Source: Ostreococcus lucimarinus
Lineage: Eukaryota
Length of the DNA: 64,000 nucleotides
Direction: 5' to 3' (one strand)
Assembly: GCA_000092065.1 (NCBI GenBank)
Contig: CP000583.1
The notes under the pieces were generated by a model. The model had not been told where the DNA came from. It was given only the letters and a program-made list of their open reading frames with translations, and made no database searches. The translations under genes were made by a program, and so were the position numbers. The number at the start of each line of letters is the position of its first letter. Positions within the stretch are counted from its first letter, which is position 1. Below are positions 1 to 64,000 of this stretch, piece by piece.

Positions 1-1014
1 GTGAACTTAGACTTGATTAAGGTTGAAGGCAAGGTGGGCGGCAAGCTAGAAGATACCATGTTGGTGAACGGTATCGTGTTGGACAAGGACATCAGCCACC
101 CGCAGATGGCGAAGGAGATTAAGGACGCAAAGATCGCCATCTTGACTTGCCCTTTTGAGCCGCCAAAGCCGAAGACGAAGCACAAGATTGAAATCGACAC
201 GGCGGAAAAGTACGAGGAGCTCCGTCAGCAAGAAGAAAAGTACTTTAACGACATGGTGAAGCAATGCAAGGACTGTGGCGCGACGCTCGTCATTTGCCAG
301 TGGGGTTTTGATGACGAGGCAAATTCGATGCTCATGCAGCAAAAGCTTCCCGCCATTCGCTGGGTCGGTGGTGTCGAGCTTGAGCTTTTGGCTATCGCCA
401 CTGGCGGTCGTATCGTACCGCGATTCACGGAGTTAACGCCAGAGAAACTCGGTTCAGCGGGCATGGTGAAGGAGGTTTCGTTTGGAACGACTAAGGAACG
501 CATGGTAATCATTGAAGACTGCGCCGCGAGCAAAGCGGTCACAGTCTTCGTGCGCGGCGGCAACAAAATGATGGTTGATGAAACGAAGCGTTCTCTGCAT
601 GACGCGATCTGTGTTGCTCGCAACTTGGTTCGATCGAACAACATTGTGTACGGCGGCGGTTCTGCTGAAGTTGCGTGCGCAATCGCCGTCGAGGAGGAAG
701 CCGACAAGATTCCAAGCGTCGAGCAATACGCCATGCGCGCCTTCGCGGACGCTCTTGACGCTGTTCCGAACGCTTTGGCCGAAAACAGCGGCCTTCCTCC
801 GATCGAGAGCGTGGCCACGATCAAGGCGCAGCAATTGAAGGACAAGAATCCGTTCCTCGGCGTCGACTGCAAAGAAATTGGCACCAACGACATGAAGTCT
901 CAGGGCGTGTTCGAGACTCTCATCGGCAAGCAGCAACAAATTTTGCTCGCCACGCAAGTCGTCAAGCTCATTCTCAAGATTGACGACGTAATCTTAGCGG
1001 GAGAAGGGCAGTAG
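1..1014 (+). CDS. CCT5: T-complex protein 1 subunit epsilon (CCT5), C-terminal 337 aa; the 5' part lies upstream of the window
   Basis: Near-collinear match to the CCT epsilon equatorial and C-terminal region ([45 protein letters not shown]). The frame is open from base 1 and ends in a TAG stop. Confidence 0.9.
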
Positions 1015-1039
1015 TCGCCTTCTCTTCATTCAACACTTT

Positions 1040-1807
1040 ATGAATAGACAGCCAACCGACGCGCGTCACTCCCCGCACTCCCACTCCCTTCACGATCGAA
1101 GTCCTCCACCTCGCGCGCGCGCGCGGACGAGGATGCTCATCATCGACATCATCGACCACGTCGCCGCGCGGCGTCTCTTCCCCGAGCTCCGCGCCGCGCA
1201 CGTCGAATGTTTTCCGAACGATGTCCCGAACGACGAGTGCGTCCCGAACGATGGCGAGACCGAGGACGCCTTCTTCGATCGCGTCACCTGGCTCCACGAA
1301 GAGCGCGAAACAACGTGGTTCGTCCTGCGCGAGCTCGATGCGCGCGGACGTCGCGGTGCGATCGTCGGTTTTGCGTGTGGGTGCGCGTACGCGGATAGCT
1401 GGTACGGCGCGCACCTGGGCGTCGTCCCGAGACGGCGAGGCGAAGGGCTTGGATCGTATCTCATGTACGTTTCGCAGGCGCACGCGGGGAAATTAGGTAT
1501 CACTCGGTTGCAGGCGAGCGTGGAGGTGGATGGGAAGATCGGGCGAGGACGGTTGCTGAAGTATTACGAAAGGCACGGTGCTCGCGCGGTGGAGACGGGC
1601 TTTGGGAGCACAGGGTCGGTGGCGGCGAGCGTGATTCGGATAGAGAGAGCGTTTACGTTAGAGGTGGCGTTGAGGGAACTAGAAGATTCAGAGCGACGAG
1701 TGCGTGGATCAGCGCACTCGAGGAGTCGAAGCAATCGGTGGTTTGTCGCGGCGGCGATGACGGTTGTTTGCGTCGTCCTTCAAAAGCTGAGGTCTAGAAG
1801 GAAATAG
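1040..1807 (+). CDS. GNAT-family N-acetyltransferase-like protein
   Basis: An acetyl-CoA binding-like motif (VVPRRRGEGLGSYLM) follows beta strands. The start could be the ATG at 1040 or the one at 1132. GC3 is high. Confidence 0.45.
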   Translation: MNRQPTDARHSPHSHSLHDRSPPPRARARTRMLIIDIIDHVAARRLFPELRAAHVECFPNDVPNDECVPNDGETEDAFFDRVTWLHEERETTWFVLRELDARGRRGAIVGFACGCAYADSWYGAHLGVVPRRRGEGLGSYLMYVSQAHAGKLGITRLQASVEVDGKIGRGRLLKYYERHGARAVETGFGSTGSVAASVIRIERAFTLEVALRELEDSERRVRGSAHSRSRSNRWFVAAAMTVVCVVLQKLRSRRK

Positions 1808-1876
1808 AGTAGCATTAGTTGGTCTTCGTTGTATTTTACAAGGTACAAATGTAGGAAATAACTAATGTCAGCTAAT

Positions 1877-3472
1877 TCAGAGCTCTGTGACTTTCCAATT
1901 CGTTGGGATCGCGGGCTCGGCGTCGTCATTCTCTCTCCGCGCCGCGACGTCCTCGATGGGCATCTGTTCTCGCCTCACCACTCTCGGTCTTCCAGTTTCT
2001 CTATTCAGTTCGACGCCGAGACTTCTAGAGAGAAGCTCTTCACTTTCTTCTACGGCTTGAGGTTGAAGCTCGGCGATTTTACTGCGCGCCAGCTCACTAC
2101 TTTGCGTTAAGTTTCGCACTGCCCAAAGCGCCCACTCTCGGAGGTACGCCTCGCCTTCTTCGCCTCTCGTATGATTTAACACTATGGGTAATCCTCCCAA
2201 ATTCGCGACATCGTCACAGACACGCGCGCGATTGAACGCTGCGTTTCCAATAATCGCGATCAGGTCGACTCTGTAACCAGACCACGGGACTCGAGACGGA
2301 TACGTGACGTCGCTCTTCAACTCTTCCGGCACGCTTTGCTTGAGCTTCGGAGCGGCGGCGGGTCCCGTTGCCTTACTCGTCTGTCCTATACCTTCTGGTG
2401 CAGGTAACGCCGCGAGAAGCGATAGGGTAAGCCTGACGAGACCCATTGCCGCTAAACACGCGACGGTGTCGCCAGCATGAGGCTTCACCTCGCGCTCACT
2501 CATCGCGCGCAAAATACTCACGCACTCCATGAGTATCGACAGCGCAACTTTTCGCTCATCATCATCTACCGCGGCTTCGAACCGTGCGGCGACGACAGAG
2601 GTGGTATCTAATAGAAACGCTAAAACGCCTTCTGGCATTAAAAGTGGTGGTTGCTCGCCCTCGCGTATCTCGGAGTGAGGAATGTCGACGTACGACGTCG
2701 CATCTTTGTCGTTCAACAATGCAGCAATGAAATGCAGCAAAGTCGCCTGTTCGGACGTAAACACCATCTGAGGTAGATTCGTTTTGTGCGTACTTTCCAT
2801 GACCTCATTCACCCGAGAATCATCTTCGGCGAGCTCGACAAGACGCGCGCGAAGCATGGCCTCATTGAGAGCAGAAATTTCAGCACCGTTCGGCGATAAC
2901 GCGCGGAAAAGTTTTGGTAAACCGCCTCCTTTGCAACATATCGTACGAATCAGCGTCATCAAATGCGTACCACCGCCGACATTCTCGGGTTCTTCAACTT
3001 CTGTTGACGCACGCAATAGCGAGAGCCAAAAACTCTGCGCCATATCCACGACTTTCTCCGCGCGAGCGCCGTCGTGCTTCACGCACGCGTCCACGAATAC
3101 GCACGCCAATCCGTGCGTCTTCGCCCCTCCAATCCCGCGCAGTGAAGTCACGGCTTTGAGTGCATCTTCCATCGCCTCGCACTCCCACGCCTCGGTCAAA
3201 CACTCGCCATCGTCCATCCCCGCGTTGACGACGGTTTGCAACGCGAACATCGCGCACTTCGCCCGCGCCTCCTCCTCCCTCCCACCGCGTGCCTCCATCG
3301 TCCCCATCTCGCGCACGATCTCCATCAACATTCTACATCCCTCGTTTTCCCTCAACCGAGTCGTCTCCGCCGCGTTCCCCGCGCACGCGTTCCGTCCCTC
3401 TCTCGCTTCCTTCGACGCGCCCTCCGCGTCTCGTCCCCGCGCGCGCCTCGCGCACTCAACAACGCTCTCCAT
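1877..3472 (-). CDS. ATXN10: Ataxin-10 homolog (armadillo-type, Atx10homo_assoc-like C-terminus)
   Basis: 531-aa ORF with an ATG at 3472. The C-terminal block YRVDLIAIIGN...GGLPIVLNHT...REWALWAVRNLTQ resembles the conserved ataxin-10 domain. It lies tail-to-tail with the GNAT gene across a 69 bp gap. Confidence 0.5.
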   Translation of the reverse strand: MESVVECARRARGRDAEGASKEAREGRNACAGNAAETTRLRENEGCRMLMEIVREMGTMEARGGREEEARAKCAMFALQTVVNAGMDDGECLTEAWECEAMEDALKAVTSLRGIGGAKTHGLACVFVDACVKHDGARAEKVVDMAQSFWLSLLRASTEVEEPENVGGGTHLMTLIRTICCKGGGLPKLFRALSPNGAEISALNEAMLRARLVELAEDDSRVNEVMESTHKTNLPQMVFTSEQATLLHFIAALLNDKDATSYVDIPHSEIREGEQPPLLMPEGVLAFLLDTTSVVAARFEAAVDDDERKVALSILMECVSILRAMSEREVKPHAGDTVACLAAMGLVRLTLSLLAALPAPEGIGQTSKATGPAAAPKLKQSVPEELKSDVTYPSRVPWSGYRVDLIAIIGNAAFNRARVCDDVANLGGLPIVLNHTRGEEGEAYLREWALWAVRNLTQSSELARSKIAELQPQAVEESEELLSRSLGVELNRETGRPRVVRREQMPIEDVAARRENDDAEPAIPTNWKVTEL

Positions 3473-3843
3473 CTCCCCTCGCCTTCCCTCGGCTCGGTCC
3501 TTGACAGCACAGCAGCAACGTCCACCCTCGCGCCAGGGCGAAGACGCCCGCTTCGCAGTGATTCCTTTCGCGCGCCGCTTTCGTCCCCGCGTGTCGCGGT
3601 TTCACCGGCGCGAATTCCGCGTCGTCCGCCGCGCTCGCGAACGCGCTCGCCGACGCGCTCTCGCTCAGCGCGCTCGCGGACTCGCTCGCGCTCAGCGCCG
3701 GTCCCGTCGTCCCGTCCCGCGCGCTCGATCGAGCGTCGCGCGCGTCGCGCATCGACGACGCGGCGCCGAGTGCCGCCGAGCGACCGCAATCCGCGACGCG
3801 CGGTCGATCGACGCGTCGAGCGCGACGCGCGATGAGCGGGACG

Positions 3844-6194
3844 ATGCGCGTGGCGAACTGCCCGAGTCAGGTGCGCGCGCGCGCGGCGCGCGAGGGCGAG
3901 ACGAGCGCGAGCGAGCGCGATTCGAGATTGCGAATCGAATCGCGCGTCGAATCGTGAAACGATGAAACGACGAAGACTGACGGAGACGCGACGCGCGCGG
4001 GACGCAGGAACTGGCGCTGACGAACTGCGCGTTCGTGAACGATGCCGACGTCGAGGCGTGCGCGCCGTACGTGGAGATTGGCGATTGCGTGTTTTTGACG
4101 CGCGCGAGCGCGGAGGTGGCGCCGGGGGCGGTGGGACTCAACGGCGTGCAGCGAAAACAGCTGCGAGTGAGCACCGGAGACGCGGTGAAGTGGCGAAAGT
4201 ACGAACCGCCGAGCCGAGAGTTCGATTGCGCGGGAATGACGATCGAGTTGGAGTTCACGCGACCGGCGTTAGCGGCGAGTTTGATCGCGAAGAACGCGCA
4301 CGAGGGCGTGGACGCGAATTCGATGACGACGATTTTGCGTAGGACATTTAGCTCGCAGGTGTTCACCGTGGGACAAAAGGCGGCGGTTGAGTACTGTGGG
4401 AATAATTATTTGCTTAGTGTGAATCACGTCGTCGTGGAGGGGGCGAGGGAAGGCGTGACATCGCTGCGAGGGATGTTTACGCCGTCGACGGCCGTCGTGT
4501 ACGAGGCGTCGTCCAATAGCGGTATAAAAATTTTAGGTCAAAAAGCGGCGGTGATGAACACAGGGTTGTTCAAGAGTAAAGATTTTAGTTTTTCCAAGCT
4601 CGGAATCGGGGGTCTGGATCAACAATTCGAGGACATCTTTCGACGAGCGTTTTCGTCGAGAATTTTCCCGCAGAGCGTAGTGCAACGCCTCGGGATCCAA
4701 CACGTCAAAGGTATGCTCCTTCACGGTCCCCCGGGTACGGGCAAAACTCTGATCGCGAGGCAAATCGGGAAAATGTTGAACGGCAAAGAGCCGAAAATCG
4801 TGAACGGGCCGGAGGTAATGTCCAAGTACGTCGGACAATCGGAAGAAAACGTTCGTAAGTTGTTTGAAGACGCCGAAGCCGAGTACAAAGCGCGCGGAGA
4901 CGATAGTGATTTGCACATCATAATCTTCGACGAGATCGATGCGGTGTGTAAATCTCGTGGAAGTGTTTCGAGTGGCACAGGCGTGCACGACTCCATAGTC
5001 AACCAGTTGCTTACGAAGATTGACGGCGTCGACGCGTTGAACAACATCTTGCTCATCGGTATGACGAATAGAAAGGATATGTTGGACGAGGCAATCTTGC
5101 GCCCCGGTCGCTTAGAGGTGCACATCGAAATCGGTTTGCCCGATGAGAACGGACGGATACAGATCTTGAACATTCACTCGAATAAGATGAGTGAAAATGA
5201 GTTTCTCGGCGGCGACGTCGACTTGGCGGAATTGGCCAAGCGCACGGGCAACTTTAGCGGAGCTGAGATTGAAGGCTTGGTGAAATCCGCGGTGTCGTTC
5301 GCGCTGACGAGGCAAGTGGATATGAATGATATCGGTGCACCGATTGACGAAGATAATATCAAAGTCACGATGGCAGATTTCGAGCTCGCGCTGCTCGAGG
5401 TCAAACCAGCGTTTGGGGCGTCGACGGATCTATTCGAACGGTGCATGTTGAATGGAATGATTTCGTACGGAGAAAAGTACGAAAAGCTCGTCTCGACCAT
5501 GGAGTCACTCATCGAGCAAGTCAGGGTGTCGGAGAAGACTCCCATGCTGACGTGCTTGCTCGAAGGTGGCGCCGGGAGTGGAAAAACGGCGCTCGCAGCC
5601 GCGCTCGCGATCAAGTCGCAGTTCCCGTTCACCAAGCTCTTGACCTCAGACGGTTTCGTCGGTGCCTCCGAAGCGGCGAAGTGTCAAGCTCTCGCAAAAT
5701 TGTTCGATGATGCCTACAAGTCGCCGGTCTCGTTGATCGTATTGGACGATATCGAGCGCTTGCTCGAGTACGTCGCCATCGGCCCGCGCTTTAGCAACGT
5801 CGTCTTGCAGGCGCTCTTGGTGTTGCTCAAACGTCAACCCCCACCCGGACGAAAGCTGTTGGTGATCGGTACGACGTCGTTACCACTCGTTTTCGAGGAC
5901 ATGGGTCTCAACGCCGCCTTCAACGTCTCCTTACACGTTCCCGAGTTGAGCCCTAGCGAAACCTCCGCCGTGCTCGCCGAGCTCGGCGCCTTTGACGCCG
6001 TCGATCTTCCGCGGGCGTGTCAAGCGCTCCAAGCCCTCACGGGCGACCGCGTGCCGATTAAGCGATTATTCATGCTTCTCGAGATGGCGCGTCACGGCAA
6101 AGACGATCTCGGCGATTCCATGGACGTCGGCGACGGCCGTCGCGTCGTCGCCCTCGACCGCTGGGTCGCCTGTCTTCGCGATCTCGCGCAGTGA
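3844..6194 (+). CDS. NSF: Vesicle-fusing ATPase NSF. Two exons: 3844..3870 and 4008..6194, with intron 3871..4007
   Basis: The large exon carries the N-domain plus D1 and D2 AAA domains ([26 protein letters not shown], second P-loop GGAGSGKT). The large ORF has no in-frame ATG. A 9-codon micro-exon (MRVANCPSQ) joins to ELALTNCAFVND through a GTGCGC...CTGAC...CAG intron. This reproduces the conserved NSF N-terminus (M..ARCPTDELSLTNCAVVNE). Confidence 0.85.
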
Positions 6195-6585
6195 GCGCGT
6201 CGCGCTCGCGCGCGCCGCGCGTCGCGCGCGTCGTCGCCGCGTCGCGCGCGTCTTAGATCTACTACTTCGTATATATCACAATCAAATCTCGCTCTTCGTC
6301 ACCGCGCGCGTCGCCTCTCGCCTCGCCGCTCGATCACCCATCAATCGCCCCGTCCTCCGCGCTCGCTCACTTCTTCGCCGACGACCGCCCGAACAGCCCG
6401 GTGAATCCGTTGACGACGATCCCGTACGTCAATCCCGCGGTCACCGCGCCGACGCGCAGGAACGCGGCGAGCGAGCTCGTCCCCGAGTACGGCCCACCCA
6501 TCGCGCGCGTCGCAGTGCCGGCACCCAGGCAGGCAGTCGACCGGCGACCAGTGGCCGAATGCTGAACACTTAATACTTTTAATTC

Positions 6586-6690
6586 TCGTCGAGTTTTCTG
6601 CGCATTTACCGTGATTTAGAGCTATGCGTTCAAAACTCGCGAATGCGTTTTGTCCAGCCTGCGCAACGCCGATTTCTTAAACCCTTTTCA
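6586..6690. repeat. Copy A of a duplicated ~80-bp element plus an 18-bp motif (TTCTTAAACCCTTTTCAT)
   Basis: It is near-identical (2 mismatches in ~80 bp) to 7762..7842. The 18-mer recurs at 7726..7743. Both copies sit just 3' of plus-strand genes. Confidence 0.8.
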
Positions 6691-6947
6691 TAAGGAATTT
6701 ACCGTACTGTAATTTACCCCCGGGATCTCGCGGGATGATAGGTATAAATCAATTAATATATGTGGTCATACGGCCAAATAGTGAGGCTCCATATGTCCGA
6801 CCGACCATGTCGACACCCGCGACACCCGTGTCAACACCCGCGAGTATGGGTCCATGTTTGATTTGATTCTCGCGCGGGGTTGGCAGGCAATTCACTCACT
6901 CCTCCACGCGTCCGCGTCAGCAATTCACTCCTCGACGCGTCGCGGCG

Positions 6948-7676
6948 ATGAACGCGTACGACTCCATCGAACGCGGCGCTGCCGACGAGTGCGAACCTTT
7001 AACAGGACGACGACCACGGACGTTTACTCTCACGCAACTGCTCGTCGCGTGCGGCGCCGTGTGCGTCTGTGCGATCGGGGCGACGATGTTCGTGAACACT
7101 CACGCTCAACTGGCCGACGCTGGTTATGGTGGCGACTCGATCCAATCCTCTGGTTGTCCAATTCAAGACTGGGTTGATGATTCTTTGTGCGCGGCGAGTC
7201 CGCCCGGCCTATCCGAGTCTAAAAGCCGAGGTCGCGCGCTGCTTGGCTCGCGAAACACATCAAGTGAAACATCAATTGACACATCAAGTGACACATCAAG
7301 TGAAACATCAATTGACAACACATCAAGTGACACATCAAGTGACACATCATCAGACACATCAAGTTCCAATCAAGTGTCCATTCCGTCGTGCGCAAAAATA
7401 CCGCCGCGTCCGAAATCAAGTGATTCGGTAAGCTGCAACGGCCACGGTTGGTGTCATGAAGGCACAACGGCAAGTGGCAACAAGCCACACTGCGATTGCA
7501 ACGCTGGTTATGGTGGATCTCATTGCGAAACGAAGATTCTGAACCTGGAAGACCTCAGTATCAAAGTCGCCGACATCGAGGAGGAGATGGAGAAAATGGC
7601 TGAATCCGCAGTCGAGACCATCAAACTCGAGGAGCAACCGCTGCTGCACGAGCACGGGCACGAGCATGGGGAATGA
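6948..7676 (+). CDS. Type-II membrane protein with a Ser/Thr-rich tandem-repeat (mucin-like) stalk and an EGF-like Cys domain
   Basis: An N-terminal signal-anchor (LLVACGAVCVCAIGA) is followed by (TSS[DE]TSID)n repeats and a C..C.GHGWC..C.C..GYGG.HC EGF pattern. The C-terminus is acidic with an HEHGHEHGE tail. Confidence 0.55.
   Translation: MNAYDSIERGAADECEPLTGRRPRTFTLTQLLVACGAVCVCAIGATMFVNTHAQLADAGYGGDSIQSSGCPIQDWVDDSLCAASPPGLSESKSRGRALLGSRNTSSETSIDTSSDTSSETSIDNTSSDTSSDTSSDTSSSNQVSIPSCAKIPPRPKSSDSVSCNGHGWCHEGTTASGNKPHCDCNAGYGGSHCETKILNLEDLSIKVADIEEEMEKMAESAVETIKLEEQPLLHEHGHEHGE
7255..7368 (+). repeat. Coding tandem repeat (ACATCAAGTGA[AC]-like 9-12 nt units) encoding the Ser/Thr-rich stalk
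   Basis: Directly visible periodicity within CDS 6948..7676. Confidence 0.8.
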
Positions 7677-7725
7677 CACTACTGAGCGACCCACAATTTC
7701 AAGCAAATTCAAGAATAATTTTCAA

Positions 7726-7842
7726 TTTCTTAAACCCTTTTCATATATATCTTATATATATTTCTTGTCGAGTTTTCTGCGCATTTACCGTGATTTAGAG
7801 CTATGCGTTCGAAACTCGCGAATGCGTTTTGTCCAGCCCGCG
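7726..7842. repeat. Copy B of the duplicated element; here the 18-bp motif is followed by the ~80-bp unit
   Basis: See copy A. The order of motif and unit is swapped relative to copy A, and both copies are in direct orientation. Confidence 0.8.
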
Positions 7843-7912
7843 CACGCCCGCGACTGAAATTTGAAACGTTCGCGACGACGCGCGACGCTGGCGCGAGAGC
7901 GAGACGCGCGAC

Positions 7913-8123
7913 ATGCTGCGCGCGACGCGCGGAGGGATGGCGTGCGCGTCGATGGCGCGCGCGCGGGCCGCGCGGGCCGCGACCCCGACGCCGCGATGCG
8001 TCGCGGCGGCGGCGTTCGGACGCGGACGCGCGGGCGCGGGGAAGGCGATGACGGTGCGCTTCGGCGTCGGGGCGACGCGCCGAGGCGCGGCGCGAGGGAA
8101 GTCCGCGAGCGTGGGCGGTGGGA

Positions 8124-8165
<42 letters not shown>

Positions 8166-8770
8166 GCGACGGCGGTGGCGACGGCGCGGCGGGCGGCGTT
8201 CAAACGTTGTGGGCGGCGTATCTCAACGCGCTCGAAAAGAATCCGTTGGCGACGAAGTGCGCGACGAGTGGGGTGCTGAATGCGTTGGGTGATTTGTTTG
8301 CGCAGTTTTCGTTCGATGACGCCGCGAAGAAGGGGATCGATTGGCGTCGGGCGGGCGTGTTTACGTTTCTCGGCGGCGCGTTGGTTGGACCCGCGCTGCA
8401 CTTTTGGTACGGCACGCTCGGGAAGATTGTCACCGCGCAAGGCAGCGCCAAGGCGTTCATCAGCTTGGTTTTAGATCAAGGTTTGTTCGCGCCGGCGTTT
8501 TTGTGCGTGTTTTTGAGCTCGCTGTTCACGATCGAAGGCAAGGCGAGCGAAATCGTTCCCAAGCTCAAGCAAGATTTTGCGCCGACGGTGATGGCGAACT
8601 GGAACATCTGGATCCCTTTCCAGTTCTTGAATTTCCGTTTCGTTCCGCTGAACTTGCAAGTCGCTGCCGCTAACGTCGTGGCGCTGTTATGGAACACGTA
8701 CCTCTCGTGGGCGTCGCACAAGGAAGTCGTCGTCGAGACGGCGAGCAAAGGAAAGAAGAGTAAGAAGTAG
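7913..8770 (+). CDS. MPV17: Mpv17/PMP22-family membrane protein with an N-terminal presequence and a poly-Gly tract
   Basis: Mpv17/PMP22 signature from LWAAYLNALEKNPL through NWNIWIPFQFLNFRFVP. A (GGC)n microsatellite at 8123..8190 encodes G16. Confidence 0.8.
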
Positions 8771-8831
8771 TTCTGGTGGAGGTTAGTTGTTTTTAATACG
8801 ATATACACTACAAGCAAGCGAACAGATGAAA

Positions 8832-10037
8832 TCAAATCGTCGCCCCCGAACACGAAGACCCCGAGCCCGCGGTGCAGCCGAAACAATGGTTGTCCGCGAC
8901 GATGCGCGAGCCGACCAAGTCGTCGCACGAGTCGAGATCGAAAATTGTCTTCTTCTCATCGCGCACCGGCATGTCGAGTTGTTGGTTGAAGTCGCAGTCG
9001 TACAGCGTTCCATCCCAAGACACGCTGATCAGATCACGGCACATTACCCCCACCGAAGCCGCAACGTTGAAATTTTCGACGAGTAAACTCATGTACTCGC
9101 TCGTCTTGCCCTCGCGATGCAAATAATCGGCAAAGCGCTTGATGGGCATGTTCGTCAACGTGAACAATCGCGAGAATTCCACGCCCCAAGTATCTCTCAA
9201 CTCGCTGCGGTACGCCACCTCTAGGTTTTCTTGCGCCGGTGGCAAGAATGCTCCTCCAGGATTATACATGAGATCGAGCTCGAGCCCCGAGCCTTCGACC
9301 CCGTATCCGACGGCGTTCAAGTCGCGCAACGCCGCGATGGATCTTTCGAACACCCCTTTTCCTCGCTGCGCGTCCGTGTTCGCCTCGCTGTAACATGGTA
9401 ACGAAGCGACTACTTTGACCTTATTTTCTGCCAAAAACTGTGGCAAATCCTCCTGCCCCTCCTCGTACAGCACCGTCAAGTTGCACCTGTCGATGACGTC
9501 GACGCCGAGCGCCCTCGCCTCGCGAACGAGAAATCTAAACTGCTCGTGCAACTCGGGCGCCCCCCCAGTGAGATCCAACGTCTTCACGTTCGAAGAATTT
9601 TTCAGCACGCGCACCACGGCTTGCGCCGTCGCCGCATCCATCACCTCCGTCGTGCGCAACGGCGACGATTCCACGTGACAGTGCGCGCACGCCTGGTTAC
9701 AATACAACCCAATGTTTACTTGTAAAATCGTCGTCGGCTCGCGAATCAGCGCCTTCCCCCCTCGCGTCTCGAGATACGACTCGAACGACGGCACCCCGAT
9801 CGTGTCCAGCGCCCGTCGTCGTCGCGCGCGCTCTTCCTTCGTCAGCGCTTTTTGTCCGAGCGTTTCCAGCCGCGTCTTGGCTGTCTGAAACTCGTCATCC
9901 GTCGCCATTTCTGCGAGCGTTTCGTCGATGATGCTGTCGAAACGGCGCGCGACGCGCGCGGAAGTCGTCGAGAACGTCTGTTTGCGCGTCTTCGCGCGGA
10001 GCGTCGACGGCGCGACCGGCGACGCACGGGCGAGCAT
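8832..10037 (-). CDS. Radical SAM/Cys-rich domain protein (ArsS-like, TIGR04167-type)
   Basis: A CNQACAHC radical-SAM cluster motif, a TIM-barrel region and a C-terminal Cys-rich tail HCFGCTAGSGSSCSGA. There is an ATG at 10037 and the N-terminus resembles a presequence. Confidence 0.6.
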   Translation of the reverse strand: MLARASPVAPSTLRAKTRKQTFSTTSARVARRFDSIIDETLAEMATDDEFQTAKTRLETLGQKALTKEERARRRRALDTIGVPSFESYLETRGGKALIREPTTILQVNIGLYCNQACAHCHVESSPLRTTEVMDAATAQAVVRVLKNSSNVKTLDLTGGAPELHEQFRFLVREARALGVDVIDRCNLTVLYEEGQEDLPQFLAENKVKVVASLPCYSEANTDAQRGKGVFERSIAALRDLNAVGYGVEGSGLELDLMYNPGGAFLPPAQENLEVAYRSELRDTWGVEFSRLFTLTNMPIKRFADYLHREGKTSEYMSLLVENFNVAASVGVMCRDLISVSWDGTLYDCDFNQQLDMPVRDEKKTIFDLDSCDDLVGSRIVADNHCFGCTAGSGSSCSGATI

Positions 10038-10080
10038 GGTGCGGAGTTGTGACGTCGAGTGACTTTTTTGAGATTACAGC

Positions 10081-12033
10081 CTACGGCGTCGAGTCGGCGA
10101 CGCGGTCGTCGTCGTACACGTCTCTAGGAGCAGTGGACACGCGCGGACCGTTTTCGAGATTGAATTTTGTCTCGAGCGAGGTCTTGACCGGGGTTTGACG
10201 GCGCTTAATGAGAGCGATTTCGGATTTGATCTCGTCGAGGCGCTGCTGCGCCGACGACGGCGTCGCCTTGCTCGCGAACGCGGCGCCAGAGCCGAGATCG
10301 GTGACGCGAGACCAACTTGCGCGGGTTTGCGTCGTCGGTGTCGACGTTGGACTACCACGAAGCGTTCGATGGAAGTCAATCGTGGCGCCGAGTTGGGTGC
10401 GCCAGGCCTCGTCGGCGCTCGAAGGCGAGGGCGTCGCCGCGAGACGACCTCGCAAGTCGTGCTTTTCTATTCTCAGACGCTGCACCTCCACGTTGGCTTC
10501 GCGCTGGGCTTGAATCGAGCGCAGCACCGAGGCTTCGGCATCGGCGGTAAAATCGGCGATGGTTTGTTTTGCCGCTTCGATTTGCGCGATTTGACGCTCG
10601 AGATCGATGCGTCGACGCCGTTCCTCGTGAAGCTCGAACTCGAGCTCTTGCTTCGCCATCAAAGCAGAATTCGCGATCGTCGCTTGTTTTTGCGCCTCAA
10701 CCGCGGCATCGCGCGCAGACGCAGTGTGTTTTGACACTTGCATCGCGTGATCTTGTACTTGTTCGGCGCACTCGAAGCGAATCTCTTCTTTTTCACGCGC
10801 CGCCGCTCGTTCGGCATCGCCAATTTTTGCCACCAAGCGCTCAACTTCACCGCTCAACCGCTTGACATCTTTTTCGAAGATTTTCGCCCGATTGATCGCA
10901 TCTGTGCGCTCTTGAAGTGCGATGGCGAGCTCTTTCGAGCTCGTGTGTTCCCGCAAGGTGACGCCATCGATCATTTGCTCCAGTTCAGCGTTACGCGCCT
11001 CCTTTGCAAAGCTCTCTTCCGTTTTCTTCAAAAGCGTCTCCGTCAACCGCACGTTTTCGTCCCTCGCCGCGCGCAAGTGCGCCAGCGTCAACCTTAAATG
11101 TTCATCTGCGGTAGATTTCGCGGAATTTATCACCGCAATCTCACGTCTGAGCTCGAGGTTTTCTTGTACTAACGCCGACTCGGACACCTCGCCGCTTCCC
11201 AACGCGGAGACTTCATTCTTAGCGTGTGCCGCCATGATCTCCGAAGTCTCGGCTCTTCGCATCGCCTTATCACGTTCTTCGCTTGCAATTTGTAAATCTT
11301 TGCGCAGAGCTTCGTTTTCTCGACCCATGACTTCCTCGAGCGAACGATAGCGTTCGAGCTTGAGTCTCTGCTCATCGTAATCGGACCGAAGCTGCGCCGC
11401 GCGTTCTTGCTGAAACTCCAAATTCTTCGTCAGATTCCGCACCTTGATCTCGTAAGACACCGTTGAGTTATCGAAATATCCCTCCTCTGTTGTTCGGCCG
11501 CTTTTTGCCGCCCCCTCGCGCGCTCTCGCCGCCTCTAATTCCGCCTCCGCCTCGCGCAACGCGTCCGAAAGCAACAGATTCTCCTCACGAAGATCCCTGA
11601 CCAACGCGCTCGACGACCCCGACGTCGACGCCGTCGGCGTCATCCTGGCATCACGATCCAATCGTGCGCGCAGACCTTCCCCCCCCCGCGCGCACATCGC
11701 CTCCACGAGCGCCTCCGCCTCGCGCGCGTCTCTCGCCCGCAACCGCATCGCCTTCGTCTCCCCCACCACCACCACCCCGAGCTCCACGTCCGCGCCTCGC
11801 GTCCGCGCGCGCGCGACGCTCGACAGCGGAAACTTCCCCAGCATCGCTCGTCGCGTTCGCGCGCCCGCGCGTCCGCGCGCGCCGTCGTCGTCGTCGATTA
11901 ATCGATCGATGCGCAACCCGCGCGCGGAGACGTCGACCCGCGCGACGACGCCGTCGCCGCGCGCGCCGTCGCCCAGGACGCGCACGTCGAACGTCGCGCT
12001 GTCGTCCTCGCCGCGCGTCGCCGCGGCGGGCAT
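10081..12033 (-). CDS. Long coiled-coil protein (myosin-tail or trichohyalin-like, E/R/A/L-rich heptads). The start is uncertain (ATG at 12033 or 11844)
   Basis: The track ORF extends to 13110, but its first ~360 codons are a low-complexity S/A/R translation. That stretch overlaps a better plus-strand gene. Coiled-coil content begins after the ATG at 11844. Confidence 0.45.
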   Translation of the reverse strand: MPAAATRGEDDSATFDVRVLGDGARGDGVVARVDVSARGLRIDRLIDDDDGARGRAGARTRRAMLGKFPLSSVARARTRGADVELGVVVVGETKAMRLRARDAREAEALVEAMCARGGEGLRARLDRDARMTPTASTSGSSSALVRDLREENLLLSDALREAEAELEAARAREGAAKSGRTTEEGYFDNSTVSYEIKVRNLTKNLEFQQERAAQLRSDYDEQRLKLERYRSLEEVMGRENEALRKDLQIASEERDKAMRRAETSEIMAAHAKNEVSALGSGEVSESALVQENLELRREIAVINSAKSTADEHLRLTLAHLRAARDENVRLTETLLKKTEESFAKEARNAELEQMIDGVTLREHTSSKELAIALQERTDAINRAKIFEKDVKRLSGEVERLVAKIGDAERAAAREKEEIRFECAEQVQDHAMQVSKHTASARDAAVEAQKQATIANSALMAKQELEFELHEERRRRIDLERQIAQIEAAKQTIADFTADAEASVLRSIQAQREANVEVQRLRIEKHDLRGRLAATPSPSSADEAWRTQLGATIDFHRTLRGSPTSTPTTQTRASWSRVTDLGSGAAFASKATPSSAQQRLDEIKSEIALIKRRQTPVKTSLETKFNLENGPRVSTAPRDVYDDDRVADSTP

Positions 12034-12520
12034 CGCGCGCGAGTCGCGACGCCGGCCGCGGTCGCGATGTGACGCGACCGGCACTGCACGCCGCGCGACG
12101 CCGCGCGCGCGTCGACGCCGCGACTCGCGCGGACGCGCGAGCGGTGCGCGGCGAGAGAGGGCGCGGTGCGTCGCGACCGCGCGTCTCGCGAGGGCGTCGG
12201 CGCGCGCGAGCGCGAGCGCGAGCGCGATGACGATCGGAAGCAGAGCCGTTACGGCGCGCGCGGCGAACGCGTCGGTGAATCGCGCGTCCACGTCGCGCGC
12301 GCGATGCGACGGCGCGATGGGACGGTTGAGCGCACTCGCGAACGATCGACGCGGACGCGCGAGGACGGGGCGACGGACGCGAGGGAGAGGGACGCGAGCG
12401 AGGGACGGGGACGGGGACGGGGACGACGACGAGCCGGGCGGCGACGGGTACTCCGATCGAGACCGCGCGAGCGGGCGGCGAAGCGCGAGAGAGCGGGCGA
12501 AGAGTCGGGCGGAACGCGCG

Positions 12521-13324
12521 ATGGACGAGGACGACGCGGCGATGCGAGATGCGTTCTTGGACGGGGCGGAAATATTCGCGTTGACGGCGGCGGTGGGCGT
12601 GAAGGCGCGCGCGGCGTACGTGGAACATAAGACGGCTAAAGTGGCGCAGGCGGCGGGATACGTCGAGCATTTACCCCCGAGAGCGGTGACGAGCGTTTGG
12701 GGTGACTTGCCACTGTACGTGGCCGTGGTGGCGGGGACGATTTTGCGAAGGTTGAGTCGAGCGCGGGAGGAGTCAACGGAGGGACGGCTGCAGGGCGTGC
12801 CCAGCTCGGTGAAGGCGAGGCTGGCGTTTTTGGAACAGGCGAACGACAGCGTCATGGAAGTCTCGAGGCGCACGGCGCGAGATGTTTCGCGTTTGGGCAC
12901 GCGCGTGCGGTTGACGAGACGGGAGCTGTCGCCACCACTACGAAAAGTGCAAGCCGAGTCCAAGGAAAACGCGCAAATCTTAGCCGCCGTGGCGCAACGC
13001 ATCGAACTCCTCGAGGGCGAGCTCGCGGAGGGACAATCCACCATGAGTGGACTCCACACCGTGAGCTCCAAGCAGTTCGACGTCTTGTCCAAGGCCATCG
13101 CCGATCTCAAGGCTTCTCAGATCGAGCTTCAGGCCGCGCTCGCCGAGCTCCCGGAGCGCGAGCCGCGCGTCGAGCCCGCGTCGCTCGAATCCGTGGAGTA
13201 CGAGACCGTCTCCGCGTCGCGCGACGAAGACGACGCCAGCGTCAACCACGCTCCCGCGCGCGCTGCGCTTCCTCAGCCGCGCGAGTCCGAGGCCCCGAAA
13301 CCGTCGTCGATGGACTACTTGTAA
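12521..13324 (+). CDS. Hypothetical protein with a hydrophobic segment and a C-terminal coiled coil
   Basis: First in-frame ATG of ORF 11909..13324. The upstream part of that ORF is an Arg-rich GC artefact. The protein reads DAFLDGAEIFALTAAVGV..LPLYVAVVAGTILRRL. Confidence 0.35.
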   Translation: MDEDDAAMRDAFLDGAEIFALTAAVGVKARAAYVEHKTAKVAQAAGYVEHLPPRAVTSVWGDLPLYVAVVAGTILRRLSRAREESTEGRLQGVPSSVKARLAFLEQANDSVMEVSRRTARDVSRLGTRVRLTRRELSPPLRKVQAESKENAQILAAVAQRIELLEGELAEGQSTMSGLHTVSSKQFDVLSKAIADLKASQIELQAALAELPEREPRVEPASLESVEYETVSASRDEDDASVNHAPARAALPQPRESEAPKPSSMDYL

Positions 13325-13714
13325 GACACGTTTCCAGGCGCCTCGTCAGCGACAAACCCAGTGCCCTCCACACACGTCCACGCAATTCTCTAATGATCGC
13401 CACCACGAACACCATCGCGCGCCCGTGCGTCGCGCAGAGGTGCGTCGCGATGAAACAAAACGCGCGCTCGAACGCGGCTCGTCGCGCGGCGTCGCGCGAT
13501 GGACGACGCGGGCGGGACGCGCGCGGGACGACGACGACGCGGACGACGTCACCGTCGAGCCGCGCGCGCGCGCGCGCGACGCAGAGGACGCGCGCGAACG
13601 CGCGCGAACGCGCGAGCGACGAAGAAGATCGCGCGGTCGCGCCGTCGCCGCGCGTGGACGTTCGAACGGCGCGCGGGAGGCGATGGAGACGCGAGAGGGG
13701 CGACTGACGCGGAT

Positions 13715-14065
13715 ATGGTTTGTTTCGCTCGCAGGACGACGGTTCGCAAGACGCGCGCGGTTCGCGTGCACGCGGGCAAGGGACCGAACGTCGATCGCAC
13801 GACTGGTTATATTGAGAGCGATAACACGGGTAGTGGTAACATCTTTGCGATTGAGCCGCGCCAGTTGTACACGGAATCGCCGACGAGCGACAAGTACGCC
13901 AAGCAAGGTTTGGGCGGTATCGGCGGCGTCATCGTCGCGGTCGGTGTGCTCGGAGCGGTGGCGTTCGCGACGAAGGGTTTGGCCGGCTTCGAAGAAGCGA
14001 ACAATGAGTTCGCAAACTACAACGGACCGAGTGTTTCCGCGCTCGAGCAACAGTTTGAGCGTTGA
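13715..14065 (+). CDS. Small single-pass membrane protein with a basic N-terminal presequence (possible organellar protein)
   Basis: MVCFARRTTVRKTRAV... is followed by a Gly-rich TM helix GLGGIGGVIVAVGVLGAVAFA. The similarity to PsbR-like proteins is weak and the protein is not called as PsbR. Confidence 0.35.
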   Translation: MVCFARRTTVRKTRAVRVHAGKGPNVDRTTGYIESDNTGSGNIFAIEPRQLYTESPTSDKYAKQGLGGIGGVIVAVGVLGAVAFATKGLAGFEEANNEFANYNGPSVSALEQQFER

Positions 14066-14329
14066 GCGACTCGAATCCTCCGCGCCGAGCGGTGGCGCGA
14101 TTCCAAAATCAACGCCGCTCGCGCGCTTCTCTCAAATAGCCCGCGCTCGTCGATGCGATCGCCGTAAATGATTGTTTGTGATCGATGTATATGTTTTGCC
14201 ACATCAGTCGTCGCCTCGGCGCGACCATCGTCTCGCGTCTGCGTCCGCGTCCGCGTTCCGCGCGAGCGCGAGCGCCGAGTCGAGTTCGGCGCGCGCGCCG
14301 CCGCCGCCACACTGCGCGCCGCATCGCGG

Positions 14330-14911
14330 ATGCTCGCGAGATCGCTCGCGGCGCGAAACGCCGTCGTCGTCGCGCGCCTTCACCGCGCCAGCGCGCGTCG
14401 AATCGTCGCCGCGACGACGCGAAGCGACATGTCCTCCGACGCCCGCGCCCACGGCGACGGCGTCTCCTTCGGCCCGATCGCGATCCCCGGCGCGCAGGTC
14501 TTCTACGAAACCTCTCAGACGTTCGCGCTGGTGAACCTGAAGCCCGTCGTTCCCGGGCACGTCCTCGTGTGCCCGCGGCGCTCGACGCCAAAGTTTACCG
14601 ACCTGAGCGACGAAGAGATATCGGACCTGTGGCGAACCGTCGCGGTGATTCAGCGCGCGCTCGAGCGCGAACACGACACCTCGAGCTCTACTTTAGCGAT
14701 TCAAGACGGCCCGTTGGCTGGACAAACGGTGCCACACGTGCACGTGCACGTGCTTCCGCGTCGCGTCGGCGACTTTGCCAGAAACGACGACGTGTACGAC
14801 GATTTGGAGCGATGGAACGCGGACGGGAGCAAGGCTTTGGACGACGACCGTCCACCGAGGAGCGCGGAAGAGATGCGCGCGGAGGCGGACGCGCTCAGGG
14901 CGCTGTTTTAG
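14330..14911 (+). CDS. FHIT: FHIT-like bis(5'-adenosyl)-triphosphatase (HIT family) with an N-terminal presequence
   Basis: The HVHVHVLPRR HIT motif and near-collinear similarity to FHIT (FALVNLKPVVPGHVLVCP, DGPLAGQTVPHVH). Alternative start at ATG 14429. Confidence 0.8.
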   Translation: MLARSLAARNAVVVARLHRASARRIVAATTRSDMSSDARAHGDGVSFGPIAIPGAQVFYETSQTFALVNLKPVVPGHVLVCPRRSTPKFTDLSDEEISDLWRTVAVIQRALEREHDTSSSTLAIQDGPLAGQTVPHVHVHVLPRRVGDFARNDDVYDDLERWNADGSKALDDDRPPRSAEEMRAEADALRALF

Positions 14912-15054
14912 ACGCGAAGTGGTTCGCGTTGTAAAATATTAGTCAACCACCACCTGGCTGGTTTCATCCAGAGTCGCGCCGCACTTCGAGTCGCTCGTCG
15001 CCGATCGCCCTTCGCCCGTCATCGTCGCGAACGCCGCGCGCGCGCCGAGCGACC

Positions 15055-16098
15055 ATGCACGGCGTGTTCGACGCGCTCAAGGACGTCTTGCGCGTCGGGT
15101 ACGACGCGTCAAAGACGAAAACGGCCCTGCGATTGGCGCTCGGGCGCTTGAAACTGCTTCGTAATAAACGCGAGAGCGCGCGACGCGCGATCGAGACCGA
15201 GGTGGGAGAGATGCTGAAACAGAGTCGAGGGTTCGGGTACGACGCGGCGCGCATCCGATGCGAGACGGTGTGCCGAGAGGATGCGACGCTGAAGGGATAT
15301 GAGATTCTGGAATTGACGCTGGAGACGCTGCTCGCGCGTCTGCCGGCGGTGAGCGCGTCGAAAGCGGTGCCGGAAGAACTGCGCGAAGCGATCGCGACGG
15401 TTATTTACGCCGCAAAACGCGCGGGGACGGAGGTTCCGGAGTTGGAGACACTAAAGAAGCAGTTTGGACGCAAGTACGGACGTGAATACGTCGCGGCGTG
15501 CGAAGGCGAAGGCACGGCGAGTGCGTGCGGAGCGAATGCGACGGTGCTGGAGAGCCTGAAGGTGAAGACCGTGGACGATAATACGGTGCAGAGGCGATTA
15601 GAGGCGATTGCGGCGAAAAATGACGTCGTGATGGAGACGCCGATCGCGATCGGGGAAGAGGTAGCGATGCCCGCTTCGGAATCGAACGCGGCGTACGCGA
15701 GCGCGGCGCGGGCGGCAGCGGCGGCTGAAGCGGCGGCGCAACGCGCAGAAGCGGCGGCAGCGATAGTAGCGAGCGCATCACTGCATGCGCCGAGCGATGA
15801 TGCGACGAAAGAATTGAGCGACGCCGACGTCGAAGCCGTCATCGACGAAGTGCTCGCGATGCCAGACTTGACGGTTGAAGACGCCACTGCGAAGCCCAGC
15901 GCGCCCTCAGGCCCACCTCCGGGCGTGGGTCAACCGATCAGTGACAAGAAAGTTGAGCTCGAATCGAGCGACGCGAGCGACCCGGCCAAGCCCAAGGCTT
16001 ACCCAAAACCTTCCGCTCCCGAAGAGCAGCGCGGACCGCCAACCGCTGACGCGGACGACCTCGCCGGGCGATTCGCCGCGTTAAAAAAAGGCCCGTGA
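15055..16098 (+). CDS. IST1: IST1 homolog (ESCRT-III-like, Vps4 regulator) with a C-terminal MIM-like motif
   Basis: The N-terminal DUF292/IST1 core (LRLALGRLKLLRNKRE..ILELTLETLLARL) and a C-terminal DDLAGRFAALKKGP (MIM1-like). Confidence 0.75.
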   Translation: MHGVFDALKDVLRVGYDASKTKTALRLALGRLKLLRNKRESARRAIETEVGEMLKQSRGFGYDAARIRCETVCREDATLKGYEILELTLETLLARLPAVSASKAVPEELREAIATVIYAAKRAGTEVPELETLKKQFGRKYGREYVAACEGEGTASACGANATVLESLKVKTVDDNTVQRRLEAIAAKNDVVMETPIAIGEEVAMPASESNAAYASAARAAAAAEAAAQRAEAAAAIVASASLHAPSDDATKELSDADVEAVIDEVLAMPDLTVEDATAKPSAPSGPPPGVGQPISDKKVELESSDASDPAKPKAYPKPSAPEEQRGPPTADADDLAGRFAALKKGP

Positions 16099-16286
16099 CC
16101 AGAGACAGTACCGTGTAAAACGATTAGAGCATTATTTCCACTTCCGAAAATCGCGTACCATCGCGGCAGCGCGGCATTTGCCGCACTTCTGAAGCTGCAA
16201 AGTTTAATCGATTCTCTCGCCAACGCTTTAAAAACAGCCGTGTGACGTCACACATCGGACCCGACTCGGCCTCAGACCACGCCTCG

Positions 16287-18095
16287 ATGTCGTTCCGTCG
16301 CGCCGTGCGAACGGCTACTGGTCTTACCGCCACGGCCACGGCCACGGCGCTCGCTGTTCACGGCTTTGTGAGCTCAAACGACGGCCAACTTCCGAAAGAT
16401 CCTTGGAGCGAGTCGAGCACGCCGTTACCGTCACGAAGCGCCACTGTGCGCGCGCTGAAGCGAGCGCAAGAGCCGTGTGACGTGCTCGTCATTGGTGGTG
16501 GTGCCACGGGCGCGGGATGCGCGGTAGATGCGGCGACGAGAGGGCTGAGCGTGACGCTGGTCGAGGGCGAGGACTTTGGCGCCGGGACGAGCGGCCGAAG
16601 CACGAAGCTGGTGCACGGCGGCGTGCGATACCTCGAGAAGGCGGTGTTTCAGCTCGATCCAGGACAGTTGAAGCTTGTTTTTGAGGCGTTGCAAGAGAGG
16701 AAAACGTTGTTAAATAACGCGCCGCACTTGACGCGAGCGTTGCCCATAGCAACGCCGTGTTACGAGTGGTGGGAGGTGCCGTATTACTGGGCGGGAATGA
16801 AGGCGTACGATTTAGTCGCCGGATCGCAAGGTTTGACGATGTCGATTTTCGCGAGAGCAGGGTCCATGAAGTCCCAGTTCCCACAATTGACGCAAATGCG
16901 CACAGATATCGGAGAAAAGTCGATGAAAGGGGCGATTGTGTACTATGACGGGCAGTTTGACGACGCTAGATTAAACGTCGCTTTAGCGTGTACGGCAGCG
17001 CATGCAGGCGCTGCCGTCGTGAATTACACGAGAGTTGTGAAGTTTCACAAGGATGGCGATCGAATCTCCGGCGTGCGAGCTCGCGATATGCTGACTGGGA
17101 GTGAATACGACATTTACGCCAAGACGGTGATCAACGCAAGCGGACCTTTCACGGACGAGCTTCGTAAACTGTCAGACGACAAAGCAGAAGAAATCATGAT
17201 GCCTGCCGCTGGTGCGCACTTGACGCTTCCAGCGTACTACTGCCCGAGCGACCTCGGTCTCATCATTCCAAAGACAAAAGACGGACGTGTCGTCTTCGTA
17301 CTCCCGTGGCTGGGTGCGTGCATTGCAGGTACCACAGATACCAAGTGCGACGTAACGATGACGCCATCGGCCACGAAGGACGAAGTTGATTTCATTTTAG
17401 AGTCAATCGCACCTTATCTGAAAGTTGAGACGCGTCGTTCCGATATTTTGAGCGCGTGGAGTGGTATTCGTCCACTCGCGGCAGATCCGGGGGCAAAGAA
17501 TACAGAAAACATGTCCAGAGATCACGTGATTGCCGTCGAGAAGGATGGAATGGTGACCGTCACTGGAGGTAAATGGACGACTTACAGACGAATGGCTGAA
17601 GAAGCAGTCGATAAGGCCATCGAAACCGGAGGGTTATCGGGAGAAGCTGGCAAGTGCCGAACTCATGCTCTGGGCGTCGTCGGCGCGCATGGTTACACAA
17701 ACGACTTGTTTGTCCAAGTCGCTCAGAGGGGTGGTAGCAGCTTTGGAGGTACGCCAGATGAATCCGTCGCCAAGCATCTCGCTCATTCATATGGCGACAG
17801 AGCTCTCGTTGTAGCGGATCTCGCGGCTTATTCGCACCTGTCAAAGCGTCTCGTGCCAAACCATCCCGTCATTGAAGCGGAAGTCGTGTATGCTGCTCGA
17901 GCGGAATATTGTCAAACTGCGATTGATTTCCTCGCTCGTCGCACACGTCTTGCGTTTTTAGATGTTGATGCTGCCGAAAAAGCTTTACCACGCGTGGTGG
18001 CTCTCCTCGGCGCCGAACTCAACTGGAGTTATATTCGGCGTCGACGAGAGTTGGCTGCCGGTCGAACGTTTCTCTCCACTTTTAAGACGGCATAG
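16287..18095 (+). CDS. GPD2: Mitochondrial FAD-dependent glycerol-3-phosphate dehydrogenase
   Basis: FAD-binding DVLVIGGGATGAGCAVDAATRG, with GPD2/GUT2-like sequence throughout. The track start at 16242 is GTG; the first ATG is at 16287 (MSFRRAVRT presequence). Confidence 0.9.
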   Translation: MSFRRAVRTATGLTATATATALAVHGFVSSNDGQLPKDPWSESSTPLPSRSATVRALKRAQEPCDVLVIGGGATGAGCAVDAATRGLSVTLVEGEDFGAGTSGRSTKLVHGGVRYLEKAVFQLDPGQLKLVFEALQERKTLLNNAPHLTRALPIATPCYEWWEVPYYWAGMKAYDLVAGSQGLTMSIFARAGSMKSQFPQLTQMRTDIGEKSMKGAIVYYDGQFDDARLNVALACTAAHAGAAVVNYTRVVKFHKDGDRISGVRARDMLTGSEYDIYAKTVINASGPFTDELRKLSDDKAEEIMMPAAGAHLTLPAYYCPSDLGLIIPKTKDGRVVFVLPWLGACIAGTTDTKCDVTMTPSATKDEVDFILESIAPYLKVETRRSDILSAWSGIRPLAADPGAKNTENMSRDHVIAVEKDGMVTVTGGKWTTYRRMAEEAVDKAIETGGLSGEAGKCRTHALGVVGAHGYTNDLFVQVAQRGGSSFGGTPDESVAKHLAHSYGDRALVVADLAAYSHLSKRLVPNHPVIEAEVVYAARAEYCQTAIDFLARRTRLAFLDVDAAEKALPRVVALLGAELNWSYIRRRRELAAGRTFLSTFKTA

Positions 18096-18131
18096 CGTGT
18101 ACAGTAGAATAAATTACATACTAGAATAACT

Positions 18132-19607
18132 TCAGCCAAAGATATCTTGCGTTATGCGACGCGCCTGGAGCTTGAGTACCTCGGAGTTGCTCTTCATGAT
18201 GACATCATACAATTTCATCGAGAGATTCGCATACTGGTCAATCTCCATCTTCAAGAGCTCTGCGGACGCGTGCTTGATATTTTGTTCCATCGGACTTGGT
18301 GCTGCTTGCGACGAAATCTGAAGCGTTGATAATAATGCAACTCCCTCGGCCGCATCCGGGTTCCCACTTTCAAGGCTGGCGTGAAACGCGTCGAGCGCGT
18401 CGTCCAAGTCTCCGTTTACGATTTCCGCATACCCTAACGCGGTGAACGCGCTCATGACTCCACCTCTCACGGCTTGCTCATAGTAATTCCTCGCCTCGTT
18501 GAAACTGGCCGGCACACCGACGCCCTCTTCGTAGCACACAGCGAGGTTGTTCATGGCCGCAGCGTTTCCCTTCGCCGCGGCTACTTTGAAGTATTCAGCC
18601 GCATTTTCTCTATCCGCCCCGATCCCTAGCTCCAAGTACTCGAGCGATCCTAGATTATTATTGCATATCGGACACCCTTCTTTCACACCCTCTTTGTACC
18701 ATCCACGAGCTTGATCATAATCACATTTCACACCGATACCGAGCTCGTAAATCTTGCCAATGCTCGAATACGCGGGAACGTATCGATCCTTCGCAGCTAA
18801 AACGTAGCACTTTAGCGCCTCTTTCGCCTTCTCATCACTCGTTTCTTCGTCAACATCTACGTCGTAAGATTCCGCCTCCAAAGCTTTCCCTCGAAGAAAC
18901 AATGCGTGCGCTTCGCTCATCGGCCCAAGCGGTACCTCGGGCAAAACGATTTCCTTTCGCTTCCCCTCTGATTGCTGTTTGTCCGCCAACATCGCCACCA
19001 CGGGCGTGCGCGTCGAAGCGATGTCGAAATTTCCGTCGCTATATCTTACCGCTCGCAAAATACACCCCACGTCAACGTCTTGACACACATATCGTTCGCC
19101 TCGAGCGTTTTCGATCAACTCCACGCCGCCCTGCGGCCCGACGCGTTGCCACCGCAGCGTCGTCAATCCTCCCATCTTCCGCCGCGTGATCGCCTCCACG
19201 CACTCCCCCGCGCGAACCATACCAGCCAATCGCATGTAATCCTCGGCCCCATCACCCTCACCACGACTCAGTGCGTCGCCGTAATCCAACGCTCTCGTCA
19301 GCGCTCGCTCGCGCGCGTCCCGCTCGTCCTCGTCGCTCGCCGTCTCGCTCGGCGGCACGTACCCATCGTCGTCCACCACCGCTTGATCCTCCAAGTATTG
19401 CATCGTGAGTGCGTGTTTATGATCGTCGCGCTCGCGCGTCACCGTTCCGGGCGGCGCGTGCCGTTCGCCGGGCGTCATCACCGAGGCCTCGCGCGGGACG
19501 CCGTCGTCGCCCGCGGGGACAATCACGCGCGGCGTGGGCGATTGCGGCACGTGCGTCGGTCGAGACGCGCGCTCTGGAGTAGTGGGTGGACTTTTTTCAC
19601 GCACCAT
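18132..19607 (-). CDS. Sel1-like (TPR-type) repeat protein
   Basis: Multiple Sel1 repeats (AA..Y..AA..GNA.AMNNLA.CYE.G.GV). First ATG at 19607; the 3' end is only 36 bp from the G3PDH stop. Confidence 0.55.
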   Translation of the reverse strand: MVREKSPPTTPERASRPTHVPQSPTPRVIVPAGDDGVPREASVMTPGERHAPPGTVTRERDDHKHALTMQYLEDQAVVDDDGYVPPSETASDEDERDARERALTRALDYGDALSRGEGDGAEDYMRLAGMVRAGECVEAITRRKMGGLTTLRWQRVGPQGGVELIENARGERYVCQDVDVGCILRAVRYSDGNFDIASTRTPVVAMLADKQQSEGKRKEIVLPEVPLGPMSEAHALFLRGKALEAESYDVDVDEETSDEKAKEALKCYVLAAKDRYVPAYSSIGKIYELGIGVKCDYDQARGWYKEGVKEGCPICNNNLGSLEYLELGIGADRENAAEYFKVAAAKGNAAAMNNLAVCYEEGVGVPASFNEARNYYEQAVRGGVMSAFTALGYAEIVNGDLDDALDAFHASLESGNPDAAEGVALLSTLQISSQAAPSPMEQNIKHASAELLKMEIDQYANLSMKLYDVIMKSNSEVLKLQARRITQDIFG

Positions 19608-19871
19608 CGCGCGCGATCGCGCGGGAGACGCGAGCGAGACGCGCAGTGCGGGACGGCGCGCGAGCGGGCGAGCCGAACGCGAGCGAGCGGGACCGACGCG
19701 CGAGACGCGCGAGAGTAACACGACGCGCGGGCGCTCGGATCGAGCGAAGATGATTTTACGAACGTGTATTCGTTATTACACATAAGAATCCCACTAGCTG
19801 GGCCACCAAATTCCAAATCTCTCCTCTCTCTCCTCCTCAACTTGCAAAAGCTCCGATGCGACGCATCGCTT

Positions 19872-20866
19872 TTAGTTCATGCGGCGGATGAGCGCGTTGA
19901 TCTTATCTTCGCGGTTACCAGCCATGCCACCTTCGATGAAGTGTTGCTTCTTCACAGTCATCCCGCCGTTCGGGGCGGAGAGCTTGAACGGCCACAAAAA
20001 GTTGGCGCACTCCTTGAAGTGCGGACCGACGGTGTAAATTTCGTGAATCAAGTCTTCGACGCAAATGATCCCCTTGTCGCCGAGGGCTTGCTCAACCACG
20101 GCGTTATCCGTGAGCGGAATGCGCTGCTTGTTCACCTTACCGTAACCACGCTTGTAGATGAGCTCTCTAACCGTCTTCAAGTTCGGGTAACCAAACATGA
20201 TGTACGGCTCCACCTTGCGAAGCTGGTTGAGCGTCGCCTTGTTCACCTTCATGAAAATCCCGTTGTGGATTTGACGCAAGCGAAGGAGCTGGAGAATCTT
20301 CTTCGTCTTCGGGTGAATGTCATTCAAACCGCGCAAGCGCATGACAAACATGAGCTTTTCCTCGGGTTCGACGTAGAAACCACCCTTGGCGCGCGCCTCG
20401 CGCTTGAGACGCACGAGGTCGGCTTCCTGCGCGCGCGAACAGACGCATCGTCGTCGTCGTTAGTCATCGCGTCCAATCGAGCGTTCGCGAGCGCAACGCG
20501 ACGCATCGTAATGTCGCCTCCGCCTATCAATCGCAAGCGCGCATCCAACACGCGTCGCGCTCATCCCAAGGCCGCCGCGCGACGCGCGCGACGTCCCGCG
20601 ACGTCCCGACGAACCCTAAAACAATCCCATCGCGCCCAGTCACATCGCTCGCTCACATCACGCACCTGGTCGCGGTACTCCTTGACATACTTCTCCGCGC
20701 GCTTGAAAATTTCCTCGCGCTTCTTCTCGCCCGCCTTCTTCGCTTCGGCCGCGGCCGCCGCCTTTTGCGACGCCCACTGCTCGTCGCGTTTGCGCTTCTT
20801 CAGCACGGATTCGGGAACGGTGGAAGGCTGCACGTCGCGCGCGCGAAAGCGTCCTCCGTCAGTCAT
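19872..20866 (-). CDS. RPL7: 60S ribosomal protein L7 (uL30). Two exons: 20666..20866 and 19872..20426, with intron 20427..20665
   Basis: Exon 1 (MTDGG...[15 protein letters not shown]...KEYRDQ) joins exon 2 ([19 protein letters not shown]...[14 protein letters not shown]). Together they reproduce full-length L7 (~251 aa). The donor is GTGCGT, the branch CTAAC, the acceptor CAG. Confidence 0.85.
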
Positions 20867-21423
20867 CGTTCGTCGCAAACATATCCATCCACCGATCGCC
20901 CTCGATCTCCCTCCCTCTCGCGCCGCGACCGCGCCGACATCGCCCTCCCATCGACGCATCGACGCGCCGCGCGTTAGGGTCACGCATCGCGCGAATCGCG
21001 TGCACCGTCGCGCGCACCGCGCGCGCATCGCCGATCGACGACGCGCGCGCGCGGTGACGAGTGCGAATGCGCGCGTCACGCGCGGTCGCTTCGCGTTCGC
21101 CGCGCACCATGCTCGCGTTCGCGCGTCGAGGTTAGAGGCCGACGAGGTCGCGATCGACGCGCGACGCGCCCGTCCGCCGGCGCGTCGAGGGTCGTGTGTC
21201 GTCGAGTCTTGTCATGTCCGAATGTCCGAATCTCTGCGGACGGTCGATCTCACATCGGCGCGCGCATCGGATCGTACGGTATTCTCGACCGACGAAGATT
21301 CGCGATAAATCGTTTCGCACTGAATGCCCAGGCGATGCACGAACGACGACGCGCCCGCGGCGCGCGAATGCCGAGCGGATCCGAGGCGCCAGATCGACGC
21401 GCGCGCGACGATTCGCGCGAGCG

Positions 21424-22233
21424 ATGTCGATCTCGAACAGCGTGCGAAAGCTGGAGACGGACGCGTACGGCGCGATCCTGAAAGCGATGGCGGTGACGGG
21501 GCTGACGTGGGAGCGCGAGGAGTTTTTAGGACGGCTCAGGGTGGAATTAAACGTCTCGAGCGAGGAGCACTTGAAGATGAGGGACCAGGTCGAAACGGAC
21601 GAACGCGTCGCTAAATTGCGACAAGGGCTGACGGATCATAAGGATACGCAGGAGGCGAAGCGACAGCGAACGGAGGCGGCGGCGATGGCGGCGGCGATGG
21701 CGCCGGCGGCGCCGCCGAGGGCGCACGCGGCGCCGAGGCGAAAGCCGCAGCACTCGGCGACGAGAGCGCCGAAGATCACGCCCGCGCAGTTGGAAGCGAT
21801 GGGGGTGAATGAGCTCATCTGTAAGAAGGTGAAGAGATTCTGGCCGAGCGAGGGGGGGTGGTTTGATTGCATCATCACGGATTATAACACCGAGACGAAG
21901 CAGCATTGCTTGACGTACGAAATCAATACCCCGAACGAGTCGTACGAATGGGCGGACATCTCGACGTTTTCCCCGCATGAGTTCAAGATTGAAGAGGGCA
22001 GGGTGGATATTCGTGAATTGCAGGCGTTCACGCAAGGACCAGGGGCGGCAGCGGCGCAAGCGCAGGCCAACACGTCGGTGGTGGGCGCTCCCGCGGACCA
22101 CATCGTTGCGGCGGCGACCAAGGCGCGTGATCCGGCCAAATTCGAGGCGGTGAAGACCTCTTTGACGGCCGAAGAGGAGGCGCTACGAAAGCAACTCGCA
22201 GAATTGGAAGACAGCGAAGATGAAGACGATTAA
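21424..22233 (+). CDS. ENT (EMSY N-terminal) domain plus Agenet/Tudor-like domain protein (EML-like chromatin reader)
   Basis: The ENT block AYGAILKAMAVTGLTWEREEFLGRLRVELNVSSEEH, an Agenet-like block KKVKRFWPSEGGWFDCIITDYN, and an acidic C-terminus. Confidence 0.5.
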   Translation: MSISNSVRKLETDAYGAILKAMAVTGLTWEREEFLGRLRVELNVSSEEHLKMRDQVETDERVAKLRQGLTDHKDTQEAKRQRTEAAAMAAAMAPAAPPRAHAAPRRKPQHSATRAPKITPAQLEAMGVNELICKKVKRFWPSEGGWFDCIITDYNTETKQHCLTYEINTPNESYEWADISTFSPHEFKIEEGRVDIRELQAFTQGPGAAAAQAQANTSVVGAPADHIVAAATKARDPAKFEAVKTSLTAEEEALRKQLAELEDSEDEDD

Positions 22234-22306
22234 CACTGATGTCGAAGGGAAATAATCTAGAAAAAAATTTACAGCCCCGATGATGTAACGATTTCGTCGT
22301 CTTTGT

Positions 22307-23119
22307 TTACGTTTTCTTGTACCATTCCGCGAGCTTTTCCATGGGCACGCCGATGTGATAACCTAATATAATTACTTGATTCATCAGAGTCACTTTACTG
22401 AATCCTCGCTCGTCCCATCGCCTGCCGCTCGTCGTCACGGGGGCGCTAAATAGCGCCGGCGCGCCGCGTCGCCGCAACTTTCGCGCCATGATGTAGTCCT
22501 CCATAAACGGTAGCTCATCGAACCCTCCGACGCTGTCAAACGTTTCTCGTCGCATAACCAAAGCCTGATCACCGTAAGGCATTCTAAACAGTCTACACCG
22601 CGCATTCGTCCCGAATTCGATTGCGCGCCGAGTGCACGTTCGAGCGAACCCTTCGTCCTCTCGCTCGCCGCCCATCTTAAATTCGAACGCCCCCCACTCG
22701 CGCGATCGTCCAGTCACGCGTTTCGCCAACGCGCGCGTTATTAACTCCCCGTACCCAGTCGGTAGCGTGCTATCGGCGTGCAGAAACACCAACACATCGC
22801 TCGCGTCTCGCGTCCCCGTCGCCGCCGCCGCCGCCGCCCCCGCGTTCATCTGTCTCCCTCGTCCTCGCTCGCTCCTCACCACGCTCGCCCCGTGCTTCCG
22901 CGCCACGCGCACGGTGGCATCGGTGCTTCCGCCGTCAACGACGATCACGCGCGCGCTCGCGTTCGCGCGCGCGCTCGCGATGGCTTCGCGCACGCGCGTC
23001 TCTTCGTTTAGCGCTGGGATCACCACGGTGAACGACGCCTTCGACGACGGCGCCCTCGACGACGACGCGCGACGCCCATCGCGCGCGTCGCCGTCGCGTC
23101 CCGCGCGATCGAACCGCAT
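22307..23119 (-). CDS. Family-2 glycosyltransferase (GT-A fold)
   Basis: FTVVIPALNEE...VIVVDGGSTDAT...VLVFLHADSTLP is the typical GT2 N-terminal architecture. First ATG at 23119. Confidence 0.55.
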   Translation of the reverse strand: MRFDRAGRDGDARDGRRASSSRAPSSKASFTVVIPALNEETRVREAIASARANASARVIVVDGGSTDATVRVARKHGASVVRSERGRGRQMNAGAAAAAATGTRDASDVLVFLHADSTLPTGYGELITRALAKRVTGRSREWGAFEFKMGGEREDEGFARTCTRRAIEFGTNARCRLFRMPYGDQALVMRRETFDSVGGFDELPFMEDYIMARKLRRRGAPALFSAPVTTSGRRWDERGFSKVTLMNQVIILGYHIGVPMEKLAEWYKKT

Positions 23120-23202
23120 CGCGCGCCGCGTCGACCGCACCGCGCGCGCGGTCAACGAGTGACGATTTGTATTCGTTTCGACTTCAGAACGACGCGCGAC
23201 GC

Positions 23203-25173
23203 ATGCGACGCGCGGTCGTCAACGTCGCCCTCGGCGCGCTGACGATCGTCGATGTTGTTTCGCGCGCGAGCGCGAGCGCGGTGACGATGCGCGCGCGCGC
23301 GATGCGGGCGTACGTCGCCGATGCGATGACGTGCGGCGTCGAAGGACGGTTGCGCGACGAAGCGTCGTCGAGCGATCGGGACGGCGGTGGCGCGCGCGTC
23401 GTCGCGGCGATCGGTGACGGCGGTGATGGATGCGCTGTCGATGCGCGAGGACTGGCGCTGGGCGAGGCCGCGGGACGGGTTGAAGCGATGGAACGCTCGA
23501 GCGCGGCGGACGCCGAGGCGCTGGCGCGCGCGATGATAAACGCGACGACGACAGAGTTGTGGTTGAGGAACGATTTTCGAGCGGTCGAGGAGCTGCTAAT
23601 CCCGATATTCAGCGTTCGCGACGACGACGATGGCTGGCGATGGATGACGCTGTGGGTCAACGCGAATGGAGACGCGCGAATGGGCGGCGACGATTTCTTT
23701 ACGCCGAAGTCGTTCTCTCTCGAGGCGGATGAGGAGAATCAGACGCACGTCGTCGTAATCGTCGACGATGCCGCGGTGAAAACATATGTAAACGCCGCGT
23801 TAAAGTTACAAATGCCTCGGGGGGATGTATGGAGGCTGTCGCGTCCATATGCGCGAGCGCGCATCGTCCTCGGAGGAAGGGCGACCAACGCCGATATTGC
23901 GTGGTCGGGCACGATATACGCTGTCGCGCTCTACCCGTTTGCGCTCACCGCGAGTGACATCGAAAACATTTATGCAGCCGGTTTACCTCACGCTACGCTC
24001 GAGACGTCGGGCGAAATTATCGATATTGACGTGAATCGAGGCGAGGCTATTTCAGCTACGTTTGACGTCGAGACACAAATTGAATTCGATAGCGATCGCC
24101 TCGACGCGCTGTGTGATGAGAATGAGAGTTCTTGCGATTTGTACGTTGATTCTGAATTGATCATCCTAGAGTGGCCACTTTACGGGACGGTTTACTCGTG
24201 TGGATATCCGCGATCTCAGGGCAATGTACGGCGCCTGCCCGCGGACGAGCTGTGCTACCTTGCGACGAATGCTCCGAGCGGTGTAGACGAACATTCGATG
24301 GTGTACCGCGATGCATTTAGATTTGAAATCGCCGGTATCTCTCAGTCACCACGGTTCAAGATTGCGGTTGACGTCCACAAGGGCGTGCTTGCGTGTGACG
24401 TCAACATCCATATGGACGAAGGAGGCGTCGCTGTCACGACGCTTCAGATCATGAACACTGGACACGAATCCGAAGACACGGGCTTCATAGTGAACACATT
24501 TATGGAGCATGGGGTATTTTTTTTTGAGAATGGAACGACCGTACCGATTTATGAGCGCATCGTAGGACACGCGTGCGGGGCTCAGCCCGCATGCAAATAT
24601 TATTCAGTCGATCAGCAAATGCGTCGATGGTGCTTAAACGTCGTTATCGTGCCGTTGCCGGAGTATTTCAATGCGCAAGATACGTTCTTGGGTCCAGAAT
24701 ATCCACCTTGGGAGATGAAGCCGACGAAGATCTCATATTCGGGCTTTGTCGGCGAACACCTATCAAAGCCGGCAACGTTGAACATCACCGTGAGTGCCGT
24801 ATCGAACGAACCGCGGCTTCGAGTGAACCGCAGTGTTTTTACAGCAAAATACCTCGATCGGGTGAGTATCGGAACTTTTCGAATAGACGCGGGTGATTAC
24901 GACTCAAGAGCGTCGCGCGTCGCTATTCGCTCCGCAAAAGCAAATTTGTTATCAGTCTCCAACCTGAGCGCCGTGGCGCTTTGTGAGAATCCGTTCGTCG
25001 CAGGTGATGGAACCGGCAATGATGAGATTGTCTTTGATGCCGTACCGAGCGTCATCGCCTCCGTGCTGAACAGTTTGGTTTACGTTCACATCAAACGCGG
25101 CGCCACACAAGACGAGGTGCGAATAGAAGTCGGCGCAAAAAAGATCGTCTTGATAGCGCTGCTGGGCGCGTAG
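23203..25173 (+). CDS. Secreted protein with a concanavalin A/LamG-like lectin-type domain
   Basis: A signal peptide (MRRAVVNVALGALTIVDVVSRASASA) and a LamG_3-like block (DIAWSGTIYAVALYPFALTASDIENIY). Confidence 0.4.
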   Translation: MRRAVVNVALGALTIVDVVSRASASAVTMRARAMRAYVADAMTCGVEGRLRDEASSSDRDGGGARVVAAIGDGGDGCAVDARGLALGEAAGRVEAMERSSAADAEALARAMINATTTELWLRNDFRAVEELLIPIFSVRDDDDGWRWMTLWVNANGDARMGGDDFFTPKSFSLEADEENQTHVVVIVDDAAVKTYVNAALKLQMPRGDVWRLSRPYARARIVLGGRATNADIAWSGTIYAVALYPFALTASDIENIYAAGLPHATLETSGEIIDIDVNRGEAISATFDVETQIEFDSDRLDALCDENESSCDLYVDSELIILEWPLYGTVYSCGYPRSQGNVRRLPADELCYLATNAPSGVDEHSMVYRDAFRFEIAGISQSPRFKIAVDVHKGVLACDVNIHMDEGGVAVTTLQIMNTGHESEDTGFIVNTFMEHGVFFFENGTTVPIYERIVGHACGAQPACKYYSVDQQMRRWCLNVVIVPLPEYFNAQDTFLGPEYPPWEMKPTKISYSGFVGEHLSKPATLNITVSAVSNEPRLRVNRSVFTAKYLDRVSIGTFRIDAGDYDSRASRVAIRSAKANLLSVSNLSAVALCENPFVAGDGTGNDEIVFDAVPSVIASVLNSLVYVHIKRGATQDEVRIEVGAKKIVLIALLGA

Positions 25174-25313
25174 AGCTGTGCAATGCGTACAATGAATTTT
25201 TGCAGCTGATTATCGTCGAATTTACCCGCACTAGCTCGATCAACTGCGCGCCGCGCCTCACTTCTCCGCGGTGACTACCTCGCAGTGGTCACAATCGCAC
25301 TCGTGCGGACGCC

Positions 25314-25685
25314 ATGCCCGGTAAACCGCCGCGAAACGAGCGCTCGCTGGTGTGTTTCATCCAAGCTCTAGTCGGGACCACGGTCGTGATCGAATGCCGC
25401 GATGACGTCGCGCTCAGGGGTCACCTCGAGCAGTGCGATGAGGGCATGCACTGCACGCTCACGAATGCAATCCGCGTCACGCCCGAGGGGCACAAGACTA
25501 AGCTCGAGCGCGTGTTCGTGCGCGCGCGCATGATACGTTACGTACACTTCGCGCCGACGATCGATCCGTTAGAGCTGATCGAACAGAAGAGGCTCGAGTG
25601 GTTCAATGCGTCGAGGCACTACGCGGGCAAGGCGGCGTTTGGTCCCAAGAACGCGCCCAAGGTACGGGATGCGGAGGCTAGGTAG
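25314..25685 (+). CDS. LSM10: Sm-like protein, LSm10-like (U7 snRNP) or SmD1-related
   Basis: An Sm fold with LVCFIQALVGTTVVIECRDDVALRG (Sm1) and RMIRYVHFAPTIDPLELIEQ (Sm2). It has no RG tail, which fits LSm10 better than SmD1. Confidence 0.55.
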   Translation: MPGKPPRNERSLVCFIQALVGTTVVIECRDDVALRGHLEQCDEGMHCTLTNAIRVTPEGHKTKLERVFVRARMIRYVHFAPTIDPLELIEQKRLEWFNASRHYAGKAAFGPKNAPKVRDAEAR

Positions 25686-25754
25686 AAAAGCGTACAGTAG
25701 ATAAATAGAATGAATAGCATGCTTTGTGTAATATTACAGTGTATCATCAAATCA

Positions 25755-27926
25755 TCAAATTTGTTCCGCGTTCATCTCTTCGGCTTCAGCCAAGACACCT
25801 TCCAAACGTTCCCACTCTGCGTAATAAAGCTCTTGCTTGGCCACCTTGGCGTCTTTTTTCTTTTGGATTTCCAAAGCTTTGGAGACGTCTGCACCAGCAT
25901 TGAAGAGCTCGGAATCAAAGGTAGTGATCTCCTTGTCCAAGACTTCGAGCGCTTTCTCAATCTTCGCTATGAGGCCAGGCGCATTGTGCGCTTCACGCAA
26001 TAGCTCGCGCTTGCGCTTCTCTTCCTCTTTCGCGGCTTCTTTATCCTCTTCGCTCGCAAATTCGATAGTCTTAACTTTTTTGCCGATCTTTTTGTCCTCG
26101 GCGTCTTGTTCCTGCTTCTTCACATAGTCGCGCAGTTCGGAGTAGGATCCAGACCAGTCAGAAATCCCACCTTCGCCATCAAAGACGAAGATGTGATCTG
26201 CCAAGTTGTTCACGAATTGTCTATCGTGACTCACTATGAGGACACAGCCATCAAAATTCGAGAGCATATCCTCGAGTGCTTCGATAGTGTCCAAGTCTAA
26301 ATCATTCGTCGGCTCATCGAGGATCAGAAAGTTTGGACAGAGGGCCAAGACAGTGAGCATCTGAAGCCTTCTCTGCTCACCACCGCTCAAAGCTCCGATT
26401 TGTACTGCTTGTTTACCATCTGTGAAGTTGAATCGCTCGAGCAAGGTGTAAACACTCAATCTTTGTCCGGCAAAACCACCAATCAGGTCCTTTGCCTCAC
26501 CCTCAATTTCCTTCACGTAGTCGACAACGCGTTGCGTCGGGTCACGAAAGTTCACGACTTGGCTGTAATAGCCGAAAGACACCGTCTCGCCGACTGAAAC
26601 CCAACCCGCATCGAGGGGGACTTGCCCTAAGATGGTTTTGATGAGCGTCGTCTTGCCAGCACCGTTGGGCCCGACGAGGCCGATTTTCTCACCCTTATTG
26701 AATGCATAGCTGAAACCATTCAATATCGTCTTATTGCCGAATGAAAGACGCGCCTCGTCGAATTCCACGATAACATCGCCCATTCTAGAAGATGACACCT
26801 CTCCAAGCTCGATTGTTTTCGTTTTCGTGCCTTTGTAGTTGACTTTGTTTGTCAAGTCAGAGAAGCGTTCAATACGAGCCTTCTCTTTGGTCGATCGAGC
26901 CTTCGGTTGTCGACGCATCCATTCTTGTTCTCTTCTGAAAGTGTTCTTCGCCGCTTGTAACTGTTGCGCTTCCGTCGACCAACGCTCTGCACGCTGCTCG
27001 AGAAACGTCGCGTAGCCGCCGCGGTGTCTGTATGACCCTCCCCTTCCGTCGAGCTCGATAATGTCTGGACAAACGTTATCGATGAACATTCTGTCGTGAC
27101 TCACCAACAGTACCGTGAGTTTGGGATCTTGAAGTTGACCTTCCAACCATTCCACGCCCTCGACGGATAAATGATTCGTAGGCTCGTCTAAAATTAACAG
27201 ATCCGGCGTCTCCACGAGCGCCGCCGCCAACGCCACGCGCTTTCGCTGCCCTCCCGAAAGTTCGCCCATTTTATTCTCGATGAACGAATCGCACCCGAGC
27301 TTTTTCAACGCAACTTGCGTCTTTTCTTCTAAATCCCAAGCCCCCAGCGCGTCCATATCCGCGATCGCGGCCGACATCAACCCTTCGTCGAGCGTTCCTC
27401 GAGCGGCAGCCGCCATCACCGCGTCGTATTTTCTCAACGCTCGCATCACCGGCGTATCGCTCGCGTACACCGCATCAATCACCGTGAGTTCGGCATCAAA
27501 GTCCGGTTCTTGATCGACAAAGCACACTCGCAGCCCTTTCCTGCGCCACACCTCCCCATCCTCCAGCCCGACTTTTCGGCCTCCCAAAACCTGCAGCAAG
27601 GTTGACTTCCCACTCCCGTTCGGTCCGACGATCGCCACCTTTTGCCCTTCGCTCAGTCCGACGTCGACGTTTAAGAATTGATACCGCTCACCATCGTACG
27701 TTTGTCGGAGATTTTGCGCCGAGAGCACGCTCTCGCGATCGCGCGCGTCGTACGTTTGCTGTCGGCCATCCTTGTAGACGTCGCCGCCGCGTTTGCCCGC
27801 GCCCACGCGCGCGAGTCTTCGCCTCGCGGGCGTTTCGCTCGCGCGCGCGCGACGTGCGCTCGGTGTTTGAGCGTCGCCAGCGCGACTCGCGCGGTGCGGC
27901 GAAGCGAAGCGCGCGGGCGACGCCAT
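25755..27926 (-). CDS. ABC-F family ATPase (two ABC domains, no TMD)
   Basis: Two Walker A motifs (GPNGSGKST and GPNGAGKTT), two LSGGQ/LSGGE signatures and a C-terminal coiled-coil tail. First ATG at 27926, with a presequence-like N-terminus. Confidence 0.85.
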   Translation of the reverse strand: MASPARFASPHRASRAGDAQTPSARRARASETPARRRLARVGAGKRGGDVYKDGRQQTYDARDRESVLSAQNLRQTYDGERYQFLNVDVGLSEGQKVAIVGPNGSGKSTLLQVLGGRKVGLEDGEVWRRKGLRVCFVDQEPDFDAELTVIDAVYASDTPVMRALRKYDAVMAAAARGTLDEGLMSAAIADMDALGAWDLEEKTQVALKKLGCDSFIENKMGELSGGQRKRVALAAALVETPDLLILDEPTNHLSVEGVEWLEGQLQDPKLTVLLVSHDRMFIDNVCPDIIELDGRGGSYRHRGGYATFLEQRAERWSTEAQQLQAAKNTFRREQEWMRRQPKARSTKEKARIERFSDLTNKVNYKGTKTKTIELGEVSSSRMGDVIVEFDEARLSFGNKTILNGFSYAFNKGEKIGLVGPNGAGKTTLIKTILGQVPLDAGWVSVGETVSFGYYSQVVNFRDPTQRVVDYVKEIEGEAKDLIGGFAGQRLSVYTLLERFNFTDGKQAVQIGALSGGEQRRLQMLTVLALCPNFLILDEPTNDLDLDTIEALEDMLSNFDGCVLIVSHDRQFVNNLADHIFVFDGEGGISDWSGSYSELRDYVKKQEQDAEDKKIGKKVKTIEFASEEDKEAAKEEEKRKRELLREAHNAPGLIAKIEKALEVLDKEITTFDSELFNAGADVSKALEIQKKKDAKVAKQELYYAEWERLEGVLAEAEEMNAEQI

Positions 27927-27992
27927 CGCGACGCGCGCGATGATGCCGACACATCGCGACGCGCGTCGCGACCGAGCGAAGAACCGACGCAG

Positions 27993-28682
27993 ATGCGCGC
28001 GAACTCGCGCGCGCGCGCGACGGCGACGATGCTGGTGCACGCTCGGTGCGCGCGCGCGTCGCGCTCGGCGCGCGCGCGGAGAAGGGCGTGCGCGCGAGCG
28101 AGGCGACGCGTCGGTGCGAGCGGTGACGATGACGAAGGACGCGGTGTTGGACGACGCGAGGACGACGCGAAGAGGGGGGAGTACGACGTGCCGTACGATG
28201 TGGTGAACGCAAAAAGCGATGATCCGTACGAGCTGAGGGTGTACGGGGCGTATTACGTCGCGGCGACCACGTACGAGAATCGCGAGCGAGGGCTGACTAC
28301 GCTGCTAGAGTACTTGGAGGGCGGGAACGTCGAGGGAGCGATGTATCCACCGACGCAGCCTTTGACGACGAGATACTTTGAGGGTGGAAAAACAATGGAA
28401 CTCGCGTTGCTCGGTCGACGAGCCAAGGAAAGTATCGCGGCGCCGTATGAAGATAGCGACGTGAAAGTGGTGGCGGGCGGCGGCGAGTTGTTGGCCGCGA
28501 TGACTTTTGAAGGCAACGCAACGCCCGATGTGGCCGAGTTTTATCGATCTAAACTCGTTTCTGCGTTACAGGCGAATGGTTTGAAGTGTGTGGACGATCA
28601 AGCGTTCCGAATAAACACGTTCGGGCCGTTATATAGTTTGAAGACGCGGCGCAACGAGCTTTTGATGCAAGTGGCAATGTGA
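27993..28682 (+). CDS. SOUL/HBP heme-binding family protein with a presequence
   Basis: A SOUL domain from YDVPYDVV...YELRVY through FGPLY. Its ATG is only ~66 bp from the divergent ABCF ATG. Confidence 0.6.
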   Translation: MRANSRARATATMLVHARCARASRSARARRRACARARRRVGASGDDDEGRGVGRREDDAKRGEYDVPYDVVNAKSDDPYELRVYGAYYVAATTYENRERGLTTLLEYLEGGNVEGAMYPPTQPLTTRYFEGGKTMELALLGRRAKESIAAPYEDSDVKVVAGGGELLAAMTFEGNATPDVAEFYRSKLVSALQANGLKCVDDQAFRINTFGPLYSLKTRRNELLMQVAM

Positions 28683-28937
28683 TTCGCGCGCTTCGGGACG
28701 GCGCAAGCGGGCTCTTAGATGTACAGTTTGCGTTTCGTTCTACAATTCTCTAGAAAGCTATAGTAATATACTCTGTTAACGATCGGTATCGCCAACCTGC
28801 TCGGATGACGTGTTGTAAAAGAGAAAACCATCACGCGGTGCAAATTCGAAATTTTTCGAAAATGTCGCCAGCCCCACCGCGCGTAGCTCTCAGAGTCAAC
28901 GGTAACTCTCAATGTGAGTAAAACCAGTAAAATTATG

Positions 28938-29519
28938 TCAGTGCGTAGCGTGTCCTTTACGCTGTCCGGCCAGCAACCTCGCCGCCTCGACGGCCTCCTT
29001 CGCCAGTCTCTGGTGTTTGCGACGCGCGATTTTCGCATCCGCCGCGGCGCGCTTCTGTGCCGGCGTCAGCGCGTCTCGTCGCCTCTGCGACCGCAGCCGT
29101 TCCTTCTCTCGATGCTCGGGGGTCTGAACCAACCGACGCCGTATGCTTCGCATTCTCTTGCGATCGGATTCCGTCGCGTCGGCCGCGTCGGCCTCGTACT
29201 CCGGCACGATGACTATCGCCACCTTGGTCTCGCCCGCCCCCCCCCCCGTCGCCTCCCTCTCGCCGCTCGCGCCCGTCTCCTCGCCCTCTTCTTCCCCACG
29301 ACCGACCTCGTTCTTTTTTTCTTCCCGCGCGTCGCGGTCGTCCGCGTCCGCGCCGTCGCGCGCCGCTCGCGCGTCCTCCTCCTCGCCGTCGATGAATCGC
29401 AATCGCGGCAGCGCCGCGTCCCGCGCGCGCGCGCGTCTTCCGCCCCTACCCGTCGCCGCCGTCGTCGTCGCCGCCATCGGACGCGCGATCGGGCGACGCG
29501 ATCGACGATCGTCGTCCAT
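28938..29519 (-). CDS. Hypothetical basic/acidic low-complexity protein
   Basis: An ORF with its first ATG at 29519, a KR-rich C-terminus and high GC3. No recognisable domain. Confidence 0.25.
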   Translation of the reverse strand: MDDDRRSRRPIARPMAATTTAATGRGGRRARARDAALPRLRFIDGEEEDARAARDGADADDRDAREEKKNEVGRGEEEGEETGASGEREATGGGAGETKVAIVIVPEYEADAADATESDRKRMRSIRRRLVQTPEHREKERLRSQRRRDALTPAQKRAAADAKIARRKHQRLAKEAVEAARLLAGQRKGHATH

Positions 29520-29738
29520 CGCGCGCCTCGATCGCGCCGATCGCGCGCGTTCGCGCCGCGCGTCCGACACTCGCGCGACCGCGCGACCGCGCGATCGCGC
29601 GGACGCGCCAGCGGACGCGCCTCGCGGATACGCAGTTACGCTTTGCGCAGTGACGCGGATATCGCGCGCGTCGCGATCGACGTCGATCGATCATCGCGAT
29701 CGACGACGATCGACGCGTCGAGGTTCGATCGATCGTTC

Positions 29739-29855
29739 GGGTCCGCTTTAAGTAGTTTGGGTCCGCTTTAGTGGTATTTGGATCCGTCATGCTATCTTGG
29801 GTCCGCCCTCAGTGGTCGTCCGGCGTCGCGGGTCCGCCCTCGGTGGTATTTTTCG
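29739..29855. repeat. Five tandem ~20-25 bp units (GGGTCCGC[TTTA/CCTC]GTGGT..TTT) in the divergent promoter upstream of PRP19
   Basis: Seen directly in the sequence. An adjacent (CGAT)n tract lies at 29871..29950. Confidence 0.7.
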
Positions 29856-29870
29856 GCGATCGATCGCGAC

Positions 29871-29950
29871 GTCGATCGATCGATCGATCGATCGATCGAT
29901 CGACGCATCGACGCATCGAGGCGTCGATCGCGACGCGCGATCGATCGATC
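29871..29950. repeat. (CGAT)n / (TCGA)n microsatellite
   Basis: A perfect CGATCGAT... run, self-complementary. Confidence 0.9.
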
Positions 29951-30023
29951 GCGTCGCGCGTCCGTCCGCGCGCGCGTCCGTCCGCGCGCGCCGCCGGCGC
30001 GCGGGAGTGCGCGACGCCGGGGC

Positions 30024-31593
30024 ATGTTTTGCGCGATCAGTGGGGCGGCGCCGGCGCGCCCGGTGGTGACGCCGAGAGGCGTGCTGTACGAGAGATCGTT
30101 GATCGTGAAGGCGATCGAGGTGCGCGCGCGAACCGAGGGCGAGGGGAGGGCGATGGGAGGACGCGCGCGGGCGATCGCGGCGAACGGGGCGCGGATGCGA
30201 CGTGAATTGTGACGCGCGAATGCTGACCGGAACGCGCGATTTACGACGATAGGAACGAGGCGAGTGCCCGGTGACGAAAGAATCGCTGAGCGTGGACGAT
30301 TTGATCGAACTCAAGGCGCAGAAATGGGTGAACCCGCGACCGGAGGCGACGATGTCGGTGCCAGGGTTGTTGAGCGCGTTTCACAACGAGTGGGACGCGT
30401 TGATGCTAGAAACGCACACGCTGCGGAAGGAATTACAAACGACCAGGCAAGAGTTGAGTCATGCGTTGTACCAACACGATGCCGCGTGTCGAGTGATCGC
30501 ACGGTTGATGAAGGAGAGAGATGATGCCAGAGACGCGCTCGCGAACGCGAAGGGGTCGGCGAAGCGAAGCGCCGCGGGGGACGCCGAACCGGAATCGAAA
30601 AAGGTCAAGGCGGGACTTCCGGCGGCTGTCGTGGCGAAAATGAATGACGTGCAGAAGGAACTTTCGAGTGGACGCAAGAAGCGCGAAATTTCGAGCGAAT
30701 TGGCGACGATGGGGGATATCTCGGCGTACGAAGCCAAGGTGACGCAAGCTGTGCACAAGACGTCGCCTGCAGGCATCAACGCCGTGGCGATCAAAGCGGG
30801 CGACGATAACGTCATCGCCACGGCGGGTAACGATCATACTGTGGCAATCTTTGACAAAGTAAGCTCGCAGCGCGTTCAGCAGCTCAGCGGACATTCCAAG
30901 AAGGTTCTCGACGTCAAGTTTGTCGGCGACAACGTGTTGTCGTGTGGCGCGGACAAAGTCGTCAAGCTTTGGGGTGCCGATGGCTCTGAGATTGCAACGT
31001 TCGGTGATCACACTGGTGATGTAACCAGCGTCAGCGTGCATCCCTCGAACAGCTATTTTGTGTCCACTTCAACGGACAAGACTTGGGGATTTCACGACCT
31101 TACCACGAGCTCGTGCATCACCTTGGTGAACGACGACACCGATTCTGCCATCACGTGCGCAAATTTCCACCCCGATGGTGTGATTTTGGGAGCGGGCACG
31201 AAGGATTCGGTAGTTAAGCTTTGGGATGCTAAAGATGCGCGCAAGTTGCTTCAATTAGACGGCCATGCGAGCGAGATTACCGGTTTGTCTTTCTCGGAAA
31301 ATGGCTACTATCTCGCCTCTGCGGCTAAGGACGGTGTGAAGATTTGGGACCTTCGAAAGTCCAAGCTCGTTCACGAGATCGAATGTGCTGGCGCACAGGG
31401 CGTTGCTTTCGACCACAGCGGGTCTTACATCGCCACTGGCGGTCACAATGCGTCCGTTTACCAGGTGAAAGGCAAGTGGGAATTGGTCAAGGAGTTTGAG
31501 GTGAAGAAGGCTGTCAAGGCTGTCGCCTTCGGCGGCGACGCGCGGTCGCTCGTCGTCGCTAGTGCCGACCATAACTTGCGTATCTTCGCTTAG
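30024..31593 (+). CDS. PRP19: Pre-mRNA-processing factor 19 (U-box E3 plus WD40). Two exons: 30024..30119 and 30253..31593
   Basis: Exon 1 (MFCAISGAAPARPVVTPRGVLYERSLIVKAIE) is the U-box start. Exon 2 continues ERGECPVTKESLSVDDLIELK, then the SHALYQHDAACRVIARL coiled coil and 7 WD repeats. The 133-bp intron is GTGCGC...CTGAC...TAG. Confidence 0.85.
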
Positions 31594-31765
31594 ATCTAGG
31601 ATTCGATTAATTTACACACTTCTAAAGTGAGCTAAACCTCTCGCAGTCTCGCGCACAAAGCGCCAGCGCGTCGGCAAATTCGCTAAAACTCGCGCATCAC
31701 CGACCATCGCGAGACGACACGACAGGCGCGAGGTCTACGGCTAAAGCTCGTTACACGATCGACAC

Positions 31766-31981
31766 TCACGATTTCTTCTGCGCCGAGTTTGCGGCTTCGT
31801 CGACCTTAGGGACGTCGTAGCCGCCCATAAACCACTTCTTCAAGTCGAAGTCGTCCGGCGCTGGTTCTAGGTCGTAGTAACGCGCGGCGCCGTACGCAAC
31901 GGCCGCACTGGTGCACAAGAGTATGGTAAACTTGTCGTACGAGCGCATGAAGCGTTTAGCCGCCTCAGATTGCGGCGCCAT
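31766..31981 (-). CDS. Small hypothetical single-TM protein (71 aa)
   Basis: ATG start and high GC3. It has one central hydrophobic helix and a conserved-looking KKWFMGGYD motif. Confidence 0.3.
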   Translation of the reverse strand: MAPQSEAAKRFMRSYDKFTILLCTSAAVAYGAARYYDLEPAPDDFDLKKWFMGGYDVPKVDEAANSAQKKS

Positions 31982-32044
31982 GACGATGCGTGTTCGAGAA
32001 TGAAGTCTAGGTGCCTGGCAGCGGTTGGTTCTACATGAATTTTA

Positions 32045-35000
32045 CTAGGTCACGTCTACATCAGAGTCTCTACGAGCTTTTTTCCATGCCGGAGACGGAT
32101 CGACGGCGTTCAATAATTCTGAATGCGCCGGTTGCTGTGACGAACGACGCTGCGACATTCGCGGAAGTTCGTTGACGTAAACGTCCAAATCTTCTTCGAT
32201 TTCATCTTCTTCACGGTTGTCGTCTTCGACATAAGGATTCGGAATACCTTTTTCCATGCACTCCACCGCTTGTTTGATGACGGCGAGAACTTCAGCGTTA
32301 TTCTTTTTGATCGCAGTTCTCTCGTTCGCTTTATCGACGCCGCTTTCGATGAACTTTTTCATATCATCAGCAGTGCGCGGTCTTACTTTTTGGAGTAACT
32401 GCAAGAGATTCGGAGGGAATGCGACATCGAGGCTGACTGGTTTGCCCGTCTTCAGCTCTCGCGCATGAGCCATGCGCTTACGCCAAGAGGTCAAAGCTGC
32501 GAACACAGCATTGCGCATGTCTTGCTCCTTCTGGTTGTCCTCGAGCGCATTCGGATTGAGCATGTCAGCCAGGAAGCCATCGACATCGGATTGCGTACCG
32601 GGTTGCGTACTAGGTTGCGTGCCAATAATGACAGTTGTAGTGACCGGAACTTTCTTTCCAGCAGATGCTCGCCTCTTGGTAAACGCCATAGAAAATCTTT
32701 CTCTACCCTGTTGAATCGGTTCGCAGCGGTGTCGTTCGTAGTGAATGGTTGTCACAGTCGTCGCAAATGGTCCAGCTCCTTCACTACGAACGGTTTTCTC
32801 GCTCAAAAAGCCACGCAAAACCATCGCGCGCGCGATTCTTTCCGATTCGGACTTGTCCAAACCTTTGCCTGACCCATAACCAGGTAAGCGGTTGTATTGC
32901 TTCTGAGTCACCGTCTTTGCGCTTGAACCTCTGAATACGTCTACGAGGAGTCCGATACCAATACCCTCTGGAGTAGATTTCACGATGCTGATAATTCCTC
33001 TAGCGTACTCGGTGATGTCTGTTTGCTCGAATTTGACCCCATTGGCTATAGCGTGACACGAGTCACACATGCCTCGACAATGCGAGCGCTCGAACCGTTC
33101 ATCGAAGTGAGCCATCAATTGTGTCCGCCGACAATCCGCCAAATTTTCACAATAAGAGACCATAGTGTTGAGGGACTCTAGATTGTTTTGAAGGACCGCC
33201 GGTTGGGCACGCTCTCTGCGAGCACTATCGATCAACATACTCCTCGCTTTCGACGCGTCGCCCCAAGAGTAAAAGAGAATACACAAACCATGATCACCGT
33301 CGCGTCCAGCACGACCGCTCTCTTGATGATATGCCTCCAGAGATTTAGGCATGCTATGATGAAACACGAATCTAACGTTTGGTTTGTTGATACCCATCCC
33401 AAACGCCACCGTAGCGCAAATAATGTTCACTTCATCTCTTTGCCACATTTCCTGATGCTTCTTCCGCACGTTGTCTGCCAAGCCTGCGTGATAAGGCACG
33501 GCCCGTAGTCGTTTAGGGAATCTCTCGCGGTCTCCCACTGATCGATCAATCTTGTTTAATTCCGTTGCAATTTTTTCGCAGTCGGCTTGACTGAAGCAAT
33601 AAATGATACCGCATTGCACACGATTGTTTCTCATCAGTTTGCGACTCACGATAAGATTTTTTATCTCGTTGACCATTTGCTTACCTTTAAGTTTCGGATG
33701 AACTTCGTACGTCAAATTGGTTCGATTGAATGTATCGAAAAATCGCAAGCACTTTGGTAAGTTTAACTGGCGAACTATGTCATCTTGAACTCTTCGAGTT
33801 GCCGTCGCCGTCAGGCACATGATTGGCGTCGTCGGGAATAAATGTTTCAAACCTCTCAGTTCGGTGTAATCCTTTCTAAAGTCATGTCCCCAAGCACTGA
33901 TACAGTGCGCTTCGTCCAACACAAAGCGATTCAGCATACCTCTCTCATATAATCTCTGCAGAGCAGTCTTTAATTTGCCACTTCGCACTACTTTTTCTGG
34001 AGTGACATATAAGAGTCGAAGCTCGGGCGTAGGTGAGCGAAGATCGTCGTATATCGTATTATCACTGTCCTTTGCAGCAGAAAGCACTGTTGCTGGAATA
34101 CCCATTTCACTCAAGTGGTGCAGCTGATCCTGTATCAATGAAATAAGCGGTGAGATGACCACCGTGATACCGGGCTTGACGACAGCCGGGAGCTGGTAGC
34201 ACAACGATTTGCCTCCGCCAGTGGGCATCAACACGAGGCAGTCTCTCGCGGCCATGGTGGCATTCACCGCGAGCAGTTGTAAACTTCGAAACGACTTCGC
34301 GTTAAACGTGTTGCGAAGAGTCTGTTCGCAGAGTTTGCTCCACTGGAAGTTGGTGTGACCCCAGTCTTTGGCGTCTCCGCCTTTCATCTGACAGTCATTC
34401 ACCACAACATTCGACCCGACATTTACGGCACCAATCCCGTTCATGGGAATCACGACGTCATCACCGATCGGTAAATCGTCGTTCCATCCTGGGAAATCGT
34501 TGGGATCGTCACCCGCGGGAGGTGCCGTCCACGCGCTCGTCGACGGCGCTCCGTACTGGGGCGGCACTTGATGCCGCGGCGCCTCAATCATTCTCGACCC
34601 GTCTACCGGCATCGAATGACTCATCATCGGCGCTGAAGGATGAAAGCTATTTCGACTTCCATCTTCACACACTCGAATGATCGTTTCCGCTTCCATTCTT
34701 TGATAAACCAGAACCTTTCTGTCACTATTCTTCAACGCCACGTCGTCGTCTTCCAATTGGAAAACAATGTTTGCTAACACAGGTCGCAGTTGCTCGATGT
34801 GTGATGCGCGGTGCGAACAAGCATGTAAAGGCACCCCATGCTCGCATCTCCAATCCGCTCCTGAACCATTCAACGGCGGCGCCTGGCATGAGATAGACGG
34901 ACCCGATGGCGGCGCGCGAGACTGTTCCAAAACGCGCGCGCGTGGCGCGCTCATCGGTGCCGGCGTCATCGCTTGCCGCGCGGGAATCGGCGCCATCTGC

Positions 35001-35512
35001 AAGCTCACCGTTACGCTAGAATTCACCGCGTTCAACGAACCCGAGCGTTTGTGCATCATCACCTGTTCCACGTCAATATCCGCCATGATATCGTCGTCGT
35101 CGTCGTCAAACATCAACTCGTCCGCCGTCGAGTTTGCCACGGAAATCGGCGCCGATTTCTCCCCCACATTCCCCTTCCCCGTCTCAACGTTCGCTCGAGC
35201 TGGAACAAGTACACGTTCTCGAATCGTCTCGTTCCCGGATTTCCCATCTCGAACGCTCGATCGACGCGTTCCCGGATCTGGAAGGTTCAAACGCGCGTAC
35301 GGCGTTTTCAAAAAATCAATCACGCTCTGCAATCCTCGATCGTTCAGCGTCGCCGGCGCGAACGCCCCGTCGTCCACGCGCATCCACACTCGCGCATCGC
35401 TCGACGTCGTGTCGTTCAGAGGCGCGGCGAGCGGGTTTTGTCCATCGAGCGAGTACGCGAATCCCTCGCGCGTCGTCGACGCCTCGGCCGTTCGACCGGC
35501 GTCGACGCGCAT
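32045..35512 (-). CDS. RecQ-family DNA helicase (BLM/Sgs1-like) with RQC and HRDC regions
   Basis: Helicase motifs (LVLMPTGGGKSLCYQLPA, DEAHCISAWGHDFR, DEAD-box-like core), an RQC zinc region and a C-terminal HRDC-like stretch. ATG at 35512. Confidence 0.9.
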   Translation of the reverse strand: MRVDAGRTAEASTTREGFAYSLDGQNPLAAPLNDTTSSDARVWMRVDDGAFAPATLNDRGLQSVIDFLKTPYARLNLPDPGTRRSSVRDGKSGNETIRERVLVPARANVETGKGNVGEKSAPISVANSTADELMFDDDDDDIMADIDVEQVMMHKRSGSLNAVNSSVTVSLQMAPIPARQAMTPAPMSAPRARVLEQSRAPPSGPSISCQAPPLNGSGADWRCEHGVPLHACSHRASHIEQLRPVLANIVFQLEDDDVALKNSDRKVLVYQRMEAETIIRVCEDGSRNSFHPSAPMMSHSMPVDGSRMIEAPRHQVPPQYGAPSTSAWTAPPAGDDPNDFPGWNDDLPIGDDVVIPMNGIGAVNVGSNVVVNDCQMKGGDAKDWGHTNFQWSKLCEQTLRNTFNAKSFRSLQLLAVNATMAARDCLVLMPTGGGKSLCYQLPAVVKPGITVVISPLISLIQDQLHHLSEMGIPATVLSAAKDSDNTIYDDLRSPTPELRLLYVTPEKVVRSGKLKTALQRLYERGMLNRFVLDEAHCISAWGHDFRKDYTELRGLKHLFPTTPIMCLTATATRRVQDDIVRQLNLPKCLRFFDTFNRTNLTYEVHPKLKGKQMVNEIKNLIVSRKLMRNNRVQCGIIYCFSQADCEKIATELNKIDRSVGDRERFPKRLRAVPYHAGLADNVRKKHQEMWQRDEVNIICATVAFGMGINKPNVRFVFHHSMPKSLEAYHQESGRAGRDGDHGLCILFYSWGDASKARSMLIDSARRERAQPAVLQNNLESLNTMVSYCENLADCRRTQLMAHFDERFERSHCRGMCDSCHAIANGVKFEQTDITEYARGIISIVKSTPEGIGIGLLVDVFRGSSAKTVTQKQYNRLPGYGSGKGLDKSESERIARAMVLRGFLSEKTVRSEGAGPFATTVTTIHYERHRCEPIQQGRERFSMAFTKRRASAGKKVPVTTTVIIGTQPSTQPGTQSDVDGFLADMLNPNALEDNQKEQDMRNAVFAALTSWRKRMAHARELKTGKPVSLDVAFPPNLLQLLQKVRPRTADDMKKFIESGVDKANERTAIKKNNAEVLAVIKQAVECMEKGIPNPYVEDDNREEDEIEEDLDVYVNELPRMSQRRSSQQPAHSELLNAVDPSPAWKKARRDSDVDVT

Positions 35513-35780
35513 GGCGTTTCGTCCCGCGCTCGCGCGGCGACGCGCGACCGCGCGCGCGGACGATGGAAAGCTTTCGCGCTCACTCGCGCTTCATCGCCGA
35601 TCGATCGCGCGCGCGATCGGTGGTGCGACGCACTGTGACGTCTCGGCGCGGGGTGCCTCGATTGTTTTCGCGTCCGCTTTTGTGTGAACTACAAGTCTGC
35701 GAGAGTCTACGCCTCGCGCGATGTCGAGGAACGAGGATTGAAAAAAGTGGATCGTGAACCGCGGGACGGAGTCGTCGTCG

Positions 35781-36083
35781 TTAGCCTCGGTCGACGGACC
35801 CGACGACGAGATTTTCGGGGCGCTCTTTCTTCACTCTCGGGTGCGCGGACGCCACGAGGTCGCACTCGCCGCGCTGCGTGTGAATGTCGATGGTGCACCA
35901 GCCTTTACCGGCGACGCCGTACATCTTGAAGGCTGAACCGAGACCATTCGGGGGATTGGCCAACATCTTTTCGGTATTTTTCGCCTTCTCCTCGGGCGAC
36001 CACGATGTCGGATCGCCCTTGAGAATGCAGTTGTGAGCGCACGATCCAAAGACGTAGTCGATGTAACCGGGTTCTTTCGTCAA
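35781..36083 (-). CDS. Hypothetical small Cys-containing protein. The ORF has coding-like composition but no in-frame ATG
   Basis: High GC3 and a non-repetitive sequence (GYIDYVFGSCAHNC...GWCTIDIHTQRGEC). An upstream ATG at 36120 is in the +1 frame across a T8 homopolymer. The COPE stop is only 4 nt upstream. Confidence 0.25.
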   Translation of the reverse strand: MTKEPGYIDYVFGSCAHNCILKGDPTSWSPEEKAKNTEKMLANPPNGLGSAFKMYGVAGKGWCTIDIHTQRGECDLVASAHPRVKKERPENLVVGSVDRG

Positions 36084-36124
36084 ACAAAAAAAAGGGTGTC
36101 GCCTGGTCGTCCGAGTTCATTCAG

Positions 36125-37143
36125 TTACAATACGACGGCGGCGGCGGCGCGGTCAAAGTCTCGCTCCAAAGACGCGATTTTCGTCAAAGCTTCGTTCGCC
36201 ACTCCGGCCTGCTTCATGGCGTTCACGAACCTGGCCGAGGACTTGCCGAGGTGCAGCGCGCACGCGGCTAAATTCGCGAGCGTCTCGCCATCCTTCGGAT
36301 CGATGGCCACGGCTTCTAGTAAATCACGCTCGGCGTCTTCGTAACTATTCATCATCATCGAACACACCGCTGAACCATTATACAGCTTCGGCGTCCACTT
36401 GTACTTATCGCCGAGCTCTTGGTAAATGTACGAGGCGTCTTGAATCTTCTTCCCGCCGCTCGCGCAGTTCGCCCACGCGCACGCGAGCTGCGCGATGGTC
36501 GAATCGTCATCGATCTGTTGCATCATCTTCGCTTGCTTTTCCGCCAACTCCGCGCGATCCATCTTACACAGCAAGTTCACCATCATCGCGTTCAACTCCA
36601 GCGACGATCCTCCGTGACACAGCCTCATCGCCTCGACGTAATTCCCCTCTCGCGCGAGCAGCGTCGCCCCGACGAGTCGCGTCGTCGCGTCCCCAGACGC
36701 GTGTTCGTCCGCCAGCATCTCACCGATCGCCTCCATCGCGCTCTGTCTCGCCTTTTCGTCCTCGTTCGTCTCGTACAGCGCCAGCAATTTCACCGCTCGC
36801 AGCGCCGCCGGCGCGTCCTCCGCCGTCTCGCGCGCGACGATCTGTTCGTTCACCCATCGGGCGCCGTCTCGTCAGTCCTTCGTCGTCCCGGGCGCTCGCG
36901 CGCGCGATCGGCGCTCGATCGGCGCGTTCGTTTCTCCGTCCGGTCCCTTCGCGGCGTTTCGCGCGCGTCGCGTCGTCGTCGCACCTCGCCCTCGCCCATG
37001 GCGACGCGCGATCGCGCGACGAACGCGTCGCGCCTGACGGCGTCGACGCCGTCCGCGTCCGCGCACGCCCTCGCGGCGTCGACGCACTCGGCGTAGGCGC
37101 CGATGTGGAAGTAGTTCTCGCAGTGAAACAGCGCCTCGGACAT
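36125..37143 (-). CDS. COPE: Coatomer subunit epsilon. Two exons: 36985..37143 and 36125..36841, with intron 36842..36984
   Basis: Exon 1 (MSEALFHCENYFHIGAYAEC...VAMGEGE) matches the COPE N-terminus. Exon 2 (IVARETAED...ERDFDRAAAAVVL) matches the rest. The intron is GTGCGA...CTGAC...CAG. Confidence 0.8.
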
Positions 37144-37227
37144 GGCGCGGGCGCGCGCGCGGCGAAGTGCGCGGCGACCGAGGTGGCGAGGGCGTCGCAG
37201 CGCGACGCGCGCGCGAATCGCGTCGCG

Positions 37228-38175
37228 ATGCGCGCGCGCGCGCGCGACGCGAGCGACGCGAGCGACGAGGACGACGCGTCGACGTCGGACGCGCCGCGCG
37301 CGCGCGCGAGCGGACGCCGCGCGCTGGATTACGTGCGATTCGACGACGGGAACGCGCACGGAAGGGCGTTCGAGCGGTCGGCGCTGCGACGAACGATGGC
37401 GCGCGATCCGGCGTTCGATTCCATGGCGAGGCACCGGAAGGTGAAGAAGGAAATCACGGAGGCGCACGGGGCGCTCGCGCAGGTGCGGCGCGCGCTTCGG
37501 GCGGGGGGCGGGGGGGGGGAAGACGGCGGCGGCGACGGCGACGGCTTGGTTTTGGTCGAGCTGTGCTCGGGACGGGGATTCGTGTCGCTCGTGCTCGCGG
37601 ATGCGTTTCCGAAGGCGCGAATATACATGATAGATCGCGATACGACCATGGATGTGAGTCACGTCGAGACGTACGGGGGGGCGCGCATGTCGTTTCACGC
37701 GCTCGATTTACACTCGACGGCGTGCGAGGAGTTCGTCCGAGGCGTCGCGGACGACGCCGAGACGCGCGGACAGACCGTGGTTTTGGTCGGCGTGCATTTG
37801 TGTGGCACGTTATCGCATCGCGCGATCGAGCTATACGAGCGAATAGAACGCGCGGTGGCGATCGTGGTCGCCCCGTGCTGCTTGCCGCAGCGGCGACGGC
37901 ACGACGTGTTCGGTTTTCACTGCAAGGACATCGCTCGATCGATCGGTAACGGCGTCACCCCGTTCCAGTGTTGGTGCACGCAGCTTTATTTTCGATTACC
38001 GTTGACTTCGAAGCGAAACATGACCATCGATCACGACGTGCTTTCGACGCAGAACACGTTTCTCGTCGCGCGGCGTCCCCTCGATTCGGCGCTCGACGCG
38101 CTGTCCATCTCGACGCCTTTGTCGCCCTCCATCGTCCCCGGTCGTTCGTGCGCCAAATGGCGATTAGTAAAGTAA
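37228..38175 (+). CDS. SAM-dependent methyltransferase (Methyltransf_32 / TRM13-like fold)
   Basis: LVELCSGRGFVSLVL...IDRD...VLVGVHLCGTLS matches the SAM-binding and HxCG signatures. The track start at 37105 is GTG and overlaps COPE exon 1 on the other strand. First ATG at 37228. Confidence 0.45.
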   Translation: MRARARDASDASDEDDASTSDAPRARASGRRALDYVRFDDGNAHGRAFERSALRRTMARDPAFDSMARHRKVKKEITEAHGALAQVRRALRAGGGGGEDGGGDGDGLVLVELCSGRGFVSLVLADAFPKARIYMIDRDTTMDVSHVETYGGARMSFHALDLHSTACEEFVRGVADDAETRGQTVVLVGVHLCGTLSHRAIELYERIERAVAIVVAPCCLPQRRRHDVFGFHCKDIARSIGNGVTPFQCWCTQLYFRLPLTSKRNMTIDHDVLSTQNTFLVARRPLDSALDALSISTPLSPSIVPGRSCAKWRLVK

Positions 38176-38429
38176 ATCGTAGGCTTAGCAAACTTAGCTC
38201 ACGCGTTGAAATCGACGACGCGCATTGCGTTGAAAGTCGTTCGCGCCGATCGCCAGCCCCGAACCGCCGCGATGACTCAGCCTCGCGCCGCGGAGCGCGA
38301 GACCCCCGACGGGCGACTGCATATCGCGACGCGAGCGAGCGTCGAGCGTGGACAGAAGACGGACGTAACCGTCGCGCTCGCACTTCTTTCGCGTCGACGC
38401 GAGGAGCGAGTTCACGCGCTCGATCGAAA

Positions 38430-39858
38430 ATGTTCGCCGTAACGAACGGCGCCTCCGCGCGCGTCGCCCTCGGCGCTCGGACCAATCGCGCGGTCGAACG
38501 CCGCGTGAGAGCGGTCGCCGCGCCCGCGCGATGCGGCGCGATTGAAAACACAGCTTCGTTCACTTGTGCGCGCCGCCGTGAGGTGCGTGAAGCGCTCGAG
38601 CGATGGAAACGAAGGCGAAACGCGATCGCTGGACGTTGGGGATCGTTTGAAAACTCTGTCGACGAGGGAGGGGCGAGAGCGACGCGTGTCGGCGGTGGGG
38701 AGGACCGAGAGATGTACTGACGCGTAGAGATGATTTTTTGCAACGATACAGGAAGTCGTGCGATCGCGAAGATGCGTCGTGGAGGCGAGACCGGCGGCCC
38801 GCGGGAGCGTCGTGGCGAAGGCGTCGTTGTCCGACATGGACGTGAAGACGAAGACGGCGGTGTACTTTTTTCTTTGGTACTTCTTCAACATCGTGTTCAA
38901 CGTGTATAACAAGTCGACGTTGAACGTGTTTCCGTACCCGTGGCTGATCTCGACCTTGCAACTCGCGGCGACGAGTCTTTGGATGTTAACCGTGTGGGCG
39001 ACAAAGGTGCAACCGAAGCCAGTCGTGTCGAAAGTGTTCCTTTTGGCCGTCGCTCCGGTGGCTTTGTTCCACACCATCGGGCACGTTTCTGCTTGTGTGA
39101 GTTTCAGTAAGATGGCGGTATCTTTTACGCACGTCATCAAGGCTGCTGAGCCGGTTTTCTCCGTCATACTCTCTGGCCCGCTCCTCGGCCAAACGTTCGC
39201 CCCGGCGGTGTGGTACTCTTTGATCCCCATCGTCGCCGGTTGCTCGATGGCAGCCATGAAAGAGGTTAGTTTCAATATTGTTGGCTTTCAAGGCGCCATG
39301 ATCAGCAATCTCGCGATGGTTTTGCGTAACATCACGTCAAAGAAATCGTTGAACGATTTCAAGCACATCGACGGCATCAACTTGTACGGCATTCTGGGCA
39401 TCATCGGTCTCTTCTATCTCGCTCCCGCGGCGTATGTGATGGAAGGTGCTCAGTGGTCTGCTGGGTACGCCGCCGCCGTTGCCAAGGTTGGCGAGCAAAA
39501 GCTTTGGCAAATGCTCTTCTTGTCTGGCATCTTCTATCACTTGTACAACCAAGTGAGTTACCAAGCTCTCACGAACATCACCCCCGTGACTTTCAGTGTA
39601 GGCAATGCCCTCAAGCGCGTGGCCGTGATCGTTGCTTCTGTTATTTACTTCAGAAATCCGGTCTCACCTTTGAACGCGGCGGGTTCTGCATTGGCCCTGC
39701 TCGGTGCGTACTTGTACACAAAGGCTTCCGAGTCGAAGAAATCCGCAGCGGCCCCCACCGCCATGACGAAGGCAGATCGATCTTACTCTGCCTACAACGA
39801 GCAATTCATCCAGACGACTGGTTTAACTGGTTTGACGCTCGAAGAATTCGATGTGTAA
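38430..39858 (+). CDS. Plastidic phosphate translocator family (TPT/PPT/GPT-like). Two exons: 38430..38582 and 38752..39858
   Basis: The TPT core (FFLWYFFNIVFNVYNK...HVSACVSFSKMAVSFTHVIKAAEPVFSV...LSGIFYHLYNQVSY). The large ORF lacks an upstream ATG. A 51-codon Ser/Ala/Arg-rich exon joins through a 169-bp GTGCGT...CTGAC...CAG intron. This gives a ~90-aa transit-peptide-like extension. Confidence 0.75.
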
Positions 39859-39916
39859 TCCCTGACATCAATACGCCTACGCTCTTCTAATAACACAACA
39901 AGTCTAGCACCTAGTT

Positions 39917-41083
39917 CTAAATGTCTAAGCACGTGGCCGTATCATGAAACCTGAGGAGCTCCTCTTTTCGTGCAGTGTCAGGCAAGTACGTTGCGAGACC
40001 CAAGAGGATCTCCATTTCTCCATCACACAACTCATACGCCCGCGCGTAGAAAGATTTTATCGGGATATGACCCTCTTGAAAGTCCCTCGCCGCGGTACGA
40101 AGCTCCATGTAAGCCGTTTCGCCAATGCGGTGCATCGCCTCTAATGCCAGCTTTGCGCTCGTCTCCGGAGCTTTACCTCGCGTCGGCTGTGAATCACGCT
40201 TTGCACTCCCTCGCTGATTCGACTCTATTGTCGCTTGCTTTTCGAAGAACTGCCGTATGAGTTGAGAGACTTCACCGTTTCCGGTCACGAGTTCGTTATG
40301 AGGCTTCGTGATCTCGCACGACTTCTCAGACGTAGTTTCAGCATTTTCAGCATCATTTGTAGCCTCTCGTGTCGTTTCGGTGACTTTTCCACCGCCGTTG
40401 CGACTATTTATGCTTCGCCGACGCCCCCAGGCGATGATGGAAAATCGCGGGTCGTTGTTTGATTTTGCCTTTGGCACGCCGTGTTTGAACCTTTTATTCA
40501 CCTCAGACGTGAAGGCAAACACGTCACCGTTGTTCTGAGGAAACGTAAACGTATTTCCACTCGGTTCGTGCAAGAAAATCAATTCTCGCGATCCACCGAA
40601 CGAGGCTCCCATCGTGAAATCTTCGCGTTGCGCTCGACCGCCGTACGCGTGCGAGTCGTGATGAAACGGTTTCCAGTCCGTCCCGTCTCGATAAAAATTC
40701 ATTCTCGTCGCGTACACTTCGACGTCGAAATAATCCGCCATCGCATCGACGACTCTCTGAAACGTTTCCGAAAAATCTGGGTTCTCGTGTTTCAGATGCT
40801 TCGACCAGTTCACCATGCCGCCGAGCTCCGCCGCGCGCTCCATCTCCCGCGCCAAATTCGCCAGCACGGAATAGTCGCGCGCCGAGGCGTGAAAATTCTG
40901 CAAGTAAATCGCGTTCCCGCTCAGCACGGACTCGAAATCGGCGAGCAGCCGCCCGTCCACCATCGCCGCTTCGCTTCGCAGCGCGCCTCGCGCGAACCGA
41001 AGCGCGTCGTTCTTCGCCCTCGTCCCCTCCCCGTCCTCGCCCTCGCGCTTCTTCACGAACCTCGGCGCGGACGCGGACGCCAT
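39917..41083 (-). CDS. AlkB-like Fe(II)/2-oxoglutarate dioxygenase (2OG-FeII_Oxy_2)
   Basis: NFYRDGTDWKPFHHDSH (HxD) and a distal RFKHGVP His, with a jelly-roll-type spacing. First ATG at 41083. Confidence 0.5.
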   Translation of the reverse strand: MASASAPRFVKKREGEDGEGTRAKNDALRFARGALRSEAAMVDGRLLADFESVLSGNAIYLQNFHASARDYSVLANLAREMERAAELGGMVNWSKHLKHENPDFSETFQRVVDAMADYFDVEVYATRMNFYRDGTDWKPFHHDSHAYGGRAQREDFTMGASFGGSRELIFLHEPSGNTFTFPQNNGDVFAFTSEVNKRFKHGVPKAKSNNDPRFSIIAWGRRRSINSRNGGGKVTETTREATNDAENAETTSEKSCEITKPHNELVTGNGEVSQLIRQFFEKQATIESNQRGSAKRDSQPTRGKAPETSAKLALEAMHRIGETAYMELRTAARDFQEGHIPIKSFYARAYELCDGEMEILLGLATYLPDTARKEELLRFHDTATCLDI

Positions 41084-41200
41084 GTTCGCGCCTTCGACCG
41101 CGTCCCGCGCGCGCCGTCGCCGCGTCGCGCTGCGCGGCGTCGCGCCCCGTCGCCGCGCGCGTCCCCGCCCGCGCCGAGCGCGCGACATCGCGCCGCGTAC

Positions 41201-41308
41201 TTCATGTGAAAAAGGTCCATCAACAGCGTCACGTAGTTCATATGAAAAAGGTCCATCGACAGCGTCACGTAGTTCATATGAAAAAGGTCGATCAACCGCA
41301 ACACGCAG
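41201..41308. repeat. Three tandem copies of a 36-bp unit (TTCATATGAAAAAGGTCCATCGACAGCGTCACGTAG)
   Basis: The copies are near-perfect, AT-richer than their surroundings and contain an ACGT core (GTCACGTAG). They end 8 bp before the ATG of gene 41316. Confidence 0.85.
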
Positions 41309-41315
41309 TTAATAA

Positions 41316-42443
41316 ATGAGGGTTTTCGCGCGGCGCCGGCCGACGGTGAAACTCGCGCCCCGCGCCCCCGTTTCGCCGGGCGCGTTCGAGCGATGGACGG
41401 CGACGCGCGGTGCCCCGCAGGCGCGGACGCGCGCGGCGCCGCGCGTCATGACGCTCGAGGACGCGATCGCGAGGTACGAAGCGACGAAAGCCGCGGCGAT
41501 CGCGACGGCGCGGGACGCCGCCGTCAGGGTGCGCGAGGAGGCGACGCGCGCGCAGCGGGTCGTGATGAACGCGCCGGCGCCCGCGCTGGCGGCGCGCTTC
41601 GCGCGAGCGGATGGGTTCGTCGATCGCGGCGCGTATCCGGTGTTCGTCGAACGCATCGCCGTCGGGTCGGTGATCTTCTCCCAGAGCTACGCCAGAGACG
41701 CGTGGTTGCACGTGAAGAACAATCACCTGCTCGTGGCGCTGTTCATGGCGCACCCGAAGCACCCGTTTTCGCGAACGGAGCGCGCGGTTTGTTTGTTTTG
41801 CTCGCTCATCATGGGATTCGGGTTGACGTGCGCGTTTGGTTTGATCGCGGACGAACCGGATAAAACGGTGGTGAGCGTGATCGTGGGAGGGTTCATTCAG
41901 GGGGTGTACGACGCGTTGTTGAGAATGTTCGCCGAATGCATCTGCATTCAGTCGTGCCCGCGTTGCGTGGTCAACTGTTTCGAGACGTGCGGGCGGATCG
42001 GGATGGTGCTGCAGTTCCTGCTCGGAATCTTGGTGCTCTGTATCGGTTTCTTAGCGTTCGTCACGTCGGAGAGCCTGAGAGCGCTGGGAGGGGTGACTTG
42101 GCGTTTCGCGATGTCGAAAGCGTCGTCGTGGGTCGTGGCGTCGATGATCTTTGTGCTCCTGGGACATCACCTAGCGCGAAGAAATCAGATGCGGCCGGCG
42201 GCGTCGAGGCACACATTCAGCGAAAAAGAGGCGCACGAGCGCTGGAACACGCCTCAAGAGCCGTGGTGCTGCTCGTGCTGTCTTCCGTCTCGCGCTCCGT
42301 CTTACTTTTGGAATTATTACATCGGCGAAGACGTCTCGTTTGAAGACTTGCCCATGAAACCGCCAAAGTACGCCGTCAAAAATTTTGGTTGCGTGTGCGG
42401 CCAAGACGAAGACGACGAGGACGGCGTCCCCGCACAGCTTTAG
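41316..42443 (+). CDS. Hypothetical multi-pass membrane protein, Cys-rich (CxxC clusters)
   Basis: Four or more hydrophobic helices (FCSLIMGFGLTCAFGLIA, VLQFLLGILVLCIGFLAFV, VVASMIFVLLGHH) and CPRCVVNCFETC, CCSCC and CVCG motifs. Confidence 0.4.
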   Translation: MRVFARRRPTVKLAPRAPVSPGAFERWTATRGAPQARTRAAPRVMTLEDAIARYEATKAAAIATARDAAVRVREEATRAQRVVMNAPAPALAARFARADGFVDRGAYPVFVERIAVGSVIFSQSYARDAWLHVKNNHLLVALFMAHPKHPFSRTERAVCLFCSLIMGFGLTCAFGLIADEPDKTVVSVIVGGFIQGVYDALLRMFAECICIQSCPRCVVNCFETCGRIGMVLQFLLGILVLCIGFLAFVTSESLRALGGVTWRFAMSKASSWVVASMIFVLLGHHLARRNQMRPAASRHTFSEKEAHERWNTPQEPWCCSCCLPSRAPSYFWNYYIGEDVSFEDLPMKPPKYAVKNFGCVCGQDEDDEDGVPAQL

Positions 42444-42570
42444 CCTAGTTCACTTATCTCTTCTTGCTATCAACATATTCTTGTAGCGCCGGCGACGCGT
42501 CTCGAAATTTTTAAACGCTGTCAATCTTGTCTGACTCCGCACTCTTCGTCCGTTCATCGAGATCGCGTGC

Positions 42571-43626
42571 ATGGCGTCCATCGACGTCGGCGTCGCCGCG
42601 TTCTCGTGTCGTCCGTCCGCGCGCGCGCGCGAGCGACGCGCGTGCGAACCGTCGTCGTCGACATCGCGTCCGCGCGCGCGCGCCCTCGTCAGCCAACACC
42701 GACGCGCGTCGCTCGTACGCACGCGCGCCGCCGATGGGGCGTCCGCGCTGACATACGTCGCCGACAGCGTCATTGGTGGTGCGCTAGTGTTCGCGCTCGC
42801 GAGGTCAGGGTCGAGGTACACGTCGAGGAGAGATTCGGGCTGGTTGGCGACGGAGGACGACGACGAGGCGGAGGTCGACGACGCGGGCATCCGATGGACG
42901 GTCGCGAGCGTGGTCGGGTGCGTACCGCTGTTAGCTTGGCTCGCGTGGGTGCTACCTGTGATCTCGGTCGGGGAATGGGACGACGATCAACGTCCGGGGA
43001 CGATAGCAAAGCCGGAGGCGTTTGCGCTCGCGGCGGCGTACCTACTCGCGTACGCGGCGCACGGATTCAACTTATCCGACGGTTTCACGTGGGCCATAAC
43101 GGTGTTGTGTGCGGGACATGTGCAGCTAGAAAGGACAAACGCACTTCTAGCCCCGAGCTCGGACGATGCTCTCGAGATCGCCTCGCCGCCGAAGCGCACT
43201 GAGAAGGAAAACGACATTGTTCGTGCGTTGCTGAATCCCCGACCGGCGACGACTATGGAGGAGTGGACCCGCGACGAAACCACTGGCTCGATCACTCAAG
43301 CTCCGCAAAATTCAGTCGAAGGCGCGGTCAAACTCGGACGATCACTCGGCAAAGCCGGGGTCGTTGCGAGACAACTCAGCGAAAGCATAGCCGAAGGAAA
43401 GTTGCAAGCGGAAATCGAACAAGAGACGCTCCGTACGGAAGAAGCGGTGCGGCGCCAGAACGAGTTACTTTCAGGAGAGCTCGAAGAGTGGGACGGCCGA
43501 TTCCGATTACGAACGATGACGCGAACAGAGCTATTAGAGCTCGCGCGTCAACGGGGAATGACCAGGTATTCAAAATTGAACAAACCGGAGCTCGTCGAGC
43601 GCTTAGAAGCCGAGATCTATGAATAG
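42571..43626 (+). CDS. Membrane protein with a C-terminal Rho-N (Rho termination factor N-terminal-like) domain
   Basis: A presequence-like N-terminus and TM helices. The final 40 aa (TRTELLELARQRGMTRYSKLNKPELVERLEAEIYE) matches the Rho_N/SAP-like motif found in plastid RNA-binding proteins. Confidence 0.45.
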   Translation: MASIDVGVAAFSCRPSARARERRACEPSSSTSRPRARALVSQHRRASLVRTRAADGASALTYVADSVIGGALVFALARSGSRYTSRRDSGWLATEDDDEAEVDDAGIRWTVASVVGCVPLLAWLAWVLPVISVGEWDDDQRPGTIAKPEAFALAAAYLLAYAAHGFNLSDGFTWAITVLCAGHVQLERTNALLAPSSDDALEIASPPKRTEKENDIVRALLNPRPATTMEEWTRDETTGSITQAPQNSVEGAVKLGRSLGKAGVVARQLSESIAEGKLQAEIEQETLRTEEAVRRQNELLSGELEEWDGRFRLRTMTRTELLELARQRGMTRYSKLNKPELVERLEAEIYE

Positions 43627-43681
43627 TAGTAGAACATGTACACGCTAGTATTACTGTATCACAACAAAGAAAAGATGTAGA

Positions 43682-44215
43682 TTATCTATTTTCCCATCCA
43701 TTCCACGACGAGATATCCGACTTAACGCACGCGTCGTCCGCGCCTTCGCGAAGCATCGACGCGTTGCACGAAGATTCGCTCGACATGCCCACAATTCTTC
43801 TCGGGCGTCTCAATCTCCCAGCCTTCACCTCTTCGTTCACCATTTTCAGCACCGCCAGCCCCGTGAACGGTGGCATGTAATAATCGAGCAACAACACATC
43901 GGGTTCGAACTCCTTGATCACCTCCAAGCAATTCTCGCTCGTCCATCTCTGCGAGAAGACTGTGGTGCCCTCCACCTCGACGTCGCCGTCCCGCAACATG
44001 TCTCGAATATCGTACGAGTCCTCGAACGCTAAAATCTTCAAAGTCGGCGTCACCGCGGGCGTGGTACTTTTACCTCCCCCCACCGTCGCCTCGGACTCCC
44101 TCTCGAGCGACGACAAGGACGAGGACGACGACGATTTCCCGACGCCGCGTTTCAACTGTAACCTCCGCACCAAGAGCGACGTCGCCGGTCTGTGCGCGCG
44201 CATCGCCCGCGTCAT
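43682..44215 (-). CDS. Stand-alone response-regulator receiver (REC) domain protein with a presequence
   Basis: REC signature residues: an acidic pocket (ILAFEDSYD), the phospho-acceptor Asp (LLLDYYMP), a conserved Ser (GMSSE) and Lys (ACVKSD). First ATG at 44215. Confidence 0.55.
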   Translation of the reverse strand: MTRAMRAHRPATSLLVRRLQLKRGVGKSSSSSSLSSLERESEATVGGGKSTTPAVTPTLKILAFEDSYDIRDMLRDGDVEVEGTTVFSQRWTSENCLEVIKEFEPDVLLLDYYMPPFTGLAVLKMVNEEVKAGRLRRPRRIVGMSSESSCNASMLREGADDACVKSDISSWNGWENR

Positions 44216-44521
44216 CTCGCGCGCGCGAACGCTCACCGACGCGCGCGCGAACGCTCCCGCGCGATCCTCTCACGAAAACCGCGTCGCGTCGAAGCGCGAT
44301 CGTTTTTGACGCGCAAGATGACGACGGCGCGGAAAAGCGTATCGCGCTTTTCGCGCGCCTCCAGATTCGCGCGGGAAAAACCGTCGGTCGGTCTGTCCGA
44401 TTGTCCGATCGATCCCACATCGCGATTCCGCGCGTAAAACACTCGTGGAATTCGCGATTCGCGCGTTTTCGCTCGAAAATTCGCGCCGCGCGTCGACGCG
44501 CGACGTCCGCGGCGCGACGCG

Positions 44522-44586
44522 GTCGATCGATCGATCGATCGATCGGTCGATCGATCGATCGGTCGGTCGATCGGTCGGTCGGTCGA
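44522..44586. repeat. (CGAT)n/(CGGT)n microsatellite in the divergent promoter
   Basis: cgatcgatcgatcgatcggtcgatcg... read directly from the sequence. Confidence 0.9.
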
Positions 44587-44625
44587 ACGCATTTTTCGCG
44601 CGACGCGGCCCGCAGTCGCGCGCGC

Positions 44626-46272
44626 ATGTCCCGGTCGCGGCCGTCGACGCCGCGGGGTGCGTTGCACGCGTCGCCGGGCGCGATGGGGGCGTCGCCGAGC
44701 GAACGCCGGCATCGACACGCGCTGGCGGCGAAAGCGGCGCGACAGCGCAGGCGAAGGGCGCTTCGCCGATGCGCGCTCGTCGCGGTCGTCGCGGTCGTCG
44801 TCTTCTTGAAGACGTTTTATCCGGGCGACCAGACGGTGCGGAACGCGAGCGAGAGCTGGGCGCGGTTGATGTTTAGTAGGGATGGGTTCTCGTTCGGTCG
44901 AATGTACGAGCAGCGATTCGAGACGCAGGTGCGAATCGACGCGAAAGACGGCGCGATCGAGGAGACCAAGGAGGGGTACACGGTGCAAGGGAAGATTCCC
45001 GACAGGCCAAAGTTTACGACCAAGTTGAAGACCAGTGATATGCTCAAGGATGAATACAATCGCGCGGGCCGACAGAAGAAGTGCTATTTCTACGTCGAGC
45101 TCGAGGAACCGGTGTTGGTGTTGCACGACGATGGAGATGAGTTGCGGCATCACTTGGAGCTCGACGCGCACGACTTGGAATTTGAGCAGTTCAAGTGCAC
45201 GTACTTTCACGGCGTGCAGAGGCCCGTCAACGGAGGTTCGATCGAGAGTGGAAAGTGGGAAATCAAAGACGAGCGCGAATCTGGGGGGAAGGTCGCCATC
45301 ATGAGCTCGGCGACGACGTTAACGATGCTATCAGCGTACCATCGAACGCTCGTAAATCATCAAGCGTTCGCGAAACATCATGGATACGCTTCGATTCTCG
45401 CGCTGGTTTCTCGCGACACATTAGCGGGTAGATCTGGGAAATTCGCCAAACACATGGCGATGGGAGTGCAAACGTTGAAGAAAGATCACGACATGACGTG
45501 TCACGTCGACCTCGACGCCTGGTTCGCGAGTTGGGATCCGCTCAGCTATTACTCAAAGAACTGGCCTGGGGACAAAAACTTGTTCTTCGGCGACACCGGA
45601 CAAGTGTGGTTGAACTCGGGATTGATGTGCGCTCGATCGGTCGACTGGACGGTAGACTTTTTCGAGCGAGTGCTGAACGCGGTGCACGAAAAGGGAATGG
45701 ACGAGAATTCAAATCCCGTCAAGTTTGGTTTCAAGCGAGACCAACCGGCGATGTGGCATGTTCTCGCAACAGAGTGGGCCCAAAAGGACAACATCCCTTA
45801 TCTCGGCACCAAGTGTCCTCGATGGGACTCGTGTAATCCAGACTCGAATCCTATAGAGTGCTGGCATTGGTGTTTCTGGGACGCATTCCAGAGAAGACCT
45901 AAGGGATGGGACGGCTTGCACGACTTGAACAAGCTCTCAAACGTGTATCTCGACCCGCAAGAGAACGAGCCGAAGATGCATCGCATGTGTTTAGCGAGCT
46001 GTCAAAGCGTCTTGAGTCGAGCGAATATGGCGCTGTGCTCTACTATTACCGGCAGTGCAGGATGTTTGCCCAAGGATGTGGACAAGATGTCGCTTTGTGA
46101 CGGAAGGGGTTGCCTGCAGCAGCTCACGTCGAAAGGAGGCGCGTGGCTTAAGCACACTGGACATCAGCACTGGCGAGACGTTCTCCCGAGGTGTATCCCA
46201 CGCAACTCACAAGAGTCGGAGCGCGAAAAACGCTCGTATTTAAGCTTGTGCGATACTAAACGAACGGTGTAG
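44626..46272 (+). CDS. Type-II membrane glycosyltransferase-like protein (putative DxD, GT-A fold)
   Basis: A signal anchor (LVAVVAVVVFL) and a luminal domain with HVDLDAWF (DxD-like) and WLNSGLM motifs, reminiscent of GT8/GT34/GT77. Confidence 0.4.
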   Translation: MSRSRPSTPRGALHASPGAMGASPSERRHRHALAAKAARQRRRRALRRCALVAVVAVVVFLKTFYPGDQTVRNASESWARLMFSRDGFSFGRMYEQRFETQVRIDAKDGAIEETKEGYTVQGKIPDRPKFTTKLKTSDMLKDEYNRAGRQKKCYFYVELEEPVLVLHDDGDELRHHLELDAHDLEFEQFKCTYFHGVQRPVNGGSIESGKWEIKDERESGGKVAIMSSATTLTMLSAYHRTLVNHQAFAKHHGYASILALVSRDTLAGRSGKFAKHMAMGVQTLKKDHDMTCHVDLDAWFASWDPLSYYSKNWPGDKNLFFGDTGQVWLNSGLMCARSVDWTVDFFERVLNAVHEKGMDENSNPVKFGFKRDQPAMWHVLATEWAQKDNIPYLGTKCPRWDSCNPDSNPIECWHWCFWDAFQRRPKGWDGLHDLNKLSNVYLDPQENEPKMHRMCLASCQSVLSRANMALCSTITGSAGCLPKDVDKMSLCDGRGCLQQLTSKGGAWLKHTGHQHWRDVLPRCIPRNSQESEREKRSYLSLCDTKRTV

Positions 46273-46361
46273 TACTTAGAGTTTAGACATTTAGTTACTG
46301 GGGTGTTTACGAGACGGCGTCGAGAATTGCCAAATTTCTTTCACTCGGTCACTACAGCAAA

Positions 46362-47378
46362 CTAAACTACAGAGCGAGTCGAACGCCTCGTGGGTCCTTC
46401 GTTCGCGCTCATGGCCAGACCGACTTCTTCATCCTCCCCTTCCTCTATCCTCGATCCAAACACATCCAGCTCCGTGTCGTCGTCGTCGTCGTCTGAGCCC
46501 GTCGACGGATCCCAATGCGTTCCAACTTTTGATCGCATCGCCTCTTGCGCGATGACGGCAATCCTATAACTAACGAACAGAGTCACCAGCAGACCGAGGA
46601 CGTAGAAAACGATCTCCATCAACGTCGCACCATCCGATCCACTCGCTCTTCTTCCGGTATCTCCCATGTACACGTACACGAAGCTCGACGGAAGCAACCC
46701 GACGGCGGTCGCCGTGCAAAACGAAACGAACGGCACCGACGTCAATCCTAGCATGTAACTCGCCACGGTAAACGGTGAAAACGGCGAAAGTCTGACTAAT
46801 ATGACGATCTGTGATCCATCTTTCGATACCGCGTCGTCCAACGCCTTAAGCCTCCCCCCATCGCGCACGAACGCCTTCTCCACCCACGGTCGCGCGACGT
46901 ATCTCGACAGCGTAAAGCTCACGACGGCGCCGACGCTCGCGCTCGTCACGCACAGCGCCATCCCCCCCAGCGTCCCGAATACTATCCCCGCCGTCACGCA
47001 CGACGCGCTCGCCGCCCCCGGAATCACCCCAAACGACGCCACCGCGACGTTCAACAAGAAAAACTTGACTGGATTCTTCACGTGCGGCACGACGTCTTCG
47101 TACAGGTCGATTTCCAATCGCGTCGACGCGTACACCACCCCCCCGATCACCGCGACCACGCACAGCAGCACCGCGATCGCGCGGCACACCGTTCCGATCG
47201 TCGCCGTCGCCGTTCCTCCTCCCTCGCTTCCCGTCGCTCGCGCGCGTCGTCCCGCGCCCGGCGACGCGTCGTCGTCGTCCGCGCCCAGCAGCACGCCGTT
47301 CGCGCCCGGCGACGCGTCGACCGCCGCGCTCGCGCGCGCGCGCGCCGCGCTCGTCGCGCTCGTCGCGCTCGTCCGCAT
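46362..47378 (-). CDS. TVP38/TMEM64/DedA-family membrane protein
   Basis: The DedA/SNARE-associated signature (FGVIPGAASASCVTAGIVFG...RLSPFSPFTVASYMLGLT). The ORF-track start at 47432 is a TTG placeholder; the first ATG at 47378 begins a non-hydrophobic Asp/Ser/Gly-rich N-terminus. Asp-rich C-terminus. Confidence 0.65.
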   Translation of the reverse strand: MRTSATSATSAARARASAAVDASPGANGVLLGADDDDASPGAGRRARATGSEGGGTATATIGTVCRAIAVLLCVVAVIGGVVYASTRLEIDLYEDVVPHVKNPVKFFLLNVAVASFGVIPGAASASCVTAGIVFGTLGGMALCVTSASVGAVVSFTLSRYVARPWVEKAFVRDGGRLKALDDAVSKDGSQIVILVRLSPFSPFTVASYMLGLTSVPFVSFCTATAVGLLPSSFVYVYMGDTGRRASGSDGATLMEIVFYVLGLLVTLFVSYRIAVIAQEAMRSKVGTHWDPSTGSDDDDDDTELDVFGSRIEEGEDEEVGLAMSANEGPTRRSTRSVV

Positions 47379-47571
47379 CGATCGCGTCTTCGTGTGGCCG
47401 TCGTCGTCGTCGTCGCGTCGCAATCGCCCCAATCATCGCGCGCGCGCGGCGCGCCGCTCGATACGCGCCACACACGGACCCGCGAACACCCGGAAGTAAG
47501 CGGGTCGTTTGAACGACGCGCGCGACGGTCGACGCCGGCGCGGACGCGCGCGCCGCACACGTCGGCCGTCG

Positions 47572-49839
47572 ATGCGCGCGACGCCGGCGACGTCGAGCGC
47601 GACGAGATCGTCGACGACGACGCGCGCGCGGGCGACGAGGACGACGCGAGCGAACGCGCGGGCGCGGGGCGCGCGAGACATGGGACGCGCGCGCGCGGTG
47701 ATGCGGGGACTGGGACGGGCGCGCGCGGTGATGCGGGGCGCGGTGGGCGCGGGAGGAGGCGCGCGGACGGCGACGATCGATGGGACGCGCGCGAACGGGC
47801 GAGGATGGCGCGAGACGGCGGCGAGCGCGAGCGCGAACGCGGTCGCGGGGATGCGGCGGGACGCGAGAGCGCGAGCGGCGAGCGCGTCGACGGCGGCGTC
47901 GGGACGCGAAAGCGGGGACTACGACGCGGGATCGATTCAGGTGTTACAGGGGTTAGAGCCCGTTCGCAAGCGGCCGGGAATGTACATCGGGAGCACGTCT
48001 ACGAAAGGTTTGCACCACTTGGTGTGGGAGGTGTTGGATAACTCCGTGGACGAAGTCCAAGCCGGGCACGCGAGTCACGTCCGAGTGGTCGTGGAAGAAA
48101 ATGGATTCGTCAGCGTCGTGGACGACGGGCGTGGGATTCCCACGGACGTGCACCCGGTCACGGGGAAGAGCTCGTTGGAGACGGTGCTGACGATTTTGCA
48201 CGCCGGTGGTAAGTTTGGCGGCGACAGTAGTGGTTACCACGTATCCGGCGGTCTTCACGGGGTGGGTATTTCCGTCGTGAACGCACTCTCCGAACTCGTC
48301 GAGGTCACGGTTTGGCGTAATGGTAACGAGTACATACAGTCGTTCTCCAGGGGAATCGCTCTCGGACCGATGCAAGAGAAGAAGCAAGACGGCTCCGGGC
48401 AAAAGAAAGGGACGATGATTCGTTTCAAGCCCGACGATCAGATCTTTGACAAAGTGAAGTTTGATCCGACCATCATTCGAACGAGAATGAAGGAATTGGC
48501 CTTCTTGAACAGCGGAACTGAGTTACATTTGCGGACGTTTGACAAGAAGACGAAGGAGTACGAAGACGAAAAGCTCCTCTTCGCAGAGGGATTGAAGGAT
48601 TACGTGTTAGACCTTACATCGGATGCGACGCGTTTGCATGAACCGATCACGTTCAGTGGTACCATGGACGGCGTTCGCGTCGAAGGAGCTCTTTGCTGGA
48701 CTGCAGATTCGTACTCTGACACGCTTTTGGGTTACGCGAATAGTATCCGAACGACCGATGGCGGTACGCACCTCGACGGCTTGAAGTATTCCCTCACGAA
48801 AACGCTCAATGTCGTGAGTCGCAAAGCGAAACTTTTGAAAGACTCCGATCCTAATCTCGGTGGTGATCACATTCGCGAAGGTTTATCCGGTGTCATCGCA
48901 GTTTGGGTGCCCGAGCCTGAATTTGAAGGTCAGACGAAAACACGTTTGGGTAACAGTGAGGTTCGCAGGATCGTTGAAAATATCGCCAACGATGCCGTGG
49001 CCGGTCATATGGAGTTTAATCCGAGTGTTTTGAAGTCTATTTTCGCAAAGGCTCAGTCAGCCTTCAAGGCTGCCGAAGCCGCGAAGCGTGCGCGAGAGAT
49101 GGTTCGCCGAAAGACGGTGCTGACGTCCAACCGCCTACCGGGGAAGCTGTCCGATTGTTCTTCGTCCGACGCTGATCAAACCGAAATCTTCTTAGTCGAA
49201 GGTGACTCAGCTGGTGGAAGCTGTAAGCAAGGTCGGGATCGCGGCTTCCAGGCCGTCTTGCCTCTACGAGGGAAGATTATGAACGTTGAGCGCAAACTTG
49301 ACGCCGCCGCGCTGTACAAGAATACCGAAATCACTAATATGATTTCAGCCCTGGGCTTGGGAGGTATGGGAGAAGATCTGGACACGACCGCTCTTCGGTA
49401 CTCCAAGATCATCATCCTCACCGATGCCGACGTCGACGGTGCGCACATCCGAACGTTGCTGCTTACGTTCTTGTACCGCTATCAGCGAGATTTGTTTGAG
49501 AAAGGATACGTGTACGCCGCCGTCCCACCTCTGTATAAAGTCGTGGTGGGTAAGAAAGAAACGTACTGCTATGATGAAGATGATCTTCAAGAAGTTCTCG
49601 TTTCTTTACCCGAGGGTGGGGCGAAGCACATCCAGCGCTTTAAAGGTCTCGGAGAAATGATGCCAGAGCAACTCTGGTCGACGACTTTAAACCCGAAGAC
49701 TCGCGTTTTGAAGCGTTTAACCGTAGACGACGCGTCCGCGGCAAATCATATGTTTTCTACGCTCATGTCTAAGGATGTCGAGCCGAGAAGAAAACTCATC
49801 ACAGACGAAGGTTCGACGCTAGCGTCGATCGACATATAA
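47572..49839 (+). CDS. gyrB: DNA gyrase subunit B, nuclear-encoded organellar form with a ~130-aa transit-peptide-like extension
   Basis: GHKL ATPase (LHHLVWEVLDNSVDE, GGLHGVG), transducer, TOPRIM (EIFLVEGDSAGGS, ILTDADVDGAHI) and GyrB C-terminal regions. The track start at 47509 is TTG; first ATG at 47572. Confidence 0.9.
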   Translation: MRATPATSSATRSSTTTRARATRTTRANARARGARDMGRARAVMRGLGRARAVMRGAVGAGGGARTATIDGTRANGRGWRETAASASANAVAGMRRDARARAASASTAASGRESGDYDAGSIQVLQGLEPVRKRPGMYIGSTSTKGLHHLVWEVLDNSVDEVQAGHASHVRVVVEENGFVSVVDDGRGIPTDVHPVTGKSSLETVLTILHAGGKFGGDSSGYHVSGGLHGVGISVVNALSELVEVTVWRNGNEYIQSFSRGIALGPMQEKKQDGSGQKKGTMIRFKPDDQIFDKVKFDPTIIRTRMKELAFLNSGTELHLRTFDKKTKEYEDEKLLFAEGLKDYVLDLTSDATRLHEPITFSGTMDGVRVEGALCWTADSYSDTLLGYANSIRTTDGGTHLDGLKYSLTKTLNVVSRKAKLLKDSDPNLGGDHIREGLSGVIAVWVPEPEFEGQTKTRLGNSEVRRIVENIANDAVAGHMEFNPSVLKSIFAKAQSAFKAAEAAKRAREMVRRKTVLTSNRLPGKLSDCSSSDADQTEIFLVEGDSAGGSCKQGRDRGFQAVLPLRGKIMNVERKLDAAALYKNTEITNMISALGLGGMGEDLDTTALRYSKIIILTDADVDGAHIRTLLLTFLYRYQRDLFEKGYVYAAVPPLYKVVVGKKETYCYDEDDLQEVLVSLPEGGAKHIQRFKGLGEMMPEQLWSTTLNPKTRVLKRLTVDDASAANHMFSTLMSKDVEPRRKLITDEGSTLASIDI

Positions 49840-49938
49840 TTCACGTAGGCGCTTGCTTGCTCAGTCGTAGTGTACTTTTAGTCTTGAAAGAGAGAGACGA
49901 GCTCGGTGTGATGATGAAAGAAAATTTAGTACTACAAA

Positions 49939-50337
49939 TCATTCGTCGCCACTCAACGTCGCGCCCTCTAGAAGCGCACTCACGTGTCGTGCGATGTTTG
50001 CAGTCTGTCGGAGACGTGACGGTCTTCGAGGCGATGCCTTGTCCGTTACGACGTTTGTAAAGGGATGATGAGACTCCAGTGCTCGCTTTCCCGCATGGAT
50101 CCCCAAAACAGAAGCTTCTAGAGTTTTAATATCCATTCGTAGCGAGTTTAACTCTTCACGGATGGCGTGGAGCGCGTGTGTGAATGCGTCGAGTTCCTTC
50201 GACAGCGTTACCTTGGGCTTCGGCTCGAACTTAGCTCGAATCGTAGCGAGCGCATCCGCACTACGAATCACCTCGTCTTTCGCCGTCTTCCCATCGTCAC
50301 TCGTCGCAGTAGTAGTTTGCGAGGACATCAGAGCCAT
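49939..50337 (-). CDS. Hypothetical small coiled-coil protein (132 aa)
   Basis: ATG start and a coiled-coil core (LDAFTHALHAIREELNSLRMDIKTLE). Confidence 0.3.
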   Translation of the reverse strand: MALMSSQTTTATSDDGKTAKDEVIRSADALATIRAKFEPKPKVTLSKELDAFTHALHAIREELNSLRMDIKTLEASVLGIHAGKRALESHHPFTNVVTDKASPRRPSRLRQTANIARHVSALLEGATLSGDE

Positions 50338-50480
50338 GACGCGTGATATTGTGACGTTCCATGTGATATAAAAACACTAAACTCTACTAACGTTTGTATT
50401 TCCGAGGCTTCGAGTCGACGTTAACGTGCCAAAGAGTCGCTTCAAACAGCTTCAACACCGACACTAACACCTCACTACCC

Positions 50481-50825
50481 CTACTGGTTAAATTCTGACG
50501 CATCCAGCTCAAGTTTAAGTCGCATCGCCTCGTCTTTTAATCGCTCGAGCTGCTGTCTTTGTTCGGGAGTAAGTTGCTCGATGACGTCTTCCGTCAAGTC
50601 GCCAGAGACAACTTTGCCGGCGTCTCCTCGAAGTGACTCTACATAACTCTGCCAAGACTCCACAAACGTGCGCCATTGCTTTTCTTGTATTTTCTCCGAA
50701 CGAAGATGCGTCCTAAACTCCTCTCGCGCGTAAGTACCGCCGAGTTCCTTCATCGGACCCGGCAAGTTGCGATGCGCTCGCAAGATCGACCGGTACAGTG
50801 AAAAAATTCGCCCCACGCCGCTCAT
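50481..50825 (-). CDS. SDHAF3: Succinate dehydrogenase assembly factor 3 (ACN9/LYR family)
   Basis: LYRSILRAHRNLPGPMKELGGTYAREEFRTH...WQSY matches the ACN9/SDHAF3 LYR pattern. Confidence 0.65.
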   Translation of the reverse strand: MSGVGRIFSLYRSILRAHRNLPGPMKELGGTYAREEFRTHLRSEKIQEKQWRTFVESWQSYVESLRGDAGKVVSGDLTEDVIEQLTPEQRQQLERLKDEAMRLKLELDASEFNQ

Positions 50826-50952
50826 GATATCCGATAGCTACTATAGGCCGTGTGCTCTGCTCTAAAATTTCCGCCTTCTACGTTCTGTCTTCACCTCTGT
50901 AAACCGCTCGAAACCTTTCGCGTCTCGCTCGCGTACCCTTGCCGCGCGCCGC

Positions 50953-51207
50953 CTACTCCGCCTGAAGCCCCGTGGGTTGATTGAGCACCCCGAGCTGCTC
51001 CTTTTCCAACTCGATCAGCTGTTCTTCCCTGTGCAACTGCACGATGAGTGGCACGATGAGCACTAAGAACGACGTCCCGAACGTCCACGCCGCCTTCCCT
51101 GTGTGCACCGCCAACTTCCTCGTCAAACGCGACGCGTCCGCCCACCCCAATCGCACCGGCTTCGCGCTCTTCGCCTCCTCCGCGCCGTAGTCGGGCGTGA
51201 TCTCCAT
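50953..51207 (-). CDS. TOM22: Mitochondrial outer-membrane import receptor TOM22 (short Tom9-type)
   Basis: AAWTFGTSFLVLIVPLIVQLHREEQLIELEKEQ...QPTGL aligns with the TOM22 TM and IMS region. Confidence 0.6.
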   Translation of the reverse strand: MEITPDYGAEEAKSAKPVRLGWADASRLTRKLAVHTGKAAWTFGTSFLVLIVPLIVQLHREEQLIELEKEQLGVLNQPTGLQAE

Positions 51208-51632
51208 CAATAGCGTGCGAAAACCTGTGCCGTCTTCTTTTCCCCCTCGTCACGTCTCGTCGAGCGCGTCGTCGAGCGCACGCTTATGCCGTCTTCGCTC
51301 GACGCGCGCGATCGGCGGTTCGCGGTTCGCGCGCGCGCGCCGACGATCGCCCCGCGATTTAGGGTTGTGCGCGTGCGATTTATCAATCTAGTGTGTTCTC
51401 TACATGGGCGATCGAAGACGTTGAATGCGCAATTGCCCCCCGCCTCGTCGCGCGACCGGCTCGAGCGATCGATGGTCGTCATCCTCGCGCGCTAACCGCT
51501 TCGCCCGTCGCGGGCTCGCACGCGGATTGGTCGCGGCGTGACAGCGACGCGCTCGCGTCAGCTTGGTCGACATCGGCACGAGGCGGCGCTCGAGGAGTAA
51601 TCCTTGGCGCATCTCGGTGCCGCGCACTCGCC

Positions 51633-52783
51633 ATGGCGATGTCGGCGAACCCGTTCATGGCGCTCGACGAAGACGCCCCGCGCGCGCCCGCGCCGAGCGC
51701 GAAAGCGGCGAGCGCGCCCGCGAGTAAGCCGGCGACGAAAGGTGCGCGCGCCGCGCGCGACGCGAGCGCCGGGGTGGGGCGGAGACGATCGCACGGCGGC
51801 GAATGGGAATTTAACCGAGCGTTCACGCGGTCGGGACGACGATGCGCGCGCGCGAACCCGCGGACGCGCGCGACGCGACGGGAAAAGCAATGCGCGGATG
51901 AGGGTAAACCCCAATCGAGGGCTGACGATGACTGACGCTTTGATTTTTTATCTCTCACGCAGTCGCTGCGCCCGCGCGAAGCAACGGTGGCAGCAAAGCT
52001 AAGCCTGCGAAGGCGACTCGTGAATTCGAGGGCGAAGTTATCGGTGCCGAAGGCAGCAAGGGGTTCCACGCCAAGGGCGGACGAGGCGATCATAAAGGTC
52101 ACTCCCGCTCGGCTCGTCGCGGCGGACGCGGCGAAGGCGGCGAAGGCCGCCAACGCTCTCGACGCGACTTTGATCGTCGTGACGCCTCGGGTCGAGGCCA
52201 CGATGGCCACCGTGGCGGTGCCGGTAAGGGCAACTGGGGCAAAGCCGGCGACGAACTCGCCGAGCTCGGCGCCAACACCGTCGATGAAAGCGAAACCGAA
52301 CCTGAGGTCGTGGATAACTCCAGCGAGCTCACGTTCGCGCAAGCCGAAGCGCTCAAGGCCGAAAAGCGAGCGGCCCTGGCCGCTCAATGGAAGAGGCCTG
52401 AAGCTAAGGTACTCGATGGCTCTGCTCTCGAAGGCCTCAAGCTCATGTCTGGCGACGCCGACGACGCCGACTTGGACTTTGGCGGCGTCGGCGTGAAGAG
52501 CAAGCGTGACCGCACGAAGAACACCACTTCCAAGCAAAAGGTTGACGTTGGCTTCCGCATTGCTTCGACGCAACCGGCGGATGACCGTGATGACCGCGAC
52601 GACCGTCGCGGCGGTCGCGGCGGTCGCGGCGGTCGCGACTCTGGCCGTGGCGGTCGCGGTGGCCGCGACTCCGGCCGAGGTGGCCGTGGAGAAAGCTCTC
52701 GCGGTGGCCGTGGCGGTGGTGGACGTGGAGCCAACATCAAAATTGAAGACACCTCCGCCTTCCCGACGCTCGGTGGCAAGTAA
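51633..52783 (+). CDS. Stm1/SERBP1/HABP4-family RGG-box mRNA-binding protein. Exon 1 runs 51633..51723 (or ..51741); exon 2 runs 51963..52783
   Basis: Exon 1 (MAMSANPFMALDED, the Stm1_N motif). Exon 2 carries GNWGKAGDELAE (the HABP4 core), RGG repeats and a terminal AFPTLGGK (plant RGGA ends QFPSLGGK). The intron has two in-phase candidate donors (GTAAGC at 51724, GTGCGC at 51742), a CTGAC..CTGAC branch region and a polypyrimidine CAG acceptor at 51962. Confidence 0.65.
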
Positions 52784-53061
52784 TCGAGCCACTTGCCCCA
52801 CGCCAAGCACAACGCGCGCAACACGCGCAGGTTGTCAAGTTGGCGCAACGGCGTAGGATCTGAGACGAGCGTATGCAACGGCGCGCGAAGATACTACAGC
52901 GCAATACTCGTGTACACTTCATTTCTAATATTCACGTAGACGCTATAAAGTATTTCGCTCGTGACACGCGTCTCGTCCCGCACATACTCCGACGCTTCAC
53001 TTACTAGCGCGCAGTATTGACTAAATCATCAATAGTTGCCTCTCGCGCCGTGTTAAACTCG

Positions 53062-54108
53062 ATGACGTACGAAATACTGGAGTACTCGACCACTTCAGTC
53101 GACTTCACGCCGCACGATAGCCGGTGGATTCCGCACAGCGCGCGCTTTGTTGTCCTCGGAGAAACTGCAAAGTCAACAGGAAGACTAGGTGTCTTCAAGT
53201 TGAGCGATAGCGGCGTCACCTCAGTGTGTGAGACTGAACGAGACAGTGGTCTCAAATGCTGTACATTTGGCAGTCACACGCTTCCAGAGCGATTCATCGC
53301 TACAGGAAGTCTGAGTGGTGAGCTCGAAACGTGGGACCTCGAACATGCGTCGGAACCGCGGTCGAGCTTCAAAGCGCACCGCGGCGCAGTCAACGCTATT
53401 GACGGCATTGGGGGGGGGACACATGGAATTGGTGCGCTAGAAATTGTTACAGGTGGTCGAGATGGGACAGTGAAAGTCTGGGATACGAGGCAAGACAGTG
53501 CAGTGGCAATATTTAAATCAGTCTCCGCATCAACGTGCGAATGTTGGTGCGTCGCATTTGGAAACTCTTTCGACGAGAATGAGCGCTGCGTGTTAGCTGG
53601 TTATGAGAATGGAGACGTGAAGATGTTTGATCTTCGAGTGGGCACCGTGAGATACGAGACGAACATCGCAAATGGGGTATGCAGCGTCGAATTTGATCGA
53701 AAAGATATTACAATGAACAAATTTGTTGCGACATGCCTCGAAAGTCAATTCGTGGTGTTTGATGCGCGAACGCAACACCCGGACGATGGGTTTGCTTCAG
53801 TGACACAGAATTCATCGGTCAAAACGACAATCTGGGGTGTTCGACATCTTCCTCAGGATCGGGAGGTGTTCGCCACGCTGCTCGGTGATGGTTCAGTGGC
53901 GTTGTACAGGTATGAGTACCCGGTGAAGAGACAAAGATTGTGCCCCGCTGGCAAACCTCAAGGAGTAGCAGGAAGTGCAAAACGTATTAGTTCGACGAGT
54001 CTCGCGTCGCAGCCGATCAATAGCTGGGATTGGCACGCAGAAAAGACGGGACTTGCGGTATGTAGTGGGTTTGACCAGCACGTGCGTGTTGTTGTCATGA
54101 CTAATTGA
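53062..54108 (+). CDS. WDR92: WD repeat protein 92 (Monad), a dynein-arm assembly factor
   Basis: Collinear with human WDR92 across the whole length (AINAIDGIGG, IVTGGRDGTVKVWD, NGVCS.EFDRKDI.MNK.VAT.LE). Confidence 0.85.
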   Translation: MTYEILEYSTTSVDFTPHDSRWIPHSARFVVLGETAKSTGRLGVFKLSDSGVTSVCETERDSGLKCCTFGSHTLPERFIATGSLSGELETWDLEHASEPRSSFKAHRGAVNAIDGIGGGTHGIGALEIVTGGRDGTVKVWDTRQDSAVAIFKSVSASTCECWCVAFGNSFDENERCVLAGYENGDVKMFDLRVGTVRYETNIANGVCSVEFDRKDITMNKFVATCLESQFVVFDARTQHPDDGFASVTQNSSVKTTIWGVRHLPQDREVFATLLGDGSVALYRYEYPVKRQRLCPAGKPQGVAGSAKRISSTSLASQPINSWDWHAEKTGLAVCSGFDQHVRVVVMTN

Positions 54109-54130
54109 TTTTTATTCACATCCAAAAGAA

Positions 54131-55357
54131 TTAATCTAACGCGTCGGACTCGTCGTTATTCTGCGATGCCATAGCTTTCATCAACTGCGCGAGCATCTCC
54201 TGCATTTCGTTGTTGACGCGATCTCCATTGCGAACGTCTCGCGCCGCTCGTCTGCGGAAATCCGTCTGCTGGTAGAGTGACGCAGCTTCCGTCGACGGCG
54301 GACTGGTGTCCAAGACTTCTTTAAAATCTGAATACGCAATTGCGCGTGGCCCAACAGACGTATCCTGTCCGAATTCTCCGAATTGCGCTTGCTTCCTTTC
54401 TGCTTGAAGGAAATCTCTCACGGGGCCGTATGCCGCTTGTTTGCACAAGTCGCGCAAGTCACTCCCACTAAAGCCCTCCGTCTGTGCTGCGATCTTCCAC
54501 AGCGGGCAGTCTTGACTCGGTGATATGAAACCAGCTTCCAGATTTTCTCCCTTGAGTGTCACAGCCAGCACCTGCGCACGCTGCTCCGTGTTAGGGAGAC
54601 CAACCTCAAACGCTCTCGGAAGACGTCGCAAGATTGCTTCGTCCACATCCCATGGCCTGTTCGTCGCCCCGAGCACCATCACCTGCGCGTTGTCATCCGT
54701 GTTGAACCCATCCCAAAGCGTCATGAATTCGGTCTTCATCGTCGAAGTCGCTTCGTGCTCTCCAGACTTTCTAGTACCTAAGAACGAGTCAATCTCATCA
54801 ATGAAAATGATTGAAGGCTGAAGCTTCCAGGCCAGCGTGAAAACTGCAGATACGAGCTTCTGAGCGTCACCGAACCACTTGCTTTGCAAGGTTGACGACC
54901 GAACATTGATAAAGCAGGCACGCGATTCCTTCGCTAACGCTTTTGCCAACAAAGTTTTCCCTGTGCCCGGAGGCCCATAGAGCAAGACCCCTTTCGCCGG
55001 CTGCAAGAGTTTACCTCGCGCGAAAAGCTCGGGGCGCATGAGAGGCAAAATGACCAATTCATATAATGACTGTTTCGTATCTTCCAACCCACCGATGGAA
55101 TCAAATCGCACGTCAATGTGGTCTGGGTTGGCGACGTCGGCCGCAATCACATCCTCGTACACGTTCGTGTCTAAATTAGGTCGTCCTAAACGGCTCGCCA
55201 GCTCCTTTTTCCTCTCGATTGCCGCCTTACTCGTCTGACGGTTCGGATCTAACCTCTTGAGTCCGAAGTTCAACACGATCATAGACAGCAAGGCGCTACA
55301 ACCGATGAGGAGGAGCTCCTGCAAGACCGAAGGTTGTCCACTCTGAGCGCGACTCAT
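54131..55357 (-). CDS. ATAD1: Msp1/ATAD1-type membrane-anchored AAA ATPase
   Basis: An N-terminal TM ([15 protein letters not shown]) and an AAA module near-identical in order to ATAD1 ([34 protein letters not shown]). Its 3' end is only 22 bp from the WDR92 stop. Confidence 0.85.
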
Positions 55358-55571
55358 CGTGCTTTCTTTCGCGCGTGCAAGCGGGTTGAGCTCGACGACA
55401 CTCGCGGCCGTGTGCGCAAAGATATCGTTACGTCCCAGACCGTCGTCTGCGTGCGCAAACTGATTTCACGCGCGCGTCAAAGTGAGGAGACGTATCGGAT
55501 CTCGTCCACTCTCGGGCGGTTTTTCTGTTCTGCTGGGCACAATTCTTGACAACTATACTACTCAAATAATT

Positions 55572-56438
55572 CTATTCCTGGTTCGGGGGCGCTTGTAAGC
55601 TCTTGGCGTTGAACGTAGCTTCGCGTTTGGCTCTCTCGACCCAGTTCATGGCCGCGATCGAGCCCTCTCGCGATTCCAATAATTTCTTGAGTTGGTCGTA
55701 CAGAGGTCTTTCGTCGAACTCTCCGAGAGCCTCGGCGACAATTTTGTTGTTCTCATTCGGCGCTAACGCAAACACTTGCCACTTGTTCGGGTATACTTTT
55801 AACGTACGCACGATCTCTCCTTGAATGCGCTGCTCCTTCAAGTAATACGTCTGCTCAAACTTCCCCACAAACTCTTCTGCCCGTCGCTTCCACGGCCCAA
55901 AGCCGAAGTCGCCAATGATGGCGCCCTTGGTGTTCCATTGCGGGTTAGCGATGATCTTTAGACGGAAATCGTTTTTGTTTTCGATCGCCCGCAAATCATC
56001 CAAGACCTCGGCCGTCGGAAACGAGACAACGACGTCGGAACCAAGCGTCAGAGCCGCCACTGCATCGGCGTCGTCGATGACGCGTTGTTGGCACGTCCCC
56101 TCGGCGCCGGCGTTGATTAGTCGCAGCACCTCGCTCACCATGGGCGCTAGAGCGCCGTATTGTTGACGGATCCCGCCCGGCCAATCATCAAGATCGGTAG
56201 CACCGATCAAAGGAAGGTTCAACTCGATCGCTTGCGTCGTTTTTCCGTCCCTCAACGCCGCTTCGATCGCCCCAGCGGCTTGCTCTATCTGCTCCTTCGT
56301 GTTCAACGGAAGCGATGGGAGGGCGCTGACGACGGTTCGCGCGGCTCGCGCGGCTCGCGTGCGCGTTTTATTCATCGAGCGTCGCGCGAGCGACGGCGAC
56401 ACGCGCGCATTGGTCGAACACGATGACGACGACAGCAT
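55572..56438 (-). CDS. DUF1995-like protein with a Ser/Thr/Arg-rich plastid-type transit peptide
   Basis: ELNLPLIGATDLDDWPGG..QYGALAPMV resembles the DUF1995 core. The N-terminus is MLSSSSCSTNARVSPSLARRS... Confidence 0.45.
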   Translation of the reverse strand: MLSSSSCSTNARVSPSLARRSMNKTRTRAARAARTVVSALPSLPLNTKEQIEQAAGAIEAALRDGKTTQAIELNLPLIGATDLDDWPGGIRQQYGALAPMVSEVLRLINAGAEGTCQQRVIDDADAVAALTLGSDVVVSFPTAEVLDDLRAIENKNDFRLKIIANPQWNTKGAIIGDFGFGPWKRRAEEFVGKFEQTYYLKEQRIQGEIVRTLKVYPNKWQVFALAPNENNKIVAEALGEFDERPLYDQLKKLLESREGSIAAMNWVERAKREATFNAKSLQAPPNQE

Positions 56439-56562
56439 CGTCCGTTCTCGAGGCGACGTGTGCGGGTGCGACCTCCAGCCAAGCCCGCCAGACGTCCACG
56501 TGTGACGTGCGGCGACGAGGCGGGCGATGAATCGAGCCGCGACGGTGACGATAGAAACGTAA

Positions 56563-57600
56563 ATGGCAGCCCCGGATGGTGCGCGCGAGTTTTACACCGG
56601 GAAGAACGTGTGCGCGCCCATGGTGCGCATCAGCACCCTGGCGACGAGGCTCTTGGCGCACGAATACGGCGCAGACTTGGTGTACGGGGAGGAACTCGTG
56701 GACAAGCGTTTCATGCACTGCAGGCGGATATTAAATAAAGAGCTCGGAAGCGTTGATTTTATCGACGCCAAGGGCACGCTGACATTCCGCACGGTGCCAG
56801 AGGAGCGCGAGCGCGTGGTGTTTCAGGTTGGAACTTCTTCGGCGGCTTCGGCTCTGAAGAGCGCGGAACTCGTCGCCAGGGACGTAGCGGCGATTGACGT
56901 TAATATGGGGTGTCCCAAGCATTTCAGCACGTCCGGTGGGATGGGTGCGAGACTGTTGAGCCAGCCTGAATTGGTAAGAGACATATTGACCACGTTGAGG
57001 AGGAATCTGCCATCGACGACACACGTGACTTGCAAGATACGGCTGCTTGAGAGCGAGAGAGAGACAGCAGAGTTGGCGAAAATGATAGAATCTTGCGGAG
57101 TCTCTGCATTCGCAGTGCACGGCCGTTATATTCCACAGCGTCCACGCGAGCCAGCGCACTGGAATCTTATAAAGAACGTCGTTGAAGCGGTCGACTGTCC
57201 CGTCATTGCAAATGGCGATGTGGAATGTTACGAAGATTTTGCGAGAATTAGAGCCCAAACAGGCGCGGCTAGTGCCATGTGCGCAAGGGGAGCACAGTGG
57301 AACCTTTCGATATTTCGTCCAGAAGGCATGCTACCGATTGATGTGGTAAAAAAGCACTTTGTTCAAAGAGCAATCGAGTATGACAATCCGTGGAACTTTA
57401 CAAAGTTTCAGTTGCGAGAGATTTTAGTTCACAACAAGCGCATGGCTTCTGATGAGGGACAATGTCTCAATAAGTGCAAAACATGGGATGAACTCGCGGA
57501 GCTTTACTCGTTAGAAGACGTGCTGAAGGAGAGCCGAGAGAAGCGTCGGCGAGCCGCACTTCGAGACGACGACGAATACACTGACACCGTTCATCCATAG
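56563..57600 (+). CDS. tRNA-dihydrouridine synthase (Dus family, Dus2-like)
   Basis: A TIM-barrel FMN-binding core (APMVRIS..LVYGEELVD..IDVNMGCPK..AVHGRY..ANGDV). Confidence 0.8.
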   Translation: MAAPDGAREFYTGKNVCAPMVRISTLATRLLAHEYGADLVYGEELVDKRFMHCRRILNKELGSVDFIDAKGTLTFRTVPEERERVVFQVGTSSAASALKSAELVARDVAAIDVNMGCPKHFSTSGGMGARLLSQPELVRDILTTLRRNLPSTTHVTCKIRLLESERETAELAKMIESCGVSAFAVHGRYIPQRPREPAHWNLIKNVVEAVDCPVIANGDVECYEDFARIRAQTGAASAMCARGAQWNLSIFRPEGMLPIDVVKKHFVQRAIEYDNPWNFTKFQLREILVHNKRMASDEGQCLNKCKTWDELAELYSLEDVLKESREKRRRAALRDDDEYTDTVHP

Positions 57601-57653
57601 ACGTAGCTCTTAGCGTAATTCATTTCTATAGATATCTACTACATTTCATCCAT

Positions 57654-60566
57654 CTACCTCAAATACTGCGCAACACGATGTGCACGCTCGAATATAGGAT
57701 CCAAGAATGCATTGCTTGAGCGGTGGATTTCGCTTATGAAGTGTTGCATGGCGGCCTCATCATCGAGCTCTAACGCGAACTTTGACTCAAATCTAAGCAA
57801 AGCTTTTTCGTAGTCTTGATTTATGTTGATGTCAGGGATATTCGCGTCTGCCATCAGGCTGAAAAGATTCAACAGCAACACCACCGACTCACTCTTTCGT
57901 AAGATGTTGTATGCTTCGCAACAGTAAGTCTTAAACTCACTGAAGTACTCGCCCATCGCTTCGACCATCTCTTTGCAGAGCTTCATCGATGGGGGAGAAA
58001 TCTTTGGATCACGTCCCATGATGAATCCAAAGTCAATGTGAAACAACCTTCCATCTGAGGCCAGCATCAAGTTGTCCAAGTGTCGGTCCCCCACGCCCAG
58101 CAGATACGTAATCACCGAGTACCCAGCACAACTCTTGACGAAGTTCATCATCGATGTCATCGTACATCCGTTCGGGCCGTGCGGGTCGGGATTGTGTAAA
58201 GCTATGTATGTCGTCAGCTTCTCGTGTTCCTTGAGGATGTCAGCAAGCCCTTGGGACTTGACAAACTCAATGAGTCCTGTATCATTTCCAGTGGCGAGTA
58301 CACGGTACGAAGTCAATTTCAAATCAAGATTTTCTCGCTTCAAAAGCTTGTCCATCAATGAAATCATCTGCACGCAGAGTTGATCTTGCCGTAAGTCATC
58401 GCCCTTCTTGAAGATCATCGTTGCGCTGTCCCCGGTGCTGTTGGCGAAATATAATTAATAAAAAAAATAAAGTCGAATGTGAAATAATTACTCACAGCGT
58501 CTGGAACGCGAGCTTCAATGGGCTCAGCGCAGATTTGAAAACATTACTTTCACTGAAACATGAATGATTTAACCACTCGTCGAAAACGTGCAGAAATTGA
58601 GATTTACCTCGCAAGTATGCCAGTCGTCAATACCTGAGCGAAAATTAAATAATTAGACCGTGAGAAGACAAACGAAAGCTCGCAATTCTGAACGTACCGT
58701 CGGATTCAACGGGTTGGGAATGGCCTGAGGGAACGATGTTAACACAGCACCAAGCGTATTGTCACTAGAGAGAATGGCCTGCGAAGTTAATCGCGTCAGC
58801 TCCCGAATATTTAATTAATTCAGAAATAATAATTGAACGTACCCTCAGACGCTCGACTTTACGCGCCCCACGAAGCGTGTTAACTTCTTGAGTAATGATC
58901 TACCCACGTAACGTCAGAAACGAATTAATTCGACGTAATTGATCGAAAACCGTACCGTAATCTTTTCCATCAGTTCCCGCTGGAATTTCAGTGTCTCCCA
59001 AACACTACGTCCTCGTGTATCCTTCGCCCTACTAGCTCGCTCGAACATGCGGAATGCGCTCATGCTACGTTCCGCTGCTAATCCCTCCCATCCAACTTGC
59101 AAGTACCTGCGACAAAACGCGTCAGAACCAATCTTGATACATTTAATTTAATTTAATTAATTCCACGAGGTGGAGTTCTTTGCACTAATACGTACCAGTA
59201 CAAATAGTTCCCGACGACTTCGTTCGCGACTGCGCGTTCGACTAAAAATTTCGCGAGTTCGTTGTCGTCGGCTGTTTCGTAGCGTAACGCCTGTTTGCAT
59301 TTGCGAAGAAAATTTGTTAGTGAACCCATTTAATTTAACACATCGAGCACAGAGCGCACTGAGACATAGAGTATCGACAACATGTGCGCAAACGATCCAT
59401 ACCTGAACTAACTGCAGCAAATATAGCAATAGATCTTCATTCTCAGCTTGTCTCAGGATGGAAACCGCGTAACGACGTACTTCGCTGTTCGAGAAGGTTG
59501 GTGTCAGAAGTTCCAACGCTGCGGCTGGGCCGATGGGCGCCCACTCGCGCATCAGTTGCACTGAGGCCTGCGTTTCAGCCGGATCTGACCAGTCGACACA
59601 CTTAAGGAACTTTGTTAACGCCCTTGGATCGTGACTTATGGCGAATCTAAACTTCCACAGCAAATTTTGCGATTCCATGTCCAGCGGTCGCGTGGGTGGG
59701 AGTTGGATAATTGCCGACAGCCTGCGCTTCTCGGCTCCATCTGGCTTCAACTCCATATCAATAACGCCACGACCGACACTACGCGAAAGCTTTTGATGCT
59801 TACGCTCAGCCGGGTTTTCTAACATCAAATTAACCTCGTCGTCGACGAGCCAAGTCAAGCGCTGCCAACTGTGAATCTCCAGCGGCTCCACGTCTTCTCG
59901 ACGCTCGCGAAAAATCACTGGGCGCACGTACACGGGCAGCTCTACCAAGAGTTGGAAGAAGTCATCAGTCGCCTGGGCTATACGCAACTGCATACTTCGA
60001 GCATCTCGTATGCGAGAAAACACCAAATTATCCAACCAGTTCACCGAAGGCAAAGTTCCTTGCTCATACTGCACCAAGAAACTCTCGAGCTGCTGGAGCT
60101 CCGCCTGTTGCTCCATGAACTTGGCGCCAAGTTGATCGTACTCTTTCTTCGACTCACGAGCCGTCGAGAGCGCTAAACAACGCAAACCTTGTAATAATCG
60201 ATCATCGTCCCCAAAAATATCCACTCGAGAGTATCCCAACACGGTGTTCGGCAACTTTCTCGCCGAAAGTATTCTAAATTCGAGAGACGTCTCACGAGGA
60301 AGATCTCTCACTTTGATGGGAAATCTCAGCTTTTCCTTCCACTCAGCCATTCCATCGGCGTGAACAACCATCGTTGTAGAAACTTCATTCGTAAGAGGTT
60401 CCTCGTTCGACAGCAAACGAGCGCTCACAAGAATTTCACTCTCCACGGTTCCCACTCGCGAGCGAGGCAGTTTGCCGTACAGCGCCTTGACGTGCACGTT
60501 GAAGTCTAACGAGACATCTCTGCTTGAAAAGACCTTCAAGTTCTCATCTTGAACCACGTCGGTCAT
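57654..60566 (-). CDS. VPS34: Phosphatidylinositol 3-kinase class III (Vps34). Eight exons: 59403..60566, 59196..59290, 58956..59106, 58843..58899, 58698..58778, 58608..58633, 58496..58552, 57654..58437
   Basis: Exon 1 carries the C2 and helical (PIK) domains and ends LLLYLLQLVQ. Small exons encode [84 protein letters not shown] and SESNVFKSALSPLKLAFQTL. These are collinear with the human linker ([65 protein letters not shown]). The last exon is the kinase domain (GDDLRQDQL...DRH..DFG). All splice phases are consistent. Donors are GTATGG, GTACGT (x3), GTACGG, GTAAAT and GTGAGT. Confidence 0.75.
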
Positions 60567-60922
60567 CTCGAACGACCTTTTCGCCCCCCAATCGGTTCGC
60601 ACGTGCGCTAATCCACCGACTCGACCGATAACCGAATGTCGTCGGCTTTTGAATCTTCACTCGCGTCCGTCAATCCTGCGTTGCCCGCCGAGTCCGCGTG
60701 GCACACGCTTGAATAACCCACAACGCACTGGTTGCCGTCTCGCTCGCCCGCGCGCGCTCGTGCGGTTGCGCGCAGTCTGCGGTGCGCCAACGCGAACGCG
60801 ACGGGAGGAAAAAAAGCTCAGCGCGTGTGGCGCCAAAATTCCCCAGACGAGAACAGGTCGAGCAGACGCCGCCACACGAGTACGTTCAGACGGCATTCGA
60901 CGGCGTCCGCGACGCTGAGACG

Positions 60923-61972
60923 ATGCTGGCGTGTAACGCATGCTGGTGTGACCTAGACTCTGGATCGGCGTACATCGCGGCGTGCGATCACGTCTTCTGT
61001 GCGTGCGAAAGACGCGTGTGCTCTCGACCTCGACCGTTTAGGTTGCGGTTTTATTCGAATACTTCCCTCGCTCGAAGCGCGCGCATGGCGCGAGTTCGTA
61101 GAATCTGACGACAGTTGATCGACACAGGTGAAAAGGATGTGCACCTCGGCCTCGAGCAGCGACAGTGCGCGGTGTGTGCGACGAAGATGGAAGAGCGAAC
61201 TATTCGAGTCTCGGAAGTTCAACCCGACCTCGGCGAGCTTCAACGCAAGCTGACTGGCCTCAACCCGAACGACATGCTCACCGCCGTTGCGTACGGATTA
61301 AAATTTTGGGACGATCAACTCGAGCTTCGATACAGAACTGAGCTTGAAAAGTCGTTCACGAGCGCGCAAAGAAGCGCTGAGATGTACAAGAGGAAACTTC
61401 AGGTGTGTCGTCGCCTCTTGAAACGCCACATGCCATGCAAACTAACCTGATCGCACCTCCAGGACGTGCACAACGCTTATAAGAGAGCCAAGACGAAACA
61501 AGATGAACTTGCCGCTCAGTTAAAGGAACGAGAGAATGATATTGAAGAGTTACAGCATCGCTACGAAGAGAAGAGCAGAGAGAAGCGTCGTTTGGAAGAT
61601 TCAGCTGGAAGAGGCAGACCGAGCCTGGGACCACAGTTTCAGGCACGCACGGCACCTATGATGCCAGAGACTGCGGGTCGAATCGATACTCGAGGTCGTA
61701 CCGAACCTGATGGTTGGCTGCAACAACAACGGGTCTCGTCTAGCGAACTCCGCAGTCATCGTAGCTCCGAGCAACTTCACAGGAATTTACCGCAGCGTCG
61801 CACCAGTCTCACGCGCAGTTTCGACAGCGGATTGACACCTCCATCAAATTCACGCGACTCACACGAGCGCACATTTCGAGCTCTTTCTCCGTACACGCGT
61901 CAGGCAGTCGAACCACCTTCTCGGCCCGGACGTGATTCCGTCGGACTGTTCTCGAAACGACGCATATTCTGA
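60923..61972 (+). CDS. HEI10: HEI10/CCNB1IP1-like RING E3 ligase (meiotic crossover factor family). Three exons: 60923..60998, 61128..61402, 61463..61972
   Basis: The N-terminal MLACNACWCDLDSGSAYIAACDHVFC matches HEI10 (LLCNYRKCRIKLSGYAWVTACSHIFC). The second Cys pair QCAVCAT and a coiled-coil middle region are also present. Introns are 129 bp (GTGCGT..CTGAC..CAG) and 60 bp (GTGTGT..CTAAC..CAG). The spliced product is ~287 aa against 277 aa for human HEI10. Confidence 0.55.
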
Positions 61973-62129
61973 CGCCGATTGACAATTGAATGAACGAGTG
62001 AAACGAGTGATGACGACATGCATAATAACGATTATCTTTTATTCTCTACTAGATGGCTAAAAGAGATATGTGGTAACACGCTACGTAGGAATGTAAAGGT
62101 TTGAATGAAATGACTCGACCGTTGCCTTT

Positions 62130-62843
62130 TTATCGCCCGATGATACTCTGCGCCGCCACGTTGAGGCCCGAAAGTAGGGCGCCACCAGCACCATACACCG
62201 CTACAGCGCGAGGACCACTCATACTTTTGTAAAGTGCCCCTGCACCTCCGCCTGCGAATATGGAGCACAGGGAATCGTGCCGATTTTCCAAGTACGCCAT
62301 CGAGGCGCTTTCGAGAGCGGCGTAATACAAGCCGAGGCAACCCAAGGTGTTCCCCATCGATCGTCCTCTTTGACTTACGGCGTTGAGCATTCTATTCAAT
62401 CGCAACTTGGACGTGTCCAAAGCCGGTTCCGGTGCGGCTTTCATGCTCCCGTATAACCCCCACCCTCCGCCGGCGATGCTTCCACCGAGGTATCCAACCC
62501 CGGTCAGGTACGTCAGGTTTTCACTCCAGCTTCGCGTCTTCACCGTGCGCTCTTCATCGAATAAGAACTCAGGTGTATCCGATAACGCATAAATCGCCTT
62601 ATTCATCGACGGATCGAAAGGCCCACCCAATCCGCTATACGGATTGTACGCCCCGCTCGCCCCGCTCGGCAGCGCCAGGCTCTCCGCCGGCGCCCCGAAG
62701 TTTGGCTGCTCTATGTTCTCGTTCAGCGCGCTCGTCGTCACCGCGCCTCCGTTGGGTTCATCCAACGTCTTTGCCCCGCTCGATGACGCTTCGTTCTTGT
62801 TCTTTTCACCCCTTCGCACGCTCAACAAGTCTCGAAGACCCAT
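62130..62843 (-). CDS. TIM23: Mitochondrial inner-membrane translocase subunit TIM23 (Tim17/22/23 family)
   Basis: An N-terminal IMS region and the Tim17-family core (GVGYLGGSIAGGGWGLYGS...MGNTLGCLGLYYAALES...GAGGALLSG). ATG at 62843. Confidence 0.7.
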   Translation of the reverse strand: MGLRDLLSVRRGEKNKNEASSSGAKTLDEPNGGAVTTSALNENIEQPNFGAPAESLALPSGASGAYNPYSGLGGPFDPSMNKAIYALSDTPEFLFDEERTVKTRSWSENLTYLTGVGYLGGSIAGGGWGLYGSMKAAPEPALDTSKLRLNRMLNAVSQRGRSMGNTLGCLGLYYAALESASMAYLENRHDSLCSIFAGGGAGALYKSMSGPRAVAVYGAGGALLSGLNVAAQSIIGR

Positions 62844-62942
62844 GATTCCACGCCAGACTCGCGATCGGCGCCGACGCGCGTCCGTCCTTTAATCGGTTTC
62901 CGTCGCGCGCGTCGGTCGCGTCGCGCGCGTCGGTCGCCGTTC

Positions 62943-63006
62943 GTCGCGTCGCGCGCGCGTTCGAGTCGCGCCTCGTCGCGTCGCGCGCGCGTTCGAGTCG
63001 CGCCTC
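62943..63006. repeat. Tandem duplication of a 32-bp GC-rich unit (CGTCGCGTCGCGCGCGCGTTCGAGTCGCGCCT x2)
   Basis: Seen directly in the sequence, inside a CpG-rich spacer upstream of TIM23. Confidence 0.8.
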
Positions 63007-63361
63007 GTCGCGGCTCGGCGCGCGTCGTCTTCAGACGACGAAAGATGTCGACGATGATTTTCCGCGCCCACCGCGAGGGTCTGGCGCTCGCGCGGGTTCG
63101 GTCCGCCCGGGCGCGACCTTTTCGGGACGGCGGCCCGCGTCGACTTTTACCGCGCGCAGAGGGCGACGCGGCGACGCGACCGCGACCGCGCGTCGACCGA
63201 GGGACGCCCGACCGCGGTCGGCGATGCGCGCGGTGGCGCCCGCGCCGAACGCGCGCGCGCGACGCGAGGCGACGACGCGGCGCGCGGGCGGTCGCCGCGC
63301 GCGATGGGGCGACGAGCGACGACCGCGCGCGAGTGCCGCGAGCGCGCGAACGGCGTGGACG

Positions 63362-64000
63362 ATGGGGATGAGTGAAAAGACATCGACGACGCGCGCGCGG
63401 CGATCGCGAGGAGACGGCGCGACGGAGACGCGAGCGCGGTGGACGTCGGCGCGCGCGGCGAACAAAGGGTGGGTGCTCTCCGAACGGGACTACCCCGAGG
63501 GAGAAGTGATCTTGGGGATCGAGATTCGATCGCATTCCATAAAAGCCGCACCAGTGGATACCGCGAACGCCGAGTTTCAGCGACCGGGGGTGTCGGTGCC
63601 GATCGAAGAATTCAACGAAGAAAGCTTGCGAGAGGCGCTCGAGAAGGTTAACAAACACTTTGGCTGGAGAGGGCCGGTGGGTGTAAGCTACACTCGTTTA
63701 GCCGTGCGCGCGCTCGGAGGCGTGCAAAAGGGAGAACAGCTGATGTCTAGGATGATTCCCGATTGGCAAGGACGAATCGCCATGATGATTCACACCGAGG
63801 CGGCGGCGTATGCGGAGATGTATTTCGGCCCAGGTCGCGAGAGCTCGGGCGTGGTGCTTGTGTGTACGCTCGGCAAAGGATTCGGTGCGGTGCTGTACAA
63901 ACGAGGTCAAAAAGTTCGAAACGCTGACTTCAAGCACATGACGTGGACGTACGAAAGGGAGCTCCAGAAATTACAAAAGACGTGGGGCTGGAGCGGCGTG
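63362..64000 (+). CDS. ROK/BadF-type sugar kinase-like protein (glucokinase-like), 5' part; continues past the window end
   Basis: Hand translation gives an open frame from ATG 63362 to base 64000. It has an Arg-rich presequence followed by VILGIEIRSHSIKAAPVD (like an ATP-binding phosphate-1 loop) and GVVLVCTLGKGFGAVLYKRG (like phosphate-2/adenosine). It is absent from the ORF track because no stop lies inside the window. Confidence 0.35.
   Translation, partial: MGMSEKTSTTRARRSRGDGATETRARWTSARAANKGWVLSERDYPEGEVILGIEIRSHSIKAAPVDTANAEFQRPGVSVPIEEFNEESLREALEKVNKHFGWRGPVGVSYTRLAVRALGGVQKGEQLMSRMIPDWQGRIAMMIHTEAAAYAEMYFGPGRESSGVVLVCTLGKGFGAVLYKRGQKVRNADFKHMTWTYERELQKLQKTWGWSGV

Follow-up and report, generated by a model that had tools for sequence, protein, structure and literature searches.

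The window, a 64,000-nt stretch of nuclear DNA from Ostreococcus lucimarinus CCE9901 that is part of a 982,987-bp chromosome record, raises the question of whether the large open reading frames of seven of its genes are completed by short upstream exons, as a sequence-only reading had proposed from eight pairs of splice junctions, and to which class the intervening introns would belong. Read in the coding sense, each of the eight intervals runs from GT to YAG, those at 20427-20665 and 36842-36984 being on the minus strand. We sought the exact 50-nt spliced sequences in transcript-derived contigs and found six of the eight junctions in independent transcript assemblies, with 8 contigs for NSF, 13 for RPL7 intron 2, 3 for PRP19, 1 for COPE, 6 for TPT and 8 for the Stm1-like gene. 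The other two junction pairs belong to HEI10, where the NCBI model contains intron 2 and where intron 1 is backed by orthology and by the RING finger that it restores. The eight proposed pairs are real, and transcript-derived contigs from many independent runs document splicing for eight of the ten introns now recognized in the window (Table 1).

The alternative that nothing is spliced, and that the reading frames are split owing to assembly frameshifts, pseudogenes or internal starts of translation, could be argued from the NCBI annotation of TPT and HEI10, whose models begin at internal methionines and skip the 5′ introns. However, dozens of independent contigs carry the exact intron-less junctions while being 99–100% identical to the window elsewhere, which refutes this explanation for eight of the ten introns, and the upstream exons encode parts of conserved domains (the PRP19 U-box, NSF-N, the HEI10 RING cysteines and the COPE N-terminus). 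Retention of any intron breaks the reading frame or introduces an in-frame stop, and no gap falls at the junction when the spliced N-termini are aligned with PDB or Pfam homologues. The probability left to an unspliced reading is negligible. We conclude that the window almost certainly contains at least ten introns in eight genes, and that they are U2-type spliceosomal introns of an ordinary kind, the ‘canonical’ Ostreococcus class, which spans most of the O. lucimarinus nuclear genome and other Mamiellophyceae, but not the outlier region of low GC on chromosome 2.

Table 1. Intron-bearing coding sequences of the window and their introns (slash, exon–intron boundary; L numbers, transcript contigs)
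Feature	Coordinates	Strand	Length	Phase	Exons or splice signals	Matching model or evidence
NSF (vesicle-fusing ATPase) CDS	3844..6194	+	737 aa		3844-3870 (9 codons), 4008-6194	XP_001416600.1
NSF intron	3871..4007	+	137 nt	0	cag/GTGCGCG ... AGACTGACG ... ACGCAG; branch A 27 nt from 3′ end	exact junction in 8 contigs, L013-L020
125-aa gene	13393..14065	+	125 aa		13393-13439, 13735-14065	XP_001416604.1
125-aa gene intron	13440-13734	+	295 nt		gag/GTGCGTC ... CGACTGACG ... TCGCAG	
RPL7 (uL30) CDS	19872..21110	-	239 aa		21110-21108 (ATG only), 20827-20666, 20426-19872	XP_001416891.1
RPL7 intron 1	20828..21107	-	280 nt	0	atg/GTGCGCG ... TGACTGACG ... GTGCAG	junction in L033-L040
RPL7 intron 2	20427..20665	-	239 nt	0	cag/GTGCGTG ... 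TGACTAACG ... GCGCAG	exact junction in 13 contigs
PRP19 CDS	30024..31593	+	478 aa		30024-30119 (32 codons), 30253-31593	XP_001416612.1
PRP19 intron	30120..30252	+	133 nt	0	gag/GTGCGCG ... ATGCTGACC ... CGATAG	exact junction in L021-L023
Coatomer epsilon (COPE) CDS	36125..37143	-	291 aa		37143-36985 (53 codons), 36841-36125	XP_001416898.1
COPE intron	36842..36984	-	143 nt	0	gag/GTGCGAC ... GGACTGACG ... GAACAG	exact junction in L032
Plastid phosphate-translocator (TPT/GPT family) CDS	38430..39858	+	419 aa		38430-38582, 38752-39858	
TPT intron	38583..38751	+	169 nt	0	gag/GTGCGTG ... GTACTGACG ... ATACAG	exact junction in L001-L006
Stm1/HABP4/SERBP1-like CDS	51633..52783	+	309 aa		51633-51741, 51963-52783	XP_001416618.1
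Stm1-like intron	51742..51962	+	221 nt	1	aag/GTGCGCG ... TGACTGACG ... ACGCAG	exact junction in L024-L031
HEI10/CCNB1IP1-like RING E3 ligase CDS	60923..61972	+	286 aa		60923-60998, 61128-61402, 61463-61972	
HEI10 intron 1	60999..61127	+	129 nt	1	tct/GTGCGTG ... AATCTGACG ... ACACAG	orthology; not in NCBI model
HEI10 intron 2	61403..61462	+	60 nt	0	cag/GTGTGTC ... AAACTAACC ... CTCCAG	exact junction in XP_001416621.1

The claim that seven gene models had been rescued was overstated. The spliced NSF, PRP19, COPE and Stm1-like (donor 51742) proteins are identical to their NCBI counterparts; only TPT and HEI10 improve on that annotation, and the RPL7 model was worse than the existing one. First exons of 9, 32, 53 and 51 codons had been correctly assigned to NSF, PRP19, COPE and TPT, while the ∼30 codons given to the Stm1-like gene are actually 36 codons plus 1 nt. 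For the latter, donors 51724 and 51742 had both been considered; transcripts and the NCBI protein agree on 51742. Donor 51724 is used in none of L024-L031, and the protein that would result is not in the protein collection. The Stm1-like product matches Pfam HABP4_PAI-RBP1 with 29.3 bits.

The NSF N-terminus aligns without gaps across the junction with the NSF-N structures 1QDN and 1QCS, and its Pfam CDC48_N match begins at residue 1. The U-box of PRP19 begins in exon 1, which encodes its first half, and residues 1-122 align nearly gap-free from residue 1 with PRP19 from spliceosome structures, among them 8xi2 and 5mqf, the junction itself being gap-free. Residues 2-288 of COPE cover positions 2-288 of the 290 in the Pfam Coatomer_E profile. 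The TPT first exon is transit-peptide-like, the Pfam TPT match covers residues 85-373, and the 419-aa product is present on 15 transcript contigs. The corresponding NCBI model, XP_001416614.1, is 340 aa long and begins at an internal Met at 38836; we infer that translation starts at the ATG at 38430. The start of NSF at 3844 is putative, and an in-frame ATG also occurs at 3832.

RPL7 departs furthest from the sequence-only reading, in which exon 1 had 67 codons. The first coding exon is in fact the ATG only, followed by a 280-nt intron absent from the original list, whose removal gives the junction ...gcgagcATG/CCTTCCACC; the ATG chosen earlier, at 20866, lies inside the branch motif GATGACTGACGG of this intron. 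The revised model, with a 5′ UTR beginning at ∼21141, also agrees with an MMETSP transcript, and fully spliced contigs (L036-L040) carry the 5′ SMART oligo in some cases. Splicing of intron 1 is not always complete, as it is kept in many assembled contigs (among them L007-L012): across many independent assemblies, 19 contigs keep intron 1 with intron 2 removed, compared to 10 that are fully spliced. When intron 1 is kept, the true AUG opens an 83-codon reading frame whose stop is the TGA inside GATGACTGACGG, and this TGA overlaps an ATG in frame with the remainder of RPL7; retention might in this way serve as a switch, autoregulatory or NMD-based, or yield an N-terminally extended L7 after reinitiation. 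That intron 1 is a regulated, often retained intron instead of a simple constitutive one is nevertheless unlikely in our judgement.

For HEI10, we recovered no O. lucimarinus transcript for either intron among the transcript contigs, and the case is built on comparison. O. tauri has both introns at the same positions and in the same phases, the counterpart of intron 1 being 154 nt long (GTGCGTC ... GCCTGACC ... TAG) and that of intron 2 61 nt, and removing the O. tauri introns gives exactly the curated protein CEF97074.1. Identity between the two species is 67–82% in exons and 53–56% in introns, and reading through either intron meets an in-frame stop. In an alignment with ten distant full-length homologues, junction 2 is gap-free in all ten and junction 1 in nine, one homologue (P0157) having two additional residues at junction 1; C4, N5, C7, C21, H23, C26, C39 and C42 are invariant. 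Pfam zf-RING_5 matches residues 4-43 with 27.6 bits, slightly under the 27.9-bit gathering cut-off. The NCBI model XP_001416621.1 (241 aa) is without the RING finger, and a 168-aa fragment has been named E3 ubiquitin-protein ligase CCNP1IP1 by JGI. Orthology thus suggests that intron 1 would be spliced out, and gene models together with the comparative evidence indicate that intron 2 probably is.

A scan of the window for ACTGAC located an eighth intron-bearing gene, overlooked earlier, which encodes the 125-aa protein XP_001416604.1. Its contiguous 378-nt form is present on 9 transcript contigs, and the protein has no Pfam match. An alternative donor at 13425 gives a variant protein that is not in the protein collection.

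Across the ten introns, GTGCG is the donor in nine, with AG at −2/−1 in seven. The proposed donor GTGCG(A/C/T) holds for seven of the eight introns on which it was based, the second HEI10 intron (GTGTGT) being the exception, and a CTGAC or CTAAC branch-like motif was indeed found in every intron: CTRAC in 10/10, ACTRAC in 8/10, ACTGAC in 6/10 and GACTGACG in 5/10. The branch A lies 17–33 nt before the last intron base (26–33 nt in eight introns, 17 and 19 nt in those of HEI10), and the acceptor is always YAG, with CGCAG in four. GTGCG alone is not enriched in the window (263 observed, ∼301 expected) and, being very common in GC-rich sequence, has little predictive value on its own. The composite AG/GTGCG ... 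CTRAC ... YAG occurs seven times, each time as a real intron, while 200 dinucleotide shuffles gave a mean of 2.1 ± 1.5 and none reached seven. Branch sites account for 6/8 ACTGAC and 5/5 GACTGACG copies in the window (binomial P ∼ 1e-10); outside introns, ACTGAC is ∼3-fold depleted in the window, possibly because cryptic branch sites are selected against. A GC content of 47–69% and ∼10 introns in ∼40 genes are in keeping with the intron-poor compartment of the genome, as opposed to the low-GC, intron-dense part of chromosome 2. Relative CDS positions of 0.004 to 0.41 (mean 0.135; KS versus uniform, P = 6e-5) show a strong 5′ bias of the yeast type. The stricter claim that all introns fall within ∼200 nt of the CDS start is contradicted by the second HEI10 intron, at CDS nt 351.

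Shared motifs could also arise by descent if the introns were copies of a mobile introner element like those invading Micromonas, an alga of the same class, in which the IE-C elements of RCC299 have the GACTGACG branch motif too (PMC3879977). However, introner elements (IE-A to IE-D) are multi-copy and near-identical, and the window introns resemble them only in splice signals: an all-against-all BLAST of the ten introns turned up nothing beyond short, GC-rich matches of low complexity (≤30 nt), each intron is single-copy within the window, the ten differ in length (60 to 295 nt), and the HEI10 introns share positions with O. tauri while their sequences have diverged. We consider a mobile origin hardly credible, and favour the canonical class.

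For O. lucimarinus introns that are confirmed by ESTs and lie outside chromosome 2, Irimia and Roy (2008, PLoS Genet, PMC2483917) give the 5′ splice site (AG/)GTGCGTG, ACTGAC in 87% and GACTGACG in 66.5% of cases, a branch (G)ACTGAC(G) 20–35 bp before the AG, and a preference for a CGCAG acceptor. The window introns share the GTGCG start in nine of ten, the ACTGAC or GACTGACG branch, the ∼20–35 nt to the AG, and the CGCAG or YAG acceptor; both sets are GC-rich, 60–300 nt long, unique in sequence and from the same organism, and ∼20% of genes carry such introns. Nothing substantive differs, apart from the slightly shorter branch-to-AG distances in HEI10 (17 and 19 nt) and the one GTGTGT donor. 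A yeast-like constraint in this very genome is already described in the same study, and Verhelst et al. (2013, GBE, PMC3879977) carried the consensus for donor and branch over to Micromonas, a related genus; Roy and Bowser (2022, bioRxiv 10.1101/2022.06.08.495308) found a standard U1 snRNA, without compensating change, in Mamiellales. For the genus, publications already cover the splice architecture, the contrast with chromosome 2, the likeness to yeast and the lack of U1 co-evolution; because the GTGCG/ACTGAC/CAG signature dates from 2008, only small gene-model corrections are new here.

In the mechanism that we propose, each intron presents a near-invariant 5′ splice site, (A)G/GUGCG(U/C)G, and a branch (G)ACUGAC(G) or CUAAC with its A 17–33 nt ahead of a YAG acceptor. 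The branch sequence pairs with the GUAGUA box of U2 snRNA with the A bulged out, and the canonical U1 snRNA has the 5′ end AUACUUACCUG. The donor would pair with this standard end (ACUUAC) with a mismatch at +4C, the same kind of mismatch as in other intron-poor lineages whose introns have a pyrimidine at +4, and once the intron is removed the main reading frame is continuous with a short 5′ coding exon of 3 to 159 nt. The 5′ bias and the strict consensus are usually explained together, by intron loss through recombination with reverse-transcribed mRNA and by selection favouring strong sites where introns are few in the genome; such pairing and such causes probably apply to the window introns.

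The +4C mismatch with standard U1 also lends itself to another explanation, in which a modified or second spliceosome, such as one whose U1 has the compensating 5′ end ACGCAC, recognizes the atypical GUGCG donor and ACUGAC branch and is separate from the one for chromosome 2 introns; PMC2483917 raises this possibility as worth exploring. However, a search of five Mamiellales genomes using a U1 model with the pairing positions left free gave one candidate, with a standard pairing region, in each species with a U1 identified (bioRxiv 10.1101/2022.06.08.495308), and O. tauri is reported to carry the snRNAs as single copies only (PMC2483917). The window has no direct bearing on this question, as we found no snRNA gene in it. 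A dedicated spliceosome is very improbable, and the ordinary U2-type reading is retained.

The proposed likeness to yeast, a constrained signal set in a compact GC-rich genome, was supported, the junctions being confirmed by transcript contigs and existing annotation. As in hemiascomycetes of the Saccharomyces cerevisiae type, introns are few, donor and branch are near-invariant, introns lie toward gene 5′ ends, the first coding exon is short or consists of the ATG alone (ribosomal protein genes being an example), and U1 is standard despite a pyrimidine at +4. In contrast, the donor is GUGCGU in Ostreococcus and GUAUGU in yeast, the branch ACUGAC and UACUAAC, the share of genes with introns ∼20% and ∼4–5%, and the introns GC-rich and AT-rich, respectively, and those of this green alga originated independently. 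The window introns do not belong to the yeast type, as they have neither the GTATGT donor nor the TACTAAC branch (the branches being ACTGAC with two ACTAAC), and resemble it in working only. None of the ten matches the U12-type (minor spliceosome) RTATCCTT donor or TCCTTAAC branch.

A lineage-specific splicing code can thus be recovered de novo from the letters alone, though such a reading can be misled where a branch motif happens to hold an ATG (RPL7). Two NCBI O. lucimarinus models of 2007 can be corrected: XP_001416614.1 lacks 79 N-terminal residues as well as the transcript-proven intron, and XP_001416621.1 gains the RING finger. The expectation that ORF callers truncate intron-bearing genes was confirmed. 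TPT and HEI10 are truncated even in the NCBI eukaryotic annotation, and prokaryote-style callers systematically shorten Ostreococcus genes, with truncated forms on hundreds of contigs in marine metagenome protein catalogues: metagenome pipelines give 719 aa for NSF (154 contigs), 440 aa for PRP19 (165 contigs), 180 aa for RPL7 (87 contigs) and 168 aa for HEI10.

Spliced proteins were built from the junctions that a sequence-only reading had proposed for eight introns in seven genes (NSF, TPT, PRP19, COPE, RPL7, a Stm1-like gene and HEI10), and were then matched by exact sequence look-up. Four of the spliced models are identical, residue for residue, to NCBI proteins of O. lucimarinus CCE9901 (see table), and the gene identities are backed by Pfam. 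Transcript data, the check that the reading had itself named, agree with its junctions. The look-ups returned short contigs (Logan assemblies of sequencing runs, JGI, ENA) in each of which the gene is uninterrupted; BLAST of these against the window gave 99–100% identity on both sides, with the predicted interval exactly deleted. Under a strict test, in which 25 nt from either side of a junction had to match as one exact string, spliced sequence turned up for NSF (8 contigs), RPL7 intron 2 (13), PRP19 (3), COPE (1), TPT (6) and Stm1 (8). For the Stm1-like gene, the alternative donor at 51724 would give a product of 303 aa, which a collection of 15 billion proteins does not contain, and its junction occurs in no contig; donor 51742 is preferred. 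In NSF, an in-frame ATG at 3832 precedes the annotated start (3844) by four codons (MSGT-MRVANCPSQ) and falls inside transcripts starting at or before 3799; either ATG could be the start, making exon 1 13 or 9 codons long.

Intron-bearing genes and introns, with identical NCBI proteins and the corresponding proteins from metagenome pipelines
Feature	Coordinates	Strand	Length	Donor / branch / acceptor	Identical NCBI protein	Metagenome-pipeline protein (contigs)
NSF			737 aa		XP_001416600.1	719 aa (154)
125-aa gene	13393-14065 (ATG 13393)	+	125 aa		XP_001416604.1	
125-aa gene intron	13440-13734	+	295 nt	GTGCGTC / CGACTGACGC / CAG		
RPL7	19872-21110	-				180 aa (87)
RPL7 coding exon 1	21110-21108	-				
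RPL7 intron 1	20828-21107	-	280 nt			
RPL7 intron 2	20427-20665	-				
PRP19			478 aa		XP_001416612.1	440 aa (165 and 580)
COPE (coatomer epsilon)	36125-37143	-	291 aa		XP_001416898.1	
COPE intron	36842-36984	-				
TPT	38430-39858	+				248 or 366 aa
HABP4/Stm1-like	51633-52783	+	309 aa (donor 51742)		XP_001416618.1	
HEI10	60923-61972	+				168 aa (212)
O. tauri HEI10 intron 1			154 nt	GTGCGTC / GCCTGACC / TAG		
O. tauri HEI10 intron 2			61 nt	GTGCGCA / AGCTGACC / TAG		

On the coding strand, each of the eight proposed intervals opens with GT and closes with YAG. The GTGCG[ACT] donor described for them is seen in seven of the eight, and a CTGAC or CTAAC branch motif is found in each, with the branch A 17–33 nt from the intron 3′ end. 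Retention of any of the introns leads to a frameshift or a stop. The claim that ORF callers would truncate these genes is borne out directly by the shortened proteins in metagenome pipelines. The placement of all introns within ~200 nt of the start did not hold, as the second HEI10 intron lies at CDS nt 351. Rfam and tRNA scans found no intronic snoRNAs, snRNA genes or tRNAs in the window, and all-against-all BLAST showed no sequence common to the introns beyond the splice signals, on which ground the introner-element reading was rejected.

The proposed model for RPL7, a protein of 251 aa, is wrong: the NCBI and MMETSP protein has 239 aa, with MPSTVPES at its N-terminus. The mRNA, on the minus strand, reads ...gcgagcATG/GTGCGCGG...GATGACTGACGG...GTGCAG/CCTTCC, and therefore the first coding exon is the ATG alone, followed by an additional intron (intron 1) that fits the reading's own consensus perfectly. 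The ATG at 20866, which had been taken as the start, sits within the branch motif of this intron. The ATG/CCTTCC junction is present in fully spliced contigs (L036–L040), some of which carry a 5′ SMART oligo that places the transcription start near 21134–21141. The 251-aa form was rejected as the mature protein, its ORF being found only in contigs that keep intron 1 with intron 2 spliced (L007–L012). Contigs of this kind with the 251-aa ORF numbered 19, and fully spliced ones 10. When intron 1 is kept, an ORF of 83 codons runs from the true AUG to the TGA within the branch motif GATGACTGACGG, and this TGA overlaps an in-frame ATG. An analogous retained form occurs in another Ostreococcus clade (protein P0022, MPMSSHTQ/PSTVPES), and the extension peptide is not conserved. 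Retention of intron 1 is possibly a curiosity.

An eighth gene with an intron, not listed by the reading, came to light in a scan for ACTGAC; it encodes 125 aa, and its intron has a perfect signature. The spliced product is XP_001416604.1, and it is contiguous on nine transcript contigs, confirming the splice. It has a transit-peptide-like N-terminus, one hydrophobic segment and no Pfam match. A donor at 13425 would give a product absent from the protein collection, and 13440 is preferred.

The bare donor GTGCG is uninformative, with 263 copies on both strands versus ~301 in dinucleotide shuffles. The composite AG/GTGCG + CTRAC + YAG occurs seven times, each time at a real intron, compared to 2.1 ± 1.5 in dinucleotide shuffles, none of 200 reaching seven; the other nine AGGTGCG sites in the window have no branch-and-acceptor arrangement downstream. 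A looser scan (GT[GA][CTA]G donor, CTRAC, YAG and ORF continuity) returned 62 candidates, mostly spurious, since at ~58% GC random ORFs run long, and was thus uninformative. ACTGAC itself is about 3-fold depleted over both strands of the whole window (8 observed versus 23.5 ± 4.9 in dinucleotide shuffles). Branch sites account for six of its eight copies and for all five of GACTGACG, while introns make up only 1.4% of strand-specific sequence (binomial P ~1e-10). The depletion could mean that cryptic branch sites are avoided, the shuffles preserving dinucleotides and leaving codon structure uncontrolled. The introns are biased to the 5′ end (mean relative CDS position 0.135, KS P = 6e-5), which is taken here as a feature that intron-poor genomes share in general; no Ostreococcus-specific statement of this bias came up in literature searches.

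The interpretation of these signals is supported as correct and is already in print, since the literature reports the same motif strings. In a set of 560 O. lucimarinus introns confirmed by ESTs, Irimia and Roy (2008; PMC2483917) described, for introns outside chromosome 2, an "atypical consensus GTGCGTG" of 4.8 bits, 87.2% with ACTGAC and 66.5% with GACTGACG, a branch-to-AG distance peaking at 20–35 bp and a preferred CGCAG acceptor; in their discussion this is a convergence on the pattern of intron-poor yeasts. For two Micromonas strains, Verhelst et al. (2013; PMC3879977) gave a canonical consensus of AG/GTGCGT and NCTGAC, with canonical introns bearing conserved splice and branch motifs across the Mamiellophyceae, and Roy and Bowser (2022; bioRxiv 10.1101/2022.06.08.495308) found that the U1 pairing regions of Mamiellales are standard despite GYGCGY donors. 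Eight intron-bearing genes among ~40 in the window is consistent with the 20–25% of transcripts with introns reported by Lanier et al. (2008; PMC2367439). Overall, the sequence-only reading made a real and careful observation, apart from a wrong RPL7 model and one gene that it missed; what is new is confined to two minor annotation fixes, the N-terminus of TPT and the RING finger of HEI10, and possibly the retention of RPL7 intron 1.

For TPT, a plastid phosphate translocator, NCBI XP_001416614.1 is an intronless protein of 340 aa starting at an internal Met (38836). Transcripts prove the 169-nt intron and give a 419-aa product, whose 79 extra N-terminal residues resemble a plastid transit peptide in their abundance of Ala, Arg and Ser; the proposed model, with a putative start at 38430, is better than the NCBI one. 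Metatranscriptome contigs L001–L004 (window 36930–41290) span at least three neighbouring genes on both strands with the TPT intron alone removed, and L001 also contains sequence of the COPE intron, left unspliced on the opposite strand, showing how assembly merges overlapping transcripts in a compact genome.

For HEI10, the first residue of XP_001416621.1 (241 aa) is Met46 of the proposed model; the NCBI protein is without exon 1 and uses exactly the predicted intron 2 junction. The RING-finger residues C4, N5, C7, C21, H23 and C26 come from exon 1; they are unchanged in ten distant full-length homologues, retrieved with the O. tauri homologue P0091 as query, and so are C39 and C42, which exon 2 encodes. 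The alignment is gap-free at junction 2 in all ten and at junction 1 in nine, the homologue P0157 having two extra residues there. The orthologous O. tauri locus has introns at identical positions and phases; in both species the first two exons measure 76 and 275 nt and the third 510 or 513 nt, and exons are 67–82% identical versus 53–56% for introns. Because product look-up in the contig collections found no O. lucimarinus HEI10 transcript, intron 1 in this species is a strong inference from sequence comparison. HEI10 acts in meiosis, and vegetative cultures may express it at a very low level.

Removing the O. tauri introns gives exactly the curated CEF97074.1 / XP_022838471.1, and the RCC4221 model CEF97074.1 is correct. 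An older model annotated as a "putative bZIP protein", OUS43796.1 (L041 601–1679, KZ155826.1), is the HEI10 orthologue, and its 20-aa and 9-aa insertions, exactly at the HEI10 junctions, come from mis-spliced introns. A more distant Ostreococcus-like homologue, P0093 (56% identity, on an ENA contig of 817 nt), lacks 21 residues exactly at the intron 2 junction (KRKL/KDREN), which may reflect a different acceptor, intron loss with deletion, or an artefact.

Follow-up and report, generated by a model that had tools for sequence, protein, structure and literature searches.

The region between a 44-codon gene and an Mpv17/PMP22-family gene of Ostreococcus lucimarinus bears the footprint of an insertion that is clear but ordinary, and it is no new kind of element. 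Within the 64-kb stretch of DNA that we analysed (hereafter the window), a cassette carrying an EGF-like, mucin-type gene is enclosed by two direct copies of an exact 21-mer, and these in turn by two direct copies of an 86-nt sequence. The outer repeat is native intergenic sequence, neither a gene nor a dispersed repeat, and the insertion of the EGF gene at this site is, judging from related sequences, the derived state. The locus was probably shaped by an insertion during break repair of an end-joining-like kind, with duplication of the target, followed by contraction and expansion mediated by the repeats. Among the allele forms described below, we favour the order empty site, insertion, spacer-only form, and regard the reverse order of the last two (alleles C and B) as a serious rival.

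A repeat search of the window returned the 86-nt direct repeat with 95% identity between copies and a spacing of 1179 nt, the only long non-coding direct repeat there spaced less than 5 kb apart. The first-pass annotation had described a duplicated 80-bp unit with only 2 mismatches, and this was borne out: the unit shows exactly two differences (A/G at 6632/7811 and T/C at 6660/7839) and belongs to the wider 86-nt repeat, which begins a few bases further 5' and, if a 1-nt indel is allowed, continues through CGCC (6667-6670 and 7845-7848). The 18-bp motif pair of that annotation likewise proved real, as an exact 21-mer that reaches 1 nt further 5' and 2 nt further 3' than the motif. We also found the order and orientation as they had been given, with the 86-mer followed by the 21-mer on the left of the gene, the 21-mer followed by the 86-mer on the right, and all copies direct. 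With up to 3 mismatches allowed, each of the two sequences occurs twice in the window, and neither was matched in 100 dinucleotide-preserving shuffles. The placement of the left copy immediately 3' of NSF was mistaken, since the NSF stop lies at 6194 and the minus-strand 44-codon gene intervenes. The near-identity of the copies had been ascribed to recent duplication or strong constraint; it reflects recency or gene conversion rather than a demonstrated constraint. The features of the locus are collected in Table 1.

Table 1. Features of the insertion locus and its neighbours in the window
Feature	Position	Strand	Source
NSF gene	4035-6194	+	ORF list, Pfam
44-codon gene (MGGPYSGTSSLAAFLRVGAVTAGLTYGIVVNGFTGLFGRSSAKK), left neighbour, ATG toward the left repeat copy	6367-6501	-	ORF list, tblastn
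TA-rich variable stretch, just 5' of the left copy	6570-6581	+	Allele junction table
Left 86-nt copy (84-mer core 6582-6665), native centre of the bidirectional intergenic region; taken to be the left half of a long duplicated target site	6580-6665	+	
Left junction ACGCCG	6666-6671	+	Allele junction table
Left 21-mer ATTTCTTAAACCCTTTTCATA, first 21 nt of the insert	6672-6692	+	
131-nt AT-rich 5' module, includes GGTATAAAT	6672-6802	+	Alignment with allele D (L045)
Inserted cassette between the 21-mers, 1032 nt	6693-7724	+	
Cargo gene, 242 aa, EGF-like/mucin-type	6948-7676	+	
Right 21-mer, identical to the left one; the two are the insert's terminal direct repeat	7725-7745	+	
TA-rich junction TATATCTTATATAT	7746-7759	+	Allele junction table
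Right 86-nt copy, native position, 68 nt 5' of the Mpv17 ATG	7759-7844	+	
Mpv17/PMP22-family gene, right neighbour	7913-8770	+	Pfam PF04117, 80 bits; syntenic in sister species
Radical-SAM gene	8832-10037	-	

The Mpv17 homologues, with 82-89% amino acid identity, led us to the syntenic loci of three other Ostreococcus species (L028, L029, L030/L031), whose NSF genes share 76% nucleotide identity with that of the window. In all three, NSF is followed by the 44-aa gene and then by Mpv17, and no EGF gene intervenes, which places the insertion as derived in the O. lucimarinus lineage. A check proposed with the first-pass annotation, whether relatives lack the intervening gene at the orthologous locus, thus came out positive in the three sister species and in part of the species' own population as well. 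The 44-aa gene keeps its syntenic position in the three species with 72-78% amino acid identity (tblastn) and matched no Pfam family; its conservation there, amid intergenic DNA that cannot be aligned, marks it as a real gene. When the single-copy intergenic region was compared with the sister species by BLAST, this gene was all that aligned and the 84-mer core of the repeat had no match, so that the deeper history of the 84-mer is untraceable. XP_001416889.1, a protein of O. lucimarinus CCE9901, shares a cluster of at least 90% identity with the radical-SAM protein at the other end of the locus, in keeping with a window from this species or a near-identical strain.

The proteins of the window recur unchanged on many contigs from marine metagenomes, some of about 0.95 Mb. 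We gathered contigs by exact match to the EGF, Mpv17 and 44-aa proteins and to the DNA of the 86-mer core, and mapped the landmarks of the locus on each. At least five structural alleles are found among these contigs of the same species (Table 2). The flanks differ by about 0.1% and their haplotypes are shuffled, which fits alleles of one recombining species.

Table 2. Structural alleles at the locus
Allele	Structure	Contigs
A	One 84-mer, without 21-mer, without EGF gene	L016, L017
B	84-mer, (A)CGCCG + 21-mer + CCC, 84-mer; without gene	11 contigs: L012 (=L042), L015, L018, L019, L020, L033, L034, L035 (=L043), L044, L046, L047; partial contig, L032
B3	Three 84-mers, two spacers differing by one SNP	L038
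C	Full form as in the window	Window and 13 contigs: L001-L011, L014, L037 (L013 is the same contig as L003)
D	Left flank, 84-mer, ACGCCG and 21-mer as in C, then the cassette's initial 110 nt (3 SNPs)	L045

The alleles thus carry one, two or three 84-mers, which stand head to tail with a period of 113-114 nt where the EGF gene is absent; the spacer of allele B is 30 nt long and contains one 21-mer. Collapse during assembly was ruled out as their source, because A, B and C all appear in MEGAHIT contigs built at k=141, longer than the repeat, and B also appears in contigs of 0.95 Mb (chromosome scale) and 274 kb. The copy-number variation is backed by the k=141 assemblies (L017, L019) and by the chromosome-scale or 274-kb contigs (L012, L015, L018, L020). 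Two contigs show arrangements that may be assembly artefacts: at the end of L008 the entire 1179-nt unit seems to be repeated in tandem, and L036 has a fold-back at a 15-nt inverted repeat (6904-6918 / 8019-8033). In allele D, a 216-aa Cys-rich membrane-protein gene follows downstream, then the start of a GC-rich gene, and the contig ends ahead of any right junction.

Where only one 84-mer is present, it forms the AT-rich middle of a divergent intergenic region of 224-234 nt (about 230 bp), and the 86-mer therefore lies 5' of both neighbours, the 44-codon gene on the minus strand and the Mpv17/PMP22 gene on the plus strand; in the window, the ATG of the 44-codon gene and the left copy upstream of it are about 80 nt apart. 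From this position, the 84-mer may act as the core promoter or 5' leader of both genes. The first-pass annotation had offered three identities for the repeat, of which a 3'-UTR or terminator module and a small non-coding RNA gene found no support. Against the former stand the position 5' of both neighbours in gene-less alleles and relatives, and the occurrence of the 86-mer at one locus. For the latter, neither Rfam (E up to 10) nor a tRNA search with ARAGORN matched the repeats, and the fold z-scores for both strands of both copies range from -1.6 to +0.6, none significant. That the 86-mer is a functional module of either kind, kept similar in its two copies by selection, is scarcely credible; the near-identity of the copies and an imperfect internal palindrome (CGAGTTTTCTGCGCAT ... 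ATGCGTTCAAAACTCG, fold of -24.7 kcal/mol) speak for it, but they are set against these weak z-scores and empty searches, against a copy number of 1 to 3 across the population, and against the missing BLAST match in sister species that conserve the adjacent 44-aa gene. We take this reading to be largely refuted already. A common genome-wide simple repeat, the case that would have overturned the first-pass reading, is not what we observed either, as a metagenome scan with a 24-nt core of the 86-mer returned 7 contigs, all of them this locus. The third identity, the footprint of an insertion that delivered the mucin-like gene, is the one that is supported, because the gene is absent from the sister species and from some alleles and the 86-mer is the duplicated target.

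The cassette has a GC content of 53%, compared with 58% for the window, and the EGF-like gene is its only substantial ORF (ORF list, Pfam); no transposase, integrase or reverse transcriptase is encoded in it. The 242-aa product consists of a transmembrane segment at the N-terminus, a stalk rich in Ser, Thr and Asp that is encoded by 12-nt repeats, a weak EGF-like domain and an acidic C-terminus; the EGF-like Pfam scores fall under the curated cut-offs (EGF_alliinase, 23.6 bits against 25; EGF_Teneurin, 19.2 against 24.3). Paralogues of the gene are found at four or more other loci, namely near PFK (L024, L039), in L040, in L041 and in a region of 53% GC (L025-L027). Their identity with the window, 86-97% at the nucleotide level, is confined to positions 6890-7648 or sub-blocks of it, and none of the five paralogue loci examined shares the cassette ends or the 21-mer. 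Because this homology stops before the cassette ends, the cassette is not a unit-length mobile element; it is best described, from these alignments, as a copy of a family gene together with some private flanking DNA. Direct repeats flanking the paralogues were not found at the five loci, the only duplicate being an unrelated one of 38 nt in L040, and a donor locus for the cassette was not found either. A classical transposon (DNA, LTR/LINE or Helitron) is not supported, as the paralogues at four or more loci have neither the termini of the cassette nor the 21-mer; the repeat search detected no inverted termini in the cassette, and its 3' end has no poly(A). The gene tables, over about 10 kb to each side of the insertion site, list no recombinase gene. 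The L025-L027 region also holds the closest relative of the Cys-rich gene of allele D. ORFs with weak GIY-YIG-like and HNH-like Pfam matches occur in the same region.

The viral contigs contained neither the 86-mer core nor the 21-mer, and searches of them for relatives of the EGF protein or of the allele D Cys-rich protein, which detect close relatives only, were empty; within that range, a direct prasinovirus origin of the cargo is unsupported. The 131-nt module at the 5' end of the insert is common to allele D, which bears another gene downstream (97% identity by BLAST between window positions 6693-6800 and allele D), and is possibly a promoter module. From 21-mer to 21-mer, the 1074-nt segment is 100% identical across the 14 full alleles, where flank diversity would lead us to expect about 2.8 segregating sites (P about 0.06), with 10 of the 14 picked up by exact protein match. 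This invariance suggests, short of proof, that the insertion is recent.

The junctions of the alleles are irregular. In the window the insert is joined by ACGCCG on the left and TATATCTTATATAT on the right, and carries a 21-nt duplication of its end. The left junction varies between alleles (ACGCCG, CGCCG or CCGCCG, with A or G as the preceding last base of the repeat), and its CGCC matches the native sequence found after the right copy. The TA-rich stretch 5' of the left copy is absent from some other alleles and reads TTATATATATATA or TTTACTTTATATATATATA in others; some haplotypes have, ahead of the left copy, a TA-run that the TA-rich right junction resembles, so this run may have been part of the duplication. 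The right copy of the full alleles has three variable sites (7766 T/C, 7811 G/A and 7839 C/T). Alleles B and C have the left junction and the 21-mer in common and are therefore related by descent. On the right they differ, C reading 21-mer, TATATCTTATATAT, ATTTCTTG (ATTTCTT) and B reading 21-mer, CCC, ATTCTCG, so neither derives from the other in one clean step. The flank haplotypes form no clean allele-specific clades and favour neither direction between B and C. The immediate left flank of each allele A contig equals that of an allele B contig (L016 that of L012, and L017 that of L015), so that contraction to a single 84-mer appears to have occurred at least twice, independently.

Insertion by break repair with a long direct target duplication is familiar from T-DNA integration in plants. 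It has also been described in Ostreococcus tauri, where in the transformed line T3 a directly duplicated stretch of target, 518 bp long, encloses the vector insert, together with a 62-bp duplication of vector sequence and 83 bp of filler, an anatomy that the authors ascribed to an NHEJ-like mechanism (PMC8002553). The O. lucimarinus locus agrees with these transformants in most respects: a directly duplicated target of tens to hundreds of bp surrounds the insert, short junction sequence or filler is present, part of the insert is itself repeated, an empty site exists, and there are neither terminal inverted repeats nor an element-encoded enzyme (PMC8002553). It differs from them in having arisen naturally and in segregating in the ocean, in having an endogenous paralogous gene rather than a vector as its insert, and in a duplication of about 90-100 bp rather than the 518 bp of line T3; the mechanism here is also drawn from anatomy. 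Because this anatomy matches the integration of foreign DNA in O. tauri, we take the two 86-mers to be a duplicated target site of about 89-103 bp, and the two 21-mers to be a terminal redundancy of the insert. The 84-mer is single in L016 and L017 and paired in the full alleles, as expected of a native target directly duplicated on both sides of a cassette, and the empty site is present in the three sister species and in alleles A, B and B3.

The history that we consider probable would run as follows. About 1.07 kb of lower-GC DNA, comprising an EGF-like mucin-type membrane-protein gene of a multi-locus family and its own upstream region, would have entered the intergenic region between the 44-codon and Mpv17 genes in this lineage when a chromosomal break was mended by fill-in or by a process like end joining. 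The repair would have duplicated about 89-103 bp of target (the 84-mer, CGCC and possibly the TA-run), added short junction sequence and left a 21-nt terminal redundancy on the insert. As a by-product, the promoter region would be preserved as a full copy for each flanking gene, with the new gene placed behind the left copy. The nested direct repeats would then have rendered the locus unstable, with loss of the cargo giving allele B (84-mer, one 21-mer, 84-mer) and unequal exchange between 84-mers giving B3 with three copies or A with one.

The chief alternative keeps the same repair chemistry and changes only the history. In it, the 84-mer was first duplicated in tandem with 25-30 nt of filler to give allele B and became a variable-number repeat of one to three copies, into which the cassette was inserted later, the 21-nt repeat being the cassette's own target-site duplication within the spacer. 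We judge this improbable but worth serious weight. Allele B is the commonest form among samples not selected for the EGF gene, B3 shows the 84-mer unit behaving as a tandem repeat, and the edges of the 21-mer are as sharp as those of a target-site duplication; the B spacer also has about 4 polymorphic sites in its 30 nt, as against none in the 1074-nt cassette segment, which could mean that B is older than C, although the contrast in diversity is statistically weak. Against this order, insertion would have to replace CCC-ATTCTC with TATATCTTATATAT-ATTTCTT, 21 bp is a long target-site duplication for any transposase, and the TA-rich right junction of C suggests a duplication made from an undisrupted haplotype with the TA-run and not from B. 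The populations do resemble a minisatellite or VNTR in that one, two or three head-to-tail 84-mers with a 113-114-nt period occur in one species and single-copy alleles are nested within two-copy haplotypes, but the copies number only 1-3, the unit was made by an insertion event, and the spacer of one allele holds a 1-kb gene.

Two further readings turn on the 21-mer, since its exact, sharp edges and the left junction of allele D would also fit a site-specific process, and both seem to us very unlikely. The 21-mer might be an att-like core at which a circular, excisable cassette of 1053 nt integrates and excises, yielding full and spacer-only alleles as well as the exchange of cargo in allele D, and predicting a circular junction of TTTTCA + 21-mer ATTTCTTAAACCCTTTTCATA + AGGAATTT. 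This would account for an exact direct repeat at both cassette ends, for the single 21-mer kept in spacer-only alleles, for the different cargo behind the same left junction and 5' module in allele D, and for a cassette that is invariant over different flank haplotypes. Precise excision, however, would leave the TA-rich right junction of the full form and not the CCC of the spacer-only alleles; the outer 86-nt duplication is left unexplained, the 21-mer is absent from the viral contigs and the five paralogue loci, and no recombinase gene lies in or beside the cassette, though an enzyme encoded elsewhere might act in trans. By the other reading, of comparably low probability, the 21-mer and the adjacent 110-nt module would form a docking site at which surface-protein cassettes are exchanged by site-specific or homology-guided recombination, and the EGF/mucin-like gene of the window and the Cys-rich membrane-protein gene of allele D could be two such cassettes. 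If true, a eukaryotic alga would possess, on a small scale and in its nucleus, a counterpart of cassette systems, which might diversify the cell surface against prasinoviruses. The formation of a solo LTR offers a partial parallel, in that direct repeats terminate the insert of the full allele and a common allele keeps exactly one between the duplicated target copies, but the repeat is 21 nt and not an LTR, there is no retroelement gene, and simple recombination predicts a different right junction for the solo form.

Variation in gene content, tandem duplications and translocations have already been described in Ostreococcus populations (Blanc-Mathieu et al. 2017, PMC5498103). As in the outlier-chromosome variation of that report, the gene here is present or absent within the species, and the cargo family is also found in contigs of lower GC (L025-L027, 53%) that are rich in genes of unknown function; unlike it, the site lies in a standard, high-GC, syntenic region of a chromosome (PMC5498103). 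The locus is thus a well-resolved natural instance in O. lucimarinus of an insertion anatomy known from experiment, the natural counterpart of what is seen in O. tauri laboratory transformation (PMC8002553). The cargo genes belong to a variable family, and the membrane proteins that they encode have ectodomains rich in Ser/Thr or in Cys; a link to the interaction between virus and host would be a hypothesis worth testing. With at least five structural alleles segregating in the ocean, the site is usable as a marker of population structure in O. lucimarinus. It also shows, in a clean natural case, how a gene can be added to a very compact algal genome while the genes on either side stay intact, because what was hit, and duplicated by repair, would be a shared promoter region, as its position suggests, so that each flanking gene keeps a complete copy.

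The left part of the locus on metagenome contig L045, which carries allele D, is organized as in the window: NSF and the 44-aa gene are followed by the 84-mer (the core of the 86-nt direct repeat that flanks the cassette), the left junction ACGCCG, the 21-mer found at both cassette ends and 110 nt from the start of the cassette. Beyond these, the place of the EGF gene is taken by a gene for a 216-aa Cys-rich type I membrane protein, and downstream of it lies the start of a GC-rich gene, not Mpv17; the contig stops short of any right junction of the allele. Coordinates of these and other features are collected in the table.

Features of the locus and of related metagenome contigs
Feature	Position
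44-codon gene	window 6367-6501
TA-rich run 5' of the 84-mer	window 6570-6581 and matching positions in other alleles
Imperfect palindrome within the 84-mer	window 6590-6640
15-nt inverted repeat	window 6904-6918 / 8019-8033
12-nt periodic repeat	window 7242-7376
9-nt periodic repeat, GGC-rich	window 8109-8195
Three tandem 84-mers	L038:201-510
Second cassette start after right 86-mer	L008:10815-11134
Jump to Mpv17 5' sequence	L036:8284-8355
Allele D	L045 (reverse complement) 3309-4624
Exact 38-nt direct duplicate, 13-nt spacer	L040:2472-2560
GC-53% region	L025:1742-4675; L027:3853-6786

The repeat unit also varies in copy number. The two spacers between the three 84-mers of L038 each contain the 21-mer and differ by one SNP; therefore the unit acts as a small variable-number tandem repeat. 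On L008, ACGCCG, the 21-mer and the beginning of the cassette recur after the right 86-mer: either all 1179 nt of the unit are duplicated in tandem, or the assembly has looped where the contig ends. L036, where the region upstream in the cassette jumps to reverse-complemented Mpv17 5' sequence approximately at the 15-nt inverted repeat, is probably a fold-back assembly chimera.

The 84-mer contains an imperfect palindrome (CGAGTTTTCTGCGCAT ... ATGCGTTCAAAACTCG), whose stability as RNA was not significant and which could serve to bind a protein or to stall replication. The TA-rich run varies strongly between haplotypes, being absent or reading TTATATATATATA, TTTACTTTATATATATATA or TTAATACTTTTA. 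The 44-codon gene is kept across Ostreococcus species, is annotated in some assemblies only and matched no Pfam family. In the Mpv17/PMP22 gene, the 9-nt repeat encodes a poly-Gly tract within an N-terminal region that is itself poorly conserved.

In the EGF-like protein, the stalk rich in Ser, Thr and Asp is specified by the 12-nt repeat, and it is mainly in this block that EGF-family paralogues differ. The duplicate on L040, which also contains ATTCTCG, lies upstream of a gene adjoining one such paralogue and may represent a further case of a short duplication close to a promoter, of the same broad kind. A further paralogue, of 261 aa, is found in the GC-53% region of L025 and L027. Within the same 3 kb lie a 213-aa gene related to the Cys-rich gene of allele D (77% nucleotide identity) and ORFs whose Pfam matches, GIY-YIG-like and HNH-like, are weak. 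This may be the kind of region from which the cargo came.

Follow-up and report, generated by a model that had tools for sequence, protein, structure and literature searches.

Arsenosugars and arsenolipids, which come mainly from algae, are the dominant forms of arsenic in seafood and a driver of the marine arsenic cycle. The first carbon–arsenic–sugar bond of arsenosugars is formed by the radical-SAM enzyme ArsS, for which a study by Xue et al. in 2019 is said to be the founding paper. To our knowledge, this is the only step of the pathway defined both genetically and biochemically, and it has been studied in a cyanobacterium only. The bacterial enzyme adenosylates dimethylarsenite, DMAs(III), to 5'-deoxy-5'-dimethylarsinoyl-adenosine (DDMAA) and requires no external reductant (PMC13598754). 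In Synechocystis, the enzyme (SsArsS) cooperates with SsArsM (PMC8552651). In the papers searched in full text, we found no biochemical or genetic study of any eukaryotic ArsS.

We analysed a 64-kb window (the whole stretch of DNA under study), which is Ostreococcus lucimarinus nuclear DNA, and concluded that one of its genes encodes the ArsS of this alga, a radical-SAM enzyme of arsenosugar biosynthesis (probability roughly 0.8).

Gene structure, locus and family membership

The gene is an uninterrupted open reading frame of 401 aa that runs from an ATG at 10035-10037 (context gcACCATGc) to a TGA stop at 8832-8834 (Table 1). Its end-to-end alignment with homologues revealed no intron-like gaps, in agreement with the initial annotation, which had described the gene as intronless; introns are absent from most Ostreococcus genes. 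Pfam and the list of open reading frames also bear out the position given there, between Mpv17 and a coiled-coil gene: an Mpv17/PMP22 protein is encoded at 7913-8770 on the plus strand, and the upstream neighbour on the minus strand, which ends with a stop at 10081, is a long frame of coiled-coil-like character, rich in Glu, Ala, Arg and Leu, for which a Pfam search gave no match. The other surrounding genes are eukaryotic as well (ribosomal L30, Ist1, TCP1 and WD40/IFT), and the GC content of the gene is in line with that of the remaining window. Six independent eukaryotic contigs (about 956, up to 966 kb) carry the identical gene, for the same 401 aa, amid the same neighbours. Gene order in Bathycoccus is also the same (Sel1-DAO-HIT-x-ArsS-Mpv17-AAA-Atx10-GNAT-TCP1). 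The eukaryotic neighbours thus uphold the earlier placement of the gene in a nuclear genome, while the synteny with Bathycoccus and the orthologues found across algae (see below) show that it is not peculiar to one genome.

Table 1 Features of the ArsS gene in the O. lucimarinus window
Feature	Coordinates	Strand	Basis
ArsS coding sequence, complete, single exon	8832..10037	-	ORF list, sequence, TIGR04167
Leader MLARASPVAPSTLRAKTRKQTFSTTSARVARR, aa 1-32, putative organelle transit peptide	9942..10037	-	Composition, disorder
N-terminal module, aa 33-84, eukaryotic sequences only	9786..9941	-	Alignment, HMM, model
ArsS core (TIGR04167), aa 99-399	8841..9743	-	Profile match
Radical SAM domain PF04055, aa 107-247	9297..9719	-	Pfam, structure model
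CX3CX2C motif CNQACAHC, aa 113-120 (C113, C117, C120)	9678..9701	-	Sequence, conservation
DUF3641 PF12345, aa 265-399, with C333, C348, C385, C388 and C396	8841..9245	-	Pfam
C-terminal motif HCFGCTAGSGSSCSGA, aa 384-399	8841..8888	-	Sequence

The RefSeq model of the protein (XP_001416889.1) has 358 aa and starts at Met44. Upstream of the conserved residues 35-41, the only in-frame ATG is the one at 10037; the RefSeq model is therefore N-terminally truncated and lacks the leader (aa 1-32). The JGI name for the protein is already 'radical SAM/Cys-rich protein'.

Membership of the TIGR04167/ArsS family, proposed initially on the strength of the CNQACAHC motif and a Cys-rich tail (here HCFGCTAGSGSSCSGA), was confirmed by profile searches. 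The NCBIfam model scored 430.2 bits against a curated equivalog cut-off of 300 (E = 3.9e-129) and was matched over its full length (positions 4-302 of 303), whereas the second-best NCBIfam family reached 36 bits only; the match is far beyond chance. Pfam recovered the radical-SAM domain and added DUF3641, also matched from end to end (E = 6.4e-54, positions 1-134 of 134). The CX3CX2C cysteines, which are the predicted ligands of the SAM-cleaving [4Fe-4S] cluster, are kept in all 113 aligned sequences (33/33 eukaryotic and 80/80 bacterial). The C-terminal cysteines are equally constant (33/33 and 80/80), with C396 present in 31 of the 33 eukaryotes and the other two models truncated. Across this alignment, 68 columns are at least 97% conserved, including C113, C117, C120, C333, C348, C385, C388 and C396, and the O. 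lucimarinus protein keeps every one; at the 90%/10% level, L111 is the single core column that separates eukaryotes from bacteria. Because of the full-length TIGR04167 score, the Radical_SAM plus DUF3641 architecture and these conserved residues, the protein is, as judged from its sequence, a genuine TIGR04167/ArsS member and the O. lucimarinus orthologue. This assignment is already obtainable from public profile models.

The structure model is confident (pLDDT 85.6, pTM 0.86) and comprises a radical-SAM barrel, partial and built of alternating strands and helices, followed by a C-terminal domain. Its nearest solved folds are SuiB (5v1t), BlsE (7vob), SkfB (6efn), EpeE (8ai6) and MoaA (1tv7), all of them radical SAM enzymes with auxiliary clusters. 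No ArsS structure was found in the PDB, either by fold search or by sequence (best match SpeY, 7wzv, E = 5.9e-06).

Leader, eukaryote-only module and residue 396

As the initial annotation had noted, the N-terminus resembles a presequence. The leader is basic, rich in Ser, Thr, Ala and Arg and devoid of acidic residues, and AlphaFold predicts residues 1-30 to be disordered (pLDDT <50). Most full-length orthologues carry leaders, which vary in length and sequence and share a composition (Ala 15%, Arg 13%, Ser 11%, Asp+Glu 5.7%). Eight diatom-type orthologues have a hydrophobic signal peptide, and in all of them Phe or Trp stands right after a small-x-small site; this is the signature of heterokont plastid import, and the signals of the diatom leaders are bipartite and ASAFAP-like. 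Some orthologues resembling those of stramenopiles or haptophytes carry leaders of mitochondrial appearance and no signal peptide, and the compartment may therefore vary from lineage to lineage. A stromal-peptidase-like motif (V/I-x-A/C|A) was present in 16 of 73 green-lineage leaders compared to 11.4 +/- 3.0 in shuffles; the enrichment was not significant, and we dropped this motif as an argument for chloroplast targeting. Taken for its composition, the O. lucimarinus leader plausibly fits organelle import. ArsS is probably made with a cleavable leader and works in an organelle, of which the plastid would be the favoured candidate.

Between leader and core lies a module (consensus GSLIPETL..EM..D.EFQ....L...GQ.ALT.EER.RRRRALD.LGVP) that is predicted to form three helices (37-46, 48-60 and 62-79; pLDDT about 85). 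Six of its positions (S35, G61, E69, R73, R75 and L77) are invariant in 54 algal sequences. No match to a module HMM turned up in the 80 closest bacterial loci (12,776 ORF fragments), and a phmmer search against 1.84 billion representatives gave 130 matches, all of which resemble ArsS N-termini or first exons. At some bacterial loci, tblastn matches extended into aa 31-60 and suggested a bacterial counterpart, a candidate that failed in the alignment and in the HMM search.

Residue 396 is encoded by TGT (8850-8852) in O. lucimarinus and is thus Cys rather than selenocysteine (Sec). At the C-terminal motif of the diatom Cylindrotheca, we read GSS-TGA-QGATAEE-TAG, and 12 of the 120 homologue models among the matches listed end at the position of Cys396. 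Diatom and haptophyte orthologues probably have Sec there. In the 840 nt downstream of the Cylindrotheca TGA, no SECIS element was matched in Rfam at E <= 1, and the selenocysteine reading therefore draws only on the conserved in-frame continuation.

Distribution and origin

Orthologues with 55-85% identity were found in green algae, streptophyte algae, diatoms, a xanthophyte, a haptophyte and a cryptophyte, making the gene common to nearly all sampled algae; at 55-65% identity it is also present in greens from fresh water, from land and from lichens, such as Klebsormidium, Coccomyxa, Trebouxia and Chlorella. The orthologue extends over 3.3 kb in Coccomyxa and 7.4 kb in Tribonema and therefore contains introns in both. 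Eukaryotic ArsS sequences form one clade against the 80 closest bacterial sequences, with 96.5% neighbour-joining (NJ) bootstrap support. On the basis of this monophyly and the synteny with Bathycoccus, the gene appears to have been inherited vertically among algae, so that any acquisition from bacteria would be both ancient and single.

The initial annotation had considered a cyanobacterial source, and the gene could have come from the plastid's cyanobacterial ancestor by endosymbiotic gene transfer. This origin would accord with the named eukaryotic matches among the top 120 listed, which all come from photosynthetic lineages, with the plastid-type targeting signals on diatom orthologues and with the existence of arsM-arsS clusters in cyanobacteria. 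The trees, however, do not support it. Four marine picocyanobacteria group with gamma/beta-proteobacteria (98%, NJ), apart from the eukaryotes. With Pseudanabaena as the root, the eukaryotic sister is a small mixed group of proteobacteria, Bdellovibrio and planctomycetes, and a picocyanobacterium joins this group in just 17% of replicates. In addition, Pseudanabaena ArsS, which comes from a canonical arsM-arsS cluster, is 47% identical to the O. lucimarinus core, compared to a mean of 54% and a maximum of 59% for the 80 closest bacteria, among which Myxococcota, Deltaproteobacteria and other Pseudomonadota predominate. These trees are purely distance-based (NJ), with five cyanobacteria sampled, of which only Pseudanabaena is non-marine, and with bacterial backbone supports below 40%. 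Overall, we consider an endosymbiotic origin unlikely.

Proposed function and comparison with known systems

By analogy with the bacterial family, the most likely function of the protein is the adenosylation of dimethylarsenite with SAM to give the arsenosugar precursor DDMAA, and the algal enzyme would use the same substrate as bacterial ArsS. The earlier verdict of 'function unknown' was too cautious, given that the family reaction is defined (PMC13598754, PMC8552651) and all conserved residues are kept. In the proposed pathway, arsenate would enter the cell as a phosphate mimic and be reduced, and an ArsM/AS3MT enzyme encoded elsewhere in the genome would methylate the arsenic twice to DMAs(III). 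The [4Fe-4S]+ cluster held by C113, C117 and C120 would then cleave SAM reductively to a 5'-deoxyadenosyl radical, which would add to the arsenic atom. The resulting arsenic-centred radical would give its electron back to the cluster, so the reaction would be redox-neutral. With DDMAA as the product, later enzymes would strip the adenine and add aglycones, leading to arsenosugars and arsenosugar lipids. The five invariant cysteines of DUF3641 would most likely hold an auxiliary Fe-S cluster, present a thiol-bound arsenic substrate or do both.

Consistent with the initial annotation, no arsM-like partner adjoins the gene: a regex search and tblastn with 11 bacterial ArsM-like proteins yielded only noise in the 64-kb window (best E = 0.14). 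In Bathycoccus, Cylindrotheca, Coccomyxa, Nitzschia and Tribonema, too, ArsS had no methyltransferase gene closer than 8-10 kb. In 22 of the 80 closest bacterial loci, from many phyla, an ArsM-like gene lies no more than 5 kb away in the same orientation, usually next to the ArsS gene, and the other 58 showed none within that distance; these ArsM-like neighbours score below curated ArsM cut-offs. Plasmid pPg_02 of Pseudanabaena galeata carries an annotated arsM-TVP38-arsS cluster. The bacterial neighbours and the Pseudanabaena cluster support the ArsS role; the 58 other loci, the scores below the cut-offs and the lack of an ArsM neighbour in the algae count against it. We found no literature on an O. 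lucimarinus arsenite methyltransferase. Two AS3MT genes are on record for the sister species O. tauri (PMC5398495 supplement; proteins CEG00520.1 and XP_003083819.1), which is also named in a review among the microalgae that contain arsenosugars (PMC10456119). Both facts make the pathway plausible at the level of the organism.

An alternative is that the eukaryotic clade performs the same chemistry on another physiological substrate, in a housekeeping and probably plastid role, with arsenic at most a side substrate. That practically all algal lineages sampled have kept the gene, greens of fresh water, land and lichens among them, would fit such a role, as would the conserved three-helix module not found in bacteria, the lack of arsM linkage around ArsS in all six algal genomes (0/6) and the absence of an ArsM-like neighbour from all but 22 of the 80 nearest bacterial loci. 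However, with L111 as the only separating core column, the make-up of the active site is unchanged, and the equivalog cut-off is exceeded by 130 bits. Furthermore, operon linkage is normally lost in eukaryotic genes, and algae are classic arsenosugar producers, including O. tauri (PMC10456119) and freshwater Chlamydomonas (PMC11009773). We therefore regard a different substrate as improbable. We give similarly little credence to a more specific pair of proposals, which start from the module, the organelle leader and the retention of the gene in nearly all algae irrespective of arsenic exposure. Algal ArsS might then not be an arsenic enzyme in the first place: it could transfer adenosyl groups to another nucleophile as a housekeeping enzyme of the plastid, or its module could dock it to a lipid or phytol pathway so as to produce arsenosugar lipids deliberately, as membrane lipids that spare phosphate. 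If either were true, the Cys/Sec switch at residue 396 would tune substrate capture.

Bacterial contamination, a recent horizontal acquisition by Ostreococcus or a gene in decay, which an overwhelmingly bacterial family and a gene without introns might suggest, has practically no chance of being correct: synteny with Bathycoccus and the monophyly of the eukaryotes rule it out. The identical surroundings on six independent contigs, the introns of the Coccomyxa and Tribonema orthologues, the matching GC content, the general scarcity of introns in Ostreococcus and the intact state of every conserved residue also speak against it.

Identifying the gene as ArsS leaves the picture of the pathway unchanged and is a correct but fairly ordinary find, to which we make small, previously unreported additions: the RefSeq truncation, the leader, the eukaryote-only module and the probable Sec in diatom and haptophyte orthologues. 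It provides a clear single-copy orthologue in Ostreococcus, among the smallest and most tractable of marine algae. Together, the correct start codon, the probable organelle location and the module offer a handle on arsenosugar synthesis in eukaryotic phytoplankton.

Among described systems, SPASM/twitch-type radical SAM enzymes resemble the ArsS model in having a partial TIM barrel and, after it, a C-terminal extension with cysteines, but identity is 13-16%, TM-scores are 0.4-0.5 and their substrates and chemistry differ. ArsL, the enzyme of arsinothricin synthesis, is likewise a radical SAM enzyme that is paired with an ArsM and uses trivalent arsenic and SAM to make a C-As bond (PMC8552651; bioRxiv 10.1101/2024.02.01.577332). 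However, it transfers a 3-amino-3-carboxypropyl rather than a 5'-deoxyadenosyl group and belongs to a separate family, and no ArsL model was among the NCBIfam matches of the O. lucimarinus protein. For the Pseudanabaena galeata pPg_02 pair, the same two-enzyme logic is expected, with ArsM supplying DMAs(III) and ArsS adenosylating it; the cyanobacterial genes are adjacent and co-oriented, whereas O. lucimarinus ArsS has no ArsM within the 64 kb. The closest system is TIGR04167 ArsS itself, with SsArsS of Synechocystis sp. PCC 6803 as prototype, which has the same Radical_SAM plus DUF3641 architecture, the CX3CX2C motif and the C-terminal HC.GCTAG.GSS[C/U].GA motif in common with the algal protein. 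Compared to these bacterial enzymes, to which it is 47-59% identical and from which its activity is predicted by sequence, O. lucimarinus ArsS is nuclear-encoded, unlinked to arsM and extended by a 32-aa leader and a 52-aa module.

Identity and genomic setting of the ArsS gene

The initial annotation had identified the gene product as an ArsS-like radical SAM/Cys-rich protein, and profile searches showed this identification to be correct. The open reading frame runs from an ATG (context gcACCATGc) to a TGA and encodes both the radical-SAM motif CNQACAHC (aa 113-120) and the C-terminal motif HCFGCTAGSGSSCSGA (aa 384-399). The 401-aa protein matched TIGR04167 of NCBIfam ('arsenosugar biosynthesis radical SAM (seleno)protein ArsS') over model positions 4-302 of 303 with 430.2 bits (curated cut-off 300; E = 3.9e-129), far beyond chance, and the runner-up NCBIfam family reached 36 bits. 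Existing names include 'radical SAM/Cys-rich protein' at JGI for the O. lucimarinus protein and, for the Chlorella vulgaris orthologue in UniRef, one beginning 'Arsenosugar biosynthesis radical...'.

Features of the ArsS locus (window positions; residues of the 401-aa protein)
Feature	Position	Strand	Residues	Remark
Cys-rich, EGF-like small ORF	6948-7676	+		contains coding repeat
12/36-nt coding tandem repeat	7255-7376			~10 or 3.3 copies; TSSD/TSSE units
Mpv17/PMP22 protein	7913-8770	+		neighbour of ArsS
(CGG)n	8125-8198			~25 copies, in Mpv17-like gene
ArsS/Mpv17 gap	8771-8831			61 nt between convergent stop codons
ArsS ORF	8832-10037	-	1-401	401 codons without interruption
DUF3641 (Pfam)			265-399	E = 6.4e-54
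Radical_SAM (Pfam)			107-247
Three-helix module	9786-9941	-	33-84	confident helices (AlphaFold model)
Segment absent from XP_001416889.1	9909-10037	-		32-aa leader and first 11 module residues
ArsS/coiled-coil gap	10038-10080			43 nt, upstream stop to ArsS ATG
Coiled-coil-like long ORF	upstream of ArsS	-		stop 43 nt before ArsS ATG

The locus is O. lucimarinus nuclear DNA, because the ORF is identical from Met44 onward to XP_001416889.1 (A4RU34, strain CCE9901), a member of its 90% cluster. The identical 401-aa protein also occurs on hundreds of marine metagenome contigs, some of ~956-966 kb, on which the nearby genes are clearly those of a eukaryote (ribosomal L30, Ist1, HIT/DcpS, CDC48-like AAA ATPase, ataxin-10, TCP1 and WD40/IFT), confirming the eukaryotic nuclear context proposed initially. 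Both flanking genes named then, Mpv17 and the coiled-coil gene, were found. Packing is very tight on both sides; the two gaps are so short that promoter and 5' UTR of ArsS must extend into the upstream gene, and the 3' UTRs of ArsS and Mpv17 into one another. The order Sel1-DAO-HIT-x-ArsS-Mpv17-AAA-Atx10-acetyltransferase-TCP1 is common to O. lucimarinus and Bathycoccus prasinos, so ArsS was in place before these genera split.

Among 5.8 billion proteins searched, orthologues were 79-86% identical in other Ostreococcus-like clades, 65-72% in Bathycoccus and Micromonas-like sequences, and 55-65% in green and streptophyte algae (Pyramimonas, Chlorokybus, Klebsormidium, Mesostigma, Coccomyxa, Chlorella, Volvox, Bryopsis, Ostreobium and Trebouxia), the xanthophyte Tribonema, the diatoms Cylindrotheca and Nitzschia, the haptophyte Haptolina and the cryptophyte Baffinella. 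The Coccomyxa and Tribonema genes span 3.3 kb and 7.4 kb, respectively, and therefore contain introns. The gene is thus a pan-algal orthologue of a characterised enzyme family at a conserved syntenic position, and not a peculiarity of one genome.

Two repeats lie nearby. Spacing of gene calls around the tandem repeat is unequal between two population contigs (L001 and L002), which suggests length polymorphism. Translated, the (CGG)n tract gives the Mpv17/PMP22-family protein a long stretch of glycines in its N-terminal part.

Bacterial relatives and origin

With each bacterial and archaeal species represented by a single genome, at least 600 relatives turned up; the top 80 were 44-59% identical (best tblastn segment) and belonged to Myxococcota, Bdellovibrionota, Acidobacteriota, Nitrospirota, Planctomycetota, Binatia, Bacteroidota, beta- and gamma-proteobacteria, and marine Synechococcus and Prochlorococcus. 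In a neighbour-joining tree of these 80 closest bacterial and 33 eukaryotic sequences (311 core columns, 200 bootstraps), the eukaryotes formed one clade with 96.5% bootstrap, and the bacterial backbone was without resolution. From this limited sampling and a distance-based method only, we conclude that all sampled algae probably share one ancient acquisition of ArsS, of bacterial type. Of the sources proposed initially, the cyanobacterial one is not supported, within the same limits of sampling and method: picocyanobacteria clustered with gamma/beta-proteobacteria (98%), apart from eukaryotes; ArsS from a Pseudanabaena plasmid shared only 47% identity with the O. lucimarinus core, compared to a mean of 54% and maximum of 59% for the 80 closest bacteria; and in a Pseudanabaena-rooted tree the eukaryotic sister was a small mixed group, to which only 17% of replicates assigned a picocyanobacterium.

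Predicted reaction and the link to arsenic methylation

All 68 columns conserved at ≥97% among 113 sequences are kept in O. lucimarinus, including the cluster ligands C113, C117 and C120 as well as C333, C348, C385, C388 and C396, and only one core column separates eukaryotes from bacteria. The confident AlphaFold model (pLDDT 85.6, pTM 0.86) has an alternating strand/helix radical-SAM barrel followed by a C-terminal domain. By sequence and fold comparison, no ArsS was found among solved structures; the closest folds were radical SAM enzymes with auxiliary clusters (SuiB, BlsE, SkfB, EpeE and MoaA; 13-16% identity).

The link between ArsS and arsenic methylation is visible from bacterial gene neighbourhoods: 22 of the 80 closest bacterial loci have a same-strand ArsM-like gene within 5 kb, usually adjacent, whose top NCBIfam matches are arsenite methyltransferase models at scores under the curated cut-offs. 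No ArsM was found in the 64-kb window, in line with the initial remark that an adjoining partner is lacking, or beside ArsS in Bathycoccus, Cylindrotheca, Coccomyxa, Nitzschia and Tribonema; this is what one would expect of genes in eukaryotes.

The published ArsS reaction is a redox-neutral radical adenosylation that converts DMAs(III) to 5'-deoxy-5'-dimethylarsinoyl-adenosine (PMC13598754), and in Synechocystis SsArsS and SsArsM together perform the first steps of arsenosugar synthesis (PMC8552651). O. tauri, the sister species, carries two genes for AS3MT (PMC5398495 supplement) and is named among microalgae with arsenosugars (PMC10456119). Based on this chemistry, the conserved residues, the bacterial ArsM linkage and the O. 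tauri genes and arsenosugars, we put the probability that the O. lucimarinus protein carries out the ArsS reaction at about 80%; the identity of the substrate in eukaryotic ArsS we infer. The earlier label 'function unknown' no longer applies to a member of a characterised family with a known reaction.

On Pseudanabaena galeata plasmid pPg_02 (L092 2992-6077), an annotated arsM-TVP38/TMEM64-arsS cluster adjoins a mercuric reductase gene, with the TVP38-family membrane protein between the two arsenosugar genes. Burkholderia, mostly the rice pathogen B. glumae, accounted for 49 of 54 plasmid records with an ArsS match, so plasmid-borne arsS is common in that genus.

The N-terminus and position 396

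The deposited model XP_001416889.1 (358 aa) begins at Met44. Residues 35-41 (S35, T40, L41) fall within a block that every algal lineage conserves, and the ORF has no further in-frame ATG ahead of them, so Met1 is the start; judged by this conservation, the 401-aa ORF is the better model. Residues 1-32, likely an organelle leader, are basic, rich in Ser/Thr/Ala/Arg, free of acidic residues and predicted to be disordered (pLDDT < 50); the leaders of homologues have a similar composition, though their lengths and sequences differ. In eight diatom-type orthologues a hydrophobic signal peptide leads into small-x-small|Phe/Trp, a hallmark of import into heterokont plastids, and a plastid location is favoured on this account. 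This reading is weakened by mitochondrial-looking leaders in some stramenopile- or haptophyte-like orthologues and by an enrichment test for a stromal cleavage motif in green leaders, which was not significant.

The three-helix module occurs in every algal ArsS sequence examined, with several positions invariant across 54 algal sequences. Its HMM gave no match in 12,776 ORF fragments taken from the 80 nearest bacterial loci. With phmmer, 130 proteins were matched among 1.84 billion representatives, and each of them resembles the N-terminus or first exon of an ArsS. Within this sampling the module thus reads as an added part that only eukaryotic ArsS carries. Its end seems to lie on or close to the first exon boundary in many algae whose gene has introns, since gene-caller read-through starts right after '...PSF..L[KR]V'.

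Position 396 is Cys in O. lucimarinus and in all 80 bacteria examined. In Cylindrotheca closterium (CAKOGP040002091.1; L087 9502-9630) an in-frame TGA aligns with it, and the frame continues through the conserved QGATAEE to a TAG stop; no Rfam SECIS element matched in the 840 nt downstream of this TGA. Twelve of the 120 closest homologue models, one from a haptophyte, stop exactly at this position (P0072, P0073, P0099, P0100, P0105, P0106, P0108, P0111, P0115, P0117, P0118 and P0120). The diatom orthologue and these models probably represent selenocysteine-containing ArsS proteins that annotation has cut short.

Relative to the known family, what is new is modest: the lack of support for a cyanobacterial origin, the corrected start codon, the likely organelle leader, the module that only the eukaryotic sequences carry near their N-terminus, and probable Cys/Sec alternation among algal orthologues.

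What the first reader, a model, noticed from the sequence alone, without database searches (positions are those of the whole stretch)
57654..60602. Vps34 is a compositional and structural outlier: seven tiny AT-rich introns and lower GC3
Every other gene in the window has 0-2 GC-rich introns with GTGCG donors. Vps34 has seven introns of 55-112 bp. They are very AT-rich (runs such as TTAATTAAATAATTAG) and use GTACGT, GTAAAT or GTGAGT donors; most still show CTGAC/CTAAC branch-like motifs. Its exons use many more A/T-ending codons (gat, ttg, aat, tta) than upstream genes such as NSF or G3PDH. The drop in GC3 seems to begin around 48-50 kb, in the 3' half of gyrB. It is clearest through WDR92, Dus and Vps34 (53-60.6 kb). 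GC rises again at HEI10 and TIM23. This could be a boundary of a low-GC, intron-rich genomic compartment, as reported for outlier chromosome regions of some picoalgae. Alternatively it is a gene with a different evolutionary history.
Basis: partly seen in the sequence, partly recalled or inferred. Interest (0 to 1): 0.55.

Follow-up and report, generated by a model that had tools for sequence, protein, structure and literature searches.

The report
Outlier-type tiny introns outside outlier chromosome
The Vps34 gene of this Ostreococcus picoalga really has seven tiny AT-rich introns of the kind reported only from the low-GC region ("BOC1") of the alga's "big outlier chromosome", yet it sits in an ordinary, syntenic region (chromosome 3 in O. 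tauri) and keeps them in every Ostreococcus lineage sampled; this is a modest exception to a known rule, not a new compartment.

Summary
The structural observation is correct. Vps34 (minus strand, 60566-57654) has 8 exons and 7 GT-AG introns of 112/89/56/64/64/55/58 nt with GC 0.24-0.41. The six canonical introns checked elsewhere in the window are 60-280 nt, GC 0.55-0.71, mostly with GTGCG donors.

The window comes from an Ostreococcus species. Two intron classes are already known in Mamiellales: canonical GTGCGT/ACTGAC introns and short AT-rich "BOC1" introns.

The compartment reading fails. The O. tauri ortholog lies on chromosome 3, in a block collinear with the window, and the neighbouring genes are intron-poor. 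The same seven introns sit at identical positions in 8 Ostreococcus lineages. Micromonas-like relatives have none at the syntenic locus.

Vps34 GC3 (0.58) is not an outlier (z = -1.06, equal to G3PDH). A mild regional GC3 drop (0.58 vs 0.69) does run from 53 kb to at least 6.6 kb past the window.

A TAATTA/AATTAATT motif is conserved inside the introns. It is the one unreported detail.

Verdict: a new member of a known kind. Interest is modest.

The parts
57654..60566 (-). Vps34 (class III PI3K) gene from ATG to stop: 8 exons, 804 aa
   Evidence: In-frame model. Pfam PI3K_C2, PI3Ka and PI3_PI4_kinase. Collinear with the RCC789 transcript protein and O. tauri CEF97073.1.
59403..60566 (-). Exon 1 (1164 nt; C2 domain plus most of PI3Ka)
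59291..59402 (-). Intron 1: 112 nt, GC 0.41, donor GTATGG, CACTAAC at -30
   Evidence: present in all 8 Ostreococcus lineages
59196..59290 (-). Exon 2 (95 nt)
   Evidence: same length in O. tauri
59107..59195 (-). Intron 2: 89 nt, GC 0.36, donor GTACGT, CTGACG at -19. Carries GAATTAATTAAATTAAATTAAAT, a motif conserved in all 8 lineages. Same position and phase (2) as an Acropora Vps34 intron.
58956..59106 (-). Exon 3 (151 nt)
58900..58955 (-). Intron 3: 56 nt, GC 0.41, donor GTACGG, CTGACG at -18, GAATTAATTCG
58843..58899 (-). Exon 4 (57 nt)
58779..58842 (-). Intron 4: 64 nt, GC 0.34, donor GTACGT, CTGACG at -21. Carries GAATTAATTAAAT, conserved in all 8 lineages.
58698..58778 (-). Exon 5 (81 nt)
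58634..58697 (-). Intron 5: 64 nt, GC 0.39, donor GTACGT, no CTRAC. CTAATTATTTAATT matches the O. tauri intron exactly; most other lineages keep only a CTAATTATTT-like core.
58608..58633 (-). Exon 6: 26-nt micro-exon, same length in O. tauri
58553..58607 (-). Intron 6: 55 nt, GC 0.36, donor GTAAAT, no CTRAC
58496..58552 (-). Exon 7 (57 nt)
58438..58495 (-). Intron 7: 58 nt, GC 0.24, donor GTGAGT(AATTATTT), no CTRAC
57654..58437 (-). Exon 8 (784 nt including stop; kinase domain). 97% aa identity to O. tauri.
20427..21107 (-). Contrast: RPL7 canonical introns at 21107-20828 (280 nt, GC 0.71, GTGCGC) and 20665-20427 (239 nt, GC 0.65, GTGCGT); CTRAC at -35 and -37
36842..36984 (-). Contrast: COPE canonical intron, 143 nt, GC 0.71, GTGCGA, ACTGACG at -34
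30120..30252 (+). Contrast: Prp19 canonical intron, 133 nt, GC 0.70, GTGCGC, CTGAC at -30
61003..61462 (+). Contrast: HEI10 introns at 61003-61127 (125 nt, GC 0.55, GTGCGA) and 61403-61462 (60 nt, GC 0.55, GTGTGT). These are canonical type next door to Vps34.
53008..64000 (.). Region of mildly lower GC3/GC from WDR92 to Trx; continues at least 6.6 kb beyond the window (L004). Not intron-rich.

Best explanation
The window is nuclear DNA of an Ostreococcus species that has no named NCBI protein in the database searched. The feature is its class III PI3K gene, Vps34.

The gene carries seven spliceosomal (GT-AG, U2-type) introns packed into 467 nt of coding sequence (aa 388-544). One exon between them is only 26 nt. 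By every intrinsic criterion these are the 'BOC1/chromosome-2 type' introns of Mamiellales: short, under 43% GC, GTRNGT-like donors, weak or absent branch consensus, many per gene. The gene itself, however, lies in an ordinary collinear region that is chromosome 3 in O. tauri.

All seven introns are fixed at identical positions in every Ostreococcus lineage sampled. All seven are absent from Micromonas-like relatives at the syntenic locus. This intron type is therefore a property of the introns and the gene, not of the BOC1 chromosomal territory.

Inferred mechanism. The introns are recognised by intron definition. A 26-nt exon flanked by 64- and 55-nt introns could hardly be recognised across the exon, so intron definition is the likely mode. 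The sharp GC drop (exons about 0.50, introns about 0.36) and conserved A/U-rich TAATTA-type elements help recognition, in place of the strong GTGCGT + GACTGACG consensus that the GC-rich canonical introns rely on. Retention of any of them would introduce a stop codon or a frameshift.

Inferred origin, with lower confidence. They are relics of an older, intron-richer gene structure, kept in Ostreococcus and removed together in the Micromonas lineage by a single cDNA-type conversion.

Vps34's lower exon GC is modest. Downstream neighbours share it, as part of a mild regional GC3 depression of unknown cause. It is not a signature of foreign origin.
For: Organism. NSF is 84% identical to the cluster that contains O. 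tauri CEF97049. Hits at 100% identity occur only in marine metagenome contigs.

Gene model. It is in frame and collinear with MMETSP transcript protein P0448 of Ostreococcus sp. RCC789 and with O. tauri v2 protein P0430.

Two intron classes. Vps34 introns have mean GC 0.36 and length 55-112 nt. The six canonical introns have GC 0.65 and length 60-280 nt, with no GC overlap. The published definitions match.

Not BOC.
- The O. tauri ortholog is on CAID01000003.2 at 299-322 kb, and CAID01000001-20 correspond to chromosomes 1-20.
- NSF lies on the same O. tauri contig.
- Gene order DCN1-Seipin-GPKOW-DnaJ-Trx-Tim17-HEI10-Vps34-Dus-DUF1995-AAA is identical in the window species and in O. tauri.
- The neighbours are single-ORF genes.

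Conservation.
- O. tauri has identical internal exon lengths (95/151/57/81/26/57) and introns of 123/86/55/64/63/55/64 nt with GC 0.28-0.48.
- In 8 Ostreococcus lineages, all 56 orthologous introns are GT-AG at the same columns, with GC 0.22-0.48. Only 5 of 56 donors are GTGCG.

Absence elsewhere. More than 20 loci at 71-78% last-exon identity align as one uninterrupted stretch covering q4-804, or q39-55 to the end. Twelve of them were checked for neighbours: all have DUF1995 next to Vps34, and ten also have Dus.

Motif. AATTAATT hits in the window are 3 of 3 in Vps34 introns, against 0.41 expected. TAATTA-family hexamers occur in 38 of 56 introns, against 8.2 +/- 2.5 in shuffles, and in I2 and I4 of all 8 lineages.

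Retention consequences. All 15 introns of 3n length carry in-frame stops. The 11 introns without an in-frame stop are all non-3n.

Antiquity hint. I2 matches an Acropora intron in position and phase.
Against: Splicing was not observed directly in this species; there is no RNA-seq here.

The mapping 'CAID01000003 = chromosome 3' rests on the accession-to-chromosome numbering stated in PMC4378021. I did not read the record title.

I could not census the genome. Such introns may be common outside BOC1, which would make this trivial, or they may be extremely rare.

I1 (112 nt) and I2 (89 nt) exceed the 75-nt cut-off used to define BOC1 introns. Four of seven introns do carry a CTGAC(G)/CTAAC motif at -18 to -30, so the class boundary is not absolute.

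Evidence for the relic origin is thin. One exact match of 7 with a coral has a chance probability of roughly 0.1. None of the 4 testable positions matches the angiosperm Nyssa. Bathycoccus was not recovered.

The function of the TAATTA motif is untested. Part of its excess could reflect dinucleotide bias of AT-rich DNA, although its positional conservation across saturated introns argues otherwise.
Confidence: 0.72

Rival explanations
1. The locus marks the edge of a low-GC, intron-rich genomic compartment (a BOC1-like region) that begins near 48-53 kb.
For: Bulk GC falls from 0.589 (1-53 kb) to 0.524 (53-70.6 kb including the L004 extension). Eleven consecutive genes have mean GC3 0.577 against 0.692 upstream, p = 3e-4. 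The syntenic O. tauri 22.9 kb also has GC 0.54. The Vps34 introns are BOC1-type.
Against: The O. tauri ortholog is on chromosome 3, not on the BOC, chromosome 2. The order of the shared genes is the same across the 22.9-kb O. tauri locus and in the four other Ostreococcus-like loci whose genes were listed or checked, whereas BOC1 lacks collinearity. Only 1 of about 12 genes in the low-GC3 stretch is intron-rich. The adjacent HEI10 has canonical GTGCGA/GTGTGT introns. The gyrB gradient is part of a general within-gene 5'-to-3' GC3 decline. Several genes upstream of 53 kb (RecQ, G3PDH, orf6867) are as low as Vps34.
Confidence: 0.06
2. Vps34 has a different history from its neighbours: it was acquired horizontally, or it was relocated from BOC1 to chromosome 3 and carried BOC1 features with it.
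For: It has BOC1-type introns and the lowest bulk CDS GC in the window (0.498). Moreau et al. report that 22% of Bathycoccus BOC1 genes lie outside the BOC in Ostreococcus.
Against: Vps34 is a universal eukaryotic gene. The best named hits are green algae and plants (60-64% in the kinase domain), with a graded series of Ostreococcus and Micromonas-like orthologs. Vps34 is adjacent to DUF1995, and in most loci also Dus, in both Ostreococcus and the intronless Micromonas-like relatives. The neighbourhood therefore predates the introns' lineage split and is not BOC1-like there (local GC 0.54-0.65). GC3 is not an outlier.
Confidence: 0.07
3. The seven introns were gained de novo in the Ostreococcus (or Bathycoccaceae) stem lineage, for instance by one burst of insertion of short AT-rich elements. 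They are not relics.
For: They are absent from all Micromonas-like orthologs. None of the four testable positions is shared with the land plant Nyssa, and only 1 of 7 is shared with Acropora. They are tightly clustered in 467 nt. Short motifs are shared between introns: GAATTAATTAAAT is identical in I2 and I4, and there are related 12-13-mers in I1 and I3. Mamiellales are known for intron-gain bursts (L080).
Against: Beyond 12-17-nt AT-rich motifs the introns share no similarity, have no terminal repeats and no target-site duplications, unlike the introner elements seen in L080. I2 coincides in position and phase with a cnidarian intron. Joint loss of adjacent introns by cDNA conversion is a well-known process (general knowledge) and needs one event in the Micromonas lineage.
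Confidence: 0.28
4. The 'introns' are artefacts: a pseudogene, assembly errors, or mis-modelled coding sequence.
For: One O. tauri annotation (OUS43795.1, 842 aa) reads through several of them as coding.
Against: Removing them restores one 804-aa frame that matches a transcript-derived 803-aa protein without gaps at any junction. GT-AG boundaries are kept in 56 of 56 orthologous introns, while intron interiors are diverged and exons evolve mostly at third positions. Independent metagenome contigs are 99.3-99.8% identical. PMC4378021 reports that 89% of introns in the O. tauri v2 annotation, the set this 8-exon model belongs to, are validated by RNA-seq.
Confidence: 0.02

Closest known systems
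BOC1 (chromosome-2) introns of Mamiellales (Derelle 2006; Moreau 2012, PMC3491373; Verhelst 2013, PMC3879977; Irimia & Roy 2008, PMC2483917)
   Same: Short (five of seven are 55-64 nt), under 43% GC, many per gene, GTRNGT-type donors instead of GTGCGT, weak or variable branch signal (CTGACG is the commonest six-mer), and a sharp GC drop at the splice sites.
   Different: Location. These are on the chromosome-3 homolog, in a collinear, intron-poor neighbourhood. I1 and I2 are longer than 75 nt. A TAATTA/AATTAATT core is conserved across species, whereas the literature reports no conserved motifs for BOC1 introns.
Canonical Mamiellophyceae introns (AG|GTGCGT donor, (G)ACTGAC(G) branch point, GC-rich)
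   Same: GT-AG. Four of seven keep a CTGAC(G)/CTAAC motif 18-30 nt from the 3' splice site, and acceptors are mostly CAG.
   Different: None of the 7 donors is GTGCG (5 of 56 across lineages). GC is 0.36 against 0.65. Length is 55-112 nt against 60-280 nt. There are seven in one gene against 0-2.
AU-rich intron recognition in land plants; tiny-intron surveillance by NMD (Jaillon 2008, cited in PMC3879977)
   Same: Intron/exon base-composition contrast, A/U-rich internal elements, and every intron disrupts the frame if retained.
   Different: This is only an analogy. No splicing factor binding or NMD dependence was tested here.
Introner elements of Micromonas (IE-A to IE-D)
   Same: Many introns in a single gene in a Mamiellales genome. 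The Micromonas-like ortholog L080 carries such elements in Vps34.
   Different: The Ostreococcus Vps34 introns are singletons. They share only 12-17-nt AT-rich motifs, lack terminal inverted repeats, are AT-rich rather than GC-rich, and are old (shared by all Ostreococcus lineages).

Membership tests
BOC1-type introns (Mamiellales) | Short: <75 nt (Verhelst 2013), 40-65 bp (Moreau 2012) | tested here: inconclusive
   Five of seven are 55-64 nt. I1 is 112 nt and I2 is 89 nt. The same pattern holds in 8 lineages.
BOC1-type introns (Mamiellales) | AT-rich: <43% GC, with a GC drop relative to flanking exons | tested here: met
   Intron GC is 0.24-0.41 against exon GC 0.47-0.52. Across 56 orthologous introns GC is 0.22-0.48; eleven are at or above 0.43 (all of I1 but three, and five of I3).
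BOC1-type introns (Mamiellales) | Located in the low-GC BOC1 sub-region of the big outlier chromosome | tested here: not met
   The O. tauri ortholog is on CAID01000003.2 (chromosome 3) at 299-322 kb. The block is collinear, and the neighbours are intron-poor.
BOC1-type introns (Mamiellales) | Weak, heterogeneous 5' splice site (GTRNGT) rather than GTGCGT; weak or no branch-point consensus | tested here: met
   Donors are GTACGT x3, GTACGG, GTATGG, GTAAAT, GTGAGT. Only 5 of 56 are GTGCG across lineages. CTRAC is present in 4 of 7.
BOC1-type introns (Mamiellales) | High number per host gene | tested here: met
   Seven introns in 2.4 kb of CDS, against 0-2 in the other window genes examined.
Canonical Mamiellophyceae introns | AG|GTGCGT(G) donor | tested here: not met
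   0 of 7.
Canonical Mamiellophyceae introns | ACTGAC / GACTGACG branch motif about 20-35 nt (Ostreococcus) upstream of the acceptor | tested here: inconclusive
   I1 has CACTAAC at -30. I2-I4 have (T/G)CTGACG at -18 to -21. I5-I7 have none.
BOC1 low-GC compartment | Extended low-GC block with high intron density, transposable elements, and loss of collinearity between species | tested here: not met
   There is a mild GC drop (0.589 to 0.524). Only Vps34 is intron-rich, and the shared genes keep the same order in O. tauri and in the four other Ostreococcus-like loci whose genes were listed or checked. Transposable elements were not searched for systematically.
Class III PI3K (Vps34) | C2 (PF00792) + PI3Ka accessory (PF00613) + PI3/PI4 kinase (PF00454) architecture; orthology to annotated Vps34 | tested here: met
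   Pfam hits. 74% (N-terminal) and 97% (kinase exon) identity to the O. tauri protein named 'phosphatidylinositol 3-kinase'.
Introner elements | Introns are copies of a repeated element (sequence similarity among many introns, often with terminal repeats or target-site duplications) | tested here: not met
   Only 12-17-nt AT-rich matches between the seven introns. Compare L080, where 9-15 copies of 33-97-nt units with inverted termini fill the introns.
U12-type (minor spliceosome) introns | (A/G)TATCCTT donor and TCCTTAAC branch site | tested here: not met
   No donor or branch sequence of this form in any of the seven.

The most novel reading that the evidence does not exclude
Mamiellales have a second splicing mode that does not depend on chromosomal location. 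Under this reading, short AT-rich introns carry a conserved palindromic TAATTA/AATTAATTAA core. The core acts as an intron-definition or splicing-enhancer element and doubles as a stop in all three frames, giving an NMD fail-safe. These introns work equally well on a normal chromosome. That would contradict the idea that chromosome-2 introns depend on a special BOC1 environment or on locally concentrated spliceosomes (Irimia & Roy 2008). It would suggest that BOC1 introns are the ancestral intron type, with Vps34 as a surviving relic outside BOC1.
Probability: 0.3. Interest if true: 0.55.

Novelty: new member of a known kind. Interest (0 to 1): 0.36.

Why it matters
The two intron populations of Ostreococcus have been treated as a natural experiment on how splice-signal strength relates to intron density. 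The weak-signal AT-rich class has been defined by its location in BOC1.

Here is a gene with seven such introns that has stayed stably on an ordinary chromosome throughout the genus. It shows that this intron type can persist, and presumably be spliced, outside BOC1.

That gives a clean test locus in a transformable model (O. tauri, chromosome 3). Three questions could be asked there.
- Does recognition of these introns depend on chromatin territory or on intrinsic AT-rich elements?
- Does the conserved TAATTA core matter for splicing?
- Are BOC1 introns ancestral relics?

There is also a practical point. Such genes are easily mis-annotated: one public O. tauri model reads through several of these introns.

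Tried and rejected
- Loci for distant hits P0367 and P0372 were low-GC, gene-sparse eukaryotes unrelated to Mamiellales and gave no information.
- The look-up of the Linum protein P0011 found no record.
- L014 (P0358) is a 2.2-kb contig that ends in adapter sequence and has a truncated gene. I used it only to note that intron 1 is absent.
- My quick junction-refinement script on L080, L075, L062 and others gave unreliable boundaries with many GC donors.
- L080 proved to be a Micromonas-like gene full of introner repeats, so it cannot serve as a reference for ancestral intron positions. L062 and L075 junctions read by eye did not coincide with the Ostreococcus positions.
- An exact cluster look-up of three intronless orthologs returned no species names. 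'Micromonas-like' rests on GC, on the similarity of L080's protein to them together with L080's introner elements, and on synteny.
- Rfam found nothing in 57.0-61.2 kb, so there are no intron-hosted snoRNAs.
- Derelle 2006 is not held. The kinome paper does not list Vps34.
- Two GC3 values (MT32, orf43918) and one (Vps34 exon 8) were computed out of frame. I replaced Vps34 exon 8 with the value for the spliced CDS before the regional test.
- HGT, U12-type introns and an introner family were each considered and rejected (see membership tests).


Full report
**What the window is**

The window is compact eukaryotic DNA with about 40 long ORFs in 64 kb and 58% GC. Pfam assigns ordinary housekeeping functions, including CCT, NSF, G3PDH, RPL7, Prp19, RecQ, COPE, gyrB, Dus and Tim17.

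The NSF protein has 100% matches only in marine metagenome ORFs. It is 84% identical to the cluster that contains O. tauri CEF97049.1 and 65% identical to Bathycoccus. Metagenome contigs 99.3-99.8% identical to the window exist; one is from a sample labelled BILL18-1. The source is therefore an Ostreococcus species that has no named NCBI protein in the database. It may be an oceanic clade, but that is not verified.

**The observation**

The gene lies on the minus strand. Three-frame translation and homology identify Vps34 pieces. Reading the minus strand gives eight exons:

| Exon | Window coordinates |
|---|---|
| 1 | 60566-59403 |
| 2 | 59290-59196 |
| 3 | 59106-58956 |
| 4 | 58899-58843 |
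| 5 | 58778-58698 |
| 6 | 58633-58608 (26 nt) |
| 7 | 58552-58496 |
| 8 | 58437-57654 |

The spliced CDS is 2415 nt with no internal stop. The 804-aa product aligns without a gap at any junction to a transcript-derived 803-aa protein of Ostreococcus sp. RCC789 (MMETSP) and to the O. tauri v2 protein CEF97073.1.

The seven introns are as follows:

| Intron | Length (nt) | GC | Donor |
|---|---|---|---|
| I1 | 112 | 0.41 | GTATGG |
| I2 | 89 | 0.36 | GTACGT |
| I3 | 56 | 0.41 | GTACGG |
| I4 | 64 | 0.34 | GTACGT |
| I5 | 64 | 0.39 | GTACGT |
| I6 | 55 | 0.36 | GTAAAT |
| I7 | 58 | 0.24 | GTGAGT |

CTGAC(G)/CTAAC lies 18-30 nt from the acceptor in four of them.

For contrast I located six introns elsewhere by reading the sequence around ORFs whose Pfam domains were truncated. 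These are RPL7 (280 and 239 nt), COPE (143), Prp19 (133) and HEI10 (125 and 60). Their GC is 0.55-0.71, five of six have GTGCG donors, and all have CTRAC at -21 to -37. The two sets do not overlap in GC (p = 0.003). A regex scan suggests a few more canonical 5'-proximal introns, for example in NSF and TPT. The structural half of the finding is confirmed.

**Composition**

The GC3 half of the finding is weaker.
- Vps34 GC3 is 0.581 against a window mean of 0.671 (sd 0.085).
- Its low bulk CDS GC (0.498) owes much to low GC1 and GC2.
- The drop inside gyrB is real (0.75 to 0.57). Window genes in general lose GC3 from 5' to 3': thirds 0.70/0.67/0.63, Wilcoxon p = 2e-4.
- There is nevertheless a regional signal. 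Locus L004 is the same species and extends 6.6 kb past the window. With it, the 11 genes from WDR92 to Seipin average GC3 0.577 against 0.692 for the 31 upstream genes (Mann-Whitney p = 3e-4; scan permutation p about 0.001).
- Bulk GC is 0.589 for 1-53 kb and 0.524 for 53-70.6 kb.
- The syntenic O. tauri stretch is also only 54% GC.

**Is it the outlier-chromosome compartment?**

The literature describes two intron classes in Mamiellales.
- Canonical introns have AG|GTGCGT donors and an NCTGAC/GACTGACG branch point.

In O. lucimarinus, non-chromosome-2 introns use GTGCGTG and 87% carry ACTGAC. Chromosome-2 introns prefer GTRNGT, and their commonest six-mer (CTGACG) occurs in under 5%.

The Vps34 introns fit the chromosome-2 description, but the locus does not.
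- O. tauri Vps34 lies at 299-322 kb of CAID01000003.2. Accessions CAID01000001-20 correspond to the 20 chromosomes, so this is chromosome 3. NSF is on the same contig.
- Gene order DCN1-Seipin-GPKOW-DnaJ-Trx-Tim17-HEI10-Vps34-Dus-DUF1995-AAA is the same in the window species and in O. tauri. The shared part is also kept in other Ostreococcus contigs. BOC1 is characterised by loss of collinearity.
- All neighbours are single-ORF genes or carry canonical introns.

This is not BOC1 and not its edge.

**Comparative anatomy**

O. tauri has the same eight exons, with identical internal lengths (95/151/57/81/26/57). Its introns are 123/86/55/64/63/55/64 nt with GC 0.28-0.48.

A metagenome scan with the last exon returned 73 loci. 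Every locus with at least 89% identity (Ostreococcus-like) shows the split structure. Every locus at 71-78% identity (local GC 0.54-0.65) aligns as one uninterrupted stretch covering q4-804, or q39-55 to the end, so it lacks all seven introns.

Twelve of these intronless loci were checked for neighbours. All have DUF1995 next to Vps34, and ten also have Dus, the pair being inverted relative to Ostreococcus. The locus is therefore orthologous and has not moved. They are probably Micromonas. One of the fragmented distant loci, L080, encodes a protein very like theirs and is packed with repeated introner-type elements, a Micromonas hallmark. Species names could not be obtained.

I aligned the intron-bearing segment from eight Ostreococcus lineages.
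- All 56 orthologous introns keep GT-AG at the same columns.
- Exons differ mostly at third positions, and intron interiors are largely randomised.
- Lengths are tightly kept: I3 52-56, I5 61-64, I6 54-60 nt.
- Donors are GTACGT (11), GTAAGT (10), GTGAGT (6) and others. Only 5 are GTGCG.

**A conserved motif**

Within otherwise diverged introns, an AT-rich palindromic core survives. It reads GAATTAATT..AATTAAATT in I2 and AATTAATTAA in I4 in all eight lineages, with related TAATTATTT in I5, I7 and I1.
- In the window, AATTAATT occurs three times, all in Vps34 introns, against 0.41 expected.
- TAATTA-family hexamers occur in 38 of 56 introns against 8.2 +/- 2.5 in shuffles.
- Beyond these 12-17-mers the seven introns share no similarity, so they are not an introner family.
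- TAATTAATTAA places TAA in all three frames. All 15 introns of 3n length carry an in-frame stop, and the 11 without one are all non-3n. Retention of any intron would break the frame.
- Moreau et al. reported no conserved motifs in BOC1 introns. Whether this motif is general to the class could not be tested here.

**Origin**

Exact exon mapping of the Acropora gene gives 17 introns. One coincides with I2 in position and phase, after NY(L/F)Y(W/C), phase 2. Another lies within one nucleotide of I6, but the coral model is poor in that stretch. The angiosperm Nyssa shares none of the four testable positions. Two GC-rich algal contigs, L062 and L075, also do not match.

The origin is therefore unresolved. 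I lean to retention of old introns with a single en-bloc loss in the Micromonas lineage, because adjacent introns vanish together. A stem-lineage gain remains a serious rival.

**Mechanism (inferred)**

A 26-nt exon between 64- and 55-nt introns could hardly be recognised across the exon, so intron definition is the likely mode. With weak donors and, in three introns, no branch consensus, recognition most likely relies on two things: the sharp GC contrast (exons about 0.50, introns about 0.36), as Verhelst et al. suggested for BOC1 introns, and A/U-rich internal elements, as in land plants (general knowledge). Nothing here tests this directly.

**Verdict**

Its explanation is mostly known biology: the Mamiellales two-class intron landscape.

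Two points are new.
- A BOC1-type intron cluster is stably maintained outside BOC1 across the genus.
- A TAATTA-type core is conserved within it.

The public O. tauri v2 annotation already contains the eight-exon model. An alternative O. tauri model reads through several of the introns.

Interest is modest.

Noticed in passing
L080:3000-10200 (Ga0307489_10001840): A Micromonas-like Vps34 ortholog is interrupted by at least 14 introns. They are built from repeated 80-97-nt units with inverted termini (GGTAGGGCCTGGCGGATATTGCTCGCCACGTCAT ... ATMACGTGGCGAGCAATATCCGCCAGGCCCTA), often in tandem. These are introner/MITE-type introns, a known kind, in the gene that is intronless in its close relatives.
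   Followed up: partly
window:53008-64000 plus L004:1-7700: There is a mild regional GC3 depression: 11 genes average 0.577 against 0.692 upstream, p = 3e-4. It extends at least 6.6 kb beyond the window and is mirrored in O. tauri chromosome 3. The cause is unknown; a recombination coldspot with reduced GC-biased gene conversion is a guess.
   Followed up: partly
window, all long genes: GC3 declines systematically from 5' to 3' within genes (thirds 0.70/0.67/0.63, Wilcoxon p = 2e-4). 5' intergenic regions and canonical introns are GC-rich (0.65-0.75), whereas convergent 3' ends are AT-rich.
   Followed up: partly
L008:10001-12916 (O. tauri chr 3); protein P0432 (OUS43795.1): A second public O. 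tauri annotation of Vps34 (842 aa) translates through introns 1 and 3 and the I5-I6 region. This shows that short AT-rich introns outside BOC1 are prone to mis-annotation.
   Followed up: yes
L036, L038, L040, L046, L049, L055 (downstream of Vps34): The Dus-DUF1995 pair next to Vps34 is inverted between Ostreococcus (Dus on minus, DUF1995 on plus) and the Micromonas-like loci (DUF1995 on minus, Dus on plus). In several loci Dus is split into two pieces.
   Followed up: no
window:58438-59402 and orthologs (alignment): All 15 of the 56 orthologous introns whose length is a multiple of 3 contain an in-frame stop. The 11 without an in-frame stop are all non-3n. This pattern is expected if retained introns are policed by nonsense-mediated decay.
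   Followed up: partly
window:7672-7804; 7259-7323; 29870-29945: An extremely AT-rich intergenic stretch (50-nt minimum GC 0.14, TATATA runs); a short tandem repeat (CATCAAGTGAAACATCAATTGACA-like) inside a predicted ORF; and a (GATC)n microsatellite upstream of Prp19.
   Followed up: no
L011, L012, L022-L034: In other Ostreococcus lineages the whole syntenic block is markedly lower in GC (0.45-0.51 over 7-17 kb; GC3 of Dus, AAA and WDR92 0.45-0.48) than in the window species and O. tauri (0.53-0.54). Either these species have lower genomic GC or the regional depression is deeper there.
   Followed up: no
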